Assembly (NCBI GenBank): GCA_965219685.1
Contig: CBDCOH010000002.1
Span: 3,392,001 to 3,456,000 of the forward strand
DNA length: 64,000 bases
DNA from: Candidatus Spongiisociaceae bacterium
Lineage (GTDB): Bacteria > Actinomycetota > Acidimicrobiia > Spongiisociales > Spongiisociaceae
Direction of reading: 5' to 3'
Program-made: the position numbers and the translations under genes
The notes under the pieces: model-generated
What the model was told of the DNA's origin: nothing
Databases searched by the model: none
What the model saw: the letters and a program-made list of their open reading frames with translations, nothing else
Part shown: positions 1 through 64,000 of the stretch, one piece after another
Numbering within the stretch: the first letter of the stretch is position 1
How the letters are laid out: every line of letters begins with the position of its first letter

Positions 1-1
1 G

Positions 2-121
2 CGGGCCATGGCCCGCCACGTCGGGTTCGCAGGCGTAGGAGTTAGCGAGACGGTGACCGTGACCGAAGACGGCGCCGAGGTGCTCACGTCGAACACCAGG
101 GAACTCGCCGTCATCGAATGA
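2..121 (+). CDS. 3' end of M24-family (Xaa-Pro peptidase-like) protein, partial
   Basis: Manual translation ...GVGVSETVTVTEDGAEVLTSNTRELAVIE* matches the typical M24 C-terminus; truncated by the window edge. Confidence 0.65.
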   Translation, partial: RAMARHVGFAGVGVSETVTVTEDGAEVLTSNTRELAVIE

Positions 122-158
122 CCTGCGAGGCCGGCGCAACACCAAGGAGCAGCGCCCG

Positions 159-743
159 GTGACCTCCGACGAGACATCCTCGTCGTCCATGTTCGCCTCG
201 GCTCGGGAACGGCGGCTCTGGACGTGGACCTTGGCGGTCGTGGTGGCGATCTACTCGACTCTCGGCCTCGCACGGACCCTGGCCGGAATCCTGCGAGAGG
301 AAGGTCTCCTCGTAGCCGCCTTCGCCGCCGGCATGGTGCTCGTCGGAGCAACGGTCTTGGTCATGGGGCTGAGGAGTCGGCCGGGGGCCGCAGAAGTTGG
401 CATCGCGCTGGGTATCGCGGCCGCGTACTTCATGGTGATGGTCCGGATGGCCCTCCCGGAGGAGCGCACCCACCTCATTGAATACGGTGTCGTGGCCGTC
501 TTCATCCACGAAGCGCTGAAGGAGCGGGCCGGCCAGGGCCGGCGTGTCCCCGTACCCGCGCTGATCGCAGTTGGGGCGGCGTCCGCGGTAGGAACGGTCG
601 ACGAGGGCATCCAGGCGTTCCTTCCCAGCCGTGTCTTCGACACCGAGGACATCCTGTTCAACGTCCTCGCAGCAACGATGGCAGTCGCCTCGAGCGCGGC
701 GCTGGGCTGGGCCCGCAGCCGCAGGAGAGTCGGTAGCCGGTAG
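159..743 (+). CDS. VanZ-family membrane protein
   Basis: Multiple hydrophobic segments; ERTHLIEYG and DEGIQAFLPSRVFDTEDILFN motifs. Confidence 0.8.
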   Translation: MTSDETSSSSMFASARERRLWTWTLAVVVAIYSTLGLARTLAGILREEGLLVAAFAAGMVLVGATVLVMGLRSRPGAAEVGIALGIAAAYFMVMVRMALPEERTHLIEYGVVAVFIHEALKERAGQGRRVPVPALIAVGAASAVGTVDEGIQAFLPSRVFDTEDILFNVLAATMAVASSAALGWARSRRRVGSR

Positions 744-1012
744 CAACGGTAGGCCTCCAGGTGTGGTGATCGAACAGCCCGCGAGCGCGAAGAGCGCTCA
801 CTGACCGGAGCCACTGTGCCGCCCGATCACCGGCGAGCAGCCCAAGGCCGGCTGGCAGTATTCCATCAGGAAGGTGGTATCCCCTTCATATATCTACTCG
901 CCGTCCTTCGCCTCTGATTCCGAAGGAGGTCGGTCAGCCTCGTGCGTGCGGAGTCTCGTCGCTGCGCCGAACTCGGGGCTTGCTGCCCCATCGAACTTCG
1001 GGCTCGAGCGAG

Positions 1013-1522
1013 TCAAGCCTTGAGAACGTGTCCCAAGCCGATAGCTTCCGAAAACTCTCGTGTGTTCATACAATTGAGCCCAAGCCGCTCGCAGGCAGTC
1101 CGGATGCTGATCTAGATCGGCAGTCGATCCACCTGGTCCTCGGTTACCACAAAGCATTCCTGGGCTTCGTTTTCCCTCCATAACTGCAGTGCTAGGGCCA
1201 GAACGTAAGGATCCGCCGGGTCGTTCTCTGCGTTCGCTTCGATAACTTCACCGGCCACTGCCATAACTTGCTCAACATATCCGGGGTCAGGTCCGCGCCG
1301 TACAATGATGTCAGGCTCAACTCCGAGAGCCCACGCCTCAGGCAGATCTATGTGGCGTTGACCCCCTACCTCCCGTGCTACCTGTCGCGGGAACGTGATC
1401 CTCCCGTTCTCGACCATCTCCTCCAGGTGTTTGGCGAACCGCCATTGATCCCTGGCCTTGACTACCTGTTTGAACGCAATGATCGAAGAGGTGTCAAGGA
1501 CGTAGATCGTGTCATCCAGCAT
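1013..1522 (-). pseudogene. DUF4411-like PIN-domain protein interrupted by an in-frame TAG at 1112-1114
   Basis: N-terminal YVLDTSS, ADPYVLALA and VVTED PIN motifs. After the TAG the frame continues ISIRTACERLGLNCMNTREF...KA* to 1013, like a normal family C-terminus. Confidence 0.7.
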
Positions 1523-2656
1523 CTACCCACCGACATCCACCAACTGAGCGATTTCGTCGACTTCGGTGGTGTCAACCCTGAGATAGTCGCTCAGGTCACG
1601 CAAGTTGAGAAGTCCCCGGTCAGCCGCCCGGATCAGCTCGTCGACCACAACGCCGCCGTACTCGTCGATGCGACGCTGAGTCCGATACGTGGGCCGGCCC
1701 CTAGCAAAGCCCTTGTCACGATCCCACGTACGCGCCTTCTGGTCCACTAGGGCGTAGAGGGACCAAGGTGCAACCTGAAGGCGTATCAAGCGGACGGCAG
1801 CCGCACGAATACTCACCTTGAACTTGGCAGCAACCTTCTTGGCGACACCGAAACCGTCCTCTCCCGCAGGGATCTGATCCACGAACTGCAGCACGGATTC
1901 TCTCGGGAGCAGGACCGAAGCGGCGAACTGCTCACACCATCGTTCCTCGTCGGCAACGTCGCTAACGAGGTCAACACACGCCGACTCGCTCCGTAAGGTG
2001 AGGTGACCGAGTTCATGGAAGGCTGTGAAAACACGTGCCTCCCGGTTGTAGGCCGTGTTCACAGAAATAACTGGCGCGACCTCGTCCGAGAACGAGAAGC
2101 CCCGGATACCGTCCGGCCCGAGTTGGAGGGTGAACATGAGAATCCCGCGGCCCTCGAGCCTCGCCCGCCACCAGCGCCAAGGATCAACACGCGAGTCCCA
2201 GGACATCTGTAGATCAACGCTCACCCCGAGCCAGCGGCGGACCCGCGTCCCGGCCATCTCCGTATCTTCGTCTCGACCGAGCCGGGGCAGATCGGCCCGG
2301 CGACCCTGCTGCCTAAACAAGAAGGACATCAGCTTCTGCAGTCTGCGGGAGCGCCTCACCCAGAGGCGTTCCCGTTCCGACAGAGCACGGCCTACCTGGC
2401 CTGGAGACCCCCTCAACACTGGGACGCTCAATGGCTCAGGTGCGCGGGGAGCGAAGAACAGAGCGCTAGGCCGCTTCAAAGTCTTGAACAGCCGTGTGAA
2501 CTCGCCCTGCGACGGTCTAGAAACACCGTCCATCCAATCCCTCAGCACAACGGCGTCTACCCCTACCCTCCCAGAGACATCCTCCAGCAAAAGGCCGCTC
2601 TCTTCGACAGCCCAGCGGACAACCTCGGCGTTCACAGGCACAAAGGACTTCGCCAT
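1523..2656 (-). CDS. XRE-HTH / ImmA-IrrE (COG2856) zinc metallopeptidase
   Basis: N-terminal HTH, FTAFHELGH (HEXXH) and EERWCEQFAASVLLP; start placed at MAKSFV after a GGAGG-like RBS. Confidence 0.85.
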   Translation of the reverse strand: MAKSFVPVNAEVVRWAVEESGLLLEDVSGRVGVDAVVLRDWMDGVSRPSQGEFTRLFKTLKRPSALFFAPRAPEPLSVPVLRGSPGQVGRALSERERLWVRRSRRLQKLMSFLFRQQGRRADLPRLGRDEDTEMAGTRVRRWLGVSVDLQMSWDSRVDPWRWWRARLEGRGILMFTLQLGPDGIRGFSFSDEVAPVISVNTAYNREARVFTAFHELGHLTLRSESACVDLVSDVADEERWCEQFAASVLLPRESVLQFVDQIPAGEDGFGVAKKVAAKFKVSIRAAAVRLIRLQVAPWSLYALVDQKARTWDRDKGFARGRPTYRTQRRIDEYGGVVVDELIRAADRGLLNLRDLSDYLRVDTTEVDEIAQLVDVGG

Positions 2657-3009
2657 CCACCTTCCTCCACTCAAACCACCATAGCCGCCGGGTGAGACCA
2701 GGCCGGCTAGACCACTGGCTTTGGAGGGTGGTCGAAAACGGGGTAGCGACGGTCCGTCTTCCTCTGACCAGGCATTATGTAGTCGGTCGATTCCGTGAAG
2801 GGGTTTCACACCACCCTCCTCGACCGTCCGTGCCAGTGAGGCCACACCAACCTCCCGGCACGGCCCGGCAAGAAGGGCGGCGAGCCAGAACTGTCCAGAT
2901 CGTCTAGCGCCGCAGTGGAATCGAGGATCAGGAGACTATCCAGGCGGAAAATGCCATATTGTCCTGGGTTTAGGGCGCTGAGAACCCGTGTGAGACCGTC
3001 AGGATCCGG

Positions 3010-3084
3010 TGGGCCCACCTGGATTTGAACCAGGGACCTCATCCTTATCAGGGATGCGCTCTAACCAACCTGAGCTATGGGCCC
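3010..3084 (-). tRNA. tRNA-Ile (GAT)
   Basis: Reverse complement GGGCCCATAGCTCAGGTTGGTTAGAGCGCATCCCTGATAAGGATGAGGTCCCTGGTTCAAATCCAGGTGGGCCCA folds as a cloverleaf with anticodon GAT; full CCA not encoded. Confidence 0.95.
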
Positions 3085-3130
3085 GGAGAGCCAGATAATA
3101 CACCGCCGCCGACTCCTTCCGGAAGGCGGG

Positions 3131-3964
3131 TTAGCGGGCGATCCAGGCCTCGGCGATCTGACCGACATACTCCAGCACCTCGGACGTCGGAGCGGTGGGT
3201 AGGCAGACGACTACCCGGTCGCATCCGGCTTCGGCCATCTCCTCGATCCGGTGCGACGCGGTGTAGTCGAGGTAGACGCTGATCTCCAGCGGCCCCCTGC
3301 CGTTGGCGGCCGCGGCGGCCTGGACCTCGGCGATCTCGGCTGGGGTCACCCGGTACATGCCCAGCGGGATCCACCCGTCCGCCAACGAGGCCAGGTCTGC
3401 CTTGGTTCCGGGACCCAGGGCCGCTCCGATGTGAACAGGGGGGTGGGGATGCTGGAGGGGTTTGGGTCCTTGGCGACTCGCAGCCAGGTGCATGCTGTCA
3501 CCCGCGAACTCCGTGGTATCGGTGGTCCACAGTGCCTTGACCATCCTCAGCTTCTCCCGCGTGATCGCCCGCCGCTGGTCGAAGGGGATACCGTGGCTCT
3601 CGTACTCCTTCCTGAGCCATCCGTACCCGACGCCGAACAGGAACCGGCCGCCCGAGATGCGGTCGAGGGTGGCGGTGGCCTTGGCCGTCCAGATCGGATC
3701 CCGGATCCCGAGCAAGGTGATCCCGGTCCCGAGCAGCATCCTGGCGGTGGAGGAGGCGACCGCGGCCAGGGAGGTGAACGCGTCGTAGAGGATCTCGTAC
3801 TTCTCGGGTAACCGGCGGTCCCCGAGTTCCTGCTGCTGGGCCAGTGGCATGTGGGAGTGCTCCGGCAACCACAGAGATTCGAAGCCGTGGGCTTCGAGCT
3901 CGACGCCCAACTCGGCGGGCTGGATCGAATCGGCCGTGAAGAAGATGGAGGCGCCTATGTGCAC
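3131..3964 (-). CDS. LLM-class, probably F420-dependent oxidoreductase
   Basis: GFESLWLPEHSH, ATLDRISGGRFLFGVGYGW and PKPLQHPHPP motifs. Confidence 0.85.
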   Translation of the reverse strand: MHIGASIFFTADSIQPAELGVELEAHGFESLWLPEHSHMPLAQQQELGDRRLPEKYEILYDAFTSLAAVASSTARMLLGTGITLLGIRDPIWTAKATATLDRISGGRFLFGVGYGWLRKEYESHGIPFDQRRAITREKLRMVKALWTTDTTEFAGDSMHLAASRQGPKPLQHPHPPVHIGAALGPGTKADLASLADGWIPLGMYRVTPAEIAEVQAAAAANGRGPLEISVYLDYTASHRIEEMAEAGCDRVVVCLPTAPTSEVLEYVGQIAEAWIAR

Positions 3965-3971
3965 TGTGCCC

Positions 3972-5615
3972 TCACGCCCTGCGAAGCCTGGCGCGTCCCT
4001 GGTCCACCCCGCGGCGTTCCAGCGCGAGCAGCTGTTGCAGGTCCTCGCGCAAGTTGAAGTTCACGCCCACCCGGACAGCCCACTCCTTCCATTCGTCCGC
4101 CATCCGAACGACTCGCTGCCTCTCCCGGCAGGCCAGATCGTTGCTCTCGGTGCGATCCTCGTCGATCTGGTACAGCTCCCACCGTTCTTCCTCCCCGCTC
4201 ACCAGCTTCCACGGACCGTTTCTGATCGCTCGGTACCCCTCGTGCTCGAAGAACAGGGCTCCCGGACGCTCCCATCCACAATTGCGGAAAGCGGGCAGCA
4301 GGCTGTGCCCCTCGTAGGGAGTGATGTCGCGACCACGGAACCGGGCCGGGTACGCGGCGCCCGCCGCCTCGAGACAGGTGGGCATGATGTCCACGAGATG
4401 GGCGGGTGTGTGAACCACGCCCGACTCCGGAACGCCGGCCGGCCAATGGACTATGAGCGGGGTGGAGATGCCACCCTCGTGCACCCACCCCTTGAATCGA
4501 CGGAACGGAGTGTTGGAGACGTTCGCCCAGCAGATGTCGTAGCTCTGGAATGTCTCCGGCCCGCCCGGGACGATGTCCGGAGTGTTTCCGTAGTGCATCG
4601 GCCGGCCGTCAGGGGTGGTGTCCGCCATCCAGCCGGGCCGCATAGGGCCGTCCTCGGCCAGGAACTCCGCCGCTCCGCCGTTGTCGGACAGGAAGACGAT
4701 CAGCGTATTGTCCAGCTCGTCCCGCTCGCGGAGCGCCTGCACCAGTCTGGCCACCCCCTGGTCCATGCGATCGATCTGGGCGGCGTACACCGCCATCCGG
4801 TACGCCTCCCACTCCGGATAGGTGGACTCCTCCCAGGGGAAGGCGGTCGGATCGCGGGGGCTGATCGGCCAGCGGGGGTCGACCAGGCCCCGCTCCTTGA
4901 GTTCCTCGTGACGGGCGGTCCTGATCGAGTCCCAGCCGCCCCGGTAGTGGTTCTCGTAGCCGGCGATGTCCTCCCCGCGGGCGTGCAGGGGCCAATGGGG
5001 GGCGGTGTAGGAGAGGTACAGGAAGAAGGGCACCTCGTCGTCCATGGCCTCGGTGGCCATGCGTACCGCGTGGTCGCTTATCCGATCCGTGTAGTACCAG
5101 TCGGGCTCCGTCTGGTCGAGCAGTTCCTCGTTGCGCATCAGGTAGGTGGGCTTGTAGTACGAGCCGGCCCCGCCGATCGTCCCGAAGAAGTCGTCGAACC
5201 CCCGCTCCCTCGGCAGGGGGAATCCGGGACGCTCATCGGGCCAACTGTCCCGCTCGGCCATGTTCCGCTGGCGCGCCACATGCCACTTACCCGACATGAG
5301 CGTGCGGTATCCCGCGGCCTGCAGCGCCTCGGCGACGGTGACGGATGAGTCGTTCAGGTAACCCTGGTAGGCGGGATTGGTTTCCGACATGGTGTAGGTC
5401 ATGTGGCCGATGCCGGCCTGGTGCGGGTGCAAACCGGTCAGCAGCGCGGCCCTCGACGGGCAGCAGCGAGCCGAGTTGTACATCTGGGTGAAACGGAGCC
5501 CGTCCCGGGCGAGCGAATCGATCGCCGGCGTGGATATCTCCGACCCGTAACAACCGAGATCCGAGAAGCCGAGATCGTCGGCCAGGATCACGACGATGTT
5601 GGGCCTGTCACTCAC
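3972..5615 (-). CDS. Arylsulfatase (Cys-type, cytoplasmic)
   Basis: PNIVVILADDLG, CCPSRAALLTG (CxPxR), GKWH; no signal peptide. Confidence 0.92.
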   Translation of the reverse strand: MSDRPNIVVILADDLGFSDLGCYGSEISTPAIDSLARDGLRFTQMYNSARCCPSRAALLTGLHPHQAGIGHMTYTMSETNPAYQGYLNDSSVTVAEALQAAGYRTLMSGKWHVARQRNMAERDSWPDERPGFPLPRERGFDDFFGTIGGAGSYYKPTYLMRNEELLDQTEPDWYYTDRISDHAVRMATEAMDDEVPFFLYLSYTAPHWPLHARGEDIAGYENHYRGGWDSIRTARHEELKERGLVDPRWPISPRDPTAFPWEESTYPEWEAYRMAVYAAQIDRMDQGVARLVQALRERDELDNTLIVFLSDNGGAAEFLAEDGPMRPGWMADTTPDGRPMHYGNTPDIVPGGPETFQSYDICWANVSNTPFRRFKGWVHEGGISTPLIVHWPAGVPESGVVHTPAHLVDIMPTCLEAAGAAYPARFRGRDITPYEGHSLLPAFRNCGWERPGALFFEHEGYRAIRNGPWKLVSGEEERWELYQIDEDRTESNDLACRERQRVVRMADEWKEWAVRVGVNFNLREDLQQLLALERRGVDQGRARLRRA

Positions 5616-6469
5616 GCGGCAGGCTGGTGATCACGCCAGGAGAATCGGGGTCGGTAGCCGATGAGTTCCCTCGCCGCTCGAATGGACACGAGCGTCTCGT
5701 ACCCGTCCAGGGGCCGCCGGAGCGGGACACCCCCGAAAGCCAGGGCGGCCAACTCCGATGATGGGATGTCCATGCATGTGTCGGCGGCGCCGATGTTCAA
5801 TACGTGGGCGCCGCGCACGGGAGCTTCCAGGGCGGAGGCGCATGCGCCGGCGACATCGCGCACGTCGACGTAGACGAAGGCGTTGAACCGCCGGGACAGG
5901 GGATTCTCCTGCCAGACCGGCACCACTTCCCATCCGCCTTCGTGGATCATCCAAGCGAGCCGTAACCCGACCACGTCCAGACCTCGAACCTCCGAGAAGT
6001 ACGTCCCGATCTGCTCACCCACATGCTTCGAGAGCGCATAGGTCCCCCGGGGCCGGGCGGGAAGAGACTCGCTGATGGGCAGGCAATCGGGGAGGTTGTC
6101 AGGTCCCCAAGGGTTACCGGTCACGGCCTGCGTCGAAGCCCAGACGACCCGTTTGACGCCTGCAATGGCGGCCGCCTCGAAAACGTTGTACGTGGTCTGC
6201 ACGTTCGTGTTGAAAGTGACGGTGGGTGTCCGCACTCCTTGGGCCCAGACCCCCGCCAGGTGCAGGACGGCGTCGGCGCCACGGAAGGCCTCAACCGTCT
6301 CTCCGAGGTCGCCGAGGTCCACGAAGAGGTGCGAGCCGATGTGCGAACCCGCGTCACCCCCACGAGGAGCTACCAGATCCACGGTGAGCACCTCGGCGCC
6401 GGTGGACCGTAGATGAGAGGCGATCACGGTTCCCGACCGGCCCGCTCCTCCCGTGATCACAACTCTCAA
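5612..6469 (-). CDS. NAD(P)-dependent epimerase/dehydratase (extended SDR)
   Basis: TGGAGRSG and YALSK motifs. Confidence 0.85.
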   Translation of the reverse strand: MRVVITGGAGRSGTVIASHLRSTGAEVLTVDLVAPRGGDAGSHIGSHLFVDLGDLGETVEAFRGADAVLHLAGVWAQGVRTPTVTFNTNVQTTYNVFEAAAIAGVKRVVWASTQAVTGNPWGPDNLPDCLPISESLPARPRGTYALSKHVGEQIGTYFSEVRGLDVVGLRLAWMIHEGGWEVVPVWQENPLSRRFNAFVYVDVRDVAGACASALEAPVRGAHVLNIGAADTCMDIPSSELAALAFGGVPLRRPLDGYETLVSIRAARELIGYRPRFSWRDHQPAA

Positions 6470-6479
6470 CGCGTTCTCC

Positions 6480-7301
6480 TTATGTCTGGTCTTCGCCGGT
6501 GGACAGGTTTCTGAAGGCGCGGACCGTGTTGCGGACGGCGCGCTCGACCGGTATCCGCTCGATGCTCGAAGCCCCGACGAAACCCACCGCGGTCGTGAGC
6601 GGCAGCGCCTCCCGGACGTCGTCGGGCGTGGACAGCCTGCCCCCGTGGAGAAGGGCGATGACCTGCGGATTCACAGCTACAGCGGCGTCGATCAGTGACT
6701 GGGCGTACCCGCAGACCGCTTCGATAGATCGGTCGTCCGAATACCCGACCCTTCCGCCGGTGGTGGGCCCCGAGTGGGTGACGATCACATCCGCTCCCGC
6801 GGCCGCCATGGCGGCGGCGTCATCCGCACTGGCCACATACGCCATGGTGAAGAGGTCGCGAGACCGGGCCAGGCCGATCGCTTCGACCTCACGCCCGAAG
6901 CCGTAGCCGACCATCTCTGCTCTCCGGCGCTGGTCGGGCATGTTCGTGAGGGTGGGAAAGTTGATGATCCCGTCGAACCCGGCCGCCTCGAACTGGTCGA
7001 GCAACCTGCCCAGGTCCCTGCGGGTAGGGTCGTTGGCTTCGATGCCTCCGATGACCGGCGTGGTCGACACCACGTTGAGGATCTCCGATGACATCTCGAC
7101 TGTCTCCCGGTTCGAGTCCCCGAACCGCCAGGTCGGCAGGCCCTTGAGTCGCGACCGACCCGTGCTGTAGACCACGATCAGGTCGGCGTCGCCTTCCTCG
7201 GCGGCCCTGGCAATTATCCCGGCGCTGCATCCGGCCGCCAGCACCGCGTGGCCCGTGGAGATGCGCCCGCGCAGGCGTTCCAGGATGGCTTGTCGTTTCA
7301 A
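6480..7301 (-). CDS. PEP-hydrolase-like TIM-barrel protein (TIM-br_sig_trns family), copy 1
   Basis: ADLIVVYSTGRSR, GIINFPT, HGG and GFVGASSIERIPVE motifs; TTG start after GGAGGG. Confidence 0.8.
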   Translation of the reverse strand: MKRQAILERLRGRISTGHAVLAAGCSAGIIARAAEEGDADLIVVYSTGRSRLKGLPTWRFGDSNRETVEMSSEILNVVSTTPVIGGIEANDPTRRDLGRLLDQFEAAGFDGIINFPTLTNMPDQRRRAEMVGYGFGREVEAIGLARSRDLFTMAYVASADDAAAMAAAGADVIVTHSGPTTGGRVGYSDDRSIEAVCGYAQSLIDAAVAVNPQVIALLHGGRLSTPDDVREALPLTTAVGFVGASSIERIPVERAVRNTVRAFRNLSTGEDQT

Positions 7302-7442
7302 GTCGGTTCCCTCCGCGTGAGGTTGCGTCCCGTGAGCCTTCCAGCCGCTGTGCGGGATTCCAAACCGCCCCGGCACCGGTCGCCCTCTCCTTGGCGACCG
7401 GCACCGGGCATGCTCGGGATCAGGTCGTCGGTTACTCGGCGC

Positions 7443-8981
7443 TCACGAATCGAGCAGGTTCGCGTAGTACTCGCCGAGGAGCGTGGCGCCGTCCTCCACG
7501 AGCTTCCGCTGAGCCTCCTCGCGGGTCATGTTCCCGGTTAGCAGTTCCGCCTGAACGTCCTGCTGGAGCACCCTGAACGAGAAGGGCGGCGGGCCCAGGT
7601 TGCCTTCGTCGGTCATCGGCATCTCCGAGAGGGCGTACGGGAGGATCTCCCACGCCGCCGCCATCGGGGGCGAGGTTCCGAGAAACGCCGCATACTCGGC
7701 GGAGTCCCCGACGCTCAACCGGCTCGGCAGGTTGCCCGACGTGGCGGCCCAGTAGGCCTGGCTCTCCGGGCTGGACAGGAACTTGACGAACTCCCAGGTC
7801 GCCCTGTTCTCGGCCTCGGTCGTGTTGAAGGCGACCGCATTCGGACCGAAGAGCACCGTGAGCGGATCCGAACCCGGGAGCTCCTGTGGAAGCGCCCCGA
7901 CGCTCCAGTTGAACGCGCCGGCTACGCCCTCCTCGACGAACGGTATCCATCTACTCGACGTAACGATGTACGCCACCTGCTGGGAAGCGAAGTCGCTCAG
8001 GTTGGCCGTGGCCTCGTCGGCCCTGCCCACGGTGGGGAAGCCGTAACCCTCCTCGATGAGCGTCGCGAACAGGTCGAGCGTCTTGGTCCACGGTTCCTCA
8101 CCGTAGCGGGTCGCCCGGGTGTCCATGTCGATGGTGGGGAAGCCCCCGAAGGTGAATCCGGTGGCATTCCACATCGAGGCATCGACCTGGATGGAGTAAC
8201 AACTCTTGTTGAGTTCGGTCAGGATCACCTCGCACTGGGAGAGGAACTCGTCCCAGGTCTCGGCCGGCCCGTCGAATCCCAGGCCGGTCAGCATGTCCTG
8301 GTTGTAGAACAGGACCGCGATCGCCACTGTCCAGGGGAAGCTGAGCATCCGGCCGCCCTCGGTCAGGTAGGTGTTCCGGGCGATCTCCACCGGCAGGAAG
8401 TCGGCCACGTCCACCCCGATCTGCGGATCGTTGACATAATCCGTCAGGTCGAGCAGCACCCCGCCCCTATGCCAGTTGACGGTGCCGTCCTCGAACGCAA
8501 CCGTCAGGTTCGGGAGGTCGTTGGCTTCAATGGCGCCGGCGATCTTCTGGGATGTCGGGTAGTAACCGCCGGTGAACTGGGCCTCCACGTCGATCTGCGG
8601 ATACTTGGCCTCGAACCTGGCCACCAGTTCGGTCATCGCCTCCTCCAGCGGCCCGCTGTAGACGTGCCAGAACTGGATGGTGGCGGGTTCCAACTGCGCG
8701 AGCGTGGTGGTTGTCTCCTCCATCGCCGCCTCGGTCGTGACAGGCGCCGCCTCGGTCGTGGGCGTCTCCTCCATCGCCGCCTCGGTGGTAGCAGGCGCCG
8801 CCTCGGTCGTGGGCGTCTCCTCCATCGCCGCCTCGGTCGTGGCAGGCGCCGCGGTGGTCGCCGCCGGCGCGGCTGTAGTCGCGGCCGGCTCGTCGTCGCC
8901 GCAAGCCGCGGCAACCAGTGCCCAGACTACGAACAGCACCCCGAGCATCATGGTCTTCGGTCGGGAATGACTTGCCTTCAT
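7443..8981 (-). CDS. Sugar-type ABC transporter substrate-binding lipoprotein
   Basis: Lipobox LVAAACG, Thr/Ala/Glu linker, family-1 SBP body (LFYNQDML, WEFVKFL). Confidence 0.88.
   Translation of the reverse strand: MKASHSRPKTMMLGVLFVVWALVAAACGDDEPAATTAAPAATTAAPATTEAAMEETPTTEAAPATTEAAMEETPTTEAAPVTTEAAMEETTTTLAQLEPATIQFWHVYSGPLEEAMTELVARFEAKYPQIDVEAQFTGGYYPTSQKIAGAIEANDLPNLTVAFEDGTVNWHRGGVLLDLTDYVNDPQIGVDVADFLPVEIARNTYLTEGGRMLSFPWTVAIAVLFYNQDMLTGLGFDGPAETWDEFLSQCEVILTELNKSCYSIQVDASMWNATGFTFGGFPTIDMDTRATRYGEEPWTKTLDLFATLIEEGYGFPTVGRADEATANLSDFASQQVAYIVTSSRWIPFVEEGVAGAFNWSVGALPQELPGSDPLTVLFGPNAVAFNTTEAENRATWEFVKFLSSPESQAYWAATSGNLPSRLSVGDSAEYAAFLGTSPPMAAAWEILPYALSEMPMTDEGNLGPPPFSFRVLQQDVQAELLTGNMTREEAQRKLVEDGATLLGEYYANLLDS
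8712..8850 (-). repeat. ~51-bp tandem coding repeat (TTEAAMEETPTTEAAPx, about 2.7 copies)
   Basis: Repeated GTCTCCTCCATCGCCGCCTCGGT units within the SBP linker. Confidence 0.85.
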
Positions 8982-9042
8982 ACCTACTCCCTCGCTTGTC
9001 TACCGTTTCGTCCGCCGATCCGCAGACCGCGGCTGCCGTCGG

Positions 9043-9870
9043 TTACTTGAGACCTCCCTGGGTGACTCCTTCTATAACGAACCTCTGGCCAACAAAAAAC
9101 AGAATACCCACGGGCAGTATCCCGATGACGGCCGCAGCCATCAACATGTTGATGAACACGGCGCCCTCCGTCTGGAAGGAGACCAGACCCAGTTGCACGA
9201 CACGCAACTCCGCGTCGGCGGTCACGAACAGCGGCCAGAGGAGGGCGTTCCAGGACCAGATGAACGTGATGAGAAAGACGGTCACGGCTGCTGCCCGGAC
9301 CAGGGGCAGCCCGATCGACCAGAACGCCCTGGCCTCCGAGCTGCCGTCCACGTACGCCGAGTCGAACAGGTCGTCGGGGATTCCCAGGAACTCCTGGCGG
9401 AACATGAACACCGCGAACGCCCCGGCCATCCACGGCACGATCAGGGCGGTGTAGGTGTTGTACCAGCCGAGATCGTTGATGAGCACGTAGTTGGCGATGA
9501 AGGTGGCCTCGAAGGGGATCATGAAACTGGCAAGGACGAGCATCAGGATCACCTTCCGTCCCCGGAACCGGATCCGCACGAGGGCATAGCCCGCCAGCGC
9601 GCCGAACAGCACGTTCCCACTCGCCGAGAGGACCGCCACGAAGAGGGAGTTGAGTATCCAGCGGGCCATCATGGTCTCGAGGAAGATGTCGATGTAGGTG
9701 GTGATGGACGCCGATTCGGGAATCAACGTGGGAGGAACCAGCAGAGCCTCGTCCAAGGGCTTCAGCGAAGTGGTCACCATCCAGTAGAGAGGCGCCAGGG
9801 CGAAGGCACAGAGCACGACCAGCACGACATGGGCGAGCGTGCGGGTCTGGGACGAGTGGCCGGCTGCCAT
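9043..9870 (-). CDS. Carbohydrate ABC transporter permease
   Basis: TM segments and EAA-like loop DLFDSAYVDG. Confidence 0.88.
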   Translation of the reverse strand: MAAGHSSQTRTLAHVVLVVLCAFALAPLYWMVTTSLKPLDEALLVPPTLIPESASITTYIDIFLETMMARWILNSLFVAVLSASGNVLFGALAGYALVRIRFRGRKVILMLVLASFMIPFEATFIANYVLINDLGWYNTYTALIVPWMAGAFAVFMFRQEFLGIPDDLFDSAYVDGSSEARAFWSIGLPLVRAAAVTVFLITFIWSWNALLWPLFVTADAELRVVQLGLVSFQTEGAVFINMLMAAAVIGILPVGILFFVGQRFVIEGVTQGGLK

Positions 9871-10871
9871 CAGACGGTCCCCGCGGTGTAGTGGACCCAT
9901 CGACGGCTCAACCGGAACTGGAGCCAGGTGACCAGCAGGATGATTATGAAGAGTGCCGTGGCCGTGGTGGCGCCGACTGCGAACAGGTTGTCACCCCAGA
10001 ACTGGCGGTACATGAGCATCGACAGGGTCTCGGTGGTTCTCGCCGGCCCGCCCTGGGTCAGGACGAAGATCGTGTTGAACTCGCGGAGCGCGAAGACCAG
10101 GGAGACGACCACCACGAACAGGATCGTCGGGGAGAGCACCGGAACCACGACCCGCCGGAGAATCTTCGGCTCGCTGGCGCCGTCCACACGGGCCGCGTCG
10201 AGCAGGTCCGGATCGATACGGGTCATACCGGCATACAGGATGAGGACGGTGAACCCCAGCATCTGCCAGAACCTGACCAGCACGAGGATGGCCATTGCGA
10301 CGCTCGGGCCTTCCGCCCAACCGGGCACGGTGGCGCCGAACCAACCTGCGACCATCTCGACAACACCGGTCGAGTCGAGAATCCACGACTGGCGCCTCAC
10401 GCCGAACGGCTGGAGCGAAGCATTCACAACGCCGGTCGGGCTCGGGGCGAATACGAGTCCCCACACGAGGCTCGTGGCAACAGTGGGAACGATGAAGGGG
10501 ACGAACAGCAGGAGCCGGTAGAGGTAGCTCTTGCGGATCACGTAGTGCAGCAAGTAGGCGACCGGAATGGACACGATGACCGTTACGGGCACCACGAAGG
10601 CGAAGAAGAAGGTCACCTTCACCGAGTTCCAGAAGTCCCCGCCCTGGAGCAGGTCTATGTAGTTCGCCAAGCCCACCCACTCGGCCCCGGCCAGGGTCCA
10701 GTCGGTGAGCGAGAGATAGATGTTGCGACCGGTCCCGTACAGGTGGAATACCCCGATCACCAGCAAGGCCGGCAGCACGAAGAGGATGGCCGTGCCCAGC
10801 GAACTGGTGCGGGAGGAACGCCGCCTACGCCATCGACCGGCGTAAGTCCGAAGCGACCTTGCCGAGACCAT
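9870..10871 (-). CDS. Carbohydrate ABC transporter permease
   Basis: EAA loop DLLDAARVDGAS; LTQGGP. Confidence 0.88.
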   Translation of the reverse strand: MVSARSLRTYAGRWRRRRSSRTSSLGTAILFVLPALLVIGVFHLYGTGRNIYLSLTDWTLAGAEWVGLANYIDLLQGGDFWNSVKVTFFFAFVVPVTVIVSIPVAYLLHYVIRKSYLYRLLLFVPFIVPTVATSLVWGLVFAPSPTGVVNASLQPFGVRRQSWILDSTGVVEMVAGWFGATVPGWAEGPSVAMAILVLVRFWQMLGFTVLILYAGMTRIDPDLLDAARVDGASEPKILRRVVVPVLSPTILFVVVVSLVFALREFNTIFVLTQGGPARTTETLSMLMYRQFWGDNLFAVGATTATALFIIILLVTWLQFRLSRRWVHYTAGTV

Positions 10872-10899
10872 ACGCTCACCCTCCTAGGCTGCTCTGATT

Positions 10900-11354
10900 A
10901 TGGCCCAATCGGAACCGGCCCGTAGGAGCCTCCGGAACCGCCGAAGGTCCACCTGCTTCTCCACTTGGTGGGTTTCCATGCGGCCGGGGACCCTCACCGA
11001 ACTGGCCGGGGAGAGCGGGACGGCGATGGCTCTCCCGGAGACCTTCGGCGACTTCAAGCACTTCCTCCGACCTGGCGAACCGGGCGATTCGCGAAGCCGG
11101 ACACCTCAGCCGGCTGGTCTTAGAGGTGGTCGAGGATGCCGCGGCCGCAGACAGCGGACTACTCCGGCGCCTCGCTCCTGTTCGGGAACTCGCTGCTCAG
11201 CGAGTACCAGTTGGCCCGCGACGTGTTCGGGTTCTCCGACCGCCGTATCGCCGCCGTCGCCGAAGCCTCGATCGTCCACAGCACAGCATCCCGAGCCCTC
11301 AAGTCGGGCGCTTCGGCAGGGATCCGCCAGTGGTTGGGCCACGATGAGCAGTAA
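10900..11354 (+). pseudogene. add: Adenosine deaminase relic (frameshifts plus large internal deletion)
   Basis: PKVHLLLHLVG-SMRPGTLTELA (N-terminal metal motif), RLVLEVVEDAAA and LLFGNSLLSEYQLARDVFGFSD appear in three different frames; most of the middle is missing. Confidence 0.7.
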
Positions 11355-11417
11355 CTACCGTCCCCATGGCGTGTCCCGGCTTGTACTCTCGCATCGCGAC
11401 ATCCTGGGAGCAATCGA

Positions 11418-12413
11418 ATGACAGAGTTGCTGAGGAAGCGACCTCTTGGGCGGACCGGTATTCGTGTCTCGCCGATCGGGATCGGCACGGGATCGTTAGG
11501 GGCCGACCCGGCGGTCGCCGACCCCGCCGGTGTCGACGAATTCGCCGTCGCGACCCTTCGAACCGCTCTCCGGTCCGGCCTGAACTACATCGACACGGCG
11601 CCCGGGTATCGGGGCGGCGCCAGCGACCGACGGGTCGGCATGGCCCTGCGCGACGGATGGCGCGACCGCGTCGTGCTGGCCACCAAGGTGGGCAGCCATC
11701 CGGACCGTCCGGGCGACATGACCGGCGAGGCCGCGGAATGGGTCATCGAGCAGAGCATGGAGATCATCGGGACCGGCTTCATCGATGTCGCCCTGGTCCA
11801 CGACCCCTCCGCCATGGCCCCGGTCTTGGAGCCGGGCGGCGCTGTCGCGGCCCTCGAGCGGTTGAAGGAGGAGGGCAAAGTCCGCGCCATCGGCCTGGGC
11901 GTCCAGAACCACGAGTTTCTCAGGACTGCGATCGAGTCGGGAAGGTTCGATGTGATCCAGAGCCCCTACGACTACAACCTGATGCGTACCACTGCCGAGC
12001 ACCTGCTCGACCTGGCGGCCGAACGAGGGCTGGGGGTCCTCAACGCGTCCCCGTTCCTGGCCGGACTCCTCTCCGGCGTCGATCCCGACGAGATAGTCGC
12101 CATCCGGGCCGCAACCGGCATGTGGAAGCTGAGAGCCCGTGACGTAGGACGGGCACGCCGGATCTGGGAGTGGGCGAGAGACCGGGATGCGGATCTACGG
12201 GCGCTGGCTATGCAGTTCTGCTTGCGGGAACAACGTATCGCCACGACCCTCATCGGGCCCCGGCGCCCCTCGGACGTGGTGGAGGATCTTGTCGCCGCCT
12301 CCAAGCCGGTACCCCGCGAGGACTGGGAGGCGCTGGCCGAGGTCCTTCCGACCTTCCCGCCGCCGGCTCCCGGAGGAGAGGCCGCAGTAGGGCCCTACCC
12401 GCCGAGTGACTGA
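11418..12413 (+). CDS. Aldo/keto reductase
   Basis: LGRTGIRVS, IDTAPGY, LATKVG and LKEEGKVRAIG motifs. Confidence 0.9.
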   Translation: MTELLRKRPLGRTGIRVSPIGIGTGSLGADPAVADPAGVDEFAVATLRTALRSGLNYIDTAPGYRGGASDRRVGMALRDGWRDRVVLATKVGSHPDRPGDMTGEAAEWVIEQSMEIIGTGFIDVALVHDPSAMAPVLEPGGAVAALERLKEEGKVRAIGLGVQNHEFLRTAIESGRFDVIQSPYDYNLMRTTAEHLLDLAAERGLGVLNASPFLAGLLSGVDPDEIVAIRAATGMWKLRARDVGRARRIWEWARDRDADLRALAMQFCLREQRIATTLIGPRRPSDVVEDLVAASKPVPREDWEALAEVLPTFPPPAPGGEAAVGPYPPSD

Positions 12414-12439
12414 ACTGCCTCTGGCTGGCGACTGGCTGT

Positions 12440-12522
12440 CCCGTTATCCGTTGCCCGTTGTTCGTTGGCCGTTGGCCGTTGGCCGTGGACGAGGGGCCGT
12501 GGACGGCAAACGGCGGACGGGG
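12440..12522. repeat. Degenerate 7-bp tandem repeats (CCGTTGG-type) followed by complementary ACGG-type units
   Basis: ccgttat ccgttgc ccgttgt tcgttgg ccgttgg ccgttgg ... ggacggc aaacggc ggacgg, between convergent genes. Confidence 0.7.
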
Positions 12523-12537
12523 AAACTGGTGGTTGCG

Positions 12538-15282
12538 TCAGGCTTGGTAGGCATCCGGGACAGGCGGTAGGGGCCTCGTGAGCCAGCGGGGGCGGCGGAG
12601 GCCCCCGGGTCCGGGTCCGGGACGGGTCCGGGCCATCCACTCCCGGTAGATGTCGTGGGACTTGGCCGTGTCCACGAAGACATCGCCGTATCGGTCTCCG
12701 GCTTCGGCAGGGCCCAGGCGGACGCGCTGATGCCAGGCATGCATGCCCGACACGGGATCGGGATGAACCGGGAAGGCCAGGTTCTGGTGTACACCGGGAT
12801 CGCGCCACCAGATCCGCTCGCTGTCGGGATCCTCAGACTGGAACGGTTCGATGCCGGTCTTGTGCCTCAGCAGCCAGCCACCCGCGGGGCGCTGGATGTC
12901 CACCAGGGCCGACGACCACCGCTCGTTGCCCATGCCGGCGTCGAGGCGCCACCTCCCCATGTGGTGGGATGCAGCCACCACACCCGGCCTGATCCCCTCG
13001 GTCCGCCAGGCTCGCATCACGAAGTAGCCGATGTCGGTGGATATTCGCACCAGGTCGCCGGTGGCGAATCCGAGCTGGTCGGCGTCGATGGAGTTCATCC
13101 AAAGCGGGTGGCCGTGGCTGATCTCGTACAGGTATTTGGCGTTGCCCGACCGGGTATGGATGAGGGTGGGCAGCCGGAAGATCGGCAGCAGGATGCGCTC
13201 GTCTCCCTCGAGGTCCAGATCGCGCCAGTACACGTGGGACTTGAGGTACGTGGGTATGGCAGCATCCGCCCAGTTCCAGGATTCGAGCGTCTCGGAGTGC
13301 CACTCGAGCAGGCGGGACGGCGAGGCGAATCCGCTCCTACGCTCTCCGTCGACATTCACCCCTGGCTGGTCGGCGCTCGCCGTCTCTTCGTTCAGGCGGT
13401 AGCGGTCGCGGTCGATTTCGAAGGCCCCGTACTTGCGCATGTACCCGAGCGGGGTCAGCCCTTCCTGCCGGGCCTGTTCAGGGAGCCCCGGCACCGAGTT
13501 GTCGAACATCCACCCGTAGTACTCGTCGACAGTCACCGGCCGGGAAGGGTCCGTGGGCGACTCGTACCACCTGCGCACGCCGAGCGATCCGTCCGGGTCG
13601 ATACGCCACGACAGGTCGATCCAGAACTCGTTCTCCTCCCACACCTCGCCCGGGTTGGCCTCGTAGGTGCGCTCGTACCGCTGTCCGGCCCGCTCTCCGG
13701 CCACCCGCAGCACCGGCTGGCGGAAACCGAGCCAGCGGGCTGCATGGGTCTCGTAGGAGTGGGTGTCGTGACGCTCGGCCCCGACCCCCATGGGCAGGAC
13801 GTAGTCGGCGAACCAGGCCGTCTCCGACCAGGTCGGGGTGAGGGCCACGTGGAGGCCGACCTTGTCCTCGTCGGTGAGTGCCTCGAGCCAGGTGAAGCCG
13901 TCGGGGTTGGTCCAGACAGGGTTGTAGACGCGGGTGAAGTAGACCTCGAGGCGTCCCCTCCCCTCCTTGAGGAAGTGCGGCAGGAGGTAGCTCAGCTCGT
14001 AGTGGCTGAGCGGGAACTCCGCCGGCCAGATCAACTCATTCCAGCGGTTGGCCGGGGGCGGCATGTTCCAGTGCTCGGGCTTGAACTTGTCCCATGCGCT
14101 CGGCGAGGTGCCGCCCTCCGTTCCCACCGATCCCGTGAGGACGTGGAGGAAGAAGAGGCAGCGGGCGACCTGCCAGCCACCGAGGTTCCCCGATCCGGCG
14201 GCCCGCCATGTGTGGGAGGCGAAGCGGGTTCCGGCCCCGGCGATACCACGGGCGACGGCCTCGATGCGTTCGGGATCCACCCCTGTCTCCGCGGCGGCGA
14301 ACTCGATCGTGTATTCGGCATAGGTCTCGCGCAGGAGTTCCACGAAGCTTTCGTAGGTGCGTGGGCGTTCCGGAGACCGAGCGGCCAGCGACGCCTCCCA
14401 GTTGACCCACCGGCGCATGAATCCGTGGTCGATGGCGTCCCACTCGATCAACCGGGCGGCGATGGCCAGGAGCATGGCCGCCTCGGTACCCGGCCACGGA
14501 GAGAGCCAGTGGTCGGACATCGACGCGGTATTCGAGAGCCGCGGGTCGATGGTGGCCACCTGCGCCCCCGCCTGGCGGGCCTCGATTATGCGCTGGGCGT
14601 GAGGGTTGAAATAGTGCCCGGACTCGAGTTGGGCCGATAGCAGGAGGATGAAGCGGGCGTTGGCGAAGTCGGCGGACGGGCGGTCGTATCCCATCCACAT
14701 GGCGTAGCCGGTGCGGGCCCCCGACGAGCAGATGTTGGTGTGGCTGTTGTGACCGTCCACGCCCCAGGACCGGAGTATGCGGTCGATGAAGCCGTCCTCT
14801 CCGGGCCGTCCCACGTGGTAGATGATCTCGTCGTGGCGGTCCTCGACCAGCGCGGTGCGGATCCGGGAAGCGATGTCCTGGAGGGCGTCCTCCCAGGAGA
14901 CCTGTTCCCAGTTCCCTCCACCGCGGGCACCGGCCCTGCGCAGCGGGTGGAGAATCCTCTCCGGGTCGTACATCTGGTTGATGGTCGCCGGGCCCTTGGC
15001 ACAGTTGCGGCCCCTCGATCCGGGATGCTCAGGGTTGCCCTCGAAGCGCCGCACCCGACCGTTGTCCTTGTCGACGTAGGCCAGCAGCCCGCACCCGGCC
15101 TCGCAGTTGAAACATGTGGTCGGGACCAGGCGGTAACGTCGCTTGACCCGCTCGGGCCACGCCTTGGCGTCGTACTCCTCCCAGTCGTCCCAGGAGTCGG
15201 TCGGGGGGAAGGGCACCAGGCCACTCCCTGGAACCAGTCGCGGCAGGGCATCCGAGGCGGGCCGGTCCTTCTCCATCGTCAT
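12538..15282 (-). CDS. Molybdopterin (DMSO reductase superfamily) catalytic subunit, no Tat signal
   Basis: TCFNCEAGC...NCAKG 4Fe-4S motif, PTWSETAWFADYVLP and C-terminal MGD-binding domain. Confidence 0.88.
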   Translation of the reverse strand: MTMEKDRPASDALPRLVPGSGLVPFPPTDSWDDWEEYDAKAWPERVKRRYRLVPTTCFNCEAGCGLLAYVDKDNGRVRRFEGNPEHPGSRGRNCAKGPATINQMYDPERILHPLRRAGARGGGNWEQVSWEDALQDIASRIRTALVEDRHDEIIYHVGRPGEDGFIDRILRSWGVDGHNSHTNICSSGARTGYAMWMGYDRPSADFANARFILLLSAQLESGHYFNPHAQRIIEARQAGAQVATIDPRLSNTASMSDHWLSPWPGTEAAMLLAIAARLIEWDAIDHGFMRRWVNWEASLAARSPERPRTYESFVELLRETYAEYTIEFAAAETGVDPERIEAVARGIAGAGTRFASHTWRAAGSGNLGGWQVARCLFFLHVLTGSVGTEGGTSPSAWDKFKPEHWNMPPPANRWNELIWPAEFPLSHYELSYLLPHFLKEGRGRLEVYFTRVYNPVWTNPDGFTWLEALTDEDKVGLHVALTPTWSETAWFADYVLPMGVGAERHDTHSYETHAARWLGFRQPVLRVAGERAGQRYERTYEANPGEVWEENEFWIDLSWRIDPDGSLGVRRWYESPTDPSRPVTVDEYYGWMFDNSVPGLPEQARQEGLTPLGYMRKYGAFEIDRDRYRLNEETASADQPGVNVDGERRSGFASPSRLLEWHSETLESWNWADAAIPTYLKSHVYWRDLDLEGDERILLPIFRLPTLIHTRSGNAKYLYEISHGHPLWMNSIDADQLGFATGDLVRISTDIGYFVMRAWRTEGIRPGVVAASHHMGRWRLDAGMGNERWSSALVDIQRPAGGWLLRHKTGIEPFQSEDPDSERIWWRDPGVHQNLAFPVHPDPVSGMHAWHQRVRLGPAEAGDRYGDVFVDTAKSHDIYREWMARTRPGPGPGGLRRPRWLTRPLPPVPDAYQA

Positions 15283-15295
15283 CTCCGTCTTCCCT

Positions 15296-16876
15296 TCATG
15301 ACAGGGGCACGCTCTGGCCCGCCCTGACGAAGGCGTCGTCGGCGAACCAGATGCCGACTAGAGCCGCGAGGCCTCCCAGTTCGGCCACCCACAGAGGAAC
15401 GCCGGAGCCTGCGAGGAAGACCGCGCCGAGCACCAGGGGTATCGCCACCCCGACCACTTGGCCTCCTAGCCACCACTCTCTCGCGTGGGCGCCCCTGGTC
15501 AGATGGTGCATGGCCGCGGCATGGTTGCGGGTCGGGTGCCGAGTGACAAGCTCGACCGCCCCGATCAGCGCCAGCGCCGCCGTGCCGCCCACGAGTGCCC
15601 ACGCGAACGTGCGCTGGGCGGCGGGCTCCAGATCGAAGGCCGCGGCAGCCAGGAGCCCGACCGCACCTCCCACCGCGAAGGCACCCGCCAGCATGTGCCA
15701 CAGGAGCGTCTGGCTCTGCCAGAGGTCCCGACCTTCGGCCTGGCCGAACAGGAATGCGGTGTACCCGGCCACGCCCAAGCCGCCCGCCGCCGCCGCCCAG
15801 ATGAACACCGTCACGGAACCGGCGGCGGCAATGCCGAACAAGAACCACAGGCCGAGGATCACCGCCTGGGCGGCCAGGATCCAGGCGCCCCTGACCAGCC
15901 AAGACCCCGTGTTGCCCCTCGTCAAGAGGTAGTGGAACCGGTCGGGTCGCTTGAGATCCCAGACCAGCAGCACGCCGGTGAGGGCCAGGAAGATCCCGGC
16001 GATCAACGGTGCTCCCCACCGAGCGAACGGGTTGTCCACACCGGCGCCTGACAGCAGCGAGAGAGCCAGGACCATGACGATGCCCGCCGAGATGCCCTTG
16101 GTGAGGAAGTAGCTCGACACCCGCCATCCCCAAGGCATCGGATGGTCGGTGTTGTAGACAACGCGGGGAGGGGCGTCCTTCCGGTGTCCGTGGGAGGATG
16201 CCCGGTCCTTCTTCCGCCCGTTGCCACGGGTGCCGTCCGGAGGCGTCAGGTCGACGGTCATGAACGACGGCGCAGGGTCGCGCCAGATACCCCCGTCGCC
16301 CGGGTCGACGGCGCCCAACGGGTCGATTCCGGCCTCCTCAACCCCCCGGTACCACAGGTTGGGTGCGGTGTTCTGCTCGGGGGACCGCTGGAGCAGGCGT
16401 TCGGCGTGGACTAGCTGGGAGATAGGGGTGGTCGGGTCGTCGAGGTCGCCCGAGATGATCGCTCCTTCGGGACACACCACCACACAGGCCGGCTCGAGTC
16501 CCACCTCGACCCGGTGCACGCAGTAGTTGCACTTCTGGGCCGTGTGATCGTGTGGATCGATGTACAAGGCGTCGTAGGGACATGCCTGCATGCAGCTCTT
16601 GCACCCGATACAGAGACTGGTGTCGAAATCGACTATCCCGTCCTCTCGCCGGAAGAGCGCGTTGGTGGGGCAGATCGACACGCAGGGGGCGTCCGTGCAG
16701 TGGTTGCACCGCATGACCGAGAAGGACCGCTTCGTGTCGGGCCAGGTTCCCGTCTCGATGTACTTGACCCAGGTGCGGTCAACCCCCAGAGGGACGTCGT
16801 GCTCGGTCTTGCACGCCACCGTGCACGCGTGGCAGCCGATACACGCCGTCTGGTCGATGACGAAACCGAATTGCAA
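15296..16876 (-). CDS. Fused 4Fe-4S ferredoxin (NrfC/DmsB) + NrfD/PsrC membrane anchor
   Basis: Four Cys clusters (CIGCHACTVAC, CNHCTDAPC, CIGCKSCMQAC, CNYC), then a multi-TM domain with DLKRPDRF. Confidence 0.9.
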   Translation of the reverse strand: MQFGFVIDQTACIGCHACTVACKTEHDVPLGVDRTWVKYIETGTWPDTKRSFSVMRCNHCTDAPCVSICPTNALFRREDGIVDFDTSLCIGCKSCMQACPYDALYIDPHDHTAQKCNYCVHRVEVGLEPACVVVCPEGAIISGDLDDPTTPISQLVHAERLLQRSPEQNTAPNLWYRGVEEAGIDPLGAVDPGDGGIWRDPAPSFMTVDLTPPDGTRGNGRKKDRASSHGHRKDAPPRVVYNTDHPMPWGWRVSSYFLTKGISAGIVMVLALSLLSGAGVDNPFARWGAPLIAGIFLALTGVLLVWDLKRPDRFHYLLTRGNTGSWLVRGAWILAAQAVILGLWFLFGIAAAGSVTVFIWAAAAGGLGVAGYTAFLFGQAEGRDLWQSQTLLWHMLAGAFAVGGAVGLLAAAAFDLEPAAQRTFAWALVGGTAALALIGAVELVTRHPTRNHAAAMHHLTRGAHAREWWLGGQVVGVAIPLVLGAVFLAGSGVPLWVAELGGLAALVGIWFADDAFVRAGQSVPLS

Positions 16877-17053
16877 GCTGTGCCCTCCGTGACGGACCCG
16901 CCGGTGTCTCCGGCGATCTCACGCTGGGTTGAACAATAACGCCAACCCACGCACAGGCGGCGATCTTGGATGAGCCGCGCCTTCTCATCCAGTAGCAACG
17001 CCCTGGCCCGCCGATGACTCGCACGGACCAAGGTGTGCGGTGGAATGGACCGA

Positions 17054-17374
17054 CTAGAGATCGAGTTGGACCCGGATTGCCCTATCCACATCTGCCAGGT
17101 CGGCATCCGAGAGGCGGCCCATCATCCTGTGCAGCCGAGCCTTGGACGCGGTGGTGATCTGGTCGGCCTTCGCCTTGTGTCGCTTACCCGTCACGTCGAC
17201 GTAGGCCTCGCTCGGATAGAGGCGGGACACGTTGGAGGTGATCGGGACCACCTGGACACGGTTCAACGCCCGATTCGCTGCGTCGTTGCTGACCACGACG
17301 GCCGGTCGCGTCTTGCGGACCTCTCCTCCGGGAGCAGGATCGAACGTCACCCACCAGACGTCACCGCGGTTCAT
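17054..17374 (-). CDS. mazF: MazF/PemK-family toxin
   Basis: [13 protein letters not shown]...[16 protein letters not shown]; overlaps the antitoxin 3' end. Confidence 0.92.
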
Positions 17375-17588
17375 CGGCGGCATCGCCTATCAGTCCTTCG
17401 GACCATGCCAAAGCCGCAGACTCCCGGGCCTCGTCGGCTGCCATCTCGCGGTATGCAGCCTCTAGATCGGCGTCGACCACGTGCGGGCGTGCCAGACCTT
17501 CGAGAAACCTGCTGATCTTTCTGGGGCCGACCCGCCGATAAAGGCCCGCGTAGACCTCGTCGTCGATGGTGATCGTCAGCTTCTTCAT
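17361..17588 (-). CDS. Antitoxin (RHH-like) paired with MazF
   Basis: [14 protein letters not shown]-terminus, acidic C-terminus, directly upstream of the toxin. Confidence 0.85.
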
Positions 17589-17608
17589 ACACGTATACTA
17601 CACGTGTA
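17589..17608 (-). promoter_or_regulatory. Probable leaderless promoter/operator of the TA operon
   Basis: Perfect palindrome TACACGTGTA (17599-17608), repeated TACACGT, and a -10-like TAGTAT 6 nt before the ATG. Confidence 0.5.
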
Positions 17609-17735
17609 ACCGCCCCGGACAGCCGAACTCAAGACCCATTAACCAGCCGAAGGAGAGCGACCCTCCTCCGCTCTTGTAGGTGTGCCAGGCGATTACGGTC
17701 ACTCCTCCGCTCCTTCGACATGAACGGTTGGCGCC

Positions 17736-19448
17736 CTACCCGCTGCTGTACTTGGCGTACTTCTCCAGGAGCCGGACCGGTTTCTGGAGCGCGTCGCGGC
17801 GGAACGGCTCACCGAGTTCCTGGCTCACCTGGATCTCGAGGACGGTGGGCCGCTCGGACTCGACCGCGGCTCGCAGAGCGTCTCCGACCTCTCCCGGCTT
17901 CTCCACCATGACACCCTCGGCGCCCATGGCGCGGCCGATGGCCGCGAAACTGGGATTCTCCAGCATGGTCGCCACGTAGCGGTCGTCGTAGAAGTCGATC
18001 TGGTTGCGCTTCTCGGCGCCCCACTGGCGGTTGTTGAACACGCATGCCACCACCGGGATGTTCTCCCGGACGCAGGTCAGCACCTCGGCCAGGCTCATCC
18101 CCCAGGCCCCGTCCCCGACGTACGCGATGGCGGGCCGCTCCGGCGCGGCGACCTTGGCGCCCATCGCGGTGGGGAACGCGTAGCCGCAGTTCCCGAACAT
18201 CATCGCCGCGAACATGCTGTTGGGCCGGTCGAAGCTCAGGTACGAGTTGGCCACCGAGCAGATGTTGCCGATGTCGGTGGTGACCATGGCATTCGCCGGC
18301 ATGGCCAGCTCCAGTTCCCTCAGCGCGGTACGGGGCGCCATCGGCACGTCCCGAGAGGAGGAGATGGAATCGAGTTCCCGGGACCAGGCCTCCTTCTCCG
18401 CCCGGACCCGGGCCAAACGTTCGGCCCGGTTGGCCTCGGCGCTGCGCTCAACGCCTGCCAGCCTCCTCGCCAACTCGGCCGCCACAGCACCAGCATCCCC
18501 GTGGATGGCCACATCGGCCGGCTTGACCAGCCCTAGCGTCCGGTGGTCGGAGTCGACCTGGATGAGTCGGGCGTCCTCCGGCCAGTACTCGATGCCGTAC
18601 TGGGGCAGCGTGCCGAACGGCCCCAACCGAGTACCCAGGGCCAGGATCACGTCCGCCTGCGAAACGATCCTCATCGCTGCCTTGGAACCCTGGTAACCGA
18701 TCGGTCCACATGCCAGTTCATGGCTGGCCGGGAACGCATCGTTATGGAGGTAGGAACATATGACGGGGGCTCCCAGCAACTCGGCCAACGCCACTGCGGC
18801 GGCCTGCCCTCCGCCCATCACCACGCCCCCTCCCGCCATCACCACCGGGAAGCGGGCCTCGGCCAGGAGCCGCGAAGCAGCAGTCAGACCTTCCGGGCCA
18901 CCGGACGAACGCTCGATCACCAGAGGATCCCTGATGTCGAAGTCGGCCTCGCCGTAGAAGAAGTCACGCGGGATGTTGATCTGCACCGGGCCCCGCTCCG
19001 CCATCGCCAGGGTGAAAGCCCGATGGGTTAGCTCCGCGATCCGTTCGAAGCGCTTGACCTCGACCTGGTACTTGGTGATCTTCGAGAAGATCGGCATCTG
19101 ATCGGTCTCTTGGAAGCCGCCCAGGCCCTCCCCCATCGAACCGGCCTGCGGGGTGACCGCGACAACGGGCGAGTGGGCCCAGAAGGCCGCGGCGATGGCC
19201 GTGACGAAGTTGGTGATACCCGGACCGTTCTGGCCGATGCAGACGCCATGCCGGTTGGACACCCGGCTGTAGCCGTCGGCCATGTGGGCGGCGTTCTGCT
19301 CGTGGGCAACCGGCCAGAACCGGATACCGGCGGGCTCGAAGATGTCGAGGGCCTCCATGAAGGCCGACCCGACGATCCCGAATACATCTGTGACCCCCTG
19401 GGCGGCGAGGGTCTCGACAAAGGCCTCGCTAGCGGTCATCCGCACCAT
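17736..19448 (-). CDS. xsc: Sulfoacetaldehyde acetyltransferase (ThDP-dependent)
   Basis: MTASEAFVE...FGIVGSAFM, QNGPGITN, GDGAWGMS, QWGAEKRNQ and ELGEPFRRDAL are Xsc signature segments. Confidence 0.9.
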   Translation of the reverse strand: MVRMTASEAFVETLAAQGVTDVFGIVGSAFMEALDIFEPAGIRFWPVAHEQNAAHMADGYSRVSNRHGVCIGQNGPGITNFVTAIAAAFWAHSPVVAVTPQAGSMGEGLGGFQETDQMPIFSKITKYQVEVKRFERIAELTHRAFTLAMAERGPVQINIPRDFFYGEADFDIRDPLVIERSSGGPEGLTAASRLLAEARFPVVMAGGGVVMGGGQAAAVALAELLGAPVICSYLHNDAFPASHELACGPIGYQGSKAAMRIVSQADVILALGTRLGPFGTLPQYGIEYWPEDARLIQVDSDHRTLGLVKPADVAIHGDAGAVAAELARRLAGVERSAEANRAERLARVRAEKEAWSRELDSISSSRDVPMAPRTALRELELAMPANAMVTTDIGNICSVANSYLSFDRPNSMFAAMMFGNCGYAFPTAMGAKVAAPERPAIAYVGDGAWGMSLAEVLTCVRENIPVVACVFNNRQWGAEKRNQIDFYDDRYVATMLENPSFAAIGRAMGAEGVMVEKPGEVGDALRAAVESERPTVLEIQVSQELGEPFRRDALQKPVRLLEKYAKYSSG

Positions 19449-19614
19449 CATCATCCTCCTCCGTAGGCAAGCGAGAGGCACCGTGCTTCGTTGGTCACCC
19501 GGCTTGAAGTCGCCGGGCTGGATTGCCCACCCCGGCCCCCTGAAGGGTAACCAGCCGTATAGTGCTGAGCACACTATCCGGGTCGAGGTCCGCTACCGGA
19601 GGCAGAGAAGGCAA

Positions 19615-20052
19615 ATGGATGCCGTAGAGGAACTGCAGGCCGTCGAGGAGATAAAGCGCCTCAAGGCTCGCTACTGCCGCTTTGTCGACCTGAACCGCCG
19701 CGACGATCTGCGGGACCTGTTCACCGAGGACATCGTCTACGAGTTCCAGGGATGGAGACAGGGGCAGGGGGCCGACTCGTTCGCAGGCTCCGCCGAGGAC
19801 TTCGCCGACCGTCTCTCCTTCCACCGGGTATCGATGCCTGACATCGAGATCCTCTCCGAAACGACCGCCCGCGGCGTCTGGGCGATGGTGGACATCATCG
19901 AGTACCCGCCGACTTCGGGGAAGCAAGGCTCCCGGGGATTCGGCTGGTATCACGAGGAGTACCGCAAGGTGGACGGTATGTGGAAGATCTCGTCCCTGCT
20001 GCTGGTCCGCCACCGAAGCGAGGAACTGGGCGCCCGCAACACCCGGGCATGA
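19615..20052 (+). CDS. SnoaL/NTF2-like protein
   Basis: EEIKRLKARYCRFVD, ARGVWAM, GWYHEEYRKVDGMWKI. Confidence 0.85.
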   Translation: MDAVEELQAVEEIKRLKARYCRFVDLNRRDDLRDLFTEDIVYEFQGWRQGQGADSFAGSAEDFADRLSFHRVSMPDIEILSETTARGVWAMVDIIEYPPTSGKQGSRGFGWYHEEYRKVDGMWKISSLLLVRHRSEELGARNTRA

Positions 20053-20059
20053 GATCACC

Positions 20060-21481
20060 ATGGGCGTGAAGTCGATCGTCGGCGGGACCGTGGTGACCAT
20101 GGACCCGGACCGCAGAATCGTCGAGAACGGCGTGGTCGTGATCGAGGACCAGCACATCGCCGCGGTCGGCCCGGCCTCCCGTGTCCTCCCCCCGCGGGGC
20201 GCCGACGTCATCGACGCGGCCGGGATGGTGGTGCTGCCCGGCCTGATCAACGGCCACACCCACGTCCCGCAGATCCTGCTGCGCGGGTACTCGTCCAACC
20301 AGCACCGCGATGTCTGGGACTGGCTGACCAATGTGGTGCATCCCGGGCTGGCCGTGTACGAAGCGAGCGACATCCGGACCGCGGCCCGCCTCTACAGCGT
20401 CGAAGCGATCCGCTCGGGCATGACATGCTTCGTAGACAATGAGGACGCCTGGCCGGACCGCACCCAGGAGGCAATCGGGCACGTGATCGACACCTACCAA
20501 GAGACCGGGATGCGGGCGATGGTGGCCCGGATGATGTTCGACGAGAAGCCCGATCAACTCCGAGATCTCATCCGATCCCTCCGGGCGCAGGAACCGCAGG
20601 TCGCCCACGTCGACCTCTGGCGTGGCACCGAGCAACTGCTGGGGGATGTCGAGCGCCTTATCAGGACGTACGACGGCGTCGCGGGAGGAAGGATCCGGGT
20701 CTGGCCGTCGCCGGTGGGGGTGATCTGCTCGGATCGAATGTTCGAGAGCAGTCGCCGCTTGGCCAGGGACAACGGGACGATGTGGACCATCCACCTGGTG
20801 CAAGGCCCGGCCGGTGCCGAGAATCCGGGACCCAGCAGCACCGAGGCACTGGACCTCCGTGGTCATCTCGACCCCCGCCTGCTCGCCAGCCATTGCGTGG
20901 GCCTGAGCCGAACGGACATCCGTATCCTCAAGGCGACCGGCGTGAAGGGCTGCACCCAGGTGGTCTCCAACTGCTTCCTGGGTATGGGCATGGCGCCTGT
21001 CCCCCGACTATTGGAGGCCGGCCTGCCACTGGCGGTCGGTACCGACGACGTCAACTGCAACGGGACGGTCAACCTGCTCTCCGACATGAAGATCCTGGCC
21101 CTGGTGCATCGCGCCCTGGCCAACGATCCGTCGACCCTCCCGGCCGACCAGGTTCTGGAGATGGCTACGATCAACGGTGCCCGGGCGGTGGGGATGGAGA
21201 GCGAGATCGGGTCGATCGAAGCCGGAAAGCGGGCCGACATAATTCTCATCGACCTCGGACACGCCCAGATGACCCCCACGCACCATCTACCCTCGGCGGT
21301 GGTCTTCCAGACCTACGGCAACGAGGTGGACACCGTGCTCATCGACGGCAATATCGTGATGAGAAACCGGCGGCTGACCTGGCTCACGGCCGCCGAGGAA
21401 CGCGCCCTCTACCGGGAGGCGGCCGAGCGATCCACCGGGATAAGCCTCCGAGCCGGTATCCGTGCCTCTAATGGTAAATGA
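20060..21481 (+). CDS. Amidohydrolase closely resembling AtzA/TriA s-triazine hydrolases
   Basis: HTHVPQILLRG, AGGRIRVWPSP, QVVSN, GTDDVNCN and VFQTYGNEVDTVLIDGN are colinear with the AtzA/TriA sequence as recalled. Confidence 0.8.
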   Translation: MGVKSIVGGTVVTMDPDRRIVENGVVVIEDQHIAAVGPASRVLPPRGADVIDAAGMVVLPGLINGHTHVPQILLRGYSSNQHRDVWDWLTNVVHPGLAVYEASDIRTAARLYSVEAIRSGMTCFVDNEDAWPDRTQEAIGHVIDTYQETGMRAMVARMMFDEKPDQLRDLIRSLRAQEPQVAHVDLWRGTEQLLGDVERLIRTYDGVAGGRIRVWPSPVGVICSDRMFESSRRLARDNGTMWTIHLVQGPAGAENPGPSSTEALDLRGHLDPRLLASHCVGLSRTDIRILKATGVKGCTQVVSNCFLGMGMAPVPRLLEAGLPLAVGTDDVNCNGTVNLLSDMKILALVHRALANDPSTLPADQVLEMATINGARAVGMESEIGSIEAGKRADIILIDLGHAQMTPTHHLPSAVVFQTYGNEVDTVLIDGNIVMRNRRLTWLTAAEERALYREAAERSTGISLRAGIRASNGK

Positions 21482-21491
21482 TCCGAGTTGC

Positions 21492-21542
21492 CGTTAACCA
21501 CCGCTCACCAACTAGAACCTATAGACTACCGGCTAGGAACTA
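21492..21542. repeat. Solo arm of the heptamer-armed repeat element
   Basis: 21492-21514 matches the reverse complement of 59930-59952 at 22/23; 21524-21542 matches 29490-29508 and 60210-60228 at 18/19. Confidence 0.85.
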
Positions 21543-21573
21543 GTCTAGTCGCCTACTGTTCAGGAGAAGCACA

Positions 21574-23205
21574 GTGAACGTCGCAGACGCCATCGCCGAG
21601 ATCCTGAAGCGGGAAGGCGTCGAGTTCCTCGTCAGCTATCCCGTCAACCCGATCATCGAAGCCTGCGCCGAAGCGGACATCCGCACCATCGTCGTGCGCC
21701 AGGAACGGACCGGCCTGCATATGGCGGATGCCTACAGCAGGGTCAACTCGGGGGACCGCATCGGCGTGTTCGCCATGCAGCACGGACCGGGGGCCGAGAA
21801 CGCCTTCGGCGGCGTCGCCCAGGCCTACGGCGAGTCCGTCCCGATCCTCGTTCTCCCGGCCGGCTATCCACGCCGGGAAGCCCAGGTGGCTCCCAACTTC
21901 AACTCCGCCCTCAACTACCGCCACGTGACCAAGTGGACCGAACACGTGCCGGTTCCGGAGGCGCTCACCGAGGTCATGCGCAGGGCGTTCGCCCGCCTCC
22001 GCAACGGGCGGCCCCGGCCGGTGATGGTCGAAGTCCCCTTGGACCTGTTCGGTGAAGAACTCGCCATGCCACTCGGATACACGCCGAGCTTCTCCACACG
22101 GGTCGGCCCGGACCCGGCCGATGTATCCGCCGCGGCAGAGGTCCTGGCAGATGCGCGAAGCCCGGTGATCTACGCAGGACAGGGGGTTCACTACGCCAAG
22201 GCCTGGCCGGAGTTGCGGCAACTGGCGGAGTTGTTGAATGCCCCCGTCACCACCAGCCTGGGCGGCAAGAGCGCATTCGACGAGGCACACCCCCTGGCGC
22301 TCGGCTCGGCGGGACGGTCCACGACCCTCGCCGTCCACAGGTTCCTGGACGAGGCCGACGTGATCCTCGGGATAGGGTGCAGTTTCACCAGCACGACGTT
22401 CGGCCTGCCGATGCCTGCGGGCAAGACGTTCATCCACGCCACCCTCGACCCCGACGACCTGAACAAGGACCTGGAGATCCACCATCCTGTCGTCGGCGAC
22501 GCGCAACTCGTACTGCAGGCGCTGCTGGACGAACTCGAGTACCGCGCCCTGCCCCACACAGAGACACGACGGGGAGTCCCCGGCCGGATCCGCCACTTCA
22601 ACCAAGGCTGGATCGCCGACTGGCTGCCGAGGCTGGCATCCGACGAGCAGCCGCTCTCTCCCTACCGGGTCATCTGGGACCTGCTCCACACCGTCGACCC
22701 CGGTGAGACCATCGTCACCCACGATGCAGGGAGTCCCCGCGACCAGATGTCTCCCTTCTGGGTGGGCCGGGAACCCCTCAGCTACCTGGGGTGGGGGAAG
22801 ACGACGCAACTCGGGTACGGGCTGGGCCTGGCAATGGGGGCGAAGCTGGCCCGGCCCGAGAAGCTCTGTGTCAACGTGTGGGGTGACGCGGCGATCGGCT
22901 TCACGGGGATGGACTTCGAGACTGCGGTGAGGGAACGCATCCCGATCCTGTCCGTCCTCCTCAACAACTCCTCGATGGCGATCGAGATCCCCATCATGCA
23001 GGTCGCCCAGGAGAAGTACGGCAGCACCGACATCTCCGGAAACTACGCAGACATGGCGAGGGCCTTCGGAGGCTACGGGGAGCGGGTCACCGAACCCTCG
23101 GAGATTATCCCGGCCATCCGGCGCGGCATCGACCAGACCCGTGAGGGCACACCGGCACTGCTGGAGTTCATAACCGCCAAGGAGTACACCTATCCGGTCT
23201 TCTGA
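21574..23205 (+). CDS. ThDP-dependent enzyme (acetolactate synthase-like family), substrate unknown
   Basis: RQERTGLHMADAY, GPGAEN, GDAAIG...NN ThDP motif. Confidence 0.85.
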   Translation: MNVADAIAEILKREGVEFLVSYPVNPIIEACAEADIRTIVVRQERTGLHMADAYSRVNSGDRIGVFAMQHGPGAENAFGGVAQAYGESVPILVLPAGYPRREAQVAPNFNSALNYRHVTKWTEHVPVPEALTEVMRRAFARLRNGRPRPVMVEVPLDLFGEELAMPLGYTPSFSTRVGPDPADVSAAAEVLADARSPVIYAGQGVHYAKAWPELRQLAELLNAPVTTSLGGKSAFDEAHPLALGSAGRSTTLAVHRFLDEADVILGIGCSFTSTTFGLPMPAGKTFIHATLDPDDLNKDLEIHHPVVGDAQLVLQALLDELEYRALPHTETRRGVPGRIRHFNQGWIADWLPRLASDEQPLSPYRVIWDLLHTVDPGETIVTHDAGSPRDQMSPFWVGREPLSYLGWGKTTQLGYGLGLAMGAKLARPEKLCVNVWGDAAIGFTGMDFETAVRERIPILSVLLNNSSMAIEIPIMQVAQEKYGSTDISGNYADMARAFGGYGERVTEPSEIIPAIRRGIDQTREGTPALLEFITAKEYTYPVF

Positions 23206-23248
23206 AAGCCGATCGGGCTCCCCTCCTGCTTGCGGGGACGCCTGACCC

Positions 23249-24229
23249 GTGGTCGAGCGGCCCACGGTGTGCATCTTCCCGGACTTCGAGCCCGACCTCG
23301 TGGCGGCGATCGAAGAGAACTGCCGGGTCCGGTTCGTGGACATGGCATCCCCACGCGTCCACCAGCTCGCTGCCCTGCACGACGCCCAAGGTGTCCTGCT
23401 CAACCCGCTGACCCCGGCCGACCGGGAGTTCTTCGAGGCAGCGCAGCGGCTGCGGGTTCTGTCCACCGCCAGCGTCGGATACGACACGATCGACATCGGC
23501 GAGGCCACCCGGCGCGGCATCATGGTCTGCCACACCCCAGGCGTTCTCACCGCGGCGGTGGCCGATCTGACCATGGTGTTGATCATCTCCCTGGCGAGAC
23601 GGCTCTTCGACAACGAGCGGTACGTCCGATCGGGAGGATGGGCCAGGGCCGAGCCACCCCCGGACCTCGGCTCCGATGTCGACGGCAAGACACTCGGCGT
23701 GGTCGGCTTCGGTCGGATCGGCCAGGAGGTCACCCGCCGCATGCAGGGCCTCGGGATGCGCACGCTGTGGTATGACGCGATCGGCGACCCCCATCCGCAG
23801 GCACCGGCCAGCCGGTACCGCCCACTCCACGAGTTACTGGGCGAGTCGGACTTCGTCACCCTCCACGCCGACCTGAACGCGGCTTCCCGGCATCTCATCG
23901 GGGCCGAGGAACTGAAACTCATGAAGCCCACCGCCTACCTCATCAACACCGCCCGGGGCGGGCTGATCGACCAGAGCGCCCTGACCGAGACTTTGAGGTG
24001 CGGCACCCTCGCCGGCGCCGCTCTCGACGTCCTCGAGGTGGAGCCACCCGATCCAGACGATCCGCTCCTGGTCCTGCCCAACGTGGTGTGCCTTCCCCAC
24101 ATCGGGACCGCCACCACGGAAACCCGCCGCCGGATGCGTGAGATGGCAGTACGCAACCTGCTCGCAGGCCTCGCCGGCGAGACCCCGCCCGCCGTTGCGA
24201 ACCCGGGGTTGGTGAGTGGTGAGTGGTGA
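23249..24229 (+). CDS. D-2-hydroxyacid (D-glycerate/glyoxylate reductase-like) dehydrogenase
   Basis: GVVGFGRIG, LINTARGG, LDVLEVEP, PHIGTAT. Confidence 0.9.
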   Translation: MVERPTVCIFPDFEPDLVAAIEENCRVRFVDMASPRVHQLAALHDAQGVLLNPLTPADREFFEAAQRLRVLSTASVGYDTIDIGEATRRGIMVCHTPGVLTAAVADLTMVLIISLARRLFDNERYVRSGGWARAEPPPDLGSDVDGKTLGVVGFGRIGQEVTRRMQGLGMRTLWYDAIGDPHPQAPASRYRPLHELLGESDFVTLHADLNAASRHLIGAEELKLMKPTAYLINTARGGLIDQSALTETLRCGTLAGAALDVLEVEPPDPDDPLLVLPNVVCLPHIGTATTETRRRMREMAVRNLLAGLAGETPPAVANPGLVSGEW

Positions 24230-24251
24230 GTGGTGAATGGTGAATGGTGAA
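24210..24251 (+). repeat. 7-bp tandem repeat (TGGTGAG)3(TGGTGAA)3 at a gene junction
   Basis: Read directly; it supplies the upstream TGA stop and the downstream ATG. Confidence 0.9.
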
Positions 24252-25934
24252 ACAGAACGGGCAACGCAGCTGATCACCGGTGCCCGCGCCCTCGCCGAGA
24301 TGCTCCACGGGTACGGCGTGACTCACGTCTTTATGGTTCCGGCCATCCTGCGGCGCACCTTGGTGGAACTGGAGCGGTTCGGGGTGCGGCGCATCCATAC
24401 GCACGGTGAGAAGGCGGCCGCCTATATGGCCGACGGGTACGCACGGATGGCGGGTCGCCCGGGAGTGTGCATGGCCCAAGCTGTCGGTGCGCTCAACCTG
24501 GCGGCCGGCCTCCGCGATGCTCATCTGGCCAATTCTCCCGTCGTTGCCCTCACCGGAGGCCGCGACCCGACCGCGGCCGGCAAGGGCGTCTACCAGGAGG
24601 TGGACGATCTGCCCGCCTTCGTCAACGTCACCAAGTTCAGCGCCGCCGTCGACGCGGTGGAGCAGCTTCCCGGCCTGGTTCGCCGGGCCTTCCGCACCGC
24701 GGTGTCCGGCCGTCCCGGACCGGTGCACCTCCAGTTCGCCGGCAACGAAGGCCAGGTCGACCTCGGTCTGGCCGATCTCGACGCCTCCGTCGACACCCGG
24801 TTCCTGTCCGTACCACCGCTCCGGCCCCTGGCCGACCCGGAAGCCGTGTCTGCCGCGCTAAGACTGCTCGATCGCGCCGAGCGGCCGGTGCTCGTGGCTG
24901 GCGGCGGAGTTCGAGCTTCGCGAGCCGCCGCCGAGTTGGTGGCCGTCGCTGAACATCTCGGCATCCCCGTGGTCACCTCTCTCAACGGGAAGGACACGAT
25001 TCCAGGAGGCCACCCTCTCTGTGTGGGCGTCGTCGGCACGTACTCGCGGAGCGCCGCCAACCGGGTCGTAAACCAGGCGGACCTGGTCTGCTTCGTCGGT
25101 TCGAGCACCGGCAGCATGACCACCCATTTCTGGCAGGTTCCAGCGCCGGGGATTCCCGCCATCCAGATCGACATCGATCCCGAGATGACCGGCCGCAACT
25201 ACCCCCTACGGGTCGCCATCACTGCGGACGCCCGCACAGCGCTCGCCGCCATCCTCGAGAGAGCCCAACCGACGCATTCTGGCCGGGGGGAGTGGGTCGC
25301 CGCGGCGCGCCGCGAAGTAGCCGCCTGGCGGCACCAACATCTCCGGCGCCTGCGCTCGGACGCGGTGCCCATCCGCCCGGAGCGGATCTGCGCGGAGTTG
25401 ACCGATCTGGTCCCCGACGACGCCTGCGTGGTGGTCGATACCGGCCACGCCGGGATGTGGATGGGCGGCATGTTCGACACCCGCACCCCCCATCAGCGCT
25501 ACCTGCGCAGCGCAGGCCACCTCGGTTGGGCGTTCCCCGCCGCGCTGGGCGCCAAGTGCGCCGCCCCCGACCGCCCCGTAGTCTGCTTCACCGGCGACGC
25601 CGGGTTCTGGTACCACATAGCCGAGGTCGAAACGGCGGTTCGATGGGGCATCAACACAGTCACCGTGGTCAACAACAACTCGTCGGGGAACCAGTCCACC
25701 CTTGGCTTCGACCGCGCCTACGGCGGGGAGCAGACCGCTGAAGGACGCCGCCTGTGGACCTTCACCGACGTGGACTTCGCCCGGCTCGCCGAGGGTATGG
25801 GGGCACTGGGCATCCGGGTCGAGCAGCCCGACCAGATCGCCCCCGCCTTGGACCGCGCCCTGGGAGCGGAGCAACCGGCCGTCATCGACGTCGTCACCGA
25901 TATCGAAGCCCTGGCTCCCCTCGCCGTGACCTGA
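24237..25934 (+). CDS. ThDP-dependent enzyme (acetolactate synthase-like family), second unknown-substrate paralog
   Basis: HGEKAAAYMADGYAR, GRPGPVHL, TGDAG...NN. Confidence 0.85.
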   Translation: MVNGETERATQLITGARALAEMLHGYGVTHVFMVPAILRRTLVELERFGVRRIHTHGEKAAAYMADGYARMAGRPGVCMAQAVGALNLAAGLRDAHLANSPVVALTGGRDPTAAGKGVYQEVDDLPAFVNVTKFSAAVDAVEQLPGLVRRAFRTAVSGRPGPVHLQFAGNEGQVDLGLADLDASVDTRFLSVPPLRPLADPEAVSAALRLLDRAERPVLVAGGGVRASRAAAELVAVAEHLGIPVVTSLNGKDTIPGGHPLCVGVVGTYSRSAANRVVNQADLVCFVGSSTGSMTTHFWQVPAPGIPAIQIDIDPEMTGRNYPLRVAITADARTALAAILERAQPTHSGRGEWVAAARREVAAWRHQHLRRLRSDAVPIRPERICAELTDLVPDDACVVVDTGHAGMWMGGMFDTRTPHQRYLRSAGHLGWAFPAALGAKCAAPDRPVVCFTGDAGFWYHIAEVETAVRWGINTVTVVNNNSSGNQSTLGFDRAYGGEQTAEGRRLWTFTDVDFARLAEGMGALGIRVEQPDQIAPALDRALGAEQPAVIDVVTDIEALAPLAVT

Positions 25935-25946
25935 CACTTCTTCGCA

Positions 25947-26273
25947 TCACGACGGAAGGCCGGTCCCCCCGGAAGCGGGAGCGTGAACAGCGATCATGTC
26001 CAGGCGTTCCGAAAGACGGTCTTGGGTGACCTCGAGGTCGTACTGGCTCTGCAACCCCATCCAGAAGGCCGGAGAATTACCGAAGAAACGAGCCAGCAGC
26101 AAAGCCGTCTCCGCGGTAATGGACCGCTCCCCGTGGACGATGGCATGAATCCGCCTCGCGTCCACCCCGATGGACTTCGCCAGCCGATACTGGGTGATGT
26201 TCATGGGGACGAGGAACTCCTCGTTGAGAACTTCTCCCGGATGGATAGGGGGTAGTTTCGTTTCGGTGGTCAT
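25947..26273 (-). CDS. higA: HigA-family antitoxin
   Basis: PPIHPGEVLNEEFL...ITAETALLLARFFGNSPAFWMGLQSQYDL. Confidence 0.92.
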   Translation of the reverse strand: MTTETKLPPIHPGEVLNEEFLVPMNITQYRLAKSIGVDARRIHAIVHGERSITAETALLLARFFGNSPAFWMGLQSQYDLEVTQDRLSERLDMIAVHAPASGGTGLPS

Positions 26274-26286
26274 CGCCCCTCCACTT

Positions 26287-26581
26287 TCAGTGGTAGTCCA
26301 CTATCTCGACCCGGTAGGCGTCGCCGTCGGCCCAGACGAAACAGATCCGCCACTGGTCGTTGATGCGGATGCTGTGCTGCCGTCCCGATCTCCCGACAGA
26401 GCCTCCAGCCGGTTTCCTGGCGGCACCCGTAGGTCGGCGACGCTTGTGGCGTTGTTCAGGATCATCAGCTTCCTCTGTGCTCGCCGCTGGACATGCTCAG
26501 GCAACCTGCGAACACGACGGCGTTCGGCGACCGCCTGTGTGTCCCTGTCCCGGTAGCTCGGTCCCCGTAGCTCCGAATCAC
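26287..26581 (-). pseudogene. higB: HigB (RelE-like) toxin with two frame lesions
   Basis: Reconstructs to MIRSYRDRDT...PPGNRLEALSGDR-GQHSIRINDQWRICF...EIVDYH*. Lesions are a 14-bp imperfect duplication near the start and a 1-bp deletion near 26380. Confidence 0.85.
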
Positions 26582-26734
26582 CAGTATAGTAGCACCGGCC
26601 GCTATTAGCGTCGCATACTACTATCCGTATTGCTTCGCGAGCGACACAGGCCTGATGACGCAGCTGCGGACCTGGCGACTCGCCAACCGGCTTACCGACA
26701 CATGGTCGGATAACGGGTGTAAGGTTCGGCGACC

Positions 26735-27658
26735 ATGCAATCTCTGGTAGAAGCCGACGTTCTCACCAAGCGGTTCGGTGACTTCACCGCAGTCGACGCG
26801 ATCAGCTTCTCCGTCGCCCCCGGAGAGGTGTTCGGCTTCCTCGGTCCCAACGGTGCGGGCAAGAGCTCCACCATGCGGATGATCGGCGCGGTCTCGCCCG
26901 TGACGTCGGGACGGCTTCGGGTGTTCGGCCTCGATCCGGCCACCGACGGCCGACGTATCCGGTCCCGGCTGGGGGTGGTGCCCCAGGACGACTCGCTCGA
27001 CATGGAGCTGAGCGTCGAGGAGAACCTGTACATCTACGGCCGGTACTACGACCTCCCCCGCCGCGAGATCCGGGCTCGTATCGAGGAGTTGATCGCCTTC
27101 GCCCAGCTCGGGGAGCACCGTACCTCGCGGGTCGATCCGCTCTCGGGCGGGATGAAGCGGCGCCTCACCATCGCCAGGGGCCTGATCAATCGTCCCGACC
27201 TGCTGATCCTCGACGAGCCGACCACGGGACTCGATCCCCAAGCCCGCCATGTGTTGTGGGATCGGCTCTACCGGCTCAAGCAGGACGGGGTCACTCAGGT
27301 CATCACCACCCACTACATGGACGAGGCTGAGCAGCTGTGCGATCGGCTGGTGATCATGGATCGCGGCCGTATCGTCGCCGAGGGGTCGCCCCGCGTGCTC
27401 ATCGAGACCCATTCAACCCGCGAGGTGCTGGAGGTGCGCTTCCCCGTCGGAGAGCTGGAGCCGGCCGGACCCGCACTCCGAGAGGTGGCCGACCGGGTCG
27501 AGTTGCTGGCCGACCGCGCGCTTCTCTACACCTCCGATGCCGACTCGTCTCTGGCGGAGGTCCACCGGCTCGGCCTCCAGCCGGAAAGCGCGCTGGTACG
27601 CCGCAGCACTCTTGAGGATGTCTTCCTCAAGCTGACCGGGCGCACCCTGGTCGATTGA
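26735..27658 (+). CDS. ABC exporter ATP-binding subunit (NodI/DrrA-like)
   Basis: GPNGAGKS, LSGGMKRRL, LDEPTTGLDP. Confidence 0.92.
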   Translation: MQSLVEADVLTKRFGDFTAVDAISFSVAPGEVFGFLGPNGAGKSSTMRMIGAVSPVTSGRLRVFGLDPATDGRRIRSRLGVVPQDDSLDMELSVEENLYIYGRYYDLPRREIRARIEELIAFAQLGEHRTSRVDPLSGGMKRRLTIARGLINRPDLLILDEPTTGLDPQARHVLWDRLYRLKQDGVTQVITTHYMDEAEQLCDRLVIMDRGRIVAEGSPRVLIETHSTREVLEVRFPVGELEPAGPALREVADRVELLADRALLYTSDADSSLAEVHRLGLQPESALVRRSTLEDVFLKLTGRTLVD

Positions 27659-27659
27659 C

Positions 27660-28451
27660 GTGGGCCGCCTGATGCGGGTGCCTGGAGCGCTGCGGGTGGT
27701 CGAGACCAACGCCATCGCGTACCGTAGGGTCTGGAAGGGGTCGGCGTTTTCGTCGTTCGTCACCCCGGCCCTGTTCCTGGTTGCGATGGGGTTGGGCCTC
27801 GGATCGCTGGTGGACCGCGGAACGGGCGCCCCCGGTTTCGAGGGCCTCAGCTACATGGCCTTCCTCGCCCCCGGACTTCTCGTCGCCAGCGCCATGCAGT
27901 CCGGGGCGGCCGAGGGATCATTCAAGGTGATCGCCGGGATGAAGTGGACCCGCACCTTCCACTCGGTGGTCGCATCGCCGGTCGGCACCGGTGGCCTGGT
28001 AGGGGGCCACTTCGTCTGGGCCGGCCTCCGGGTGCTGATGGTCTCGGTGGTCTTCGGGGCGGTAGCGGCCGCCCTGGGGGCGATCTCGGCGATCGCCGCC
28101 CTGGCCCTGGCGCCCATCGGGTTGCTCATCGGCCTCGCCATCGCCGGGCCGATGACCGCCTTCACCGCCAACCGGGAGAACACCGAAGCGCTCACCGCTG
28201 TCTTCCGTTTCGGCATCACGCCCATGTACCTCTTCTCGGGCACGTTCTTCCCGATCAGCCAGCTCCCCGATTGGCTCCGGTCCGTGGCCACCGTGACGCC
28301 GCTCTGGCACGCGGTCGAATTGGCCAGGCGGGTGGCCCTGGGCCATGACTCGGCGCTTCCGGCCTGGCAACACGTCGGGTACCTGGTCCTGGTGTTCGTC
28401 GTGGGGGCTGCCCTCACCTACCGGCTCTTCGCGCGGCGGCTGAACGTATGA
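27660..28451 (+). CDS. ABC-2 type permease
   Basis: Six TM segments; FSGTFFPISQLPDWL. Confidence 0.88.
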   Translation: MGRLMRVPGALRVVETNAIAYRRVWKGSAFSSFVTPALFLVAMGLGLGSLVDRGTGAPGFEGLSYMAFLAPGLLVASAMQSGAAEGSFKVIAGMKWTRTFHSVVASPVGTGGLVGGHFVWAGLRVLMVSVVFGAVAAALGAISAIAALALAPIGLLIGLAIAGPMTAFTANRENTEALTAVFRFGITPMYLFSGTFFPISQLPDWLRSVATVTPLWHAVELARRVALGHDSALPAWQHVGYLVLVFVVGAALTYRLFARRLNV

Positions 28452-29257
28452 CCACCCGCACCCTGGCACTCCGGGTCCTGCCGGCTCCGCTGGTGGGGCT
28501 GCGCGCCCAGCGACTGATCGAGCGCAACATGCTCGTCTCCAAGCGGGCGTGGATGATCGTCGTCTCGGGCTTCTTCGAGCCGGTCTTCTACCTGCTCTCG
28601 CTCGGCATAGGGATGGGCCGCCTGGTAGGAGAATTAGCCGGTCCGGGGGGTACCACCATCAGCTACGCGGCGTTCGTGGCGCCGGCTCTCCTGGCGGCGT
28701 CGGCCATGAACGGAGCGGTGTTCGAGTCGACCATCAACATCTTCATCAAGCTCCGCTACGGCAAGATCTACGACGCCATCCTCGCCACCCCCCTCCGCCC
28801 GTGGGACATCGCCATCGGGGAGATAACCTGGTCGTTGATCCGCGGTGTCCTCTACTCGACCGGATTCGTCGTGGTCATGGCGGCGATGGGCCTGGTCGCA
28901 ACACCGCTGGCGATCCTGGTGATACCGGCGGCCACTCTGATCGGCTTCGCTTTCGGGGGGGTCGGTATGGCGGCGGCCACCTTCATGCGTAGCTGGCAGG
29001 ACTTCGACCTGGTCATGCTGTTCCTGCTGCCCCTGTTCCTGTTCAGCGCAACCTTCTACCCGCTGGACGTCTACCCGCCGACCCTCCAGGCCCTCACCCA
29101 GCTCTCCCCGCTGTACCACGGAGTCGAACTAATCCGGGCATTCACACTCCACTCCTTCGACGCGGGGATCTTCGGCCACATGGCATACCTGATAGCGATC
29201 GGATCGGTCGGGCTCATGGTGGCCGGACGGCGGCTCGGGGCCCTGCTCAAGCCGTAA
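28448..29257 (+). CDS. ABC-2 type permease
   Basis: FSATFYPLDVYP...SPLYHGVEL. Confidence 0.88.
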   Translation: MTTRTLALRVLPAPLVGLRAQRLIERNMLVSKRAWMIVVSGFFEPVFYLLSLGIGMGRLVGELAGPGGTTISYAAFVAPALLAASAMNGAVFESTINIFIKLRYGKIYDAILATPLRPWDIAIGEITWSLIRGVLYSTGFVVVMAAMGLVATPLAILVIPAATLIGFAFGGVGMAAATFMRSWQDFDLVMLFLLPLFLFSATFYPLDVYPPTLQALTQLSPLYHGVELIRAFTLHSFDAGIFGHMAYLIAIGSVGLMVAGRRLGALLKP

Positions 29258-29290
29258 GAGCCGGCTTCCGACAGCCTGGATTATTGGTCT

Positions 29291-29513
29291 CTAGTTGGTA
29301 GTTTTAGTTGCTAATCGGTACTTACAGTTGGATCGTGCAGCGTTGTGCAACACATCTGTCGCATGTATGGATCTGTTTCTGGACTCGGACCCCTAGCTGC
29401 CATTTCGTGAAGAGCCCCCCTCGGCGCAAACGCGAGATCCAAACAGTGCCATAGAGGATGGCAAATAGAACGAACTAACGCTATCCTACGACTACCGACT
29501 AGGAACTACTCGG
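29291..29513. repeat. Heptamer-armed non-coding element, copy 1 (conserved core 29373-29466)
   Basis: Core 77/94 identical to 60073-60165; TAGTTxx left arm and ACTAxxx right arm. Confidence 0.85.
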
Positions 29514-31097
29514 CTAGGCCTGCATCTCTCCCGAGGATCGGGCGGAACCCGGCTGCCGCTCAGGGAGAACGTCGCGGAGGGGAAGCCCCCTGAACATAAG
29601 ACCGGCGACGGTGGCGGCGATCGCCACGGGTATCGCCAACCGGAACATCTGAGCCGAACTGAGCGCGACCGCCTCCCGGATGACGTCGCGCACGGACGCC
29701 TCCATCGTCGCGACGACCGCCGGGGTCGCGATCAACTCGCTGACCTCGAGGTCCGACACCGGCGAATCCTGCGGGAGTCGGGCTGCGAGGAGCCCGGCGA
29801 GACGCGCGTTGAACAGGGCTCCGAACACGGCCACCCCGGTACTACCGCCGAGTTGGCGGAACACCTGTACCGACGATGTCGCAACCCCGAGGTCCCGAGG
29901 ATGGACTGCGTTCTGTATGACCAGGATCAGCACCGGGATCAGGACACCCATGCTCAAGCCGAAGACGAGTAGGTAGCCGGCCGCGGCCGCCGGACTGGTC
30001 GAGACCGTCATGGTGCTCAGCAATGCCAATCCCACCCCGAGGAGGACGGGCCCTGAGGCCACTACCAACCGGTAGCGCCCCCATCGCGCCACGATCCGCC
30101 CCGACACAAGGCTCGCGACCAGGGAGGCCGTGAGCATCGGAACCAGGAGGAGTCCCGAGTGGGTCGCAGACAGGCCCAGGGCGATCTGCAAGAAGACCGG
30201 GAAGTACGCCAGCGGCAGGAAGAGGCCGAAGCCGGCGATGAAACTGGTCACGTTGGCAGCCGAGAACTCCCGGTTCCGGAAGAGGAACAGGGGCAGTATG
30301 GGAGAAGCAGCCTTTCCCTCCTGCCGCACGAACCACAGCAGCGCCAACACCCCCGCGGCCAGCGTCGAGACGATCACCGGGGAGCCCCACGCATACTCAT
30401 GACCTCCCCAGGTCGCGGCGAGCAGCACAGCGGCCAGCCCAAGCGCCAGTAGAGCAGCACCGAGCCAGTCCACACCGATTCCCCTGGTCACGGGTGGATC
30501 GGTCAGGTTGCGGCGGATCAGGACCAAAGTGATGACGGCCAGCGCGACGCTGGGGTAGAACGCCAGGCGCCAGGAGACATGATCGACCGCAACGCCTCCG
30601 AGCAACGGCCCGCAGACGCTGGCGACCGCGAACACCCCGCTTATGTACACCTGGTAACGGCCCCGCTGCCGCGGCGTGATCATGTCGCCGACGATCATGT
30701 AGCTGAGCGAGATCAGGCCGGCCGATCCCGCGCCTTGGACAGCCCTGAAGGCGATGAGTTGGCCGATGCTCTGGCTGAGGCCCGCCGCGCACGAACCCAG
30801 GGAGAACAAGAGGATGGCGACCTGCATCAGCCTCCGACGGCCGTAGAGATCGGACAGTTTGCCGTAGAGAGGGACCGTTACCGTTGACGCCAGCACGTTC
30901 GCGGTCAGCACCCAGGGAAGCAGCGTGAGGGCCCCCATCTCGCCGACGATGGTCGGAAGGGCCGTAGACACGATGGTGTAGTCCATCGCGGCGATGGCCA
31001 TAGCCAGCAGCAACGCAAAGAAGGTTCTTCGCACGGTCGGCGTCAGCTTCGATGCCTTGCTGCTTCCGCCGGCATGGGCTCCGGACTTCCGGGTCAT
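29514..31097 (-). CDS. MFS transporter, DHA2/EmrB-QacA type
   Basis: MDYTIVSTALPTI, GKLSDLYGRR, about 14 TM segments. Confidence 0.9.
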   Translation of the reverse strand: MTRKSGAHAGGSSKASKLTPTVRRTFFALLLAMAIAAMDYTIVSTALPTIVGEMGALTLLPWVLTANVLASTVTVPLYGKLSDLYGRRRLMQVAILLFSLGSCAAGLSQSIGQLIAFRAVQGAGSAGLISLSYMIVGDMITPRQRGRYQVYISGVFAVASVCGPLLGGVAVDHVSWRLAFYPSVALAVITLVLIRRNLTDPPVTRGIGVDWLGAALLALGLAAVLLAATWGGHEYAWGSPVIVSTLAAGVLALLWFVRQEGKAASPILPLFLFRNREFSAANVTSFIAGFGLFLPLAYFPVFLQIALGLSATHSGLLLVPMLTASLVASLVSGRIVARWGRYRLVVASGPVLLGVGLALLSTMTVSTSPAAAAGYLLVFGLSMGVLIPVLILVIQNAVHPRDLGVATSSVQVFRQLGGSTGVAVFGALFNARLAGLLAARLPQDSPVSDLEVSELIATPAVVATMEASVRDVIREAVALSSAQMFRLAIPVAIAATVAGLMFRGLPLRDVLPERQPGSARSSGEMQA

Positions 31098-31158
31098 CGA
31101 CACGTCGCCGGCCTGCCGGAGCAGAGCGATACGGACCGGCTCACCCGACAGGGTGGTC

Positions 31159-31983
31159 TCATCCGCGCACCGCGCGGAAGCGGGCCACACGATCGACGAT
31201 GGCTGCTTCGGTAGGAAGCCGCTCGATGCTGGACGCGCCGACGAACCCGTTTAGTCTCGGAACCAGTTGCAGCGCCTCCTCGAGGTCGGAGGGTTCGGAG
31301 ATGGGACCGCCGTGGCAAAGGACGGGAATGAACCTTCCGGCCTCGTCGGCAACCCCGCAGATCGCCTCGAGGACAGGCACCAGAGATGGCACGGTCCGCC
31401 GGTCGGAGGCACCGATCATGCCTCCTGTGGTCAGCCCAACGTGAGCAACCAGGACATCGGCGCCGGCCTCGGCCATGGCGGCCGCCTCTTCGGCGCTGAA
31501 CACGTAGGGCATGGTGAACATCCCCATACGGGAGGCCAGCCCGATCATCGCCACCTCGGCCGAGTAGGACATGCCGGTCGCCTCCAGCGCGCGCCGGAAG
31601 CCGCCGTCTATCAGGCCCACGGTCGGAAAGTTCTGGACCCCGGAGATCCCGCATCCCGCCAACTCGTCCAGGAACCTCCCCATGTCGCGGAACGGATCGG
31701 TCCCGCACACCCCGGCGATCACCGGCATCCTGTCGACCACGGTGACGATCTCCCTCGTCATCTCCAGGACGGTCCGGTTGGCGTCCCCGTAGGGCATAAG
31801 ACCGGCCAGCGATCCCCGTCCCGCCATCCGGTACCGGCCCGAGTTGTAGATGACGACGGCGTCCGCCCCGCCTGCCTCCGCGCACTTGGCGGAGAGGCCG
31901 GTCCCGGCCCCGGCGACCACGAGCGTCTCGTTCCGGCGTGCCTTCGCGATCAGGGCGCCTGCCAGATCATTGGTCTCAGGCAC
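31159..31983 (-). CDS. PEP-hydrolase-like TIM-barrel protein, copy 2
   Basis: GAGTGLSAKCAEAGGAD...YNSGRYRMAGRGSLAGLMPYGDAN, GVQNFPTVG. Confidence 0.9.
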   Translation of the reverse strand: MPETNDLAGALIAKARRNETLVVAGAGTGLSAKCAEAGGADAVVIYNSGRYRMAGRGSLAGLMPYGDANRTVLEMTREIVTVVDRMPVIAGVCGTDPFRDMGRFLDELAGCGISGVQNFPTVGLIDGGFRRALEATGMSYSAEVAMIGLASRMGMFTMPYVFSAEEAAAMAEAGADVLVAHVGLTTGGMIGASDRRTVPSLVPVLEAICGVADEAGRFIPVLCHGGPISEPSDLEEALQLVPRLNGFVGASSIERLPTEAAIVDRVARFRAVRG

Positions 31984-33202
31984 GGTCCCTCCTTTCCGAG
32001 ATCGCCAGAAGTCTGGCGGCTGCTGCCTGAGAGAAGGCCGGATCGTTGATGTGGGTGTCCAGCCGGACCACCTCGGTGTCCGAACCGGCGAGCGACTCCC
32101 GCAACCCTTCGGCCAGAGCCGCGTCGGCCGCCGGGTCATGGAAGGGGCCCCCGTCCACGGCGATCGCGGACGACCCGCGCAACGGGACCATGAGGACCGC
32201 CGGACCCATCGCCTCCGCCAGGCGCGCTCCGATCACGCGGCCGATCACGCGGCACTCCTCCGGGGAGGTCCGCATCAGCGTGACGAGGTCGTTGTGAACG
32301 TGGAACACCCGGTTGCCGAAGTGCTCCGGGACCGTGTCCCGTGGTCCGAAGCGCACCATGTCGGTACCCCCGGTGGACACGACCTGGGGAACCCCGAGCC
32401 GCCCTGCCGTCCTGAGGCGGTCGTCCCCCGCCGGCTTCGTCCCGCCCACCACCTCGTCGGCTATCTCCACGGTGGTCAGGTCCAGCATGGCGCTCACGCC
32501 CATCGGTCCGATCAGTCGCTCCATCGTCCGTCCACCCTCCCCTGTGGCATGGAAGGTCACGACCTCGTGGCCGGCCTCCTGTAGCCGGGCCCGGGCGCCG
32601 GTGACCCCCCTGGTGGTAAGGCCCAGCATGGTCGCGAAGGCGAGGCTCCGGTCGCCGGCGGGCACGGGCGCAGCCCGGACCGCCCCCGCGATGGCTGCTG
32701 CCGCGTTCGAGAGCACCCTGCGGGTGAGACGATTCAAGCCTGCTACGTCGGCAACGGACGACATGAGCAGAAGGTCCGAGCCACCGGCCAGGGCCCCGCC
32801 CGCGGAGGCCACCTGCGTGGACACGATCATCTTGGGCAATCCGAAGGGCAGTCGTGAGAAGGCTCGGACGGCCACGGAGGTGCCCCCGGAACCTCCGGCG
32901 GCCAGCACCCCCGAGCAACGTCCCGTTTCGACGAGTTCCGCAAGGATCTTCCCGGCCCCGTGGCCCATGACTCCCAGGGCCATGGCCCGGTCCCCGGCCG
33001 CTGCCAGGTCAGCGACCCTCCGGCCTGCCGCTTCCGCCACTGCTTGGCGGGTGATGTCGGGAGTTACTCCAGGGCAGCCCAGAACCCCCGCATCGATCAG
33101 TAGCGACGACACCCCCGCTTCCCGGATCCGGTCGCGGAGGTACGCGTACTCGTCACCCTTGGTGTCGAGCGTGCCCACGAGGGCGACGACGGGAGATGTC
33201 AC
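31976..33202 (-). CDS. Tm-1-like ATP-binding domain protein (UPF0261)
   Basis: GTLDTKGDE, GGSGGT, FHATGEGGR, HINDPAF. Confidence 0.9.
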   Translation of the reverse strand: MTSPVVALVGTLDTKGDEYAYLRDRIREAGVSSLLIDAGVLGCPGVTPDITRQAVAEAAGRRVADLAAAGDRAMALGVMGHGAGKILAELVETGRCSGVLAAGGSGGTSVAVRAFSRLPFGLPKMIVSTQVASAGGALAGGSDLLLMSSVADVAGLNRLTRRVLSNAAAAIAGAVRAAPVPAGDRSLAFATMLGLTTRGVTGARARLQEAGHEVVTFHATGEGGRTMERLIGPMGVSAMLDLTTVEIADEVVGGTKPAGDDRLRTAGRLGVPQVVSTGGTDMVRFGPRDTVPEHFGNRVFHVHNDLVTLMRTSPEECRVIGRVIGARLAEAMGPAVLMVPLRGSSAIAVDGGPFHDPAADAALAEGLRESLAGSDTEVVRLDTHINDPAFSQAAAARLLAISERRDRA

Positions 33203-33525
33203 TGCAGGGGCGAGAAGTCCGTGGGAACCCAGATCTCGTTGGTCATACCCGTGAGCAGCGGACCGTTCTCCTCACTCTTCTTGCGGGCGGCAACCCATTC
33301 CGGGTTCACCCGGAACCCCTCCCAGACCTCCTCGCGGCGGCCGAGATCCTCCCACTTGAGAAGGTAGTGAAGCACGTTCGGATCCCCGATCCTGGGCTCG
33401 AAGAAGGCCACCGGCTCGATACCGGCCTTCTTCCACATCGGGACGGTAGCTTCGGCGAAGCGGTCCTTGAGTTCTTCCATCCGTCCGTGAACCACCTGAT
33501 AGCGCCGGTATTCGTAGAACGCCAT
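33199..33525 (-). CDS. NIPSNAP-family protein
   Basis: YEYRRYQV...LHYLLKWEDL...PTDFSPLQ. Confidence 0.85.
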   Translation of the reverse strand: MAFYEYRRYQVVHGRMEELKDRFAEATVPMWKKAGIEPVAFFEPRIGDPNVLHYLLKWEDLGRREEVWEGFRVNPEWVAARKKSEENGPLLTGMTNEIWVPTDFSPLQ

Positions 33526-33882
33526 CTACTCTCCTTCCTCTATCGACACCAACTCGCCCGTGGCGGCCCGCCGCAGTCTCGCCACGCCGGAGACGGCTTC
33601 GGGGGCGATAGAACCGTAGATATGGGGAAACAGCTCGCCCACGGCATTCGGCTCCCACTTCACTTCGCTGCGCAGTAGGGAGGTGTCGATGGTCACCACT
33701 ATCACGCTGTCCATGGCGGCGTACCACTTGGCCAAGGTCCCCGGGACTTGCTCCGGCGACGAGCAGTGAAGGTATCCGTCTCTCAGATCGGCTTCGGATA
33801 CCGCAACGTACTGCTTGCCCGCGGCGATCGATGCGTCCCACTCCTCCGGGGTTATGATCTTGCACACTTGCGCCATAGCCAC
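33526..33882 (-). CDS. DUF952-family protein
   Basis: DLRDGYLHCS and ELFPHIYG motifs. Confidence 0.85.
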   Translation of the reverse strand: MAMAQVCKIITPEEWDASIAAGKQYVAVSEADLRDGYLHCSSPEQVPGTLAKWYAAMDSVIVVTIDTSLLRSEVKWEPNAVGELFPHIYGSIAPEAVSGVARLRRAATGELVSIEEGE

Positions 33883-34103
33883 CTCCTTGTCTCCTCGCGG
33901 TCCGCGAAACGGCCGCCCGTTACAGCGGTAGGTCGCCTGAGCACGGTTGGTCCGAGACTATGGGGGCAGTCCCGCTTTGGCTTGGTCAGCGTAGCGAGGG
34001 CCCGGGTCTCGCCTCGGTAAGCCGCCTGAACGGCCCTTCCGGACCCTCCCGACATCCCCGGCAGGGATGGGGCAAACGTCCGGACCCCGCTCGCGGCGTT
34101 GGT

Positions 34104-35519
34104 TCACTCTCCGTATCGGCGCCAGTGGTCGCCGAAGAGCGCCTCCTCGCTGGGTCGGTCCTCGGGGATCGTGGTCGACAGGTGGGTCAGGTTGATGAAG
34201 TGGCGGTAGTTGAGGTTCTCACTGATGCTGTTTCCCGCCCAGGTGCCGCAACCCATCGTCAGGGTGAAGGGGAGCCCGTTGGTGAAGCTGCCCCCGTTGC
34301 CGATGGCGTGGGCCTGGTTGACGAGCACCCTGACCACGTCCAACTCGTCGGCGAGGAGGCGGGCGTGGTCCATAGACGACGTGTAGATGCCACAGGAGTG
34401 GCCGCGTCCCCTGACCGCGAGGACGGCCCGTACCGTCTCGATCGCCTCTCTGATCCCGGCAGCCCGGTAGACGGTGAGCACCAGCGAGAGTTTCTCGTCC
34501 GCGAAGGATCCGGCTTCGGCGGGGAGCCGGTCCTCGACCAGGAACAACCGCGCCTCGCCGGCTTTCCCACCGAGTCCGGCCCGGCGGGCGAGGACACGGG
34601 CGTCCTTGGCGATCATCTCCCGGTTGAGCTTCCCGTCCACCCACAGGGCGTCCCGGACCGCTCGCTTCTCGCGTTCGTCGACCACGTAAGCCCCGGCCGC
34701 GCGGAGTTGCTCCAGTGCCGAGTCGTAGACATCGTCGAGGATGACCAGCGAGTTCTCCGATGAGCACGACGTGGCGTTGTCGAAGGTCTTGGAAGCCATG
34801 ACGCCCTCGGCCGCCTGCCGGAGGTCGGCGGTGCTGTCGACGATCACGGGCACGTTGCCTGCGCCCACCCCGATCGCGGGCTTGCCGCTCTGGTAGGCGG
34901 AGCGCACGTTGTTCTGCGATCCGGTGACGACGGACAGGTCGCAGGCCTCCATCAACCCGGTGGTGGCGCGCCTGGTGACCGGTGCAGGAAGGATTTGCAC
35001 GAGGTCCGCGGGCGCTCCGGCGGTTTCCAGGGCCGCCCGCATCAAATCGACCGCCCGGCTCGTGGTGGGGTAGGCCAGCGGGGAGGGCGCGACGATGACC
35101 GCGTTGCGGCCCTTAACGGCCATCATCGCCTTGTTGACGGGGGTAGCGGCGGGGTTCGTGGACGGCGTGACGGCGGCAACCACCCCCACCGGCTTGGCGT
35201 AGATCGCGAGCCCCCGGGACGGGTCCTCCTCCACCAGTCCCACGGTCCTGGCACGGCTGAGGTCGCGTAGCGTCCCGAACGTCTTGCGCCGGTTCTTGAC
35301 GATCTTGTCCTCGACGTTCCCGAGGCCGGTGGTCCTGACCGCGATCTCCGCCAGTTCTCGGGCATGGTCGGGCTTGTAGAGCGACCAGGCCAGGGCGGTC
35401 ACCACCTCGTCCACCCGTTCCTGGTCCGAATCGACGAACCCGGCCATGGCCGACCTCGCCCGAGCCACGAGGGTCACAACGGCTTCGGCGTCCGTGGCGT
35501 TCGCAACCAGGGTTGTCAT
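34104..35519 (-). CDS. CoA-acylating aldehyde dehydrogenase, SauS (sulfoacetaldehyde dehydrogenase)-like
   Basis: DKIVKNRRKTFGTLRDL, PSTNPAATP, SKTFDNATSCSSENS, MGCGTWAGNSISENLNYRHF. Confidence 0.8.
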   Translation of the reverse strand: MTTLVANATDAEAVVTLVARARSAMAGFVDSDQERVDEVVTALAWSLYKPDHARELAEIAVRTTGLGNVEDKIVKNRRKTFGTLRDLSRARTVGLVEEDPSRGLAIYAKPVGVVAAVTPSTNPAATPVNKAMMAVKGRNAVIVAPSPLAYPTTSRAVDLMRAALETAGAPADLVQILPAPVTRRATTGLMEACDLSVVTGSQNNVRSAYQSGKPAIGVGAGNVPVIVDSTADLRQAAEGVMASKTFDNATSCSSENSLVILDDVYDSALEQLRAAGAYVVDEREKRAVRDALWVDGKLNREMIAKDARVLARRAGLGGKAGEARLFLVEDRLPAEAGSFADEKLSLVLTVYRAAGIREAIETVRAVLAVRGRGHSCGIYTSSMDHARLLADELDVVRVLVNQAHAIGNGGSFTNGLPFTLTMGCGTWAGNSISENLNYRHFINLTHLSTTIPEDRPSEEALFGDHWRRYGE

Positions 35520-35529
35520 GCGCTGGTGC

Positions 35530-36330
35530 TCATCGGTCGGACCGCGTCCGCCAGTGGGCGACCGCGACGGTGGCATTGTCCCTGAGGCCCAGACCTCGTG
35601 CCGTGGCCAGCACGGTTCCGGCGATGGCTGCTGCGTCGCCGGACTCGGGACCGCATGCCGACCCGATGCCGGCAGGTGACGTGTCCCACAGCCATTCGAT
35701 GTCGCCGTAATCGGCGGCGAGCGGCTCCCAGGCGCCGTCACTGGCGATGATCACCGCCTCGGGTATCTCGGCGTCCTCGAAGTCACCGATCACGTCCACC
35801 TCTACCAGCCCTGCGCCGTACCCCTCGTCCTCGGGAGGCATTCCCAGGCATAGATCGATACCCCCAAACAGGCCCCTGTGGGGAGTCCCGCAGCAGTATC
35901 CCGCGAAACCGTCCGGCCCCGACTTCACCGAGAACGCCATCGTGTCACCCATCCACCCGATCAACAGACCGCCCTCGGGGGTCCAGGCCGATACGCACAG
36001 GGTGCTCATCGGAATCTCGGGCAGGGGAACCGGGCGGCTCCGAGATCCGGACAGCGCGAGCACCCGCTCGTTGGCCTCCGTGAACGCCGCCGCCATCTCG
36101 GCCTCGCCGTCGATCCGCCGCGGTAGGCCCTCGACGGCCGCCTCGGCCGCCTCGGCGCCGCGTGGATGACCCCCCAGCCCATCGGCCACTGCGATCACCC
36201 AGGCGCCGTCGTCCGACACGGCCGTGAACGCCCGATCCTGGTTCTCGCCACGCGGGCCGATGTCAGTCACCGAAGCGACCGTCACCGCCCTCCGCGACCG
36301 GTCTGGCTCGTTGGATCCTGCATCCGACAT
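35530..36330 (-). CDS. PP2C-family protein phosphatase
   Basis: GPRGENQD, AVADGLGGH, IASDG, DNAT motifs. Confidence 0.85.
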   Translation of the reverse strand: MSDAGSNEPDRSRRAVTVASVTDIGPRGENQDRAFTAVSDDGAWVIAVADGLGGHPRGAEAAEAAVEGLPRRIDGEAEMAAAFTEANERVLALSGSRSRPVPLPEIPMSTLCVSAWTPEGGLLIGWMGDTMAFSVKSGPDGFAGYCCGTPHRGLFGGIDLCLGMPPEDEGYGAGLVEVDVIGDFEDAEIPEAVIIASDGAWEPLAADYGDIEWLWDTSPAGIGSACGPESGDAAAIAGTVLATARGLGLRDNATVAVAHWRTRSDR

Positions 36331-36420
36331 AGGCGACATCATGCCAGATACCGGAGACCCAGGAGTTTGTCTCGGCGGACTACCCCGGGCAGACTGACCA
36401 CCATCCACCAATCACCAGCC

Positions 36421-37557
36421 ATGAACATCCCTGAACATGTAGCCAAGGCCGTGCTGGCGGAGGCGGGCGTGCGCGTACCGGGCGGCGCATTCGCGACAAC
36501 GCCGGAGGGCGCCGCAAGGGCGGCTCGCCGCCTCGGGCCGGTGATGGTCAAGGCACAGGTGCCGATGGGAGGCCGCGGGAAGTCCGGCGGCATCAGGTCA
36601 GCACAGACCCCTGAAGAGGCCTACTCGGTCACCGCCGAGTTGATCGGAAGCCGCCTCGGCGGGTACCACGTTGCCGAGGTCCTGGTCGAGGAATGGATCC
36701 GGGCTGGTCAGGAACTCTACGCAGCGGTCCTCAACGATCCCGCCGGACCCGCGCGGCGCGTCGTGCTCTCGGAGCGTGGCGGGGTGGACATCGAGGCAAC
36801 ATCCCGTTCCGATCCCGGGTCGATCCTGACCCTGGACCTCGATCCGAGGATGGATCTGCACCCGGAGACCGCCCAGCGGTTCGCGACCGATGCAGGGTTC
36901 GCCTCGGCTGCGCCCGCCGTGGCCGATGCCCTAGTGCGGCTCTACCGGCTGCACCGTGACTCGGACGCCACGCTCCTGGAGGTCAACCCGCTGGCCGTCA
37001 CGGATGCAGGCGACGTGGTGGCGCTCGACTGCAAGCTCGTCTTGGATGGCGCGGCCGCCGCCCGCCAGCCATCGCTCGCCGCAGTTGCCGCCCCGGAGCC
37101 GCTGACCGGACTGGAGAAGGCCGCCCGGGAACTCGGGCTCCAGTTCGTCGAACTCGACGGCGACATCGGCGTGCTCGCCAACGGCGCCGGCCTCACGATG
37201 ACCACGATGGACGTGATCACTCACCTGGGGGGCCGGCCCGCCAACTTCCTCGAGATAGGCGGCGACGCGTACACCAAGGCCCGCCCGGCGCTCGAACTGG
37301 TACTCGCTCACGACTCGGTGCGCAGCCTGGTGGTCAACTTCTGCGGCGCCTTCGCCCGCACGGACGTGATGATCGACGGCTTGACCCGCGCATGGCTCGA
37401 CCTTCGCCCGCAGGTCCCCGCCTTCTTCACCGTCGACGGCACCGGTTCGTCGGAGGCCAGGCGCCTGTTGAAGGAGCGGTTGGGCCTCGATCCGTACCCG
37501 ACGATGGATGAAGCGATCGCGGCGGCCATCCGAGCAGCCGGAGGTCGGAGCGCATGA
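36421..37557 (+). CDS. SucC-like ADP-forming acyl-CoA ligase beta subunit (divergent)
   Basis: VKAQVPMGGRGKSGG, EVNPL, NGAGLTMTTMD, PANFLEIGG; carries NFCGAFARTD in place of the canonical NIFGGIxRCD. Confidence 0.85.
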   Translation: MNIPEHVAKAVLAEAGVRVPGGAFATTPEGAARAARRLGPVMVKAQVPMGGRGKSGGIRSAQTPEEAYSVTAELIGSRLGGYHVAEVLVEEWIRAGQELYAAVLNDPAGPARRVVLSERGGVDIEATSRSDPGSILTLDLDPRMDLHPETAQRFATDAGFASAAPAVADALVRLYRLHRDSDATLLEVNPLAVTDAGDVVALDCKLVLDGAAAARQPSLAAVAAPEPLTGLEKAARELGLQFVELDGDIGVLANGAGLTMTTMDVITHLGGRPANFLEIGGDAYTKARPALELVLAHDSVRSLVVNFCGAFARTDVMIDGLTRAWLDLRPQVPAFFTVDGTGSSEARRLLKERLGLDPYPTMDEAIAAAIRAAGGRSA

Positions 37558-38423
37558 TCGTCCGCGGCCACGAGCGCGTGCTGGTCCAGGGCATCACCGG
37601 ACGCCAGGCGACCTACTGGACCGCCCGGATGCAGGAGTACGGAACCCGGATCGTGGCGGGCGTAAGCCCCCGCAAGCCGGGGATCACCCACTGCGGGGTC
37701 CCGGTCCATGAAACCGCTCGGGCGGCAATGGAGGCCACCGGGTTCGAGGTGGCGGTCCTGTTCGTGCCTCCGCTCAGCGTGGAGGTTGCAGCCCTCGATG
37801 CCATCGAGGCGGGCGCTTCGAAGCTGGTCATCCTCACCGAACACGTCCCCGTGCGGGACGTGATGAACCTGATCTCGGCCGCCCGCGCAGCCGGGACGGA
37901 AGTGGTCGGCCCCAACACGGCCGGGCTCGTCACGCCCCGGGAGTGCTTCGTCGGATTCATGCCGGCCTTCGATGCCTCGATCTTCCGGCCGGGCCGGATC
38001 GGGGTGGTGTCGCGCAGCGGCAGCCTCGGCACCCTGGCCTGCCTCAACATCGTCCGGGCCGGTTACGGCCAGTCGGCGTTCATCGGTATAGGGGGTGACC
38101 CTGTGCCGGGTACCCGCACCCGCGACGCTCTTCAGGTCCTGGAGCAGGATCGGCGCACCGAAGCCGTGGTGCTGATCGGCGAGATCGGCGGTGACATGGA
38201 AGAGGACGCCGCCTCGTGTGTGAGGGAGATGAGCAAGCCGGTCGTGACGTTCGTGGCCGGACGGTCCGCTCCACCCGACCGGAGGATGGGTCACGCCGGC
38301 GCGATCTTCCAGGGAAGCCGGGGTTCGTACGCCTCCAAGAGGGCAGCCCTGGAGGCATCCGGCGCCGGCGTTCTGGAGACCCCTTCGGAGATCGGGCCGG
38401 CCCTGGCCCGAGTTCTCGGCTAA
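37554..38423 (+). CDS. SucD-like ADP-forming acyl-CoA ligase alpha subunit
   Basis: VQGITGRQ, GPNTAG, SRSGSL, RMGHAGA (phospho-His). Confidence 0.88.
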   Translation: MIVRGHERVLVQGITGRQATYWTARMQEYGTRIVAGVSPRKPGITHCGVPVHETARAAMEATGFEVAVLFVPPLSVEVAALDAIEAGASKLVILTEHVPVRDVMNLISAARAAGTEVVGPNTAGLVTPRECFVGFMPAFDASIFRPGRIGVVSRSGSLGTLACLNIVRAGYGQSAFIGIGGDPVPGTRTRDALQVLEQDRRTEAVVLIGEIGGDMEEDAASCVREMSKPVVTFVAGRSAPPDRRMGHAGAIFQGSRGSYASKRAALEASGAGVLETPSEIGPALARVLG

Positions 38424-38432
38424 CGGGCGCTG

Positions 38433-39785
38433 CTATCCGGCGTTCAACTCGATCAGCCGCTCCAGCACGTCGGGAACGCCTCCCGGAGTCACCACGATGA
38501 GTCGAAGGCCCCGGGCTTCCAGGAAGGCGCTGGCGGCGAAGGCCCGGTAGCCGCTCCCGCAGGCCACCCAGACGTCTTCCGACCGATCCAACCCTGCGGG
38601 AAGGCCGTCCTTGAGCCCGGGCACGTACCGGTAGACGGATCCCTCGATGTGGCCCTCCTCCCACTCCCCCGGAGACCGGACGTCCAGCACCTGGACCTCC
38701 TCCCCTGCTGCCAGGGCTGCGGCCAGATCGTCGGTGGTCCTGGTCTCGAAGGACGCCAGAGCGCCCCCGGCGTCGACCCAACCGGAGACCCCGTACACGA
38801 CGCCCAGCACGTTGTCGAAGCCGATCCGCCCGAACTGCCGGGCCACCTCCGCCACGTCCTGTCCTGGCTCGGCCACGAGGACCACCGGACTGTCGAAGGG
38901 CAGGAGCCACCCGGCCCACACCGCCACCTGGTCGCTCATCTCCAGCCCGAGAGAACCCGGTATGTGTCCAGCGGCATAGACAGGGCAGGGCCGTATGTCG
39001 ACGAGCCTCGCCCCCTCCGGCAGGTCCGACGGGTCCAGGACCTCGAGTTCCGGATACGCCAGGGGCTCCGGTCCCATGAGGTTGATGGGTCCCATGTGGG
39101 CGTAGTAGGCCGGGAAGGGTTGCAGGCCGGCCAGTTGCCCCACTACGAACGCGTCTGCGTCCGGGTATGCCAGCGCCGGGTTGGTCCGCCGCTCCAAGCC
39201 AATCGTCGACGTCGACCTCCCTGCTCCCGAGGCGGTACAGAAGGAGCCCTCACCGTGGGTGGGAAAAAGGCCGGTTCCGTCGGGAAGCCCGGCCAGCCGG
39301 TGGACCGACAGGTACTGGAGCCGGGCCAGCTGGCAGGCCCGGTCGTCTCCGAGGAGGTCGGACCGTCCGGCGGAGCCCACCAGCAGGCTTCCTCCGGAGA
39401 ACACCGCCACGATCTCCCCTTCCAGGAGGATCACGTAGCTCATGTGCTCGGGCGTGTGGCCGGGCGTGTGCACCGGCCGGATCGCGACCGGGCCACCGGG
39501 GAGGTCCTCGTTGTGGAAGGCGGGATGGTGATCGAAGGCCACGCCCGCCGCGGCAGGAAGCACGAGACGGGCGCCGGTGCGCCGGGCAAGATCACGTCCG
39601 CCCGACACGTAGTCGTTGTGGATATGGGTCTCGAGGACATGGGTGAGTCCTATGCCCGCGTCGACGACGGCTCGCTCGAACCGCTCCACGTCCCGCTGCG
39701 GATCGACGACCACCCCGCCCCCGTCGTGGGTCAGCAGGTAGGTGCTGTCTCCCAACCCGTCGGTCCGAAACGTCGTGATCTGCAT
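38433..39785 (-). CDS. MBL-fold hydrolase fused to two rhodanese domains (persulfide dioxygenase/CstB-like)
   Basis: ETHIHNDY, HTPGHTPEH, GHIPGS, C-terminal CGSGYRA. Confidence 0.88.
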   Translation of the reverse strand: MQITTFRTDGLGDSTYLLTHDGGGVVVDPQRDVERFERAVVDAGIGLTHVLETHIHNDYVSGGRDLARRTGARLVLPAAAGVAFDHHPAFHNEDLPGGPVAIRPVHTPGHTPEHMSYVILLEGEIVAVFSGGSLLVGSAGRSDLLGDDRACQLARLQYLSVHRLAGLPDGTGLFPTHGEGSFCTASGAGRSTSTIGLERRTNPALAYPDADAFVVGQLAGLQPFPAYYAHMGPINLMGPEPLAYPELEVLDPSDLPEGARLVDIRPCPVYAAGHIPGSLGLEMSDQVAVWAGWLLPFDSPVVLVAEPGQDVAEVARQFGRIGFDNVLGVVYGVSGWVDAGGALASFETRTTDDLAAALAAGEEVQVLDVRSPGEWEEGHIEGSVYRYVPGLKDGLPAGLDRSEDVWVACGSGYRAFAASAFLEARGLRLIVVTPGGVPDVLERLIELNAG

Positions 39786-39878
39786 ATGCCTCCCCGGTCC
39801 CGCGACCTGTCGGTCGGTCCCCCACCTTATCCGACCCCGGTCCCAGGTTTCGTCACCCGAAAGTACAGTGTTCGCGAC

Positions 39879-40907
39879 GTGGGTGACACCCTTGGGAATG
39901 GGAGCATCGTGTATCGCCCGGTGAGTGTAGGTGGTCGGCTTCTGGCGCGTGTGATCGACTGGGTGCTGTACATGGTGGTCGGTTTGGGCTTGGTGCTGGC
40001 GCTGGTCCTAGGGCTGAGATTCCTGGAGGCCCGGTTTGTCGAGCTAGGTGATGAAGGGCTCGTCGATGATGTTGATCACCTCACTGTGCCGGGGCTAGAC
40101 CAGGATGGTGCTATCGCAGTCAAGGCAGTGATCGAAGATTACGAGACGCGTCTTGATCGCTATTTCGACGACACCACATGGGTGGCTGAGGATATGGGTA
40201 TCTCTGTTGACGAGGCGATCGAGAAGTTTGCCTGGCAATCACCGTTTTCGGCTCTTGTCAGCGAGATCCGCAAAGAGCTACCCGACGACTTCTCAGGTGC
40301 CGCAATCAGGGACGATTACACTGCATGGATCGGGTTTGCTGGAGAGGCGCCTCCCGCTGCGGTAGAAGCTATCCGAGCCTTCTCTCGCTCGGTCAACCCA
40401 ATAGAGATAGTCGAGCACCGCGGGTTCTCGGAGAGAGAGGTACTCGACCGGCAGCACCAGATCCGGCGCCGGCAACAATCCTTCGGGATCGATGATCATC
40501 CGGAGTCGCTTGAAGGCGTCGAGCAGGCAATAATCGCCCTGTTGTTCGATCTTCCGCCACCTCTCAATATGGTATCTATCCTACAGTTGGGCCTCGCTGG
40601 TTTGGTTCTCCTGTTCATAGTGGAGATACCACTTACGGCAGTCGCCGGGCAGACCATCGGGAAGACACTGGTTAACATCAAAGTCGTACGTATAGATGAT
40701 GGAAGGTATCCGGGATGGAGCCGTTCTATGGCGAGGTGGGTTGTCCTGTACCTTCCTCTCGCTGTTCCCCTCATCGGACCGTTGTTGTTTGTCCTGATGG
40801 TCGTGTCACCACTATTCGACTCCGGCCGCCGCGGTTGGTACGACAGGGCCGCCGGTACGGTCGTCATAAGCAATACAGATTTCGGACGGACGGCAGACCA
40901 TGATTAG
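39879..40907 (+). CDS. RDD-family membrane protein with a large inserted soluble domain
   Basis: GRLLARVIDW, GQTIGKTLVNIKVV, RRGWYDRAAGTVV; about 180-aa insertion after TM1. Confidence 0.75.
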   Translation: MGDTLGNGSIVYRPVSVGGRLLARVIDWVLYMVVGLGLVLALVLGLRFLEARFVELGDEGLVDDVDHLTVPGLDQDGAIAVKAVIEDYETRLDRYFDDTTWVAEDMGISVDEAIEKFAWQSPFSALVSEIRKELPDDFSGAAIRDDYTAWIGFAGEAPPAAVEAIRAFSRSVNPIEIVEHRGFSEREVLDRQHQIRRRQQSFGIDDHPESLEGVEQAIIALLFDLPPPLNMVSILQLGLAGLVLLFIVEIPLTAVAGQTIGKTLVNIKVVRIDDGRYPGWSRSMARWVVLYLPLAVPLIGPLLFVLMVVSPLFDSGRRGWYDRAAGTVVISNTDFGRTADHD

Positions 40908-41562
40908 CGGTAGTGATCACCAAGAGTCAACGGATGCACTAGATTGCCGCCCGGTTACAATCGGTACCCGTATACGGGCTCGTGTCGTTGACAGCCTGCT
41001 CTATTTGGCAGCTGGTATCGGACTCTTGATCGCTGCTGATTGGTTCGTACTACCAGGATTCGGTGTACAATTCTCCTCCTTAGGAGTAAGGGATTCAGAT
41101 CCTCCACAACTCTCGGCTGGTTACAGGACCCTCGCCATACCCGACTCGGACCTCTGGGCAGCCGTCTTCTTGCTCTACTGGCCGATCGTATTCCTGGTAC
41201 CAGCCCTTCTCTACGAGGTACCGATGGTCGCCCTCCGCGGGCAAACACCGGGAAAGATACTGAACAACATGAATGTGGTCGCTTTCGAGGACGGTAGACC
41301 CCCCGGCTGGGGCAGATCCTGCGCCAGGTGGGCCGTTCTCTGGGTTCCCCTATTCATACCCCTCGGAGTTGTCCTCACCCTCTTGATAGCCAGTTCACCG
41401 CTGTTCGACCCCGATCGCCGCGGATGGCATGACAGAATCGCCGGCACGATGGTGGTCAGCGGACGTACGGGAACGGCGCCGTCTCGGACGCCCGGGGTTG
41501 GTAGCCGACGGGCGCGGTCACCGGGGTTGGGCGAGGATGGCCTACCGCCGACCCGGGCCTGA
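40900..41562 (+). CDS. RDD-family membrane protein
   Basis: RIRARVVDS, GQTPGK, RRGWHDRIAGTMVV. Confidence 0.85.
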   Translation: MISGSDHQESTDALDCRPVTIGTRIRARVVDSLLYLAAGIGLLIAADWFVLPGFGVQFSSLGVRDSDPPQLSAGYRTLAIPDSDLWAAVFLLYWPIVFLVPALLYEVPMVALRGQTPGKILNNMNVVAFEDGRPPGWGRSCARWAVLWVPLFIPLGVVLTLLIASSPLFDPDRRGWHDRIAGTMVVSGRTGTAPSRTPGVGSRRARSPGLGEDGLPPTRA

Positions 41563-42138
41563 CGACCGATCCTCGAGGGACCTGAGCTCCAGCGCCAGGC
41601 CGGCCACCATCAGGTAGGCCCTATCCGCCCTTGATGCGACCAGTTGATTCACGCGCCCGAGCACGTCCCTGTACTCCCTTGCAAGCGCTGATGCGGGCAC
41701 TATGCCTTGCCCGACCTCGTTGCTGACCAGGATCCACCGGCCGCCCGCCTCGTCGATCAGGTCGAGTAGGCGCCTCACCGTCTCGAGGATCGTGCCCTCC
41801 ACGCCCGAATCCTCCTCGCCCGCGAGCAGGAGGTTGCTCACCCACAGGGTCAGGCAGTCCAGGACGAACGTGTCGTGGCGCTCGACGAGCGGCCGGACCG
41901 CATCGCTGACGTGGATCGGCTCCTCGAGCGTATCCCAGTGCTCCGGCCGGTAGCGACGGTGATCAGCGATACGCCGGCGCATCCCTTCGTCAAGGGCTTC
42001 GGCGGTGGCGATGAAGAGCACCCTTCCCCGATGCCTCGCCATGCGCTCCGCTGCGGTGCTCTTTCCTGAGCGGGCGCCACCGAGGATCAGGACGAGTTCG
42101 CCCGGGCGAGCCGCGGACCCGTCCGAGCTGTCAGGCAT
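41542..42138 (-). CDS. cobU: Adenosylcobinamide kinase / Cbi-P guanylyltransferase
   Basis: LGGARSGKS, DCLTLWVSN, VSNEVG. Confidence 0.93.
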   Translation of the reverse strand: MPDSSDGSAARPGELVLILGGARSGKSTAAERMARHRGRVLFIATAEALDEGMRRRIADHRRYRPEHWDTLEEPIHVSDAVRPLVERHDTFVLDCLTLWVSNLLLAGEEDSGVEGTILETVRRLLDLIDEAGGRWILVSNEVGQGIVPASALAREYRDVLGRVNQLVASRADRAYLMVAGLALELRSLEDRSSGPGRR

Positions 42139-42760
42139 CGAAGCCCGACCCCAGATGGCTGGTGTCGTTGAGCAGGTCGAGGGTCACGCCGCCCTCCTCG
42201 TACACAGTGACAACCGACAGGCCGGCGTTCGACAGCCGGAGCCTCCACATTGCATCGACGGGCAACCCGAGCATTGACACCATCATGGCGCGCAGGATGC
42301 CTCCGTGGGAAACGACCAGGAGATTCCCGCCGGCACCGTCATGGCGGGCCGTGATCCGCGCCACCGCGCCGGCTGCCCTGCTCAGCAGCGTCCGGTCGCT
42401 CTCGCCTCCCGGTGGGGCGAAATCCGGCCTCTCGTCGAACAACTCCTCCAACATGCGGGGGTAAAGGCTCCTGACCTCCTCGTAGGTCATCCCCTCCCAC
42501 TCGCCGAAGTTCTTCTCCCTCAGATCGCGCCGGTAGGTGATCGGAGTCTCCCGGCCTCGCATCACGGGCTCCGCCGTGTCCACGGCCCGGACCAGGTCGC
42601 TGGAGTAGGCCGCCTCGAAGGCCACCGGGGCCAGCCGGACCCCCACGGCCTCCGCCTGCTCGAGTCCCTCCCGATTCAAGGGCGGGTCCGCCTGGCCCTG
42701 GGCACGCCCGACCCTGTTCCACTCGGTCTGCCCATGCCGTACCAGGAACCATCTACGCAT
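42131..42760 (-). CDS. cobC: Alpha-ribazole/adenosylcobalamin phosphatase (histidine phosphatase)
   Basis: RHGQTEWN and SHGG motifs; cob context. Confidence 0.8.
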   Translation of the reverse strand: MRRWFLVRHGQTEWNRVGRAQGQADPPLNREGLEQAEAVGVRLAPVAFEAAYSSDLVRAVDTAEPVMRGRETPITYRRDLREKNFGEWEGMTYEEVRSLYPRMLEELFDERPDFAPPGGESDRTLLSRAAGAVARITARHDGAGGNLLVVSHGGILRAMMVSMLGLPVDAMWRLRLSNAGLSVVTVYEEGGVTLDLLNDTSHLGSGFDA

Positions 42761-42843
42761 GTGCATCCCTCAGGATCCGCCCGCCCGCGTCACCGGCTAC
42801 GGGCCGCCGTAGGGCTCCCCCACGACCGGCCAACCTCCCGTCG

Positions 42844-44322
42844 CTAACGAGCCGGCTCCGCGCTGAAGAGTGCGTCGACGTCGACCGCGGCCTCGAGAGC
42901 CGAGGCCACCTCGTCGAGGGCGTCCTCCACAACGACCGAGAATTCGAGCTCGGGGTCGGACGCGGCGCCGAGGCGAGCCAGCCAGGCCCGCCGGTACGCA
43001 TCGCTGTTGAAGAGCCCGTGCAGGTGGACCCCGCCGATCCGCCCGTCCGGGCTCTGCGCGCCATCGGGGCCGTATGTTATTTGGAGCAGGGGCCGGCCGA
43101 GATCGGGGCCGGTGACCCGGCCGTTGTGGATCTCGTATCCGTGGACCGGCGCGCCGGACAGAGCGCACCTCCCCGAGACCTCCCGCACGATCTTGGTGTC
43201 CGCCATGGTGGTCTCGATGTCGAGCAGCCCGAAGCCTGCAATGCTGCGGGCCGGCCCGTCCACACCGTTCGGGTCGTGAACCGCCCTTCCCAGCATCTGC
43301 ATCCCGCCGCAGATACCGAACACTCGCCCGCCCCCGCGGGCGTGGGCGATTATGTCGTGGTCCCATCCCTGCTGCCTGCAGAGGTCGAGATCGCCGATCG
43401 TCGACTTGGTCCCGGGGAGCAGGATGAGGTCGACATCCCTCGGAATCGATCGACCGGGCCGCACGAGCAGGCACTCCACACCGGGTTCCGCGAGAAGCGG
43501 ATCGAGGTCGTCGTGGTTGGCGATACGGCCCAGCAGGGGAACGGCCACCCGCAAAAGGCGGGGATCACCGTACGACCGAGCCACCGGGCCGACCGACTCG
43601 GGCAGGGCTACCGCGTCCTCCGACGGCAACCGGGACGCCGCCGCTATCCAGGGGACCACCCCTAAGCAATTCCAGCCGGTCCGCCGCTCGATCAGCTCGA
43701 CACCGGGTTCGAAGATGCTGCGGGCCCCCCGAAACTTGTTGATCACGAACCCGGTCACCATCGCCGCGTCGGCCGGATCCAGGACCGCGTGGGTTCCAAC
43801 GAGCGAAGCGATAACCCCGCCCCGGTCGATGTCGCCGACGATGCAGACCGGCACACCGGCCCGGCGGGCGAAGCCCATGTTGGCGATGTCGCGGCAACGG
43901 AGGTTGGTCTCGGCCGGGCTTCCGGCGCCCTCCACTATGACCAGGTCGTGGGTGGCGACCAGCCTGTTGAAACTGTCGGTGACCACGTCGAGCAGGCCAC
44001 CGCGGTCACCGATGTAGTCACCCGGTTCGAGAAGACCGTACGGCTCCCCGCGGACGACCAGCTGGGCGGTGCGATCGGACTGCGGCTTGATCAGGACCGG
44101 GTTGAGATCGGGCCGTGCCGGGACCCCTGCGGCGCGGGCCTGCAGTGCCTGGGCCCGGCCGATCTCCCCACCGCCCGGGCACGCCGCGGCGTTGTTGGAC
44201 ATGTTCTGGGGCTTGAAGGGGGACACGGCAATGCCGCGCTGGGCGGCCAGGCGGCAGAGCCCCGCCACGATCAGGGACTTGCCGGCACTCGAGGCGGTTC
44301 CCTGGATCATGATGGCGCGCAT
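42844..44322 (-). CDS. cobQ: Cobyric acid synthase
   Basis: QGTASSAGKS, PFKPQNMSNN, EGAGSPAE, GICGGMQMLG, HGLF. Confidence 0.95.
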   Translation of the reverse strand: MRAIMIQGTASSAGKSLIVAGLCRLAAQRGIAVSPFKPQNMSNNAAACPGGGEIGRAQALQARAAGVPARPDLNPVLIKPQSDRTAQLVVRGEPYGLLEPGDYIGDRGGLLDVVTDSFNRLVATHDLVIVEGAGSPAETNLRCRDIANMGFARRAGVPVCIVGDIDRGGVIASLVGTHAVLDPADAAMVTGFVINKFRGARSIFEPGVELIERRTGWNCLGVVPWIAAASRLPSEDAVALPESVGPVARSYGDPRLLRVAVPLLGRIANHDDLDPLLAEPGVECLLVRPGRSIPRDVDLILLPGTKSTIGDLDLCRQQGWDHDIIAHARGGGRVFGICGGMQMLGRAVHDPNGVDGPARSIAGFGLLDIETTMADTKIVREVSGRCALSGAPVHGYEIHNGRVTGPDLGRPLLQITYGPDGAQSPDGRIGGVHLHGLFNSDAYRRAWLARLGAASDPELEFSVVVEDALDEVASALEAAVDVDALFSAEPAR

Positions 44323-44368
44323 GGATGGACAGACTAGATGCCGGGCCGGGGCCGCCACACCCTTCAAC

Positions 44369-44449
44369 TGCGCCGAGAAGTACGGCCAGGAGAAGTGGGC
44401 CGAGTACCAGGAGACGGTGCCGTACCGCATCATCCCCGGCATCTATTGA
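44369..44449 (+). pseudogene. C-terminal fragment resembling an ERG4/ERG24 (sterol reductase) family protein
   Basis: CAEKYGQEKWAEYQETVPYRIIPGIY* fits the CxxKYGxxWxxYxxxVPYRIxPxIY terminus; no upstream body. Confidence 0.55.
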
Positions 44450-44491
44450 TGCCGGCGGAGTTGCCCTGAGTTTACCGGAGAGCGCTCCGAT

Positions 44492-45556
44492 TCAAGCTAG
44501 AACGTCACGCAGCGCACCGATCAAGCGGCGGCTGTCCTCCATGCCTCTCACCCCGATCCGGATGTGCCCCGGCAACCCGAACGATGAGCAATCGCGTACG
44601 CACATCCGGCGGCGCGTGAGCAAGGCGTGGCGCACCTCCGGCGCGGCGCCCACCTCGACCAGCAGAAAGTTGGCGCTCGAGGGCGCGCATGCCAAGCCCA
44701 GCGCCCGGAGTTCGCGCACCAGGTACTCCCTGGCGGCCTTCACGACCCTGCGGCCCCCGTCCGCATGGTCCGGATCACCGAGCGCGGCGATCCCGGCGAC
44801 CTGAGCCGCCGCGTTCACGCTCCACGTGTACTGGAAACGCCTCGCCTCCCCCACCAGCCCGGCCGGCGCCAGCATGTACCCCAGCCGCAAGCCGGTGAGC
44901 CCATGGTCCTTGGTCATGGATCGCAGCAGCGCCACGTTGCCGGCATCCAGCAGCGCGGTCGCATCCCAGCGCTCGTCCACGAAGGACGCGTAGGCCTCGT
45001 CCACCACCAGCAACCCGGCATCCCCCACCGCCCGGGCGCAGGCTTCGACCTCGCCCTGTCCAAGATACGTCCCGGTCGGGTTGTTGGGATTGCAGATGAA
45101 GACCACGGCCGGCCGGAGTTCTGCCAGGCGACGCGCCGCTTCCGGTATGTCCCAGCGGAACCGCCCTCCCGGGGAGGCGGCGATCGGGACAGGCTCGACC
45201 TGCTGGAGACGGCATGCGGCCTCGTACTCGCCGAAGGTCGGCGCGAGGACGGCGGCGCGGTCGCCCGGACGGAGCCGCGCCCGGGCAATCAGGTGGATCA
45301 GCTCGGTGGACCCGTTCCCGACCAGAATGCGCTCCCGCCGGACTCCGAGTTCGGCGCCGAGTGCGGTCCGTAGCTCGAAGCACTCGGGATCGGGATAGGC
45401 GGACAACTCCACATGGCGGAGGGAGCCCTCCACCTGCGGGGAGACCCCGAGGGGATTGATGCTGGCGCTGAAGTCCACCACCTCGTCGCGACGCAGGCCG
45501 AGGGTCTTCAACTCGGCGTCGTTCAGGCCGCCGTGGAACGGGCGGGGGGTGGACAC
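44492..45556 (-). CDS. cobD: Threonine-phosphate decarboxylase (CobD, class I/II aminotransferase fold)
   Basis: HGG, DFSASINP, CNPNNPTG, DEAY, RSMTKDHGLTGLRLGY; cob context. Confidence 0.82.
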   Translation of the reverse strand: MSTPRPFHGGLNDAELKTLGLRRDEVVDFSASINPLGVSPQVEGSLRHVELSAYPDPECFELRTALGAELGVRRERILVGNGSTELIHLIARARLRPGDRAAVLAPTFGEYEAACRLQQVEPVPIAASPGGRFRWDIPEAARRLAELRPAVVFICNPNNPTGTYLGQGEVEACARAVGDAGLLVVDEAYASFVDERWDATALLDAGNVALLRSMTKDHGLTGLRLGYMLAPAGLVGEARRFQYTWSVNAAAQVAGIAALGDPDHADGGRRVVKAAREYLVRELRALGLACAPSSANFLLVEVGAAPEVRHALLTRRRMCVRDCSSFGLPGHIRIGVRGMEDSRRLIGALRDVLA

Positions 45557-45560
45557 GCTT

Positions 45561-46517
45561 CTACCCGAAGACCGATCCGCGCAGTGCCAGGGCCGCCACT
45601 ACCACTGCCGCCGCGGCGGCGGCGACAGCGTTGGCGAGCCGGACAGAGGCGCCTATGTCGGCGGGCTCCGGATCGTCCAGCCCGTCCCCGATCCGGTAGT
45701 GACCGGTCTTCTCCAGCGCCACCCCCAGCAGTCCGGCCGCCGCGGCGATCGTCCACCCCGCGTTCGGGCTTTCGGTCAGCCGGTGGTCCCGCCGCGCGAT
45801 CCTCCACCCCCGGCCGGTCGGCATGCCGCATAACAGCCTGCCCGCCCCCAGCATCAGCAGGGCGCTCAGCCGGGCCGGTACCAGGTTGACCAGATCGTCG
45901 AGCCTGGCGGCGGCCTTGCCCAGGTGCTCGTACCTGCCCCGGTATCCGATCATGCTGTCCAGGGTGTTGATCGCCCGGTAGGCGAAGGCACCCGGCAGGC
46001 CGAACAGGGCGAAGGCCAGCCAAGGGCCGACGAAGCTGTCAGTGGTGTTCTCGGCCACCGACTCGATCGCCGCCATCGCCACCAGGGGAGGCGCCAGCGC
46101 CCGTGTATCGCGGCTGACCAGGCTGCCCAGGCTCCGCCGAGCCTTCTCCCGGTCATCTGACTCCATGGCCGAGCGGGTCCTGTTGGCGGCACGCCCCAGT
46201 TCCCTGACCGCGAATGTGCTGCTGAGAAGTACGGACCCCGCCGCCACATAGGCGATCCATCCCACCTCCCGAAGCGTCACCGCCGCCAGCCAGGCGAGCC
46301 CGCCGGCCGCCACCGGCACGAATACGGCCATTCCGATCCCGGCCACCAGCGAGGCCAACCTGCGACCGGGACCGGGCGAGAGTCGCTCGAGCCGCGCGAT
46401 CAGCCTCCCCATCCACACCACGGGGTGAAGGGAGGGTGGCGCCTCCCCGAGAGCCAGGTCCACCAATATCGCGACGAGCAAGGTCGCCGCCTCTACACGC
46501 CAATCGCCCGACCACAT
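45561..46517 (-). CDS. cbiB: Adenosylcobinamide-phosphate synthase
   Basis: HPVVWMG, ESVAENTTD, NTLDSMIGY, SPNAGW. Confidence 0.93.
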   Translation of the reverse strand: MWSGDWRVEAATLLVAILVDLALGEAPPSLHPVVWMGRLIARLERLSPGPGRRLASLVAGIGMAVFVPVAAGGLAWLAAVTLREVGWIAYVAAGSVLLSSTFAVRELGRAANRTRSAMESDDREKARRSLGSLVSRDTRALAPPLVAMAAIESVAENTTDSFVGPWLAFALFGLPGAFAYRAINTLDSMIGYRGRYEHLGKAAARLDDLVNLVPARLSALLMLGAGRLLCGMPTGRGWRIARRDHRLTESPNAGWTIAAAAGLLGVALEKTGHYRIGDGLDDPEPADIGASVRLANAVAAAAAAVVVAALALRGSVFG

Positions 46518-46528
46518 CCCGCAGAGAC

Positions 46529-47470
46529 TCAGACGGGCGCGTCCAGCAGAGCGAGCAACGGTGATCCGAGGGCCCCCGGATCCGCGACCGTCATGACCAC
46601 GGCCAGCACGAGAACCGCGGCTTCGCTCGTCTCGCACGCCGCCCCGTAGATGTCACCGGTGACGCCGCCGATGCGTCGCTTCGCCCATGTCCCGACCGCC
46701 GCAGCGGCGAGGCCGGCGGCGGCCATTAGCAGGAGACCCACGGGACCGGTCAGCATCACGGTCGCCGCCACCGCCATGACCGAGCCCAGCAGCAGACTCC
46801 GCCGGCTCCCGCCAACGAGGAACGGCGTACCGAGGCCCTCGCGACGCACGTACGGGAACCGGTCCATCACGACCAGCATGGCCCAGCGGGACAGGCAGGG
46901 AACCAGCATGATCGTCCAGAGACGGCTATGCGCGGGGAGGGCGGCCATCGACGACGACTTGACGAGCAGCAGGAGCACGACGCCGATGACCGCGTAGGCC
47001 CCCACATGCGGATCTCGGAGCAGTGCCAGCCGCCGCTCCCGGTCGTGCCCGCCCGCCAGCGCATCGAAGGTGTCCATGAAGCCGTCCAGGTGCAGACCGC
47101 GCGTCAGCACGGCCAGCACGGCTACCAGCAACACCCCCTCCAGAAGGAAAGGAACCCCGCGGTAGGAGATCGAAATGTCAGTGGTGGAGATCTCCGTGGT
47201 GCCAGCCGTGTGGATGATGGCCTCCACAGGGAACGCATGCTGCCAGAACCCGGGGAGGAAGTATTGGAGTTCGTCGGCGGACGGCACGAATCGGGCCTGG
47301 AGTACCAGGTATCCCAGGCGGAGCAACCCATCCACCATGGCAAGGATCACCCCCAGGAGCAGGCCAACAACCGGGAACCAGGCCGGCGCTCCCGACAAAC
47401 CGGCGGCAGGGGTCCGCGGCGCGCCCGGAAGGAGCGTCAGGAAGCCGATGGCTGCGCGCAGTCCTCTCAT
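46529..47470 (-). CDS. cobS: Cobalamin 5'-phosphate synthase with a loop insertion
   Basis: FLTLLP, LTRGLHLDGFMDTFD, GGVTGDIYGA. Confidence 0.92.
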   Translation of the reverse strand: MRGLRAAIGFLTLLPGAPRTPAAGLSGAPAWFPVVGLLLGVILAMVDGLLRLGYLVLQARFVPSADELQYFLPGFWQHAFPVEAIIHTAGTTEISTTDISISYRGVPFLLEGVLLVAVLAVLTRGLHLDGFMDTFDALAGGHDRERRLALLRDPHVGAYAVIGVVLLLLVKSSSMAALPAHSRLWTIMLVPCLSRWAMLVVMDRFPYVRREGLGTPFLVGGSRRSLLLGSVMAVAATVMLTGPVGLLLMAAAGLAAAAVGTWAKRRIGGVTGDIYGAACETSEAAVLVLAVVMTVADPGALGSPLLALLDAPV

Positions 47471-48567
47471 TCCCCCGCATCCGCCGCCGCGTCGTCACCG
47501 GGACGGTCCGAGACTCCTGCCTCGCCGAACGTGGCCATCCCGGTGAGGCAAGCCGCGGCCGCTTCGATGATGCCCATGGCCAAGACGGCTCCGGTGCCTT
47601 CGCCGAGACGCATCCCGAGGTCCAGGAGCGGGTCGAGCCCCAGATGGGCCAGCACCACCCCGTGCCCGTTCTCGGCGGAACGGTGCGAGGCGATCATGTA
47701 GTCGCTGACCGCCGGGCTGAGGCCGTGGGCGATGAGTGCCGCTGCTCCCGAGATGAACCCGTCGAGCACTACCGCACGCCGCTCGGCGGCCGCCCCCAGC
47801 ACCACCCCGGCCAGCACCCCGATCTCGAACCCGCCCACCTTGGCGAGCACGTCGACCGGGTCGACCGGGTCAGGCGTGTTGACCTCCAGTGCCCTTCCCA
47901 CCACGGCGATCTTGTGCCCCAGCTCCTCGGGGCTGCGACCGGTGCCCTCCCCGGTTGTCTCTGCGGGCGGCTTGCCGGTCATCGCAGCGGCGATGGCGCT
48001 GGACGCGGTGGTGTTGCCGATGCCCATGTCCCCGGTCGCTATCAGGTCCGCCCCCGACTCCGCCACTTCGGTAGCCAGGGCCGCGCCGTCCTCGAGGCAG
48101 CGGACCGCCTGCTCCCTCGACATGGCCGGACCCCGACTCATGTCGGCCGTTCCGCGCCCGATCCGCAGGTTCCGGAGTCCGGGATGGTCGGGGAGCCTGG
48201 CCGCAGCGATCCCCGCGTCCACAACTATCTGGCGCACGCCGCCGAGACGCGCCATGACGCTAATCGCAGCCCCTCCGTCGAGGAAGTTCCGTACCATCTG
48301 GGCGGTCACCGCCTGGGGATAACCCGTGACCCCCTGAGCGACCACGCCGTGGTCCCCCGCCGCAACTATCACCGCCTTGCCCCGGATCGCCGGCTGCTCC
48401 GTCCCGAAGATCCCGGCCAGCTGCACCGAGACGTCCTCCAGCCGTCCGAGGCTGCCGGGAGGCTTGGTCAGGGACATCTGCCTCGCCATCGCACTTTCGG
48501 CCGCGCCTCGGTCTGCGGGACGTATCCGCTCCAGCATCGAGGCCAGGTTAGGGGTGAGGATGGTCAT
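47467..48567 (-). CDS. cobT: Nicotinate-nucleotide--dimethylbenzimidazole phosphoribosyltransferase
   Basis: LTKPPGSLGRLE, GDHGV, MGIGNTT, MRLGEGTGA. Confidence 0.95.
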   Translation of the reverse strand: MTILTPNLASMLERIRPADRGAAESAMARQMSLTKPPGSLGRLEDVSVQLAGIFGTEQPAIRGKAVIVAAGDHGVVAQGVTGYPQAVTAQMVRNFLDGGAAISVMARLGGVRQIVVDAGIAAARLPDHPGLRNLRIGRGTADMSRGPAMSREQAVRCLEDGAALATEVAESGADLIATGDMGIGNTTASSAIAAAMTGKPPAETTGEGTGRSPEELGHKIAVVGRALEVNTPDPVDPVDVLAKVGGFEIGVLAGVVLGAAAERRAVVLDGFISGAAALIAHGLSPAVSDYMIASHRSAENGHGVVLAHLGLDPLLDLGMRLGEGTGAVLAMGIIEAAAACLTGMATFGEAGVSDRPGDDAAADAGE

Positions 48568-48730
48568 GATGGAAGCCCGGTGCCCTTGGTCCTGGGAGGG
48601 CGAGTTCTCCGACCTAACACCGGCGACACGTTGCCCCTGCCGGTGACGCCACGCCCGCCGGGTCTCCCCGGTTGTGCGGGCGTCGCCGTCTGCGGTTACG
48701 CCTTGCGCGTTGACGCGATCCGGCGACCCT

Positions 48731-49570
48731 CTAGGTGGTCGTGGCGAGGAACTCCGAGAGGACCGTGTTGAATCGATCCGGGTACTCCCAGAACATCATG
48801 TGACCGCCAAAGGCCTCGACGCGCGAATTCGGGCAATGCGTGGCGAGGTACCGCTTGGCCGTCGCCGCCCAGTGATCAGCTACGACGAACAACGACGGCA
48901 CGTCACCGTCCACCGCTTTGGCTTCCTCCTGATAGTTCGAAAAACATGCATCGGCGAGCAGGCCGGCAGCCATCAGAGGCGGTGTCGAGAGCGTCTGCTC
49001 GACGATCCAGGCGGTCAGCTCAGGTGACATCTCCTGCTCGATCATGACGTTGTCGGCATACCACGTTATGAGAGCGCGCAGCCCCTGTGATGTCTGGATC
49101 CCCTGATAGAAGCCTGCCAGTTCGGCTATCGAACCTTCCATCCACACGTCGTCGCAGCTCATCCCGATCGGCGGCATATCCACAGAGACATGGGCTCGTA
49201 GACCGGAGGCGCCGTGATCTCGGACATAATGCCAGGTGGTCGACGATCCGGTCGACCATCCGAGGAGCACCGGGTTCTCGACATCGAGATGCGCCAGCAG
49301 CTTGGCCAGGTCCGCGGCTTGGGTGGCGTAGTTGTTGCCCTCCAGCGTCACCGTCGAGCGACCCTGGCTTCGAGGGTCGAAGGATATGACCCGATGGCTC
49401 TTGGAGAACTCCGCGAACTGGTGGTCAAAGACCTTTGTCGTAAACGTCCAGCCGGGGACAAGAACTAGAGGGACACCGTCGCCTTCCTCTTCGTAATAGA
49501 TCTCGACGCCTGGTGCCACCTCTACGTAGTCGTGAATACGGTGACTTTGCGCGCTGACTGCTCCCGACAT
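48731..49570 (-). CDS. Alpha/beta hydrolase (non-heme haloperoxidase-like)
   Basis: PGW oxyanion loop, GWSTG nucleophile elbow, GHMMFWE. Confidence 0.85.
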   Translation of the reverse strand: MSGAVSAQSHRIHDYVEVAPGVEIYYEEEGDGVPLVLVPGWTFTTKVFDHQFAEFSKSHRVISFDPRSQGRSTVTLEGNNYATQAADLAKLLAHLDVENPVLLGWSTGSSTTWHYVRDHGASGLRAHVSVDMPPIGMSCDDVWMEGSIAELAGFYQGIQTSQGLRALITWYADNVMIEQEMSPELTAWIVEQTLSTPPLMAAGLLADACFSNYQEEAKAVDGDVPSLFVVADHWAATAKRYLATHCPNSRVEAFGGHMMFWEYPDRFNTVLSEFLATTT

Positions 49571-49821
49571 TTGTTCGTACCTCCCGAGTGATGTGGCAAG
49601 GGCATGTACGACGTTAGACCGACTGTGCACATCTCGTCGGGCGCCTCCGTGGTGACCGTTCGGGGGACGGCACTTCCCTTCCTTCTTCGCGATGCCTCGA
49701 AGGTTGCCGCCATTGCGCGGATCGGACAGCCTGAGGAGCGCAGGGCGCGTGCCTCGTCATCTAAGTGAACAGGGCCGGGCCTCCGCTTGTCGACCAGCCA
49801 CCAGCCACCGGCCCCGCTATA

Positions 49822-49950
49822 GTTCGTGCCCGGCCCGGGGAGACAACCGGGCGCCATGGGGAACAGCGAAGTCCGGTGGAAGCCCGGCGCTGTCCCGCAA
49901 CTGTCATGCCTCTCTCGCGCAGGGAGGACGAGCCAGGACGCCTGACCCCA
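49822..49950 (+). ncRNA. Cobalamin riboswitch upstream of btuFCD-btuR
   Basis: GAAGTCCGGTGGAAGCCCGGCGCTGTCCCGCAACTGT core and GAGCCAGGACGCCTG B12-box. Confidence 0.88.
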
Positions 49951-50052
49951 TGGTCACGAATCAGCTCTCGGAGGAAGGGTTGGTCGTGCAGGGGCTCATA
50001 GCGAGAACCCGGACGATCTCTCTTCATCCTCCGATCAAGGAGGATGTTTTCT

Positions 50053-51081
50053 ATGCGGCGGACACAGCTGCTGGTTGTAGTCCTGCTGCTCGCCACGGCG
50101 TGCGGCGGGCAGGAAGCGGCAACCACCCGGGCGAGCACCACCCTCGCCACCACGACTACCACCGGCGCGGTCGCCACGACCGCCGTGGCGGTCTCGACCA
50201 CCAGCCCGCCCACGACGGCGGCATCGACCACCACCGTTCCACCGGCGGAGGAGGCGCCGGAGCCGGACTTCCCGGTGACCGTGTCGGGCGCCGAGATCCG
50301 GGCGCGTCCCGAGGCGATCGTGTCCCTGTCGCCGACCGCCACCGAGACGCTCTTCGCCATCGGAGCCAGCGACCAGGTCATCGCTGTAGACCGGACTTCG
50401 GACTATCCGGAGGAAGCCCCGCTCACGGACCTGGACGGTTTCAACCCCAACCTGGAGGCCATCGCCTCCTACGACCCGGACCTGGTGGTGATCGCATTCG
50501 ATCCCGGCGAACTGGTCTCCGGGCTCGGCGCTCTCGATATCCCGGTGATCCTGCATCCGGCCGCACCCGACATCGACACCGCCTACTCGCAGATGGCGGA
50601 GCTAGGCACGGCAACCGGACATGCCGAGGCTGCCGCCGACCTGGTGGCTGCGCTCCAAGCGGAGATCGACCAGATAGTGACCGGGTTCGGAAGCGGTACC
50701 GAGGGCATCACCTATTACCACGAGGTGGACAACACTTTCTACACGGCTACCTCGGCCACGTTCATCGGCCAGGTCTACTCCCTGTTCGGCCTGGAGAACA
50801 TCGCCGACCCGGCCGACACCGAGGGCTGGGGCTACCCGCAGCTGTCGGTCGAGTACATCCTGGAGTCGGATCCGGACGTCATCTTCTTCGGGTGCGCCGT
50901 CTGGTGCGGCACCACTGCCGACAGCCTGGCCGAACGCCCCGGTTGGAGCGGCCTGACCGCCGTGCAGAACGGTCTGCTGGTGGAGGTGGATGACGACATC
51001 AGCAGCCGGTGGGGTCCTCGCCTGATCCAGTTCGTCCGCCTGATCGGGTACACGCTGGCCGACATGTACGGGATCGGTTGA
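50053..51081 (+). CDS. btuF: Cobalamin ABC transporter substrate-binding lipoprotein
   Basis: Lipobox LATACG, IVSLSPTATETLFAIGA, SRWGPR; riboswitch upstream. Confidence 0.85.
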   Translation: MRRTQLLVVVLLLATACGGQEAATTRASTTLATTTTTGAVATTAVAVSTTSPPTTAASTTTVPPAEEAPEPDFPVTVSGAEIRARPEAIVSLSPTATETLFAIGASDQVIAVDRTSDYPEEAPLTDLDGFNPNLEAIASYDPDLVVIAFDPGELVSGLGALDIPVILHPAAPDIDTAYSQMAELGTATGHAEAAADLVAALQAEIDQIVTGFGSGTEGITYYHEVDNTFYTATSATFIGQVYSLFGLENIADPADTEGWGYPQLSVEYILESDPDVIFFGCAVWCGTTADSLAERPGWSGLTAVQNGLLVEVDDDISSRWGPRLIQFVRLIGYTLADMYGIG

Positions 51082-51085
51082 CGAC

Positions 51086-52117
51086 TTGGCCGTCCCACCG
51101 CCCCCGCTTCGTGATCCCACCCGGCTCCGGTGGGGATGGTTCCTGGCCGCCTGTGCGGCGCTGCTCGTCTCGGCCCTCGCCGGAATCACCGTCGGACCGG
51201 CCGGATTGACTCCCGGACAGGTGATTGGTGAGCTGGTCGCCGGCGGATCGGAACTGTCCGCCACCCAGCGGGCGATCATCTGGGACATCCGGCTTCCCCG
51301 GGTGGTCCTGGGTGGGTTGGTGGGAAGCCTCCTCTCCCTGGCCGGGGCCTCCTACCAGGGTGTCTTCCGCAACCCCCTCGCCGATCCCTACCTCCTCGGA
51401 GTTGCGGCCGGAGGGGGCCTCGGCGCCACCGCCGCCATCGTGCTGTGGCCCTCGGCCGATGCCCGGTTGCTCCCCGTGGCCGCCTTCGCCGGGGCGCTGG
51501 CGGCGGCCGGCCTGACCTACGCGGTCGGGCGCTCGGTGGGCGGGCGGAGCGCGGTGTCACTTATCCTGGCCGGCGTTGCGGTAGCCGCCTTCTTCACCGC
51601 TCTCCAAACCTTCGTTCTCCAGCGGAACTCCGAAACCATCCGCCAGGTCTACTCCTGGATCCTCGGACGGCTGGCCACCACCGGCTGGAAGGAGGTTCTG
51701 GTGATGGTCCCGTACGCGCTGGCGTGCGGCGCCGGCCTGATGCTGCACCGGCGGCTGCTCGACGTGCTGAGCGTCGGTGACGAGGAGGCCGAGAGCCTCG
51801 GTGTCTCGTCGTCCCGGGTACGCACCACTGTGGTGGTACTGGCCACGCTGGCCACCGCAGCGGCGGTCGCGGTCAGCGGCCTGATCGCGTTCGTCGGCCT
51901 GGTGGTTCCCCATACCGTACGGTTGCTGGTCGGAACGAGTTACCGCTCCTTGATCCCGATCTCCGCCGTGGCCGGCGGCGCGTTCCTCATCCTGGCCGAT
52001 ATGGCCGCCAGAACCGTGCTGAGCCCGCTGGAGCTTCCCATCGGAGTGATTACCGCCTTCATCGGCGCCCCCTTCTTCATGGCGGTTCTCCGGACCAGCC
52101 GGCGGTACGTGACATGA
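51086..52117 (+). CDS. btuC: Cobalamin ABC permease (FecCD family)
   Basis: IRLPRV, FRNPLADPYLLG, IAFVGLVVPH. Confidence 0.85.
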   Translation: MAVPPPPLRDPTRLRWGWFLAACAALLVSALAGITVGPAGLTPGQVIGELVAGGSELSATQRAIIWDIRLPRVVLGGLVGSLLSLAGASYQGVFRNPLADPYLLGVAAGGGLGATAAIVLWPSADARLLPVAAFAGALAAAGLTYAVGRSVGGRSAVSLILAGVAVAAFFTALQTFVLQRNSETIRQVYSWILGRLATTGWKEVLVMVPYALACGAGLMLHRRLLDVLSVGDEEAESLGVSSSRVRTTVVVLATLATAAAVAVSGLIAFVGLVVPHTVRLLVGTSYRSLIPISAVAGGAFLILADMAARTVLSPLELPIGVITAFIGAPFFMAVLRTSRRYVT

Positions 52118-52890
52118 TCTCCGTCGACGCTCTCACCATCGCCTACCAGGCAGGACAACCGGTGCTGCGGGACGTGGGCTTCGCGGTGGAGGAAGGAGAG
52201 TGGCTGGGCCTGCTGGGGCCGAACGGCGCCGGGAAGTCGACCCTGCTCAGGGCGATTGCCGGGCTCCTCCCCCATCAAGGCTCCATCCGGCTCGGCTCGG
52301 CCGACTCCGGCTCGCTGCGCCGCCGGGATCGCGCCCGGTCGGTAGCGCTTGTGCCGCAGGAACCGGTCATGCCCGGGGGAATGACGGTGATCGAGTACGT
52401 CTTGCTGGGACGCACTCCGCACCTGCACTATCTCGGGTCGGAAGGCGCGGCCGACCTGGCGCAGGCGCAACTCGCGATGGAAATGCTCGACCTCAAGCGC
52501 CTGGCGGACCGCATGCTCTCGCAGCTGAGCGGCGGCGAGCGGCGCCGCGTCGCCCTGGCCCGCGCCATCTGCCAGCAGGCGGAGGTCCTGCTCCTGGACG
52601 AACCGACCGGCGCGCTGGACATCGGCCAGGGCCAGAAGGCTCTGGAACTGATCGCCCATCTGCGCAGCCTTCGGCCGATGACCATCATCACGGCCATGCA
52701 CGACCTCACCCTGGCAGGACAGTTCCCGGACCGCCTGATACTGCTTGCGGATGGTCGGGTCGTGGCGGACGGGCCTCCGGCCCGCGTGCTCACCCCGGAA
52801 CACATCCGGGCCATCTACCGGGCTAGCGTGGAGGTGGTGAACGTAAACGGAGGACTCGCCGTAGTCCCGATGAGGACCGGTACTCGATGA
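52114..52890 (+). CDS. btuD: Cobalamin ABC ATP-binding protein
   Basis: GPNGAGKS, LSGGE, LLDEPT, HDL. Confidence 0.85.
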   Translation: MISVDALTIAYQAGQPVLRDVGFAVEEGEWLGLLGPNGAGKSTLLRAIAGLLPHQGSIRLGSADSGSLRRRDRARSVALVPQEPVMPGGMTVIEYVLLGRTPHLHYLGSEGAADLAQAQLAMEMLDLKRLADRMLSQLSGGERRRVALARAICQQAEVLLLDEPTGALDIGQGQKALELIAHLRSLRPMTIITAMHDLTLAGQFPDRLILLADGRVVADGPPARVLTPEHIRAIYRASVEVVNVNGGLAVVPMRTGTR

Positions 52891-53453
52891 CCAGCGCACC
52901 ACTCGCCGACGACCCCCGCCGTCCGGACACCCGCCGGGCCCGCTCCGTGTTGATCGTCAACACCGGGGACGGGAAGGGTAAGAGCACCGCCGCCATGGGC
53001 ATGGTGATGCGATCGGTGGCGCGTGGATGGAAGGTCGCTGTGGTCCAGTTCATCAAGTCGGGCGATTGGAAAGTGGGCGAGGAGAAGATGGGGCGACGGC
53101 TTGGCGTCGACTGGGACGCCGGGGGTGACGGGTTCTCCTGGGATAGCGAGGACCTCGACCGCTCGGCTGATCTGAACCGGGACGCCTGGCGACTGGCCAA
53201 GATGCGGATCGAGGAGGGAAAGCACCGCCTCGTGGTCCTCGACGAGATCACCTACCCCATCAACTGGGGCTGGATCGAAGAGGACGAGGTGGTCTCCACC
53301 CTCGCCGGCAGGCCGGCCAACGTCAACGTGGTCGTCACCGGCCGCGACGCCCCGGCCGGCCTGATCGAGATCGCCGACACCGTCACCGAGATGACCCTCG
53401 TCAAGCATGCCTATGACCAAGGCATCAGTGCTATCCGCGGTATCGATTTCTGA
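52887..53453 (+). CDS. cobO: Cob(I)yrinic acid a,c-diamide adenosyltransferase
   Basis: TGDGKGKSTAAMG, QFIKS, VLDEI, VTGRDAP. Confidence 0.93.
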   Translation: MTSAPLADDPRRPDTRRARSVLIVNTGDGKGKSTAAMGMVMRSVARGWKVAVVQFIKSGDWKVGEEKMGRRLGVDWDAGGDGFSWDSEDLDRSADLNRDAWRLAKMRIEEGKHRLVVLDEITYPINWGWIEEDEVVSTLAGRPANVNVVVTGRDAPAGLIEIADTVTEMTLVKHAYDQGISAIRGIDF

Positions 53454-53512
53454 CCGCTTTGCCGGGCCAAATGCAATCGAACGTCCCCGTTTCGATTGCC
53501 GTCAGTGCACTG

Positions 53513-53947
53513 TCATGCAGGACATGGCATCTCACGAAGGCCGTTTCTCGTTACGGCATACATCCACGGTGGCTTCTCGTCCAACAGTTTCTGTATGGCG
53601 TCCCATCGCGCCACGAACACGCGAAGTTGCTCCCATACAGCGAGATTACCGACTGTCGTGAGCACGAGAACGCGTAGCGGATGCGAGGCGAGGGCCTCCC
53701 GCTCAGCGGGTCGATGACGAATCTTCTTGTCCCGGGCCACGACGACCCACCCCTGCGCGGACGCCACCGGTATCCGCTCCACGTCCTCAGTACCGACCGG
53801 CACGGGCGAGCGATCATGACCCGGGTAGATACAGTCGCCACGTGCTACAGCCATCACCTGCCCGATGCCGAGCGCGCTCTCGTCGAAGAAGAATCGGATG
53901 GGACCCTCCCGTCTGACGCGCCAGGGGAGTTCGACCGGCCCCGTCAC
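53513..53947 (-). CDS. VapC45-like PIN toxin
   Basis: FFFDES, GWVVVARDKKIRHRPAE; coupled to a DUF433 gene as in Rv2018/Rv2019. Confidence 0.78.
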   Translation of the reverse strand: MTGPVELPWRVRREGPIRFFFDESALGIGQVMAVARGDCIYPGHDRSPVPVGTEDVERIPVASAQGWVVVARDKKIRHRPAEREALASHPLRVLVLTTVGNLAVWEQLRVFVARWDAIQKLLDEKPPWMYAVTRNGLREMPCPA

Positions 53948-54636
53948 GCCGCCCGGAGATACCGTGTCTCGAACTCGACTGCCGTGTTGATGTCCAGTCC
54001 GGTGACTCCGTAATCGCGATAGATGTCTCTGATCGCGGAGGGCGGCTCGCCAGCAAGGTACAGCTCAGTTATGACCTCGGTGCGAACCCTCCTAACAGTC
54101 GGGACTCCGAACGAGAAACGGGGGTTCACGTAGACGGGCACCTGTACTTCCATGACGACGTAGCGCACGGCTTCTTCCGTTGCCTCGTCAAACTCGACGC
54201 GCCTGCAGAAGGTCGCTGCAGGTTCGCTGAGCACGAGCTGACCGGAACCGACAACCATCCATAAGTCCTCAGGGATCTCCAGCCGGTGCTGCATCTCCGC
54301 AACGAGTTCGCGGCCCGCTATGAGAGGTCTTGAGACAGCAAACGGGAAAGCCGTGTCGAACTCGCGGCTAAGCACCTCCCGCAAGGGGCGAAGGCGTTGC
54401 AGAGGTAGGTGCTCGCGGTATTCTCGAAGGTAGGCCGCTTCGACGAACTCGCCCCACGACACCCGAGAGTCGCCGGTGGGGCTGCTGCGAAGGACGGGCG
54501 GATACTGCTTCGAGCCCCGAGTGGCGCCCTCAAGCCACCACCGGAGTTTCGAGGGTGAGATGCGGAGCAGCCGCGCTGCTTCGGAGAGACTGTAGGTGGG
54601 TCGGGCCAGCAGGGAGATCATCCTTCGCTCCTCCAT
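53944..54636 (-). CDS. VapB45-like antitoxin (HTH + DUF433)
   Basis: YSLSEAARLL, SWGEFVEA, VNPRFSFGVPTV...AVEFE. Confidence 0.82.
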   Translation of the reverse strand: MEERRMISLLARPTYSLSEAARLLRISPSKLRWWLEGATRGSKQYPPVLRSSPTGDSRVSWGEFVEAAYLREYREHLPLQRLRPLREVLSREFDTAFPFAVSRPLIAGRELVAEMQHRLEIPEDLWMVVGSGQLVLSEPAATFCRRVEFDEATEEAVRYVVMEVQVPVYVNPRFSFGVPTVRRVRTEVITELYLAGEPPSAIRDIYRDYGVTGLDINTAVEFETRYLRAA

Positions 54637-54745
54637 GACAACCGAGAGCGTAGCCCTCCCGGTCAGCTGATGGAAGAACCCTTCAGCCGAGACAGCATTT
54701 CACGCTCGCGCCACATTGGTTGTGAACTTCTCTAAACTGCCGCCC

Positions 54746-54874
54746 ATGAAGTTCCGTTTCGTGCTCGTTCTAGTGGCCTTCGTCGTGGTCGCCATCTTCG
54801 CCACTCGCCGACCTCGGATCGTAAAACCGCCCCCGGAACGCGGGACCTGGACACCGGTTCCATCCGATCGGTGA
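54746..54874 (+). CDS. Small 42-aa single-TM protein (not in the ORF track)
   Basis: MKFRFVLVLVAFVVVAIFATRRPRIVKPPPERGTWTPVPSDR*; its stop overlaps the next GTG start (GTGA). Confidence 0.55.
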   Translation: MKFRFVLVLVAFVVVAIFATRRPRIVKPPPERGTWTPVPSDR

Positions 54875-55623
54875 CCATCCACATTGCTCTCCACGTACCC
54901 GGTCCGCCGGGGATCCGCGTGCGAAAGGCGCTGCTTGCCGAACCGGACGTCGAAACCCGCATCCTCCATGAAGAGCCTGGTCAGCAAGGAACCGCCGGCG
55001 GGGCCTCGGGCGTGTCCGGCTGCGATGTGCTCGCGGTGCACAGGATTTCCAGCAGGACGCGTCCGCTTATGGACGAAGCCGTCTCCAAGGGCATCCCTGT
55101 GGTGGTCGCCGAGGACCTTACGGCTCGATACCCGATAGGCGGCGGCACATTCGTGACGCGGGCGCGCCGGGAGGCCGGTCTGGCCGCCGCCGTAGCGCTG
55201 TCGATAGTCGATCGGGCCGCCCCGCCCGTCGAAACCCGCCTTGCTTGGACGGTCCCGGGTCGTCCGCTGGGGGCCGGCCTACCGGTCACTTTCCCGGAGC
55301 CTATGGGTCCCCAATGGGCGGGTCGGGACGAGAGCCCTCTGCCCTGGCCGTCGGTGACCTGCCTCGCAGCACCGGTCCATTCCCAGTGGATGGGTATCGC
55401 GATCCGCATGAGAACCAACGAGGACGGTAGAGAACGGGTCCGTACGCTCGGCATCACTGACGAGGCGGCATTTCTCAAAGGACTCTGCATGGTATCCGCC
55501 ACTCTCGCTGCCGCCCGCGGTGCGTACCCACCGGGAGTGAGTACTCCGGGCGATCCCGGCGGAGTATTCATGAAGCTGGCCCGGGCCGCAGGTCTGGAGA
55601 TAGCCGAATTCACACCCGATTGA
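54871..55623 (+). CDS. Hypothetical protein, possibly a degenerate Rossmann-like/saccharopine dehydrogenase-like fold
   Basis: Long ORF with plausible composition; no firm motif. Confidence 0.55.
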   Translation: MTIHIALHVPGPPGIRVRKALLAEPDVETRILHEEPGQQGTAGGASGVSGCDVLAVHRISSRTRPLMDEAVSKGIPVVVAEDLTARYPIGGGTFVTRARREAGLAAAVALSIVDRAAPPVETRLAWTVPGRPLGAGLPVTFPEPMGPQWAGRDESPLPWPSVTCLAAPVHSQWMGIAIRMRTNEDGRERVRTLGITDEAAFLKGLCMVSATLAAARGAYPPGVSTPGDPGGVFMKLARAAGLEIAEFTPD

Positions 55624-55810
55624 GTGGTGGCTGGTGGCTGGTGGGCCGACCGGACAGTCGACCACGAACCTGGAGCCCCCAGCGGTCGTCGGTGACCGGC
55701 GCTTTCGTCGTTTGTTCTTGAACGGTATTAGGCCGGATTTACTGGACAGTAACGTTTGTACCACGTCGTACCATTATTGACAGTTGGTTTATTCACCACT
55801 CACCACTCAC
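55621..55810. repeat. Convergent intergenic region bounded by opposed 7-bp repeats
   Basis: Left TGAGTGG TGGCTGG TGGCTGG TGG; right TTCACCA CTCACCA CTCAC. Confidence 0.75.
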
Positions 55811-56676
55811 TACAACCGCGGGTTGATCCGTTCCTCCAGCGAGAATGCGATGAGGGCGAACCCGAGAGATGCAAGCATGATCAGCAGGCCCGGGGGCAGA
55901 ACCCACCACTTCCAGGCCGGCGTCAGGAAGGCGCCGCGCGCTTGGGCCCAGAACAAGGTCGAGCCCCAGCTCTTCTGGATGGGATCACCGAGACCGAGGA
56001 AGCTCAGCGCGGCCTCCAGCAGTATCGCGCTCGAGACCGCCCGGACGAAAGATCCAGTCGCCAGCAGCGCCGTACGGGGAACGATGTGCCGGAGGATCGT
56101 CCAGCGGTCCGGCGCCCCCATCGAACGAGCCGCCAGCACGTACTCCCTCGACCTGAGGGACAGGACCTGCGAACGGATGATCCGGGCGGGCTCGGCCCAG
56201 ATGAGCACCGCGATGACCAGGATCGTGTTCAGAAGGCTCCTGCCCAGGTAGGCGGCCAGCACTATGAGCAGCGGCAGGAACGGCAGGATGAGGATCACGT
56301 CGACCCCCCGCATCAGGGCCGCCCCCAACCGTCTGGGGTAGTAACCGGCCAGAACCCCGACCGTCGTCCCGATCAGCAGGGCGACCGCCGCCGCGACTAT
56401 CCCCACCGACAGGGACACCCGTGTTCCGAACATGATCTCCGAGAGGAGGTCCTGGCCGACATCGTTGGTACCCAGCAGGTGCTCGCCGCTGGGGGGCAGG
56501 AAGGGTGTGGCAACCCGCTCGGAAGGGTCGTACGGCGCCAACCACGGCGCCAGGATCGCCGTGAATAGCAACGCACCCACGATCACCGCGCCAGCCACAC
56601 CGAGGATCCTGGGGAGCCGGGAACGTCGCCGCATGGTGCGCTTGGCCGCTCTACCCTCGATGCCGGTAGCGGTCAC
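55810..56676 (-). CDS. Peptide/nickel-type ABC permease (DppC-like)
   Basis: HLLGTNDVGQD, EYVLAARSMGA, ALSFLGLG. Confidence 0.9.
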   Translation of the reverse strand: MTATGIEGRAAKRTMRRRSRLPRILGVAGAVIVGALLFTAILAPWLAPYDPSERVATPFLPPSGEHLLGTNDVGQDLLSEIMFGTRVSLSVGIVAAAVALLIGTTVGVLAGYYPRRLGAALMRGVDVILILPFLPLLIVLAAYLGRSLLNTILVIAVLIWAEPARIIRSQVLSLRSREYVLAARSMGAPDRWTILRHIVPRTALLATGSFVRAVSSAILLEAALSFLGLGDPIQKSWGSTLFWAQARGAFLTPAWKWWVLPPGLLIMLASLGFALIAFSLEERINPRL

Positions 56677-57647
56677 GACGCCCTGGTCCTAGGGTCTATC
56701 AGCGGGTACAGGAGGTCGGCCGCCAGGTTCGCGATCAGCACCGCCCCCGTAAAGACCAGAAAGGCCGCCTGCATCACGGGATAGTCACGGCCCGAGACCG
56801 CTTCAAAGACCAGTCGACCGAGCCCCGGATACGAGAACACCGTTTCGATGATCACCGTGCCCCCGAAGGCAAACCCGAGCCGGATGGCGAGAACCGTGAC
56901 CACCGGAGCGATTGTGTTGCGGGCGACATGCCCGAACAGCACCCTGCGCTCGCCGACGCCCTTCGCTCTCGCGGTACGGATGTAGTCCTCTCCCAGCGTT
57001 TCGAGCATCGCGTAGCGCATCGTCATGTAGACACCCGGCGTGGCGAGGATCGACAGGGTGACCACCGGAAGTGCGGCGTGGCTGACAATGTCCAAGGCGT
57101 ACGCCCAGCCCTCCAAGTCGGCCGCGGGGGTGACGGCACCGTACGACGGCAACAGCCGCCATTGGACCGCGAAGATCGAGATCAGCATCATACCCAACCA
57201 GAAGGAGGGCAGAGACTCGATCGATATCATCCCCGACAACAGGCTCAAGTCGCCCTTCGTACCTCGCCGCCAAGCGGAGAGCGCCCCCAGCACCACCCCG
57301 ACGATCGATGACACCACCAGCGAAAGGCCCGTGATCAGCAACGTCCAGGGAAGCCGGTCGAGGATCATGTCGACGATCGGCCGCTTCGACCGGAACGAGT
57401 AGCCGAAGTCGCCGGTGAGGATGTCGCCCCAGTACCGGAGGTACTGCTTCCAGAGGGGAGCGTCCAGCCCCACCCGGGCCACGATCTCCGCCCTGTCCTC
57501 GGGGCTGAGGAGACCGACGTCCACCCCGGCGATCAGGGCGAGCGGATTCCCCGGCATCAACCTGGGCAGCAGGAAGTTGAGCGTCACCGCCACCACCACG
57601 ACCGTCCCGTACTGGGCCAGCCGACGGAGATCGATGCGCCGTCTCAA
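56673..57647 (-). CDS. Peptide/nickel-type ABC permease (DppB-like)
   Basis: GDFGYSF, EDYIRTARAKG, ETVFSYPGLG, RDYPV. Confidence 0.9.
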   Translation of the reverse strand: MRRRIDLRRLAQYGTVVVVAVTLNFLLPRLMPGNPLALIAGVDVGLLSPEDRAEIVARVGLDAPLWKQYLRYWGDILTGDFGYSFRSKRPIVDMILDRLPWTLLITGLSLVVSSIVGVVLGALSAWRRGTKGDLSLLSGMISIESLPSFWLGMMLISIFAVQWRLLPSYGAVTPAADLEGWAYALDIVSHAALPVVTLSILATPGVYMTMRYAMLETLGEDYIRTARAKGVGERRVLFGHVARNTIAPVVTVLAIRLGFAFGGTVIIETVFSYPGLGRLVFEAVSGRDYPVMQAAFLVFTGAVLIANLAADLLYPLIDPRTRAS

Positions 57648-57788
57648 GCCGGCGGCTCAGCCTTGCCTGCGGCCTCCCGTGATCCCCGGAGGGGGCCGGG
57701 CAATCCCCCGGCGGCCCGTCCCTCGGCCATGGAATACCTCGTCAGCGTGCGGGCGGGCCACCGAATATCACCGTCATTCGGCCCTTCC

Positions 57789-59801
57789 CTAAGGACGCGC
57801 CGACGGAGCAAGCAGGGACAGCTTGCTGACGATGCCCTGTCCGGCGATGAACTCCCAATCCGAATAGACGCTCGAGTCGTACACGTAGGCCCCATCGGGA
57901 TACAGCAGCAGCACGAAGGGCAACTCCTCGGCGATTATCTCCTGCATCCGAAGCAGGATGGCGATGCGCTCCGCCGGGTCGGGCTCGACGGGCAGCGCCT
58001 CGGAGAGCGCATCCATCTCGTCGTTGCCGAAGCCGGTCAGGTTGAGGAACCCGCTGGCCGTGGAGCTGTGGACCAACCAAGGCAGTCGCAGCGGGTCGGC
58101 CTGCACGGGCGCCGACCATCCCCACATCGCGATGTCGTAGTTGCGGCCGTTGTTCACGTCGAAGCCCGGCCAAACCGCCTGCTCCCAGGTCGCGGTCTCG
58201 ACCGACGCAACCGAGGTCTCTATCCCGATCGCGGCCAGCATCTCCACGGTCAACTCGGCGATCCGGAGCCGCAGCGAGTCAGGCGCGTTGGTGATGATCT
58301 CGAACGACATGGGCTGTCCGTCAAACTCGCGCACCCCGTCGCCGTCGCTGTCGGCGTACCCTGCTTCGTCGAGAAGGGCGTTGGCCGCGGCCGGGTCGTA
58401 CACGGGGATGATCGACGGGTTGTAGGACCGGTGCTCGGGATGTATCCAGCCCGGACTCCCCACGGTCGCCGCACCCAGGTATACGGTGTCGACGATGTCC
58501 TGGCGGTTCATGGCCAGGTTGATGGCCTGGCGGACCGCAACGTCGTCGAAGGGACGCTTCGAGGCGTCGTAGTTGATCATCTGGGTGGTGAACTCGGGTC
58601 CTAGGACGATGTCCAGCGGGTCCTGGGCGTCCAGCAGATCGATCTGCTCCGGAGGTATGCGCTCGAAGATCACGTCGACCTCGCCTGTGCGGATGGCGGC
58701 CTGCGCTCCTGCGTCGTCGGCGAAGACGATGACCACCAGCTCCCCGACCGCCGGCGCGCCCCGGAAATAGTCGGGATTGGCCTCGAATCGGTAACTCTGG
58801 CCCTCGACGTACTCGACCAGCTTGTACGGACCGGTCCCGATGTTGGTGGCGCCGAAGTCGTGCTCCGACGGAAGCGGGACCGACTCCCAGACGTGGCGCG
58901 GGATGATGGGCGCGTCAGCCAGCGCCACCAAGTCGAATCCGGCGTTGGGCCTGCTGAGGACGAAGGTCAGGTTGTGGTCGTCGCTCACCACCACGTCCGC
59001 TACGCCGCTGAAGTCGCGGGCGAACCGGCTCGCCTCGGGGTTGTTCACGTAGTAGTCGACGCTGAAAGCCACATCAGCGGCGGTCAGGGGCTGCCCGTCG
59101 TGGAACGTCACCCCTTCGACCAAGGTCACGGAGTATTCGGTCAGGTCGTCGTTCACGGCGACGCTGGACGCCAGCCACGGCTGCGGGATGCCGTCGGCGT
59201 CGAGCTGCATGAGCGAGTCGTACTGGATCATCAGCAGGTTCCATCCGGGGAAGCCGCTGATGTAGGTGTACGGGTTGAGGGTTCCCTCGTCGCCGGTGAC
59301 CGCCGCCCGTACCGTGACCGGTCCCGCGGCCGCCTCCTGCTCCATCATCGCCTCGTCGAGCATCTGCTCGGCCTCTTCGAGAGCGGACTCCGCGGCGGCC
59401 AGCGCCTGCTCGGAGGCTTCAGCCGCCTCCGCGGCCCTCTGCTCGGCCTCCTCGAGGGCAGCCTGCGCATCTGCCAGCGCCGACTGGGATGTCTCGTCCC
59501 CCTCCATGGCTGCGGCGGCCGCTGCCGCGGCTGCTTCCAGATCGGCTTGCGCCTGGGCCAGCGCATCCGCCGCCGCTTCGGCCTCCGCCTGGGCCGACGC
59601 CGCCTCGGACTGGGCGGCGGCAGCTTCAGACTGGGCGGCCGCAGCCTGTGCCTGCGCGGCGGTCACTTCCTCCGCCGACGCGTCCTCGCCGCCGTCACCG
59701 CACGCAGTGGCAACCAACGAAAGAGCAGCCAGCAGCACGAAGAGCTTCCGCCTCCGGCGCGATCGTCCGCGCGAGTGAACTACGGGGTCTCCCGATGACA
59801 T
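57789..59801 (-). CDS. Family-5 ABC substrate-binding lipoprotein (DppA-like) with a long Ala/Glu/Gln coiled-coil linker
   Basis: Lipobox VATACG, FHDGQPLTAADVAFS, GTGPYKL, VRQAINLA. Confidence 0.9.
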   Translation of the reverse strand: MSSGDPVVHSRGRSRRRRKLFVLLAALSLVATACGDGGEDASAEEVTAAQAQAAAAQSEAAAAQSEAASAQAEAEAAADALAQAQADLEAAAAAAAAAMEGDETSQSALADAQAALEEAEQRAAEAAEASEQALAAAESALEEAEQMLDEAMMEQEAAAGPVTVRAAVTGDEGTLNPYTYISGFPGWNLLMIQYDSLMQLDADGIPQPWLASSVAVNDDLTEYSVTLVEGVTFHDGQPLTAADVAFSVDYYVNNPEASRFARDFSGVADVVVSDDHNLTFVLSRPNAGFDLVALADAPIIPRHVWESVPLPSEHDFGATNIGTGPYKLVEYVEGQSYRFEANPDYFRGAPAVGELVVIVFADDAGAQAAIRTGEVDVIFERIPPEQIDLLDAQDPLDIVLGPEFTTQMINYDASKRPFDDVAVRQAINLAMNRQDIVDTVYLGAATVGSPGWIHPEHRSYNPSIIPVYDPAAANALLDEAGYADSDGDGVREFDGQPMSFEIITNAPDSLRLRIAELTVEMLAAIGIETSVASVETATWEQAVWPGFDVNNGRNYDIAMWGWSAPVQADPLRLPWLVHSSTASGFLNLTGFGNDEMDALSEALPVEPDPAERIAILLRMQEIIAEELPFVLLLYPDGAYVYDSSVYSDWEFIAGQGIVSKLSLLAPSARP

Positions 59802-59906
59802 GGATCCGCCTCCCTATCCGAGGAAAAGCATCATACCCTATGGGCTCGGAAGCATTAGGGGCCGAAAGCCGTCGACGGCCCCGTAGCGGTCGGCAGGAGA
59901 TGCGAC

Positions 59907-60229
59907 CTAGACGGCTAGTCGCTAGTCTGTAGTTGGTGAGCGGTGGTTAGCGTTAGCGCGCGACAGTCCGAGCACGGTAGCAGTAGTGCCGGTCCGTTCC
60001 GTGGTCGCGCGGAGGAGGATTCACGGAGTAGAAGCGCGGGGATCCGAACTCACCTACAGATGTGTTGTACGCCTGTTCCTGGACTCGGACCTCTGGCTGG
60101 CACTTCGTGAAGAGCCCACTGGGCGCAACCGCGAGACCTAAACGGTGCTCCCGAGGATGGCCAATGATGCGATCTATCGTTAACCGCTGCCTACCAACTA
60201 GTAACTACAGACTACCGACTAGGAACTAA
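59907..60229. repeat. Heptamer-armed non-coding element, copy 2 (conserved core 60073-60165)
   Basis: Imperfect ~45-bp inverted arms (59915-59957 vs 60174-60222); core shared with 29373-29466. Confidence 0.88.
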
Positions 60230-62293
60230 TCATCCGGACGGACCCGCGAGGTGGCACGAGACCCATCGTCCTGGAGTCACCTCGACCAGTTCGGGCTTGA
60301 CGGTCGAGCACAAACCTTCCACCGCGACCGGGCAGCGGGTATGGAAGCGGCAACCGGGTGGGGGATCCGTCGGGCTGGGCAGGTCCCCTACCAGCTTGGC
60401 GCTCCGGCTCGACCTCGCGCTCGGGTCCGGAACCGGCACCGCAGCGAGCAGCGCCTCGGTGTACGGGTGCAGGGGGGCCTCGTAGATCCGGTCGCGGGGC
60501 GCCCGCTCCACGATCTCCCCCAGATACATCACGGCCACCTCGTGCGAGATGTGACGTACCACCGCCAAGTCGTGGGCGATGAATACGATGGCCATGCCGG
60601 TCCTCGACTGGAGATCGGCCAGAAGGTTGACCACCTGCGCCTGAACCGAAACGTCCAGGGACGATACGGGCTCGTCGCACACCACCACCGCCGGCTCGGC
60701 GGCCAGGGCGCGGGCTACGGCGATCCGTTGCCTCTGCCCTCCGCTGAACTCATGGGGATGCCGTCGGCCCGCGTCGGCCGGGAGGCCCACCTGCGTGAGG
60801 AGTTCGGCTACCCGGTCCTGGATCCCTTGAGCGTCGGCAAGCCGGTGGATGCGCAGCGGCTCGCTCACGACATCGGCTACCCGCATCCCCGGGTTCATAG
60901 CCGAGAAGGGATCCTGGAAGACCATCTGCACCACCCGCCGGTGCCGTCCGCTGCGGTGGTCGATCGGCTCGCCGTTGATCTCGATCGTCCCTCCGGTGGG
61001 CCGTACCAGCGCCACCAGCGCCCGGCCCAGCGTGGTCTTCCCGCATCCGCTCTCGCCGACGACGCCCAGTGTCCTCCCCCTGCGCACGTCCAGATCGACG
61101 CCGTCCACGGCCCGGATCGTCCCCTTCCGCGACCGGCCGAACCCCCGCACGACCGGGAAGTGAACCCGCAGGTCCCGTATCGAAACCACCACGCCGCCGT
61201 CCCCGCCGCCGTCCGTACGGCCCCCGGCGGTGGACCCCTCTGGCCACAGAACGGAGGCCGGCCCCATCTGGTGGTGGTGCACGCACGCCGACCGGTGCCC
61301 GGCGGGCCCGACCGGGGTCAACTCCGGGAGTTCGTCCTGGCAGCCCTGACCCACCAACGGGCAGCGGGCATCGAAGGGGCAAGCCGCCAAATCCCGGGTG
61401 ACTCGGAACGGCGTTCCCGGTATCTCGGCCAGGCGGGTGGTGGCCGGGCGGTCCAGCCGGGGGATCGAACGGAGCAGCCCGGACGTGTACGGGTGGCGGG
61501 TCGCCCGGTAGAGATCGGACGCCTGACCGGTCTCGAGTATCCGGCCCGCGTACATCACGGCCACCCGATCGGCTATCTCCGCCACCACCCCGAGGTCATG
61601 GGTGATCCAGACCACCGCCAACCGGTACTCGGACTGGAGCTCGCGGACGAGGTCGACGATCTGGGCCTGGACGGTCACATCGAGAGCCGTGGTCGGCTCA
61701 TCGGCGATCAGCAGCTTCGGGTCGCACGCGAGGGCCATGGCGATCATGGCCCGCTGGCGCATCCCTCCCGAGAACTCGTGCGGGTAGTCGTCCACCCTGG
61801 CGGCGGCGGACGGTATGCCCACCCGGTCCAGGAGCCGGATAGCCCGGCGCCGCGCCTCGGCCCGCGTGAAGCCGCGGTGTATCCGGAGGCTCTCACCGAT
61901 CTGCCGACCGACCCGGTGGACAGGGTTCAGCGACGACATGGGTTCCTGGAAGACCATCGCCACGTCGCGACCCCGGAAACGGTTCATCTCTCGCCCGGAC
62001 ATGCCCAGAACCTCGCGGCCCCGTAGCCGGATGGATCCCGACACGACCGCGGGCGGTGTCGCCAGCAGGCCCATCACTGCGAGCATCGATACGCTCTTGC
62101 CGGATCCGGACTCCCCCACCAGGGCGAACGTCTCGCCGGCACCGACGGTGAGGCTCACGCCGCTTACAGCCCGGACCGTCTCGGTGGGAAGCTCGAAGCG
62201 GACCGCCAGGTCCGCGATGTCCAGCAGGCTCGCGCCGAAGTCCGTTTCATCCCGCGATGGCTCGCCCCTTCCGACAGCGGTGGCCGTGGTCAT
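60230..62293 (-). CDS. Fused DppD/DppF ABC ATPase
   Basis: Two Walker A motifs (GESGSGKS, GESGCGKT), two FSGG signatures, Cys-rich oligopeptide tails. Confidence 0.92.
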   Translation of the reverse strand: MTTATAVGRGEPSRDETDFGASLLDIADLAVRFELPTETVRAVSGVSLTVGAGETFALVGESGSGKSVSMLAVMGLLATPPAVVSGSIRLRGREVLGMSGREMNRFRGRDVAMVFQEPMSSLNPVHRVGRQIGESLRIHRGFTRAEARRRAIRLLDRVGIPSAAARVDDYPHEFSGGMRQRAMIAMALACDPKLLIADEPTTALDVTVQAQIVDLVRELQSEYRLAVVWITHDLGVVAEIADRVAVMYAGRILETGQASDLYRATRHPYTSGLLRSIPRLDRPATTRLAEIPGTPFRVTRDLAACPFDARCPLVGQGCQDELPELTPVGPAGHRSACVHHHQMGPASVLWPEGSTAGGRTDGGGDGGVVVSIRDLRVHFPVVRGFGRSRKGTIRAVDGVDLDVRRGRTLGVVGESGCGKTTLGRALVALVRPTGGTIEINGEPIDHRSGRHRRVVQMVFQDPFSAMNPGMRVADVVSEPLRIHRLADAQGIQDRVAELLTQVGLPADAGRRHPHEFSGGQRQRIAVARALAAEPAVVVCDEPVSSLDVSVQAQVVNLLADLQSRTGMAIVFIAHDLAVVRHISHEVAVMYLGEIVERAPRDRIYEAPLHPYTEALLAAVPVPDPSARSSRSAKLVGDLPSPTDPPPGCRFHTRCPVAVEGLCSTVKPELVEVTPGRWVSCHLAGPSG

Positions 62294-62343
62294 CCGGACA
62301 CCTGCCCCGGCATAAGATCGCGCCGAGCGACTCGTAGGCAAGG

Positions 62344-63276
62344 ATGGGGGCGCCGATGTCCATTCATACAGGGCAACATACACAAACCGGGGACAGCGCG
62401 GCGGGCAGCGACGGGTGGGGCGTCCCGGTTCCTGTCGACTTGAAGGCGCTCAACGCCGGCCTGGAGGATGGCCGGGCCACTGTCGACATCGGCATCTTCT
62501 ATCCGGACAACCTGGAACGGGCCCACCGTCGCAGAGTACAACTCGAAACGGTCATCGACGGCGTGCTCGAAGCTCGACGTATCTTCGGCAAGGTCGGCGT
62601 CCAGTTGGCCCTCGTCTCGGTCAGGACCGGGCCTGTCGATCCGACCCTGCTGGTCGTCCTGGCCGAGGAGCCGGGCACGGAACTTCCCGGGGGACGATAC
62701 GCAAACCTGTACGTGGAGCGACAGAAGCGGCCATCCCGGCTGTCGCCCGCGGCCCGGGCAGCGTTCGAGAGCGTGATCGACGCCCGGGCGGGGCACCACC
62801 GCCGTATCCATCTCCTAGTCCTCGAGGACGTCTTCATATCGTTCCACGACAGGATCGACGAACGTACCTGGCAGTTGAAGACCGTCGCCACCAGTGCAAT
62901 GTCCTTCCCGGGCTACTCGTACCGGGACACGATCCCGCGCCATCTCCGGGGTGTCATCACGCTCACCGACCTCGCACGGCCCCGGTCCTGGAAGACGGTC
63001 GCCCACGAACTCGGACACAAGTTGATCAACGCCAGCCACGAGTACCGCGACATCGACCCTCAACACGAGGTCTACGCCGAGGGGGGCCTGCTGCTGTACG
63101 GAGACGGAACCGACATCCCATCCGGTCCCGAAGGGCGGTTCCACCGGGAGAGGCTGCTCCGGTCACCGTTCATCCACCGCAAGGACGCAGATGGGACCAA
63201 AGTGTGGAACCCCGACTACCTGGACGGCGGCGGCTACTACGACCGTATATACGAAGGGCTGACGGTGGAGTGGTGA
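62344..63276 (+). CDS. Hypothetical HEXXH zinc-metalloprotease-like protein
   Basis: VAHELGHKLINASH; start uncertain. Confidence 0.6.
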   Translation: MGAPMSIHTGQHTQTGDSAAGSDGWGVPVPVDLKALNAGLEDGRATVDIGIFYPDNLERAHRRRVQLETVIDGVLEARRIFGKVGVQLALVSVRTGPVDPTLLVVLAEEPGTELPGGRYANLYVERQKRPSRLSPAARAAFESVIDARAGHHRRIHLLVLEDVFISFHDRIDERTWQLKTVATSAMSFPGYSYRDTIPRHLRGVITLTDLARPRSWKTVAHELGHKLINASHEYRDIDPQHEVYAEGGLLLYGDGTDIPSGPEGRFHRERLLRSPFIHRKDADGTKVWNPDYLDGGGYYDRIYEGLTVEW

Positions 63277-63451
63277 ATGGTGGCGACGTGGCGGAGTTGC
63301 AGGGTTGTCTATGCCCTTTGAGGGGCGTCGGTTGCCGGATCGTCCCGTCGTCAGACGCCGGTGGTTAGGTACCACGGGCCCCGGTGAACTGCTACCACCG
63401 CCCTCCGTCAGCAGAAACCAGGTCTCGGGAGCCGGATACCCTCAAGAGTTG

Positions 63452-63488
63452 CCAACCACTCACCACTCACCACTCACCACTCACCAAC
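63452..63488 (-). repeat. 7-bp tandem repeat (TGGTGAG)4 immediately after the DUF3566 stop codon
   Basis: ccactca ccactca ccactca ccactca cca on the + strand. Confidence 0.9.
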
Positions 63489-63956
63489 CTACTGGGCGAG
63501 TGTGGGGAGGTCGGCCTGGTCGTAGGGCACTGCAAGGGGATCCGGGTCAAGCTCCGGAAAGGTCACCGGCACCCCTGCTTCCGGCGCTCGAAGTGTCTCC
63601 TCCAACATCACCACCTCCACGCCGCCCACCACATCGGAAGTCAGGTTGTAGAACACGGCGGCAAGGGTCGACAGCAGCGTCATCGCCACCCCGAAGACCA
63701 CGGACCCGAACACCGCCACTCTCACGAACCTGGCGCCGTTGTTGAAGATGACCGCGCCATCGTCTATGAGGCTTATGAGCACGAGGAAGTTGTCCAGGGC
63801 CTGCGGGATACCGACCCGCACCAGCAAGGACCAGAGGATCAGGAGCCCGATCAGCGTGGCGATGGCGAAGACAACGTGCAGGAGGAGCGACACCTTGAAG
63901 ACGGTCCATGGGTCGAACTTGCGGATGACCCGCCTTACACGCCGGACAGTCACCAT
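63489..63956 (-). CDS. DUF3566-domain membrane protein
   Basis: RRVIRKFDPWTVFKVS...AVFYNLTSDVVGGVEV. Confidence 0.88.
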   Translation of the reverse strand: MVTVRRVRRVIRKFDPWTVFKVSLLLHVVFAIATLIGLLILWSLLVRVGIPQALDNFLVLISLIDDGAVIFNNGARFVRVAVFGSVVFGVAMTLLSTLAAVFYNLTSDVVGGVEVVMLEETLRAPEAGVPVTFPELDPDPLAVPYDQADLPTLAQ

Positions 63957-64000
63957 CAGATATCCGTCCGGACGCCGGCCGCGGCCTCCTCATCGTGGCC
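63956..64000 (-). CDS. 3' end of upstream gene (possibly gyrA, by synteny only)
   Basis: ...GHDEEAAAGVRTDI* with TGATG overlap into DUF3566; too short for a motif. Confidence 0.35.
   Translation of the reverse strand, partial: GHDEEAAAGVRTDI

What the first reader, a model, noticed from the sequence alone, without database searches (positions are those of the whole stretch)
29291..60229. Dispersed non-coding element: conserved ~93-nt structured core inside heptamer-repeat inverted arms (two copies plus a solo arm)
Seen: 29373-29466 and 60073-60165 align at 77/94 by hand, with invariant blocks CTGGACTCGGACC, TTCGTGAAGAGCCC, GGCGCAA, CGCGAGA and GAGGATGGC. The core can close a long stem (copy 1: CTGTTT/AAACAG, GGA/TCC, CTCG/CGAG; copy 2: CTGTT/AACGG, GG/CC, CTCG/CGAG) around small hairpins (CAC-TTC-GTG vs CAT-TTC-GTG; GCCC-ACT-GGGC in copy 2). 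Several differences are wobble-compatible or fall in loops. Both copies end in an identical 19-mer GACTACCGACTAGGAACTA and are bracketed by inverted arms of TAGTxxx/ACTAxxx heptamers. The contexts are unrelated (between convergent transporter genes; inside a dpp operon), and no transposase or reverse transcriptase is encoded in the window. Inference: a mobile, non-autonomous structured RNA/DNA element. The minus-strand text GCACCGTTTAGGTCTC...GGGCTCTTCACGAAGTG...CAGGAACAGG reminds me of ncRNA found beside retron-type reverse transcriptase genes, but this is unverified recollection. If true, these would be orphan retron-like ncRNAs served in trans.
Basis: partly seen in the sequence, partly recalled or inferred. 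Interest (0 to 1): 0.85.

Follow-up and report, generated by a model that had tools for sequence, protein, structure and literature searches.

The report
Orphan IS982-type MITE family, not RNA
The two look-alike stretches are copies of a small non-coding jumping element (a MITE) that occurs more than fifty times in this genome, uses the end sequences of IS982-family insertion sequences and inserts at CTAG; there is no sign that its centre is a structured or retron-like RNA.

Summary

The two copies belong to a large family. Iterated nhmmer gives 145 hits in the 4.42-Mb genome, 52 of them full length. The canonical element is about 253 bp. Its 12-nt inverted ends begin AC/AT and it is flanked by duplicated CTAG. 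A congener (G007) has a single CTAG at two orthologous sites, so these are precise empty sites.

The same 16-21 terminal nucleotides, again flanked by CTAG, bound ~1-kb IS982-family insertion sequences in congeners, in the family and in many other Actinobacteria. The own genome has no such transposase.

Nothing supports a structured RNA:
- Rfam gives no hit.
- RNAalifold gives -0.45 kcal/mol.
- Fold z-scores run from -0.37 to +1.33.
- The core is the least conserved part of the element.

The only reverse transcriptase is a frameshifted group II intron gene far from any copy.

Verdict: a new member of a known kind, an orphan IS982-type MITE. Interest is low.

The parts
29291..29517 (+). Window copy 1 of the MITE, 227 bp including the flanking CTAGs at 29291-29294 and 29514-29517. 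It is rearranged. The right end is canonical (GGAACTACTCGG then CTAG). The canonical left terminal repeat is missing, and the left arm is the inner part of an inverted right arm.
   Evidence: top nhmmer hit, C2:3421282-3421523; shortest element, 227 bp
29291..29333 (-). Left heptamer arm of copy 1 (TAGTNNN units). It matches the reverse complement of the family's right-arm array, not the canonical left arm.
29373..29466 (+). It corresponds to consensus positions ~93-187 of the 260-nt family consensus.
29467..29517 (+). Right arm of copy 1: heptamer array (ACTANNN), terminal inverted repeat and CTAG. The TAG stop of the minus-strand MFS gene (ORF 29514..31190) lies in this CTAG.
59907..60070 (-). 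Left half of the copy-2 composite: a left-truncated element of a divergent subfamily on the minus strand. Its right-arm terminus (CTAG at 59907-59910) faces outward.
   Evidence: (C2:3451905-3452070, minus, HMM 67-241)
60066..60237 (+). Right half of the copy-2 composite: a left-truncated plus-strand element. It holds the core at 60073-60165, the heptamer arm at 60186-60228 and the terminal repeat GGAACTAATCAT at 60222-60233. The flanking 4-mer is CCGG (60234-60237) instead of CTAG.
   Evidence: (C2:3452066-3452207, plus, HMM 88-230)
21471..21548 (+). 5'-truncated 'solo' right arm ending in GGAACTAGT then CTAG. It lies between an amidohydrolase gene and a TPP-enzyme gene, and the amidohydrolase ORF (20060..21481) ends inside it.
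   Evidence: (C2:3413471-3413548)

Best explanation
The finding is a family of miniature inverted-repeat transposable elements (MITEs).

Anatomy. A canonical copy is about 253 bp of non-coding DNA. Its imperfect 12-nt terminal inverted repeats are ACGAGTAGTTCC at the left and GGAACTAATCAT at the right. It is flanked by a duplicated CTAG target.

Mobilisation. The ends are those of ~1-kb IS982-family insertion sequences. The elements were therefore most likely moved in trans by an IS982-family DDE transposase that binds the terminal repeats and inserts at CTAG with a 4-bp duplication. That transposase is not in the present assembly, so the copies are now stranded and decaying.

Shown: the repeat family, the ends, the target duplication, empty sites in a congener, and identity of the ends with IS982-family ISs in congeners.

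Inferred: that this transposase did the moving, and that the subterminal TAGTNNN heptamer array in the right arm serves as extra transposase binding sites.

The ~95-nt 'core' is internal filler with no detectable constraint of its own. Both window copies are rearranged derivatives. Copy 1 has lost its left terminal repeat. Copy 2 is two left-truncated elements joined head to head. That is why both look bracketed by inverted heptamer arms.
For: Family size:
- Iterated nhmmer gives 57, then 103, then 145 hits in the own genome. 52 of them span HMM positions <=45 to >=225.
- Element lengths are 227-282 bp and mean pairwise identity is 0.66.

Ends:
- The consensus runs CTAGACGAGTAGTTCC...GGAACTAATCATCTAG.
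- 40 inverted end pairs lie 96-282 bp apart at <=3 mismatches. 21 have CTAG on both sides, 2 have CCAG on both sides and 17 differ. 70 of the 80 ends start AC or AT just inside the 4-mer.

Mobility and target duplication:
- G007 has a single CTAG exactly where the own genome has CTAG-element-CTAG at C2:4341228-4341488 and at C2:295733-295994.
- G007 has CTAC at the site of C2:1718335-1718596.
- The whole copy-2 composite is absent from G007. Its flanks there are 27 bp apart against 329 bp in the own genome, with CTAA at the left junction.

Parent kind:
80 rows were shown, and 9 of them hold inverted pairs 962-1000 bp apart.
- One of these, L063:1120-2097, encodes a 297-aa protein that matches NF033520 (IS982 family transposase) at 170.5 bits against a cut-off of 130, E = 4.5e-50.
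- In the window's own family, 5 of 29 genomes have NF033520 matches at E<=1e-10 and 3 are over the cut-off.
- Those ISs, in two congeners (G001, G002) and two other genera (G010, G021), are 1032-1065 bp. They are bounded by CTAGATGAGTAGTTCCAAGG...CCATCTAG and share 21 terminal nt at 90-95% with the MITE.
- The passages read from PMC7335449 give IS982 ISs as about 1 kb, with conserved 5'-AC-3' ends and direct repeats of variable length.
- An IS982-derived MITE of ~240 bp is described in Cardinium (PMC9769881, passages read).

Distribution is typical of MITEs: 74 of 76 hits of >=120 nt lie outside my crude gene calls, with 42 in tandem, 17 in divergent and 15 in convergent intergenic regions.
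Against: - No IS982-family transposase is in the own assembly. The best NF033520 match is 31.5 bits against a cut-off of 130. None is in G007 either, the other main carrier. Trans-mobilisation is therefore inferred from end identity alone.
- The ~220-bp interior has no similarity to the five ISs compared, so derivation from an IS by internal deletion is not shown.
- Copies are old and diverse (pairwise identity 0.40-0.97), with distinct subfamilies.
- 58 solo right arms exist, and many start at nearly the same consensus position. Plain random decay does not predict this.
- The assembly is 96.7% complete by marker count, so a transposase on an unassembled replicon cannot be excluded.
Confidence: 0.9

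Rival explanations
1. The core is a structured non-coding RNA, retron-like msr/msd or other. It is carried on or flanked by repeat arms and served in trans by a reverse transcriptase.
For:
- A 3-bp GCG/CGC hairpin around CAAA is kept in most copies, with 2 of its 3 pairs showing some double changes.
- One RVT_1 match exists in the genome.
Against: - Rfam 15 gives nothing at the gathering threshold over the whole window and nothing at E<=10 on 29250-29560. Copy 2 was not rerun in the lax mode.
- RNAalifold energy is -0.40 and 0.0 kcal/mol for the two strands of 52 whole elements, and -0.45 for 53 cores.
Double-sided changes number 15 cells against 22.0 shuffled.
- The top mutual-information pairs are a clique of subfamily-marker columns, not antiparallel runs.
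- Fold z-scores run from -0.37 to +1.33.
- The core is the least conserved segment: 0.61 against 0.63-0.75 for the other segments over all copies, and 0.70 against 0.72-0.79 in the main subfamily.
- The only RT is a group II intron type split over two frames. It scores 83.7 and 143.6 bits against TIGR04416, whose cut-off is 300, and reads YADH where I recall YADD. No family hit lies within about 40 kb of it.
Confidence: 0.03
2. It is a MITE family moved by a transposase other than IS982, for example one of the IS4/IS5-like DDE transposases that the genome does carry. The similarity of its ends to IS982 ISs would then be coincidental or convergent.
For: - The genome has several DDE transposase genes that hit NF033520 only weakly (8 matches, 20-31 bits).
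- One of them sits in an 838-bp IS that is also flanked by CTAG.
Against: - That IS ends in GGGCGTGTTCAC, and the 1061-bp IS has other ends again. Neither resembles the MITE ends.
- The MITE ends match IS982-family ISs over 16-21 nt, including the CTAG flank and the AC start, in the same genus.
- No end pair between 300 bp and 5 kb in the own genome encloses an IS982-type transposase. The three loci inspected showed no transposase-like ORF by eye, and the six-frame HMM search found none over the cut-off.
Confidence: 0.05
3. It is a host-domesticated repeat. The element, or its heptamer-array right arm, has acquired a cellular role such as a protein binding site, a transcription boundary or mRNA-end formation. 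That role would explain the many solo right arms.
For: - 58 solo arm hits lie away from larger hits. 26 of them keep the terminal repeat, and many begin near consensus position 165-175.
- ACTA-every-7 arrays are far above chance.
- Three genes in the window end inside element sequence.
Against: - There is no significant orientation bias relative to flanking genes (27:15, p = 0.09), and no preference for convergent over divergent spacers (15 against 17).
- Sites are empty in a congener with the neighbouring genes intact.
- Arms are no more conserved than expected for the terminal repeats of a transposon.
- No expression data were available.
Confidence: 0.05

Closest known systems
IS982-derived MITE of the Cardinium endosymbiont of Oedothorax gibbosus (PMC9769881; abstract and passages read)
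   Same: Both are short (~240-260 bp) elements without a transposase gene. Both are bounded by inverted repeats very similar to those of an IS982-family IS, are present in many copies, and are lineage-specific expansions.
   Different: - The host phylum differs (Bacteroidota endosymbiont against a free-living high-GC actinobacterium), and the sequences are unrelated.
- The Cardinium MITE is described as derived from its parental ISCca4 and maintained by intact copies in the same genome.
- Here no parent is in the genome, and the interior is unrelated to the ISs compared.
IS982-family insertion sequences of Actinobacteria (ISCef2/ISCef3 kind, PMC7335449; here L063, L201, L202, L204, L207)
   Same: - They share the same 16-21 terminal nucleotides.
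- The inverted repeat starts with AC.
- CTAG lies on both flanks.
   Different: - The ISs are 978-1065 bp and encode a ~300-aa DDE transposase (NF033520). The element here is ~253 bp and has no room for one.
- The heptamer array of the right arm is not seen in the five IS ends printed. Those show at most a second TAGT 14 nt inside the first.
   Same: All are intergenic, multi-copy, TIR-bounded, non-autonomous elements with a fixed short target duplication.
   Different: They have different end sequences and presumed transposase families. Several of them have documented effects on transcription or mRNA processing, which were not testable here.
Retron msr/msd ncRNA
   Same: Only that it is a non-coding stretch of ~100 nt with some self-complementarity.
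   Different: - There is no adjacent RT and no Rfam match.
- There is no conserved fold.
- It occurs in 50+ dispersed copies with transposon ends and target duplications.

Membership tests
MITE (non-autonomous TIR transposon) | Short, with no room for a transposase gene | tested here: met
   52 full copies measure 227-282 bp. The six-frame NF033520 search finds nothing over the cut-off anywhere in the genome.
MITE (non-autonomous TIR transposon) | Terminal inverted repeats | tested here: met
   The consensus ends match at 14/16 including CTAG. 40 inverted end pairs of 96-282 bp are found at <=3 mismatches.
MITE (non-autonomous TIR transposon) | Target-site duplication of fixed length | tested here: met
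   G007 has a single CTAG at two sites that are CTAG-element-CTAG in the own genome. 23 of 40 pairs have identical 4-mers on both sides, including 2 with CCAG/CCAG.
MITE (non-autonomous TIR transposon) | Multi-copy, dispersed, with presence/absence differences between relatives | tested here: met
   145 nhmmer hits lie across the chromosome. Empty sites are seen in G007.
MITE (non-autonomous TIR transposon) | Ends shared with an autonomous IS that could supply the transposase | tested here: met
   IS982-family ISs in G001, G002, G010, G021 and in L063 carry the same ends. Actual mobilisation was not tested.
IS982 family (as source of the ends) | [quoted passage not shown] | tested here: met
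   36 of 80 ends start AC and 34 start AT just inside the CTAG.
IS982 family (as source of the ends) | Encodes an IS982-type DDE transposase (NF033520) | tested here: not met
   The element is non-coding, and the own genome has no match over the 130-bit cut-off (best 31.5 bits). It is therefore an IS982-associated MITE, not an IS982 member.
Retron ncRNA (msr/msd) | Lies next to a retron-type reverse transcriptase gene | tested here: not met
   The genome has one RVT_1 match, at C2:102982-103497. It is a group II intron type and is frameshifted. No family hit lies within about 40 kb of it.
Retron ncRNA (msr/msd) | Match to a curated retron RNA model | tested here: not met
   No Rfam 15 family matches 29250-29560 at E<=10 on either strand. 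That Rfam holds retron msr models is recalled, not checked.
Structured ncRNA in general | Conserved secondary structure supported by covariation | tested here: not met
   See (about zero consensus energy; no covariation above shuffles; z-scores -0.37 to +1.33).
Structured ncRNA in general | Expressed as a discrete RNA | not testable with these tools
   No RNA holder was listed among the 24 runs.

The most novel reading that the evidence does not exclude
The right arm is a functional module in its own right. It is a tandem array of four to five TAGTNNN heptamers that reiterate the inner half of the terminal repeat. It may act as a multi-site transposase landing pad, allowing one-ended or arm-only transposition. 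This would explain three things: the 58 solo right arms with a recurrent inner boundary, the 96-147-bp arm-only mini-elements, and copies such as the two in the window that carry right-arm sequence at both ends. Such behaviour would be new for the poorly studied IS982 family.
Probability: 0.1. Interest if true: 0.45.

Novelty: new member of a known kind. Interest (0 to 1): 0.2.

Why it matters
- For annotation, it removes a candidate 'new structured RNA / orphan retron' and replaces it with a defined repeat family. The family has a consensus, ends, a CTAG target and 145 hits. It should be masked before RNA-motif or regulatory-motif searches in this genome and its congeners.
- It gives the IS982 family, whose transposition is little studied (PMC7335449), a clean natural data set. 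This comprises precise empty sites, a fixed 4-bp CTAG duplication, and non-autonomous derivatives that have outlived their transposase.
- Insertions touch gene ends. In the window, three ORFs terminate inside element sequence. The family is therefore a source of small C-terminal and operon-spacer differences between close relatives.

Tried and rejected
- Rfam: the gathering run on the whole window gave only a tRNA and a cobalamin riboswitch elsewhere. The E<=10 run on copy 1 gave nothing.
- Consensus folding: whole elements on both strands and cores gave essentially no structure.
- Mutual information with APC correction gave subfamily signal only.
- Parent IS in the own genome: the three end pairs 1.3-4.3 kb apart (L031-L033) showed no transposase-like ORF by eye; no Pfam scan was run on them.
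- Public genome scans:
  - A 21-mer from the left arm gave 0 hits.
All 80 rows shown were single matches spread across unrelated phyla, about what chance gives in ~600 Gb.
  - The stored loci L050-L165 and L226-L305 (196 records) were then scanned with the family HMM. Only 3 held a near-full element: L064 and L085, which are the same unnamed MAG, and L143, whose title I did not see. All three came from the end-sequence scan, and none of the core-16-mer loci scored.
- Expression: no RNA holder listed.
- Laid contigs: contigs of four DNA runs laid on 28800-30000 gave no clean excision joint. One joint skipping 29258-29511 in X7 has 'between: not known'.
- Empty sites for copy 1: G007 and G001 have 146 and 102 bp of unrelated spacer instead, so no precise junction could be read.
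- Literature: 'miniature inverted-repeat transposable' + Acidimicrobiia gave 0 papers. IS982 + target site duplication + inverted repeats + Streptomyces gave 0 papers. I therefore found no description of this family in the held library. ISfinder could not be consulted, and the supplements of PMC7335449 were not seen; they may list related actinobacterial ISs.
- One NCBIfam scan of two resident ISs failed because my coordinates were not an ORF. It was not repeated.

Full report
OBSERVATION

A global alignment of 29373-29466 with 60073-60165 gives 77 identities in 94 columns. The long blocks and the 19-mer occur only at the two stated places in the window. ACTA repeated every seven bases occurs nine times in the window, all at the three element sites, against none in 100 shuffles.

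The flanking genes are as stated:
- Copy 1 lies between a plus-strand ABC-2 permease and a minus-strand MFS transporter.
- Copy 2 lies between a double ABC ATPase with oligopeptide-type C-terminal domains and a family-5 solute-binding protein, both on the minus strand.

THE FAMILY

The window is C2:3392001-3456000 of a 4.42-Mb, 65% G+C genome in two contigs.
- BLAST of copy 1 against this genome finds 54 hits at E<=1e-3.
- Three rounds of nhmmer find 57, 103 and 145 hits.
- 52 hits span nearly the whole model. They were aligned with 80-nt flanks.
- Homology starts and stops sharply. The consensus is 260 nt, CTAGACGAGTAGTTCC...GGAACTAATCATCTAG.
- Elements are 227-282 bp. Mean pairwise identity is 0.66, with a range of 0.40-0.97, and there are recognisable subfamilies.
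- A search for the two end motifs with up to three mismatches finds 189 ends and 40 inverted pairs 96-282 bp apart.

MOBILITY AND TARGET

Of the 40 pairs, 21 have CTAG outside both ends, 2 have CCAG on both sides and 17 differ. Just inside the 4-mer, 70 of 80 ends begin AC or AT. No longer direct repeat lies beyond the 4-mer.

I compared three canonical copies, with their flanks, against five congeners. In G007 the flanks of C2:4341228-4341488 abut with a 4-bp overlap. Read directly, G007 has one CTAG where the own genome has CTAG-element-CTAG. The same holds for C2:295733-295994. The site of C2:1718335-1718596 reads CTAC in G007.

For window copy 2, the G007 flanks lie 27 bp apart against 329 bp in the own genome, and the left junction reads CTAA. 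For window copy 1, G007 and G001 have 146 and 102 bp of unrelated spacer, so the element is absent but no junction can be read.

The element is therefore a transposon that duplicates a 4-bp CTAG target. CTAG is rare in this genome: 3577 occurrences against about 14,000 expected from base composition.

WHOSE ENDS

Among the 80 rows shown, nine hold two inverted copies 962-1000 bp apart. These come from Micromonospora, Streptomyces, Kitasatospora, Spirillospora, Solwaraspora, Actinacidiphila and an uncultured actinobacterium.

The 978-bp unit in L063 encodes one 297-aa protein. It matches NCBIfam NF033520, IS982 family transposase, at 170.5 bits (cut-off 130), and Pfam DDE_Tnp_1_3.

Within the window's own taxonomic family, 5 of 29 genomes have NF033520 matches at E<=1e-10 and three are over the cut-off. 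These ISs are found in two congeners and two other genera. They are 1032-1065 bp, bounded by CTAGATGAGTAGTTCCAAGG... and ...CCATCTAG, and share 21 terminal nucleotides with the MITE at 90-95%.

The IS982 review describes the family as about 1 kb, with conserved 5'-AC-3' ends and direct repeats of variable length (PMC7335449, abstract and table passages). This fits AC immediately inside the CTAG.

The own genome has no such transposase: 8 weak matches, the best at 31.5 bits. G007 has none either. The interior of the MITE shows no similarity to five of these ISs.

Outside the own genome, near-full-length matches were seen in:
- G007 (75% and 71% identity) and weakly in G002 (68%), among the 40 other genomes searched;
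- 3 of 196 stored external loci.

Only the termini are shared more widely: 13 of 41 genomes in three genera, counting the own genome.

IS THE CORE A STRUCTURED RNA?

Every test was negative.
- Rfam 15 has no match at the gathering threshold in the window and none at E<=10 on 29250-29560.
- RNAalifold on 52 elements gives -0.40 and 0.0 kcal/mol for the two strands. On 53 cores it gives -0.45 kcal/mol and a single 3-bp hairpin.
They show fewer double-sided changes than shuffles (15 against 22.0). They beat the slid controls only in percent paired, which is expected for a structure derived from one of the sequences.
- APC-corrected mutual information is dominated by a clique of subfamily-marker columns.
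- Four cores folded on both strands have z-scores from -0.37 to +1.33, and their MFE structures differ from copy to copy.
- The core is the least conserved segment of the element.
- Using crude GC3-based gene calls (3811 ORFs, 85% of the contig), 74 of 76 hits of >=120 nt are intergenic. They are spread over tandem (42), divergent (17) and convergent (15) spacers. Orientation relative to tandem neighbours is 27 same and 15 opposite, p = 0.09.

RETRON LEAD

The genome has one RVT_1 match, at C2:102982-103497. It is split over two overlapping frames. It matches the group II intron RT/maturase model TIGR04416 at 83.7 and 143.6 bits, well under the 300-bit cut-off. It reads YADH where I recall YADD in active enzymes. 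The nearest family hits are tens of kilobases away. Nothing links the element to reverse transcription.

WHY THE WINDOW COPIES LOOK SPECIAL

The canonical left arm has no heptamer array.

Copy 1 (29291-29517) lacks the left terminal repeat. Its left arm matches the inner part of an inverted right arm, followed by the inner part of a normal left arm.

Copy 2 is two elements, each missing its left ~60-85 nt, joined head to head near 60066-60070. Both therefore end in right arms on both sides.

A third site, 21471-21548, is a solo right arm.

MECHANISM, WITH STATUS

Shown:
- a non-coding TIR element;
- a 4-bp CTAG duplication;
- insertion differences between congeners;
- ends identical to IS982-family ISs of the same genus.

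Inferred:
- an IS982-family DDE transposase supplied in trans moved the copies;
- that transposase has since been lost from this lineage, or lies on unassembled DNA, which leaves old, diverging copies;
- the TAGTNNN array, which repeats the inner half of the terminal repeat, gives extra binding sites.

COMPARISON AND NOVELTY

An IS982-derived MITE of about 240 bp is already described in Cardinium (PMC9769881, passages read). The kind is therefore known.

This family differs in host, in sequence, in lacking a resident parent, in an interior unrelated to the IS, and in its heptamer arm. Two searches of the held library found no description of it. ISfinder and paper supplements could not be consulted.

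I rate it a new member of a known kind, with low interest. The point left open is the set of 58 solo right arms with a recurrent inner boundary and the arm-only mini-elements, which might reflect an unusual mode of IS982 transposition.

Noticed in passing
own genome, 58 sites, e.g. window 21471-21548; C2:3953446, C2:966911, C2:910253: 58 'solo' right-arm hits lie away from any larger hit. 26 keep the terminal repeat but have no left end within 300 bp. 8 are arm-only mini-elements of 96-208 bp with both ends. Many solo arms begin at nearly the same consensus position (~165-175, around ...ATGGAGGATGG), which random truncation would not give.
   Followed up: partly
window 29514-29516, 60230-60232, 21479-21481: Three ORFs end inside element sequence. 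The MFS gene's stop lies in the right CTAG of copy 1. The ABC ATPase ORF's stop lies in the last 4 nt of the terminal repeat of copy 2; in G007 the homologous flank runs on by about 21 nt before the site. The amidohydrolase ORF ends in the solo arm.
   Followed up: partly
window 29357-29498, seen in run X6: A contig about 97% identical to the flanks (11 differences in 372 nt) keeps the left arm and the last ~25 nt of copy 1. It has 52 other letters in place of the 142-nt core and inner right arm. Two more distant contigs (86-88% identical) carry a divergent element at the same site. This could be strain variation or an assembly effect in a repeat.
   Followed up: no
G000:C2:102400-103660 (L200:917-2175): This is the genome's only RVT_1 match. 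It is a group II intron-type reverse transcriptase split over two overlapping frames and reads YADH in the catalytic motif, so it is probably a decayed intron ORF.
   Followed up: partly
G000:C2:737199-738036 (L169:1401-2238) and at least two other sites (L170, L172): An 838-bp IS at about 88% identity between copies, with ends GGGCGTGTTCAC flanked by CTAG. It matches NF033520 only weakly, so it is a different DDE family. The left flank of the L169 copy reads like a heptamer arm (…ACTAGAGACTACTA), so it may have inserted into a MITE arm. A second IS of 1061 bp has two 98% identical copies.
   Followed up: partly
own genome: CTAG is about four-fold under-represented: 3577 occurrences against ~14,100 expected from base composition. 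Each MITE right arm carries two or three CTAGs, so the family holds a visible share of all CTAG sites.
   Followed up: no
window 49817-49965 (+) and 3010-3084 (-): A cobalamin riboswitch (40.7 bits, gathering 31.5) and a tRNA (70.4 bits) are the only Rfam matches in the window.
   Followed up: no
L046:363-567 (G010), L048:3073-3347 (G022): Other genera of the same family carry short elements (205 and 275 bp) with the same end motif. The own-genome MITE query matched these genomes only at its termini, so the same ends appear to have captured different interiors in different lineages.
   Followed up: partly
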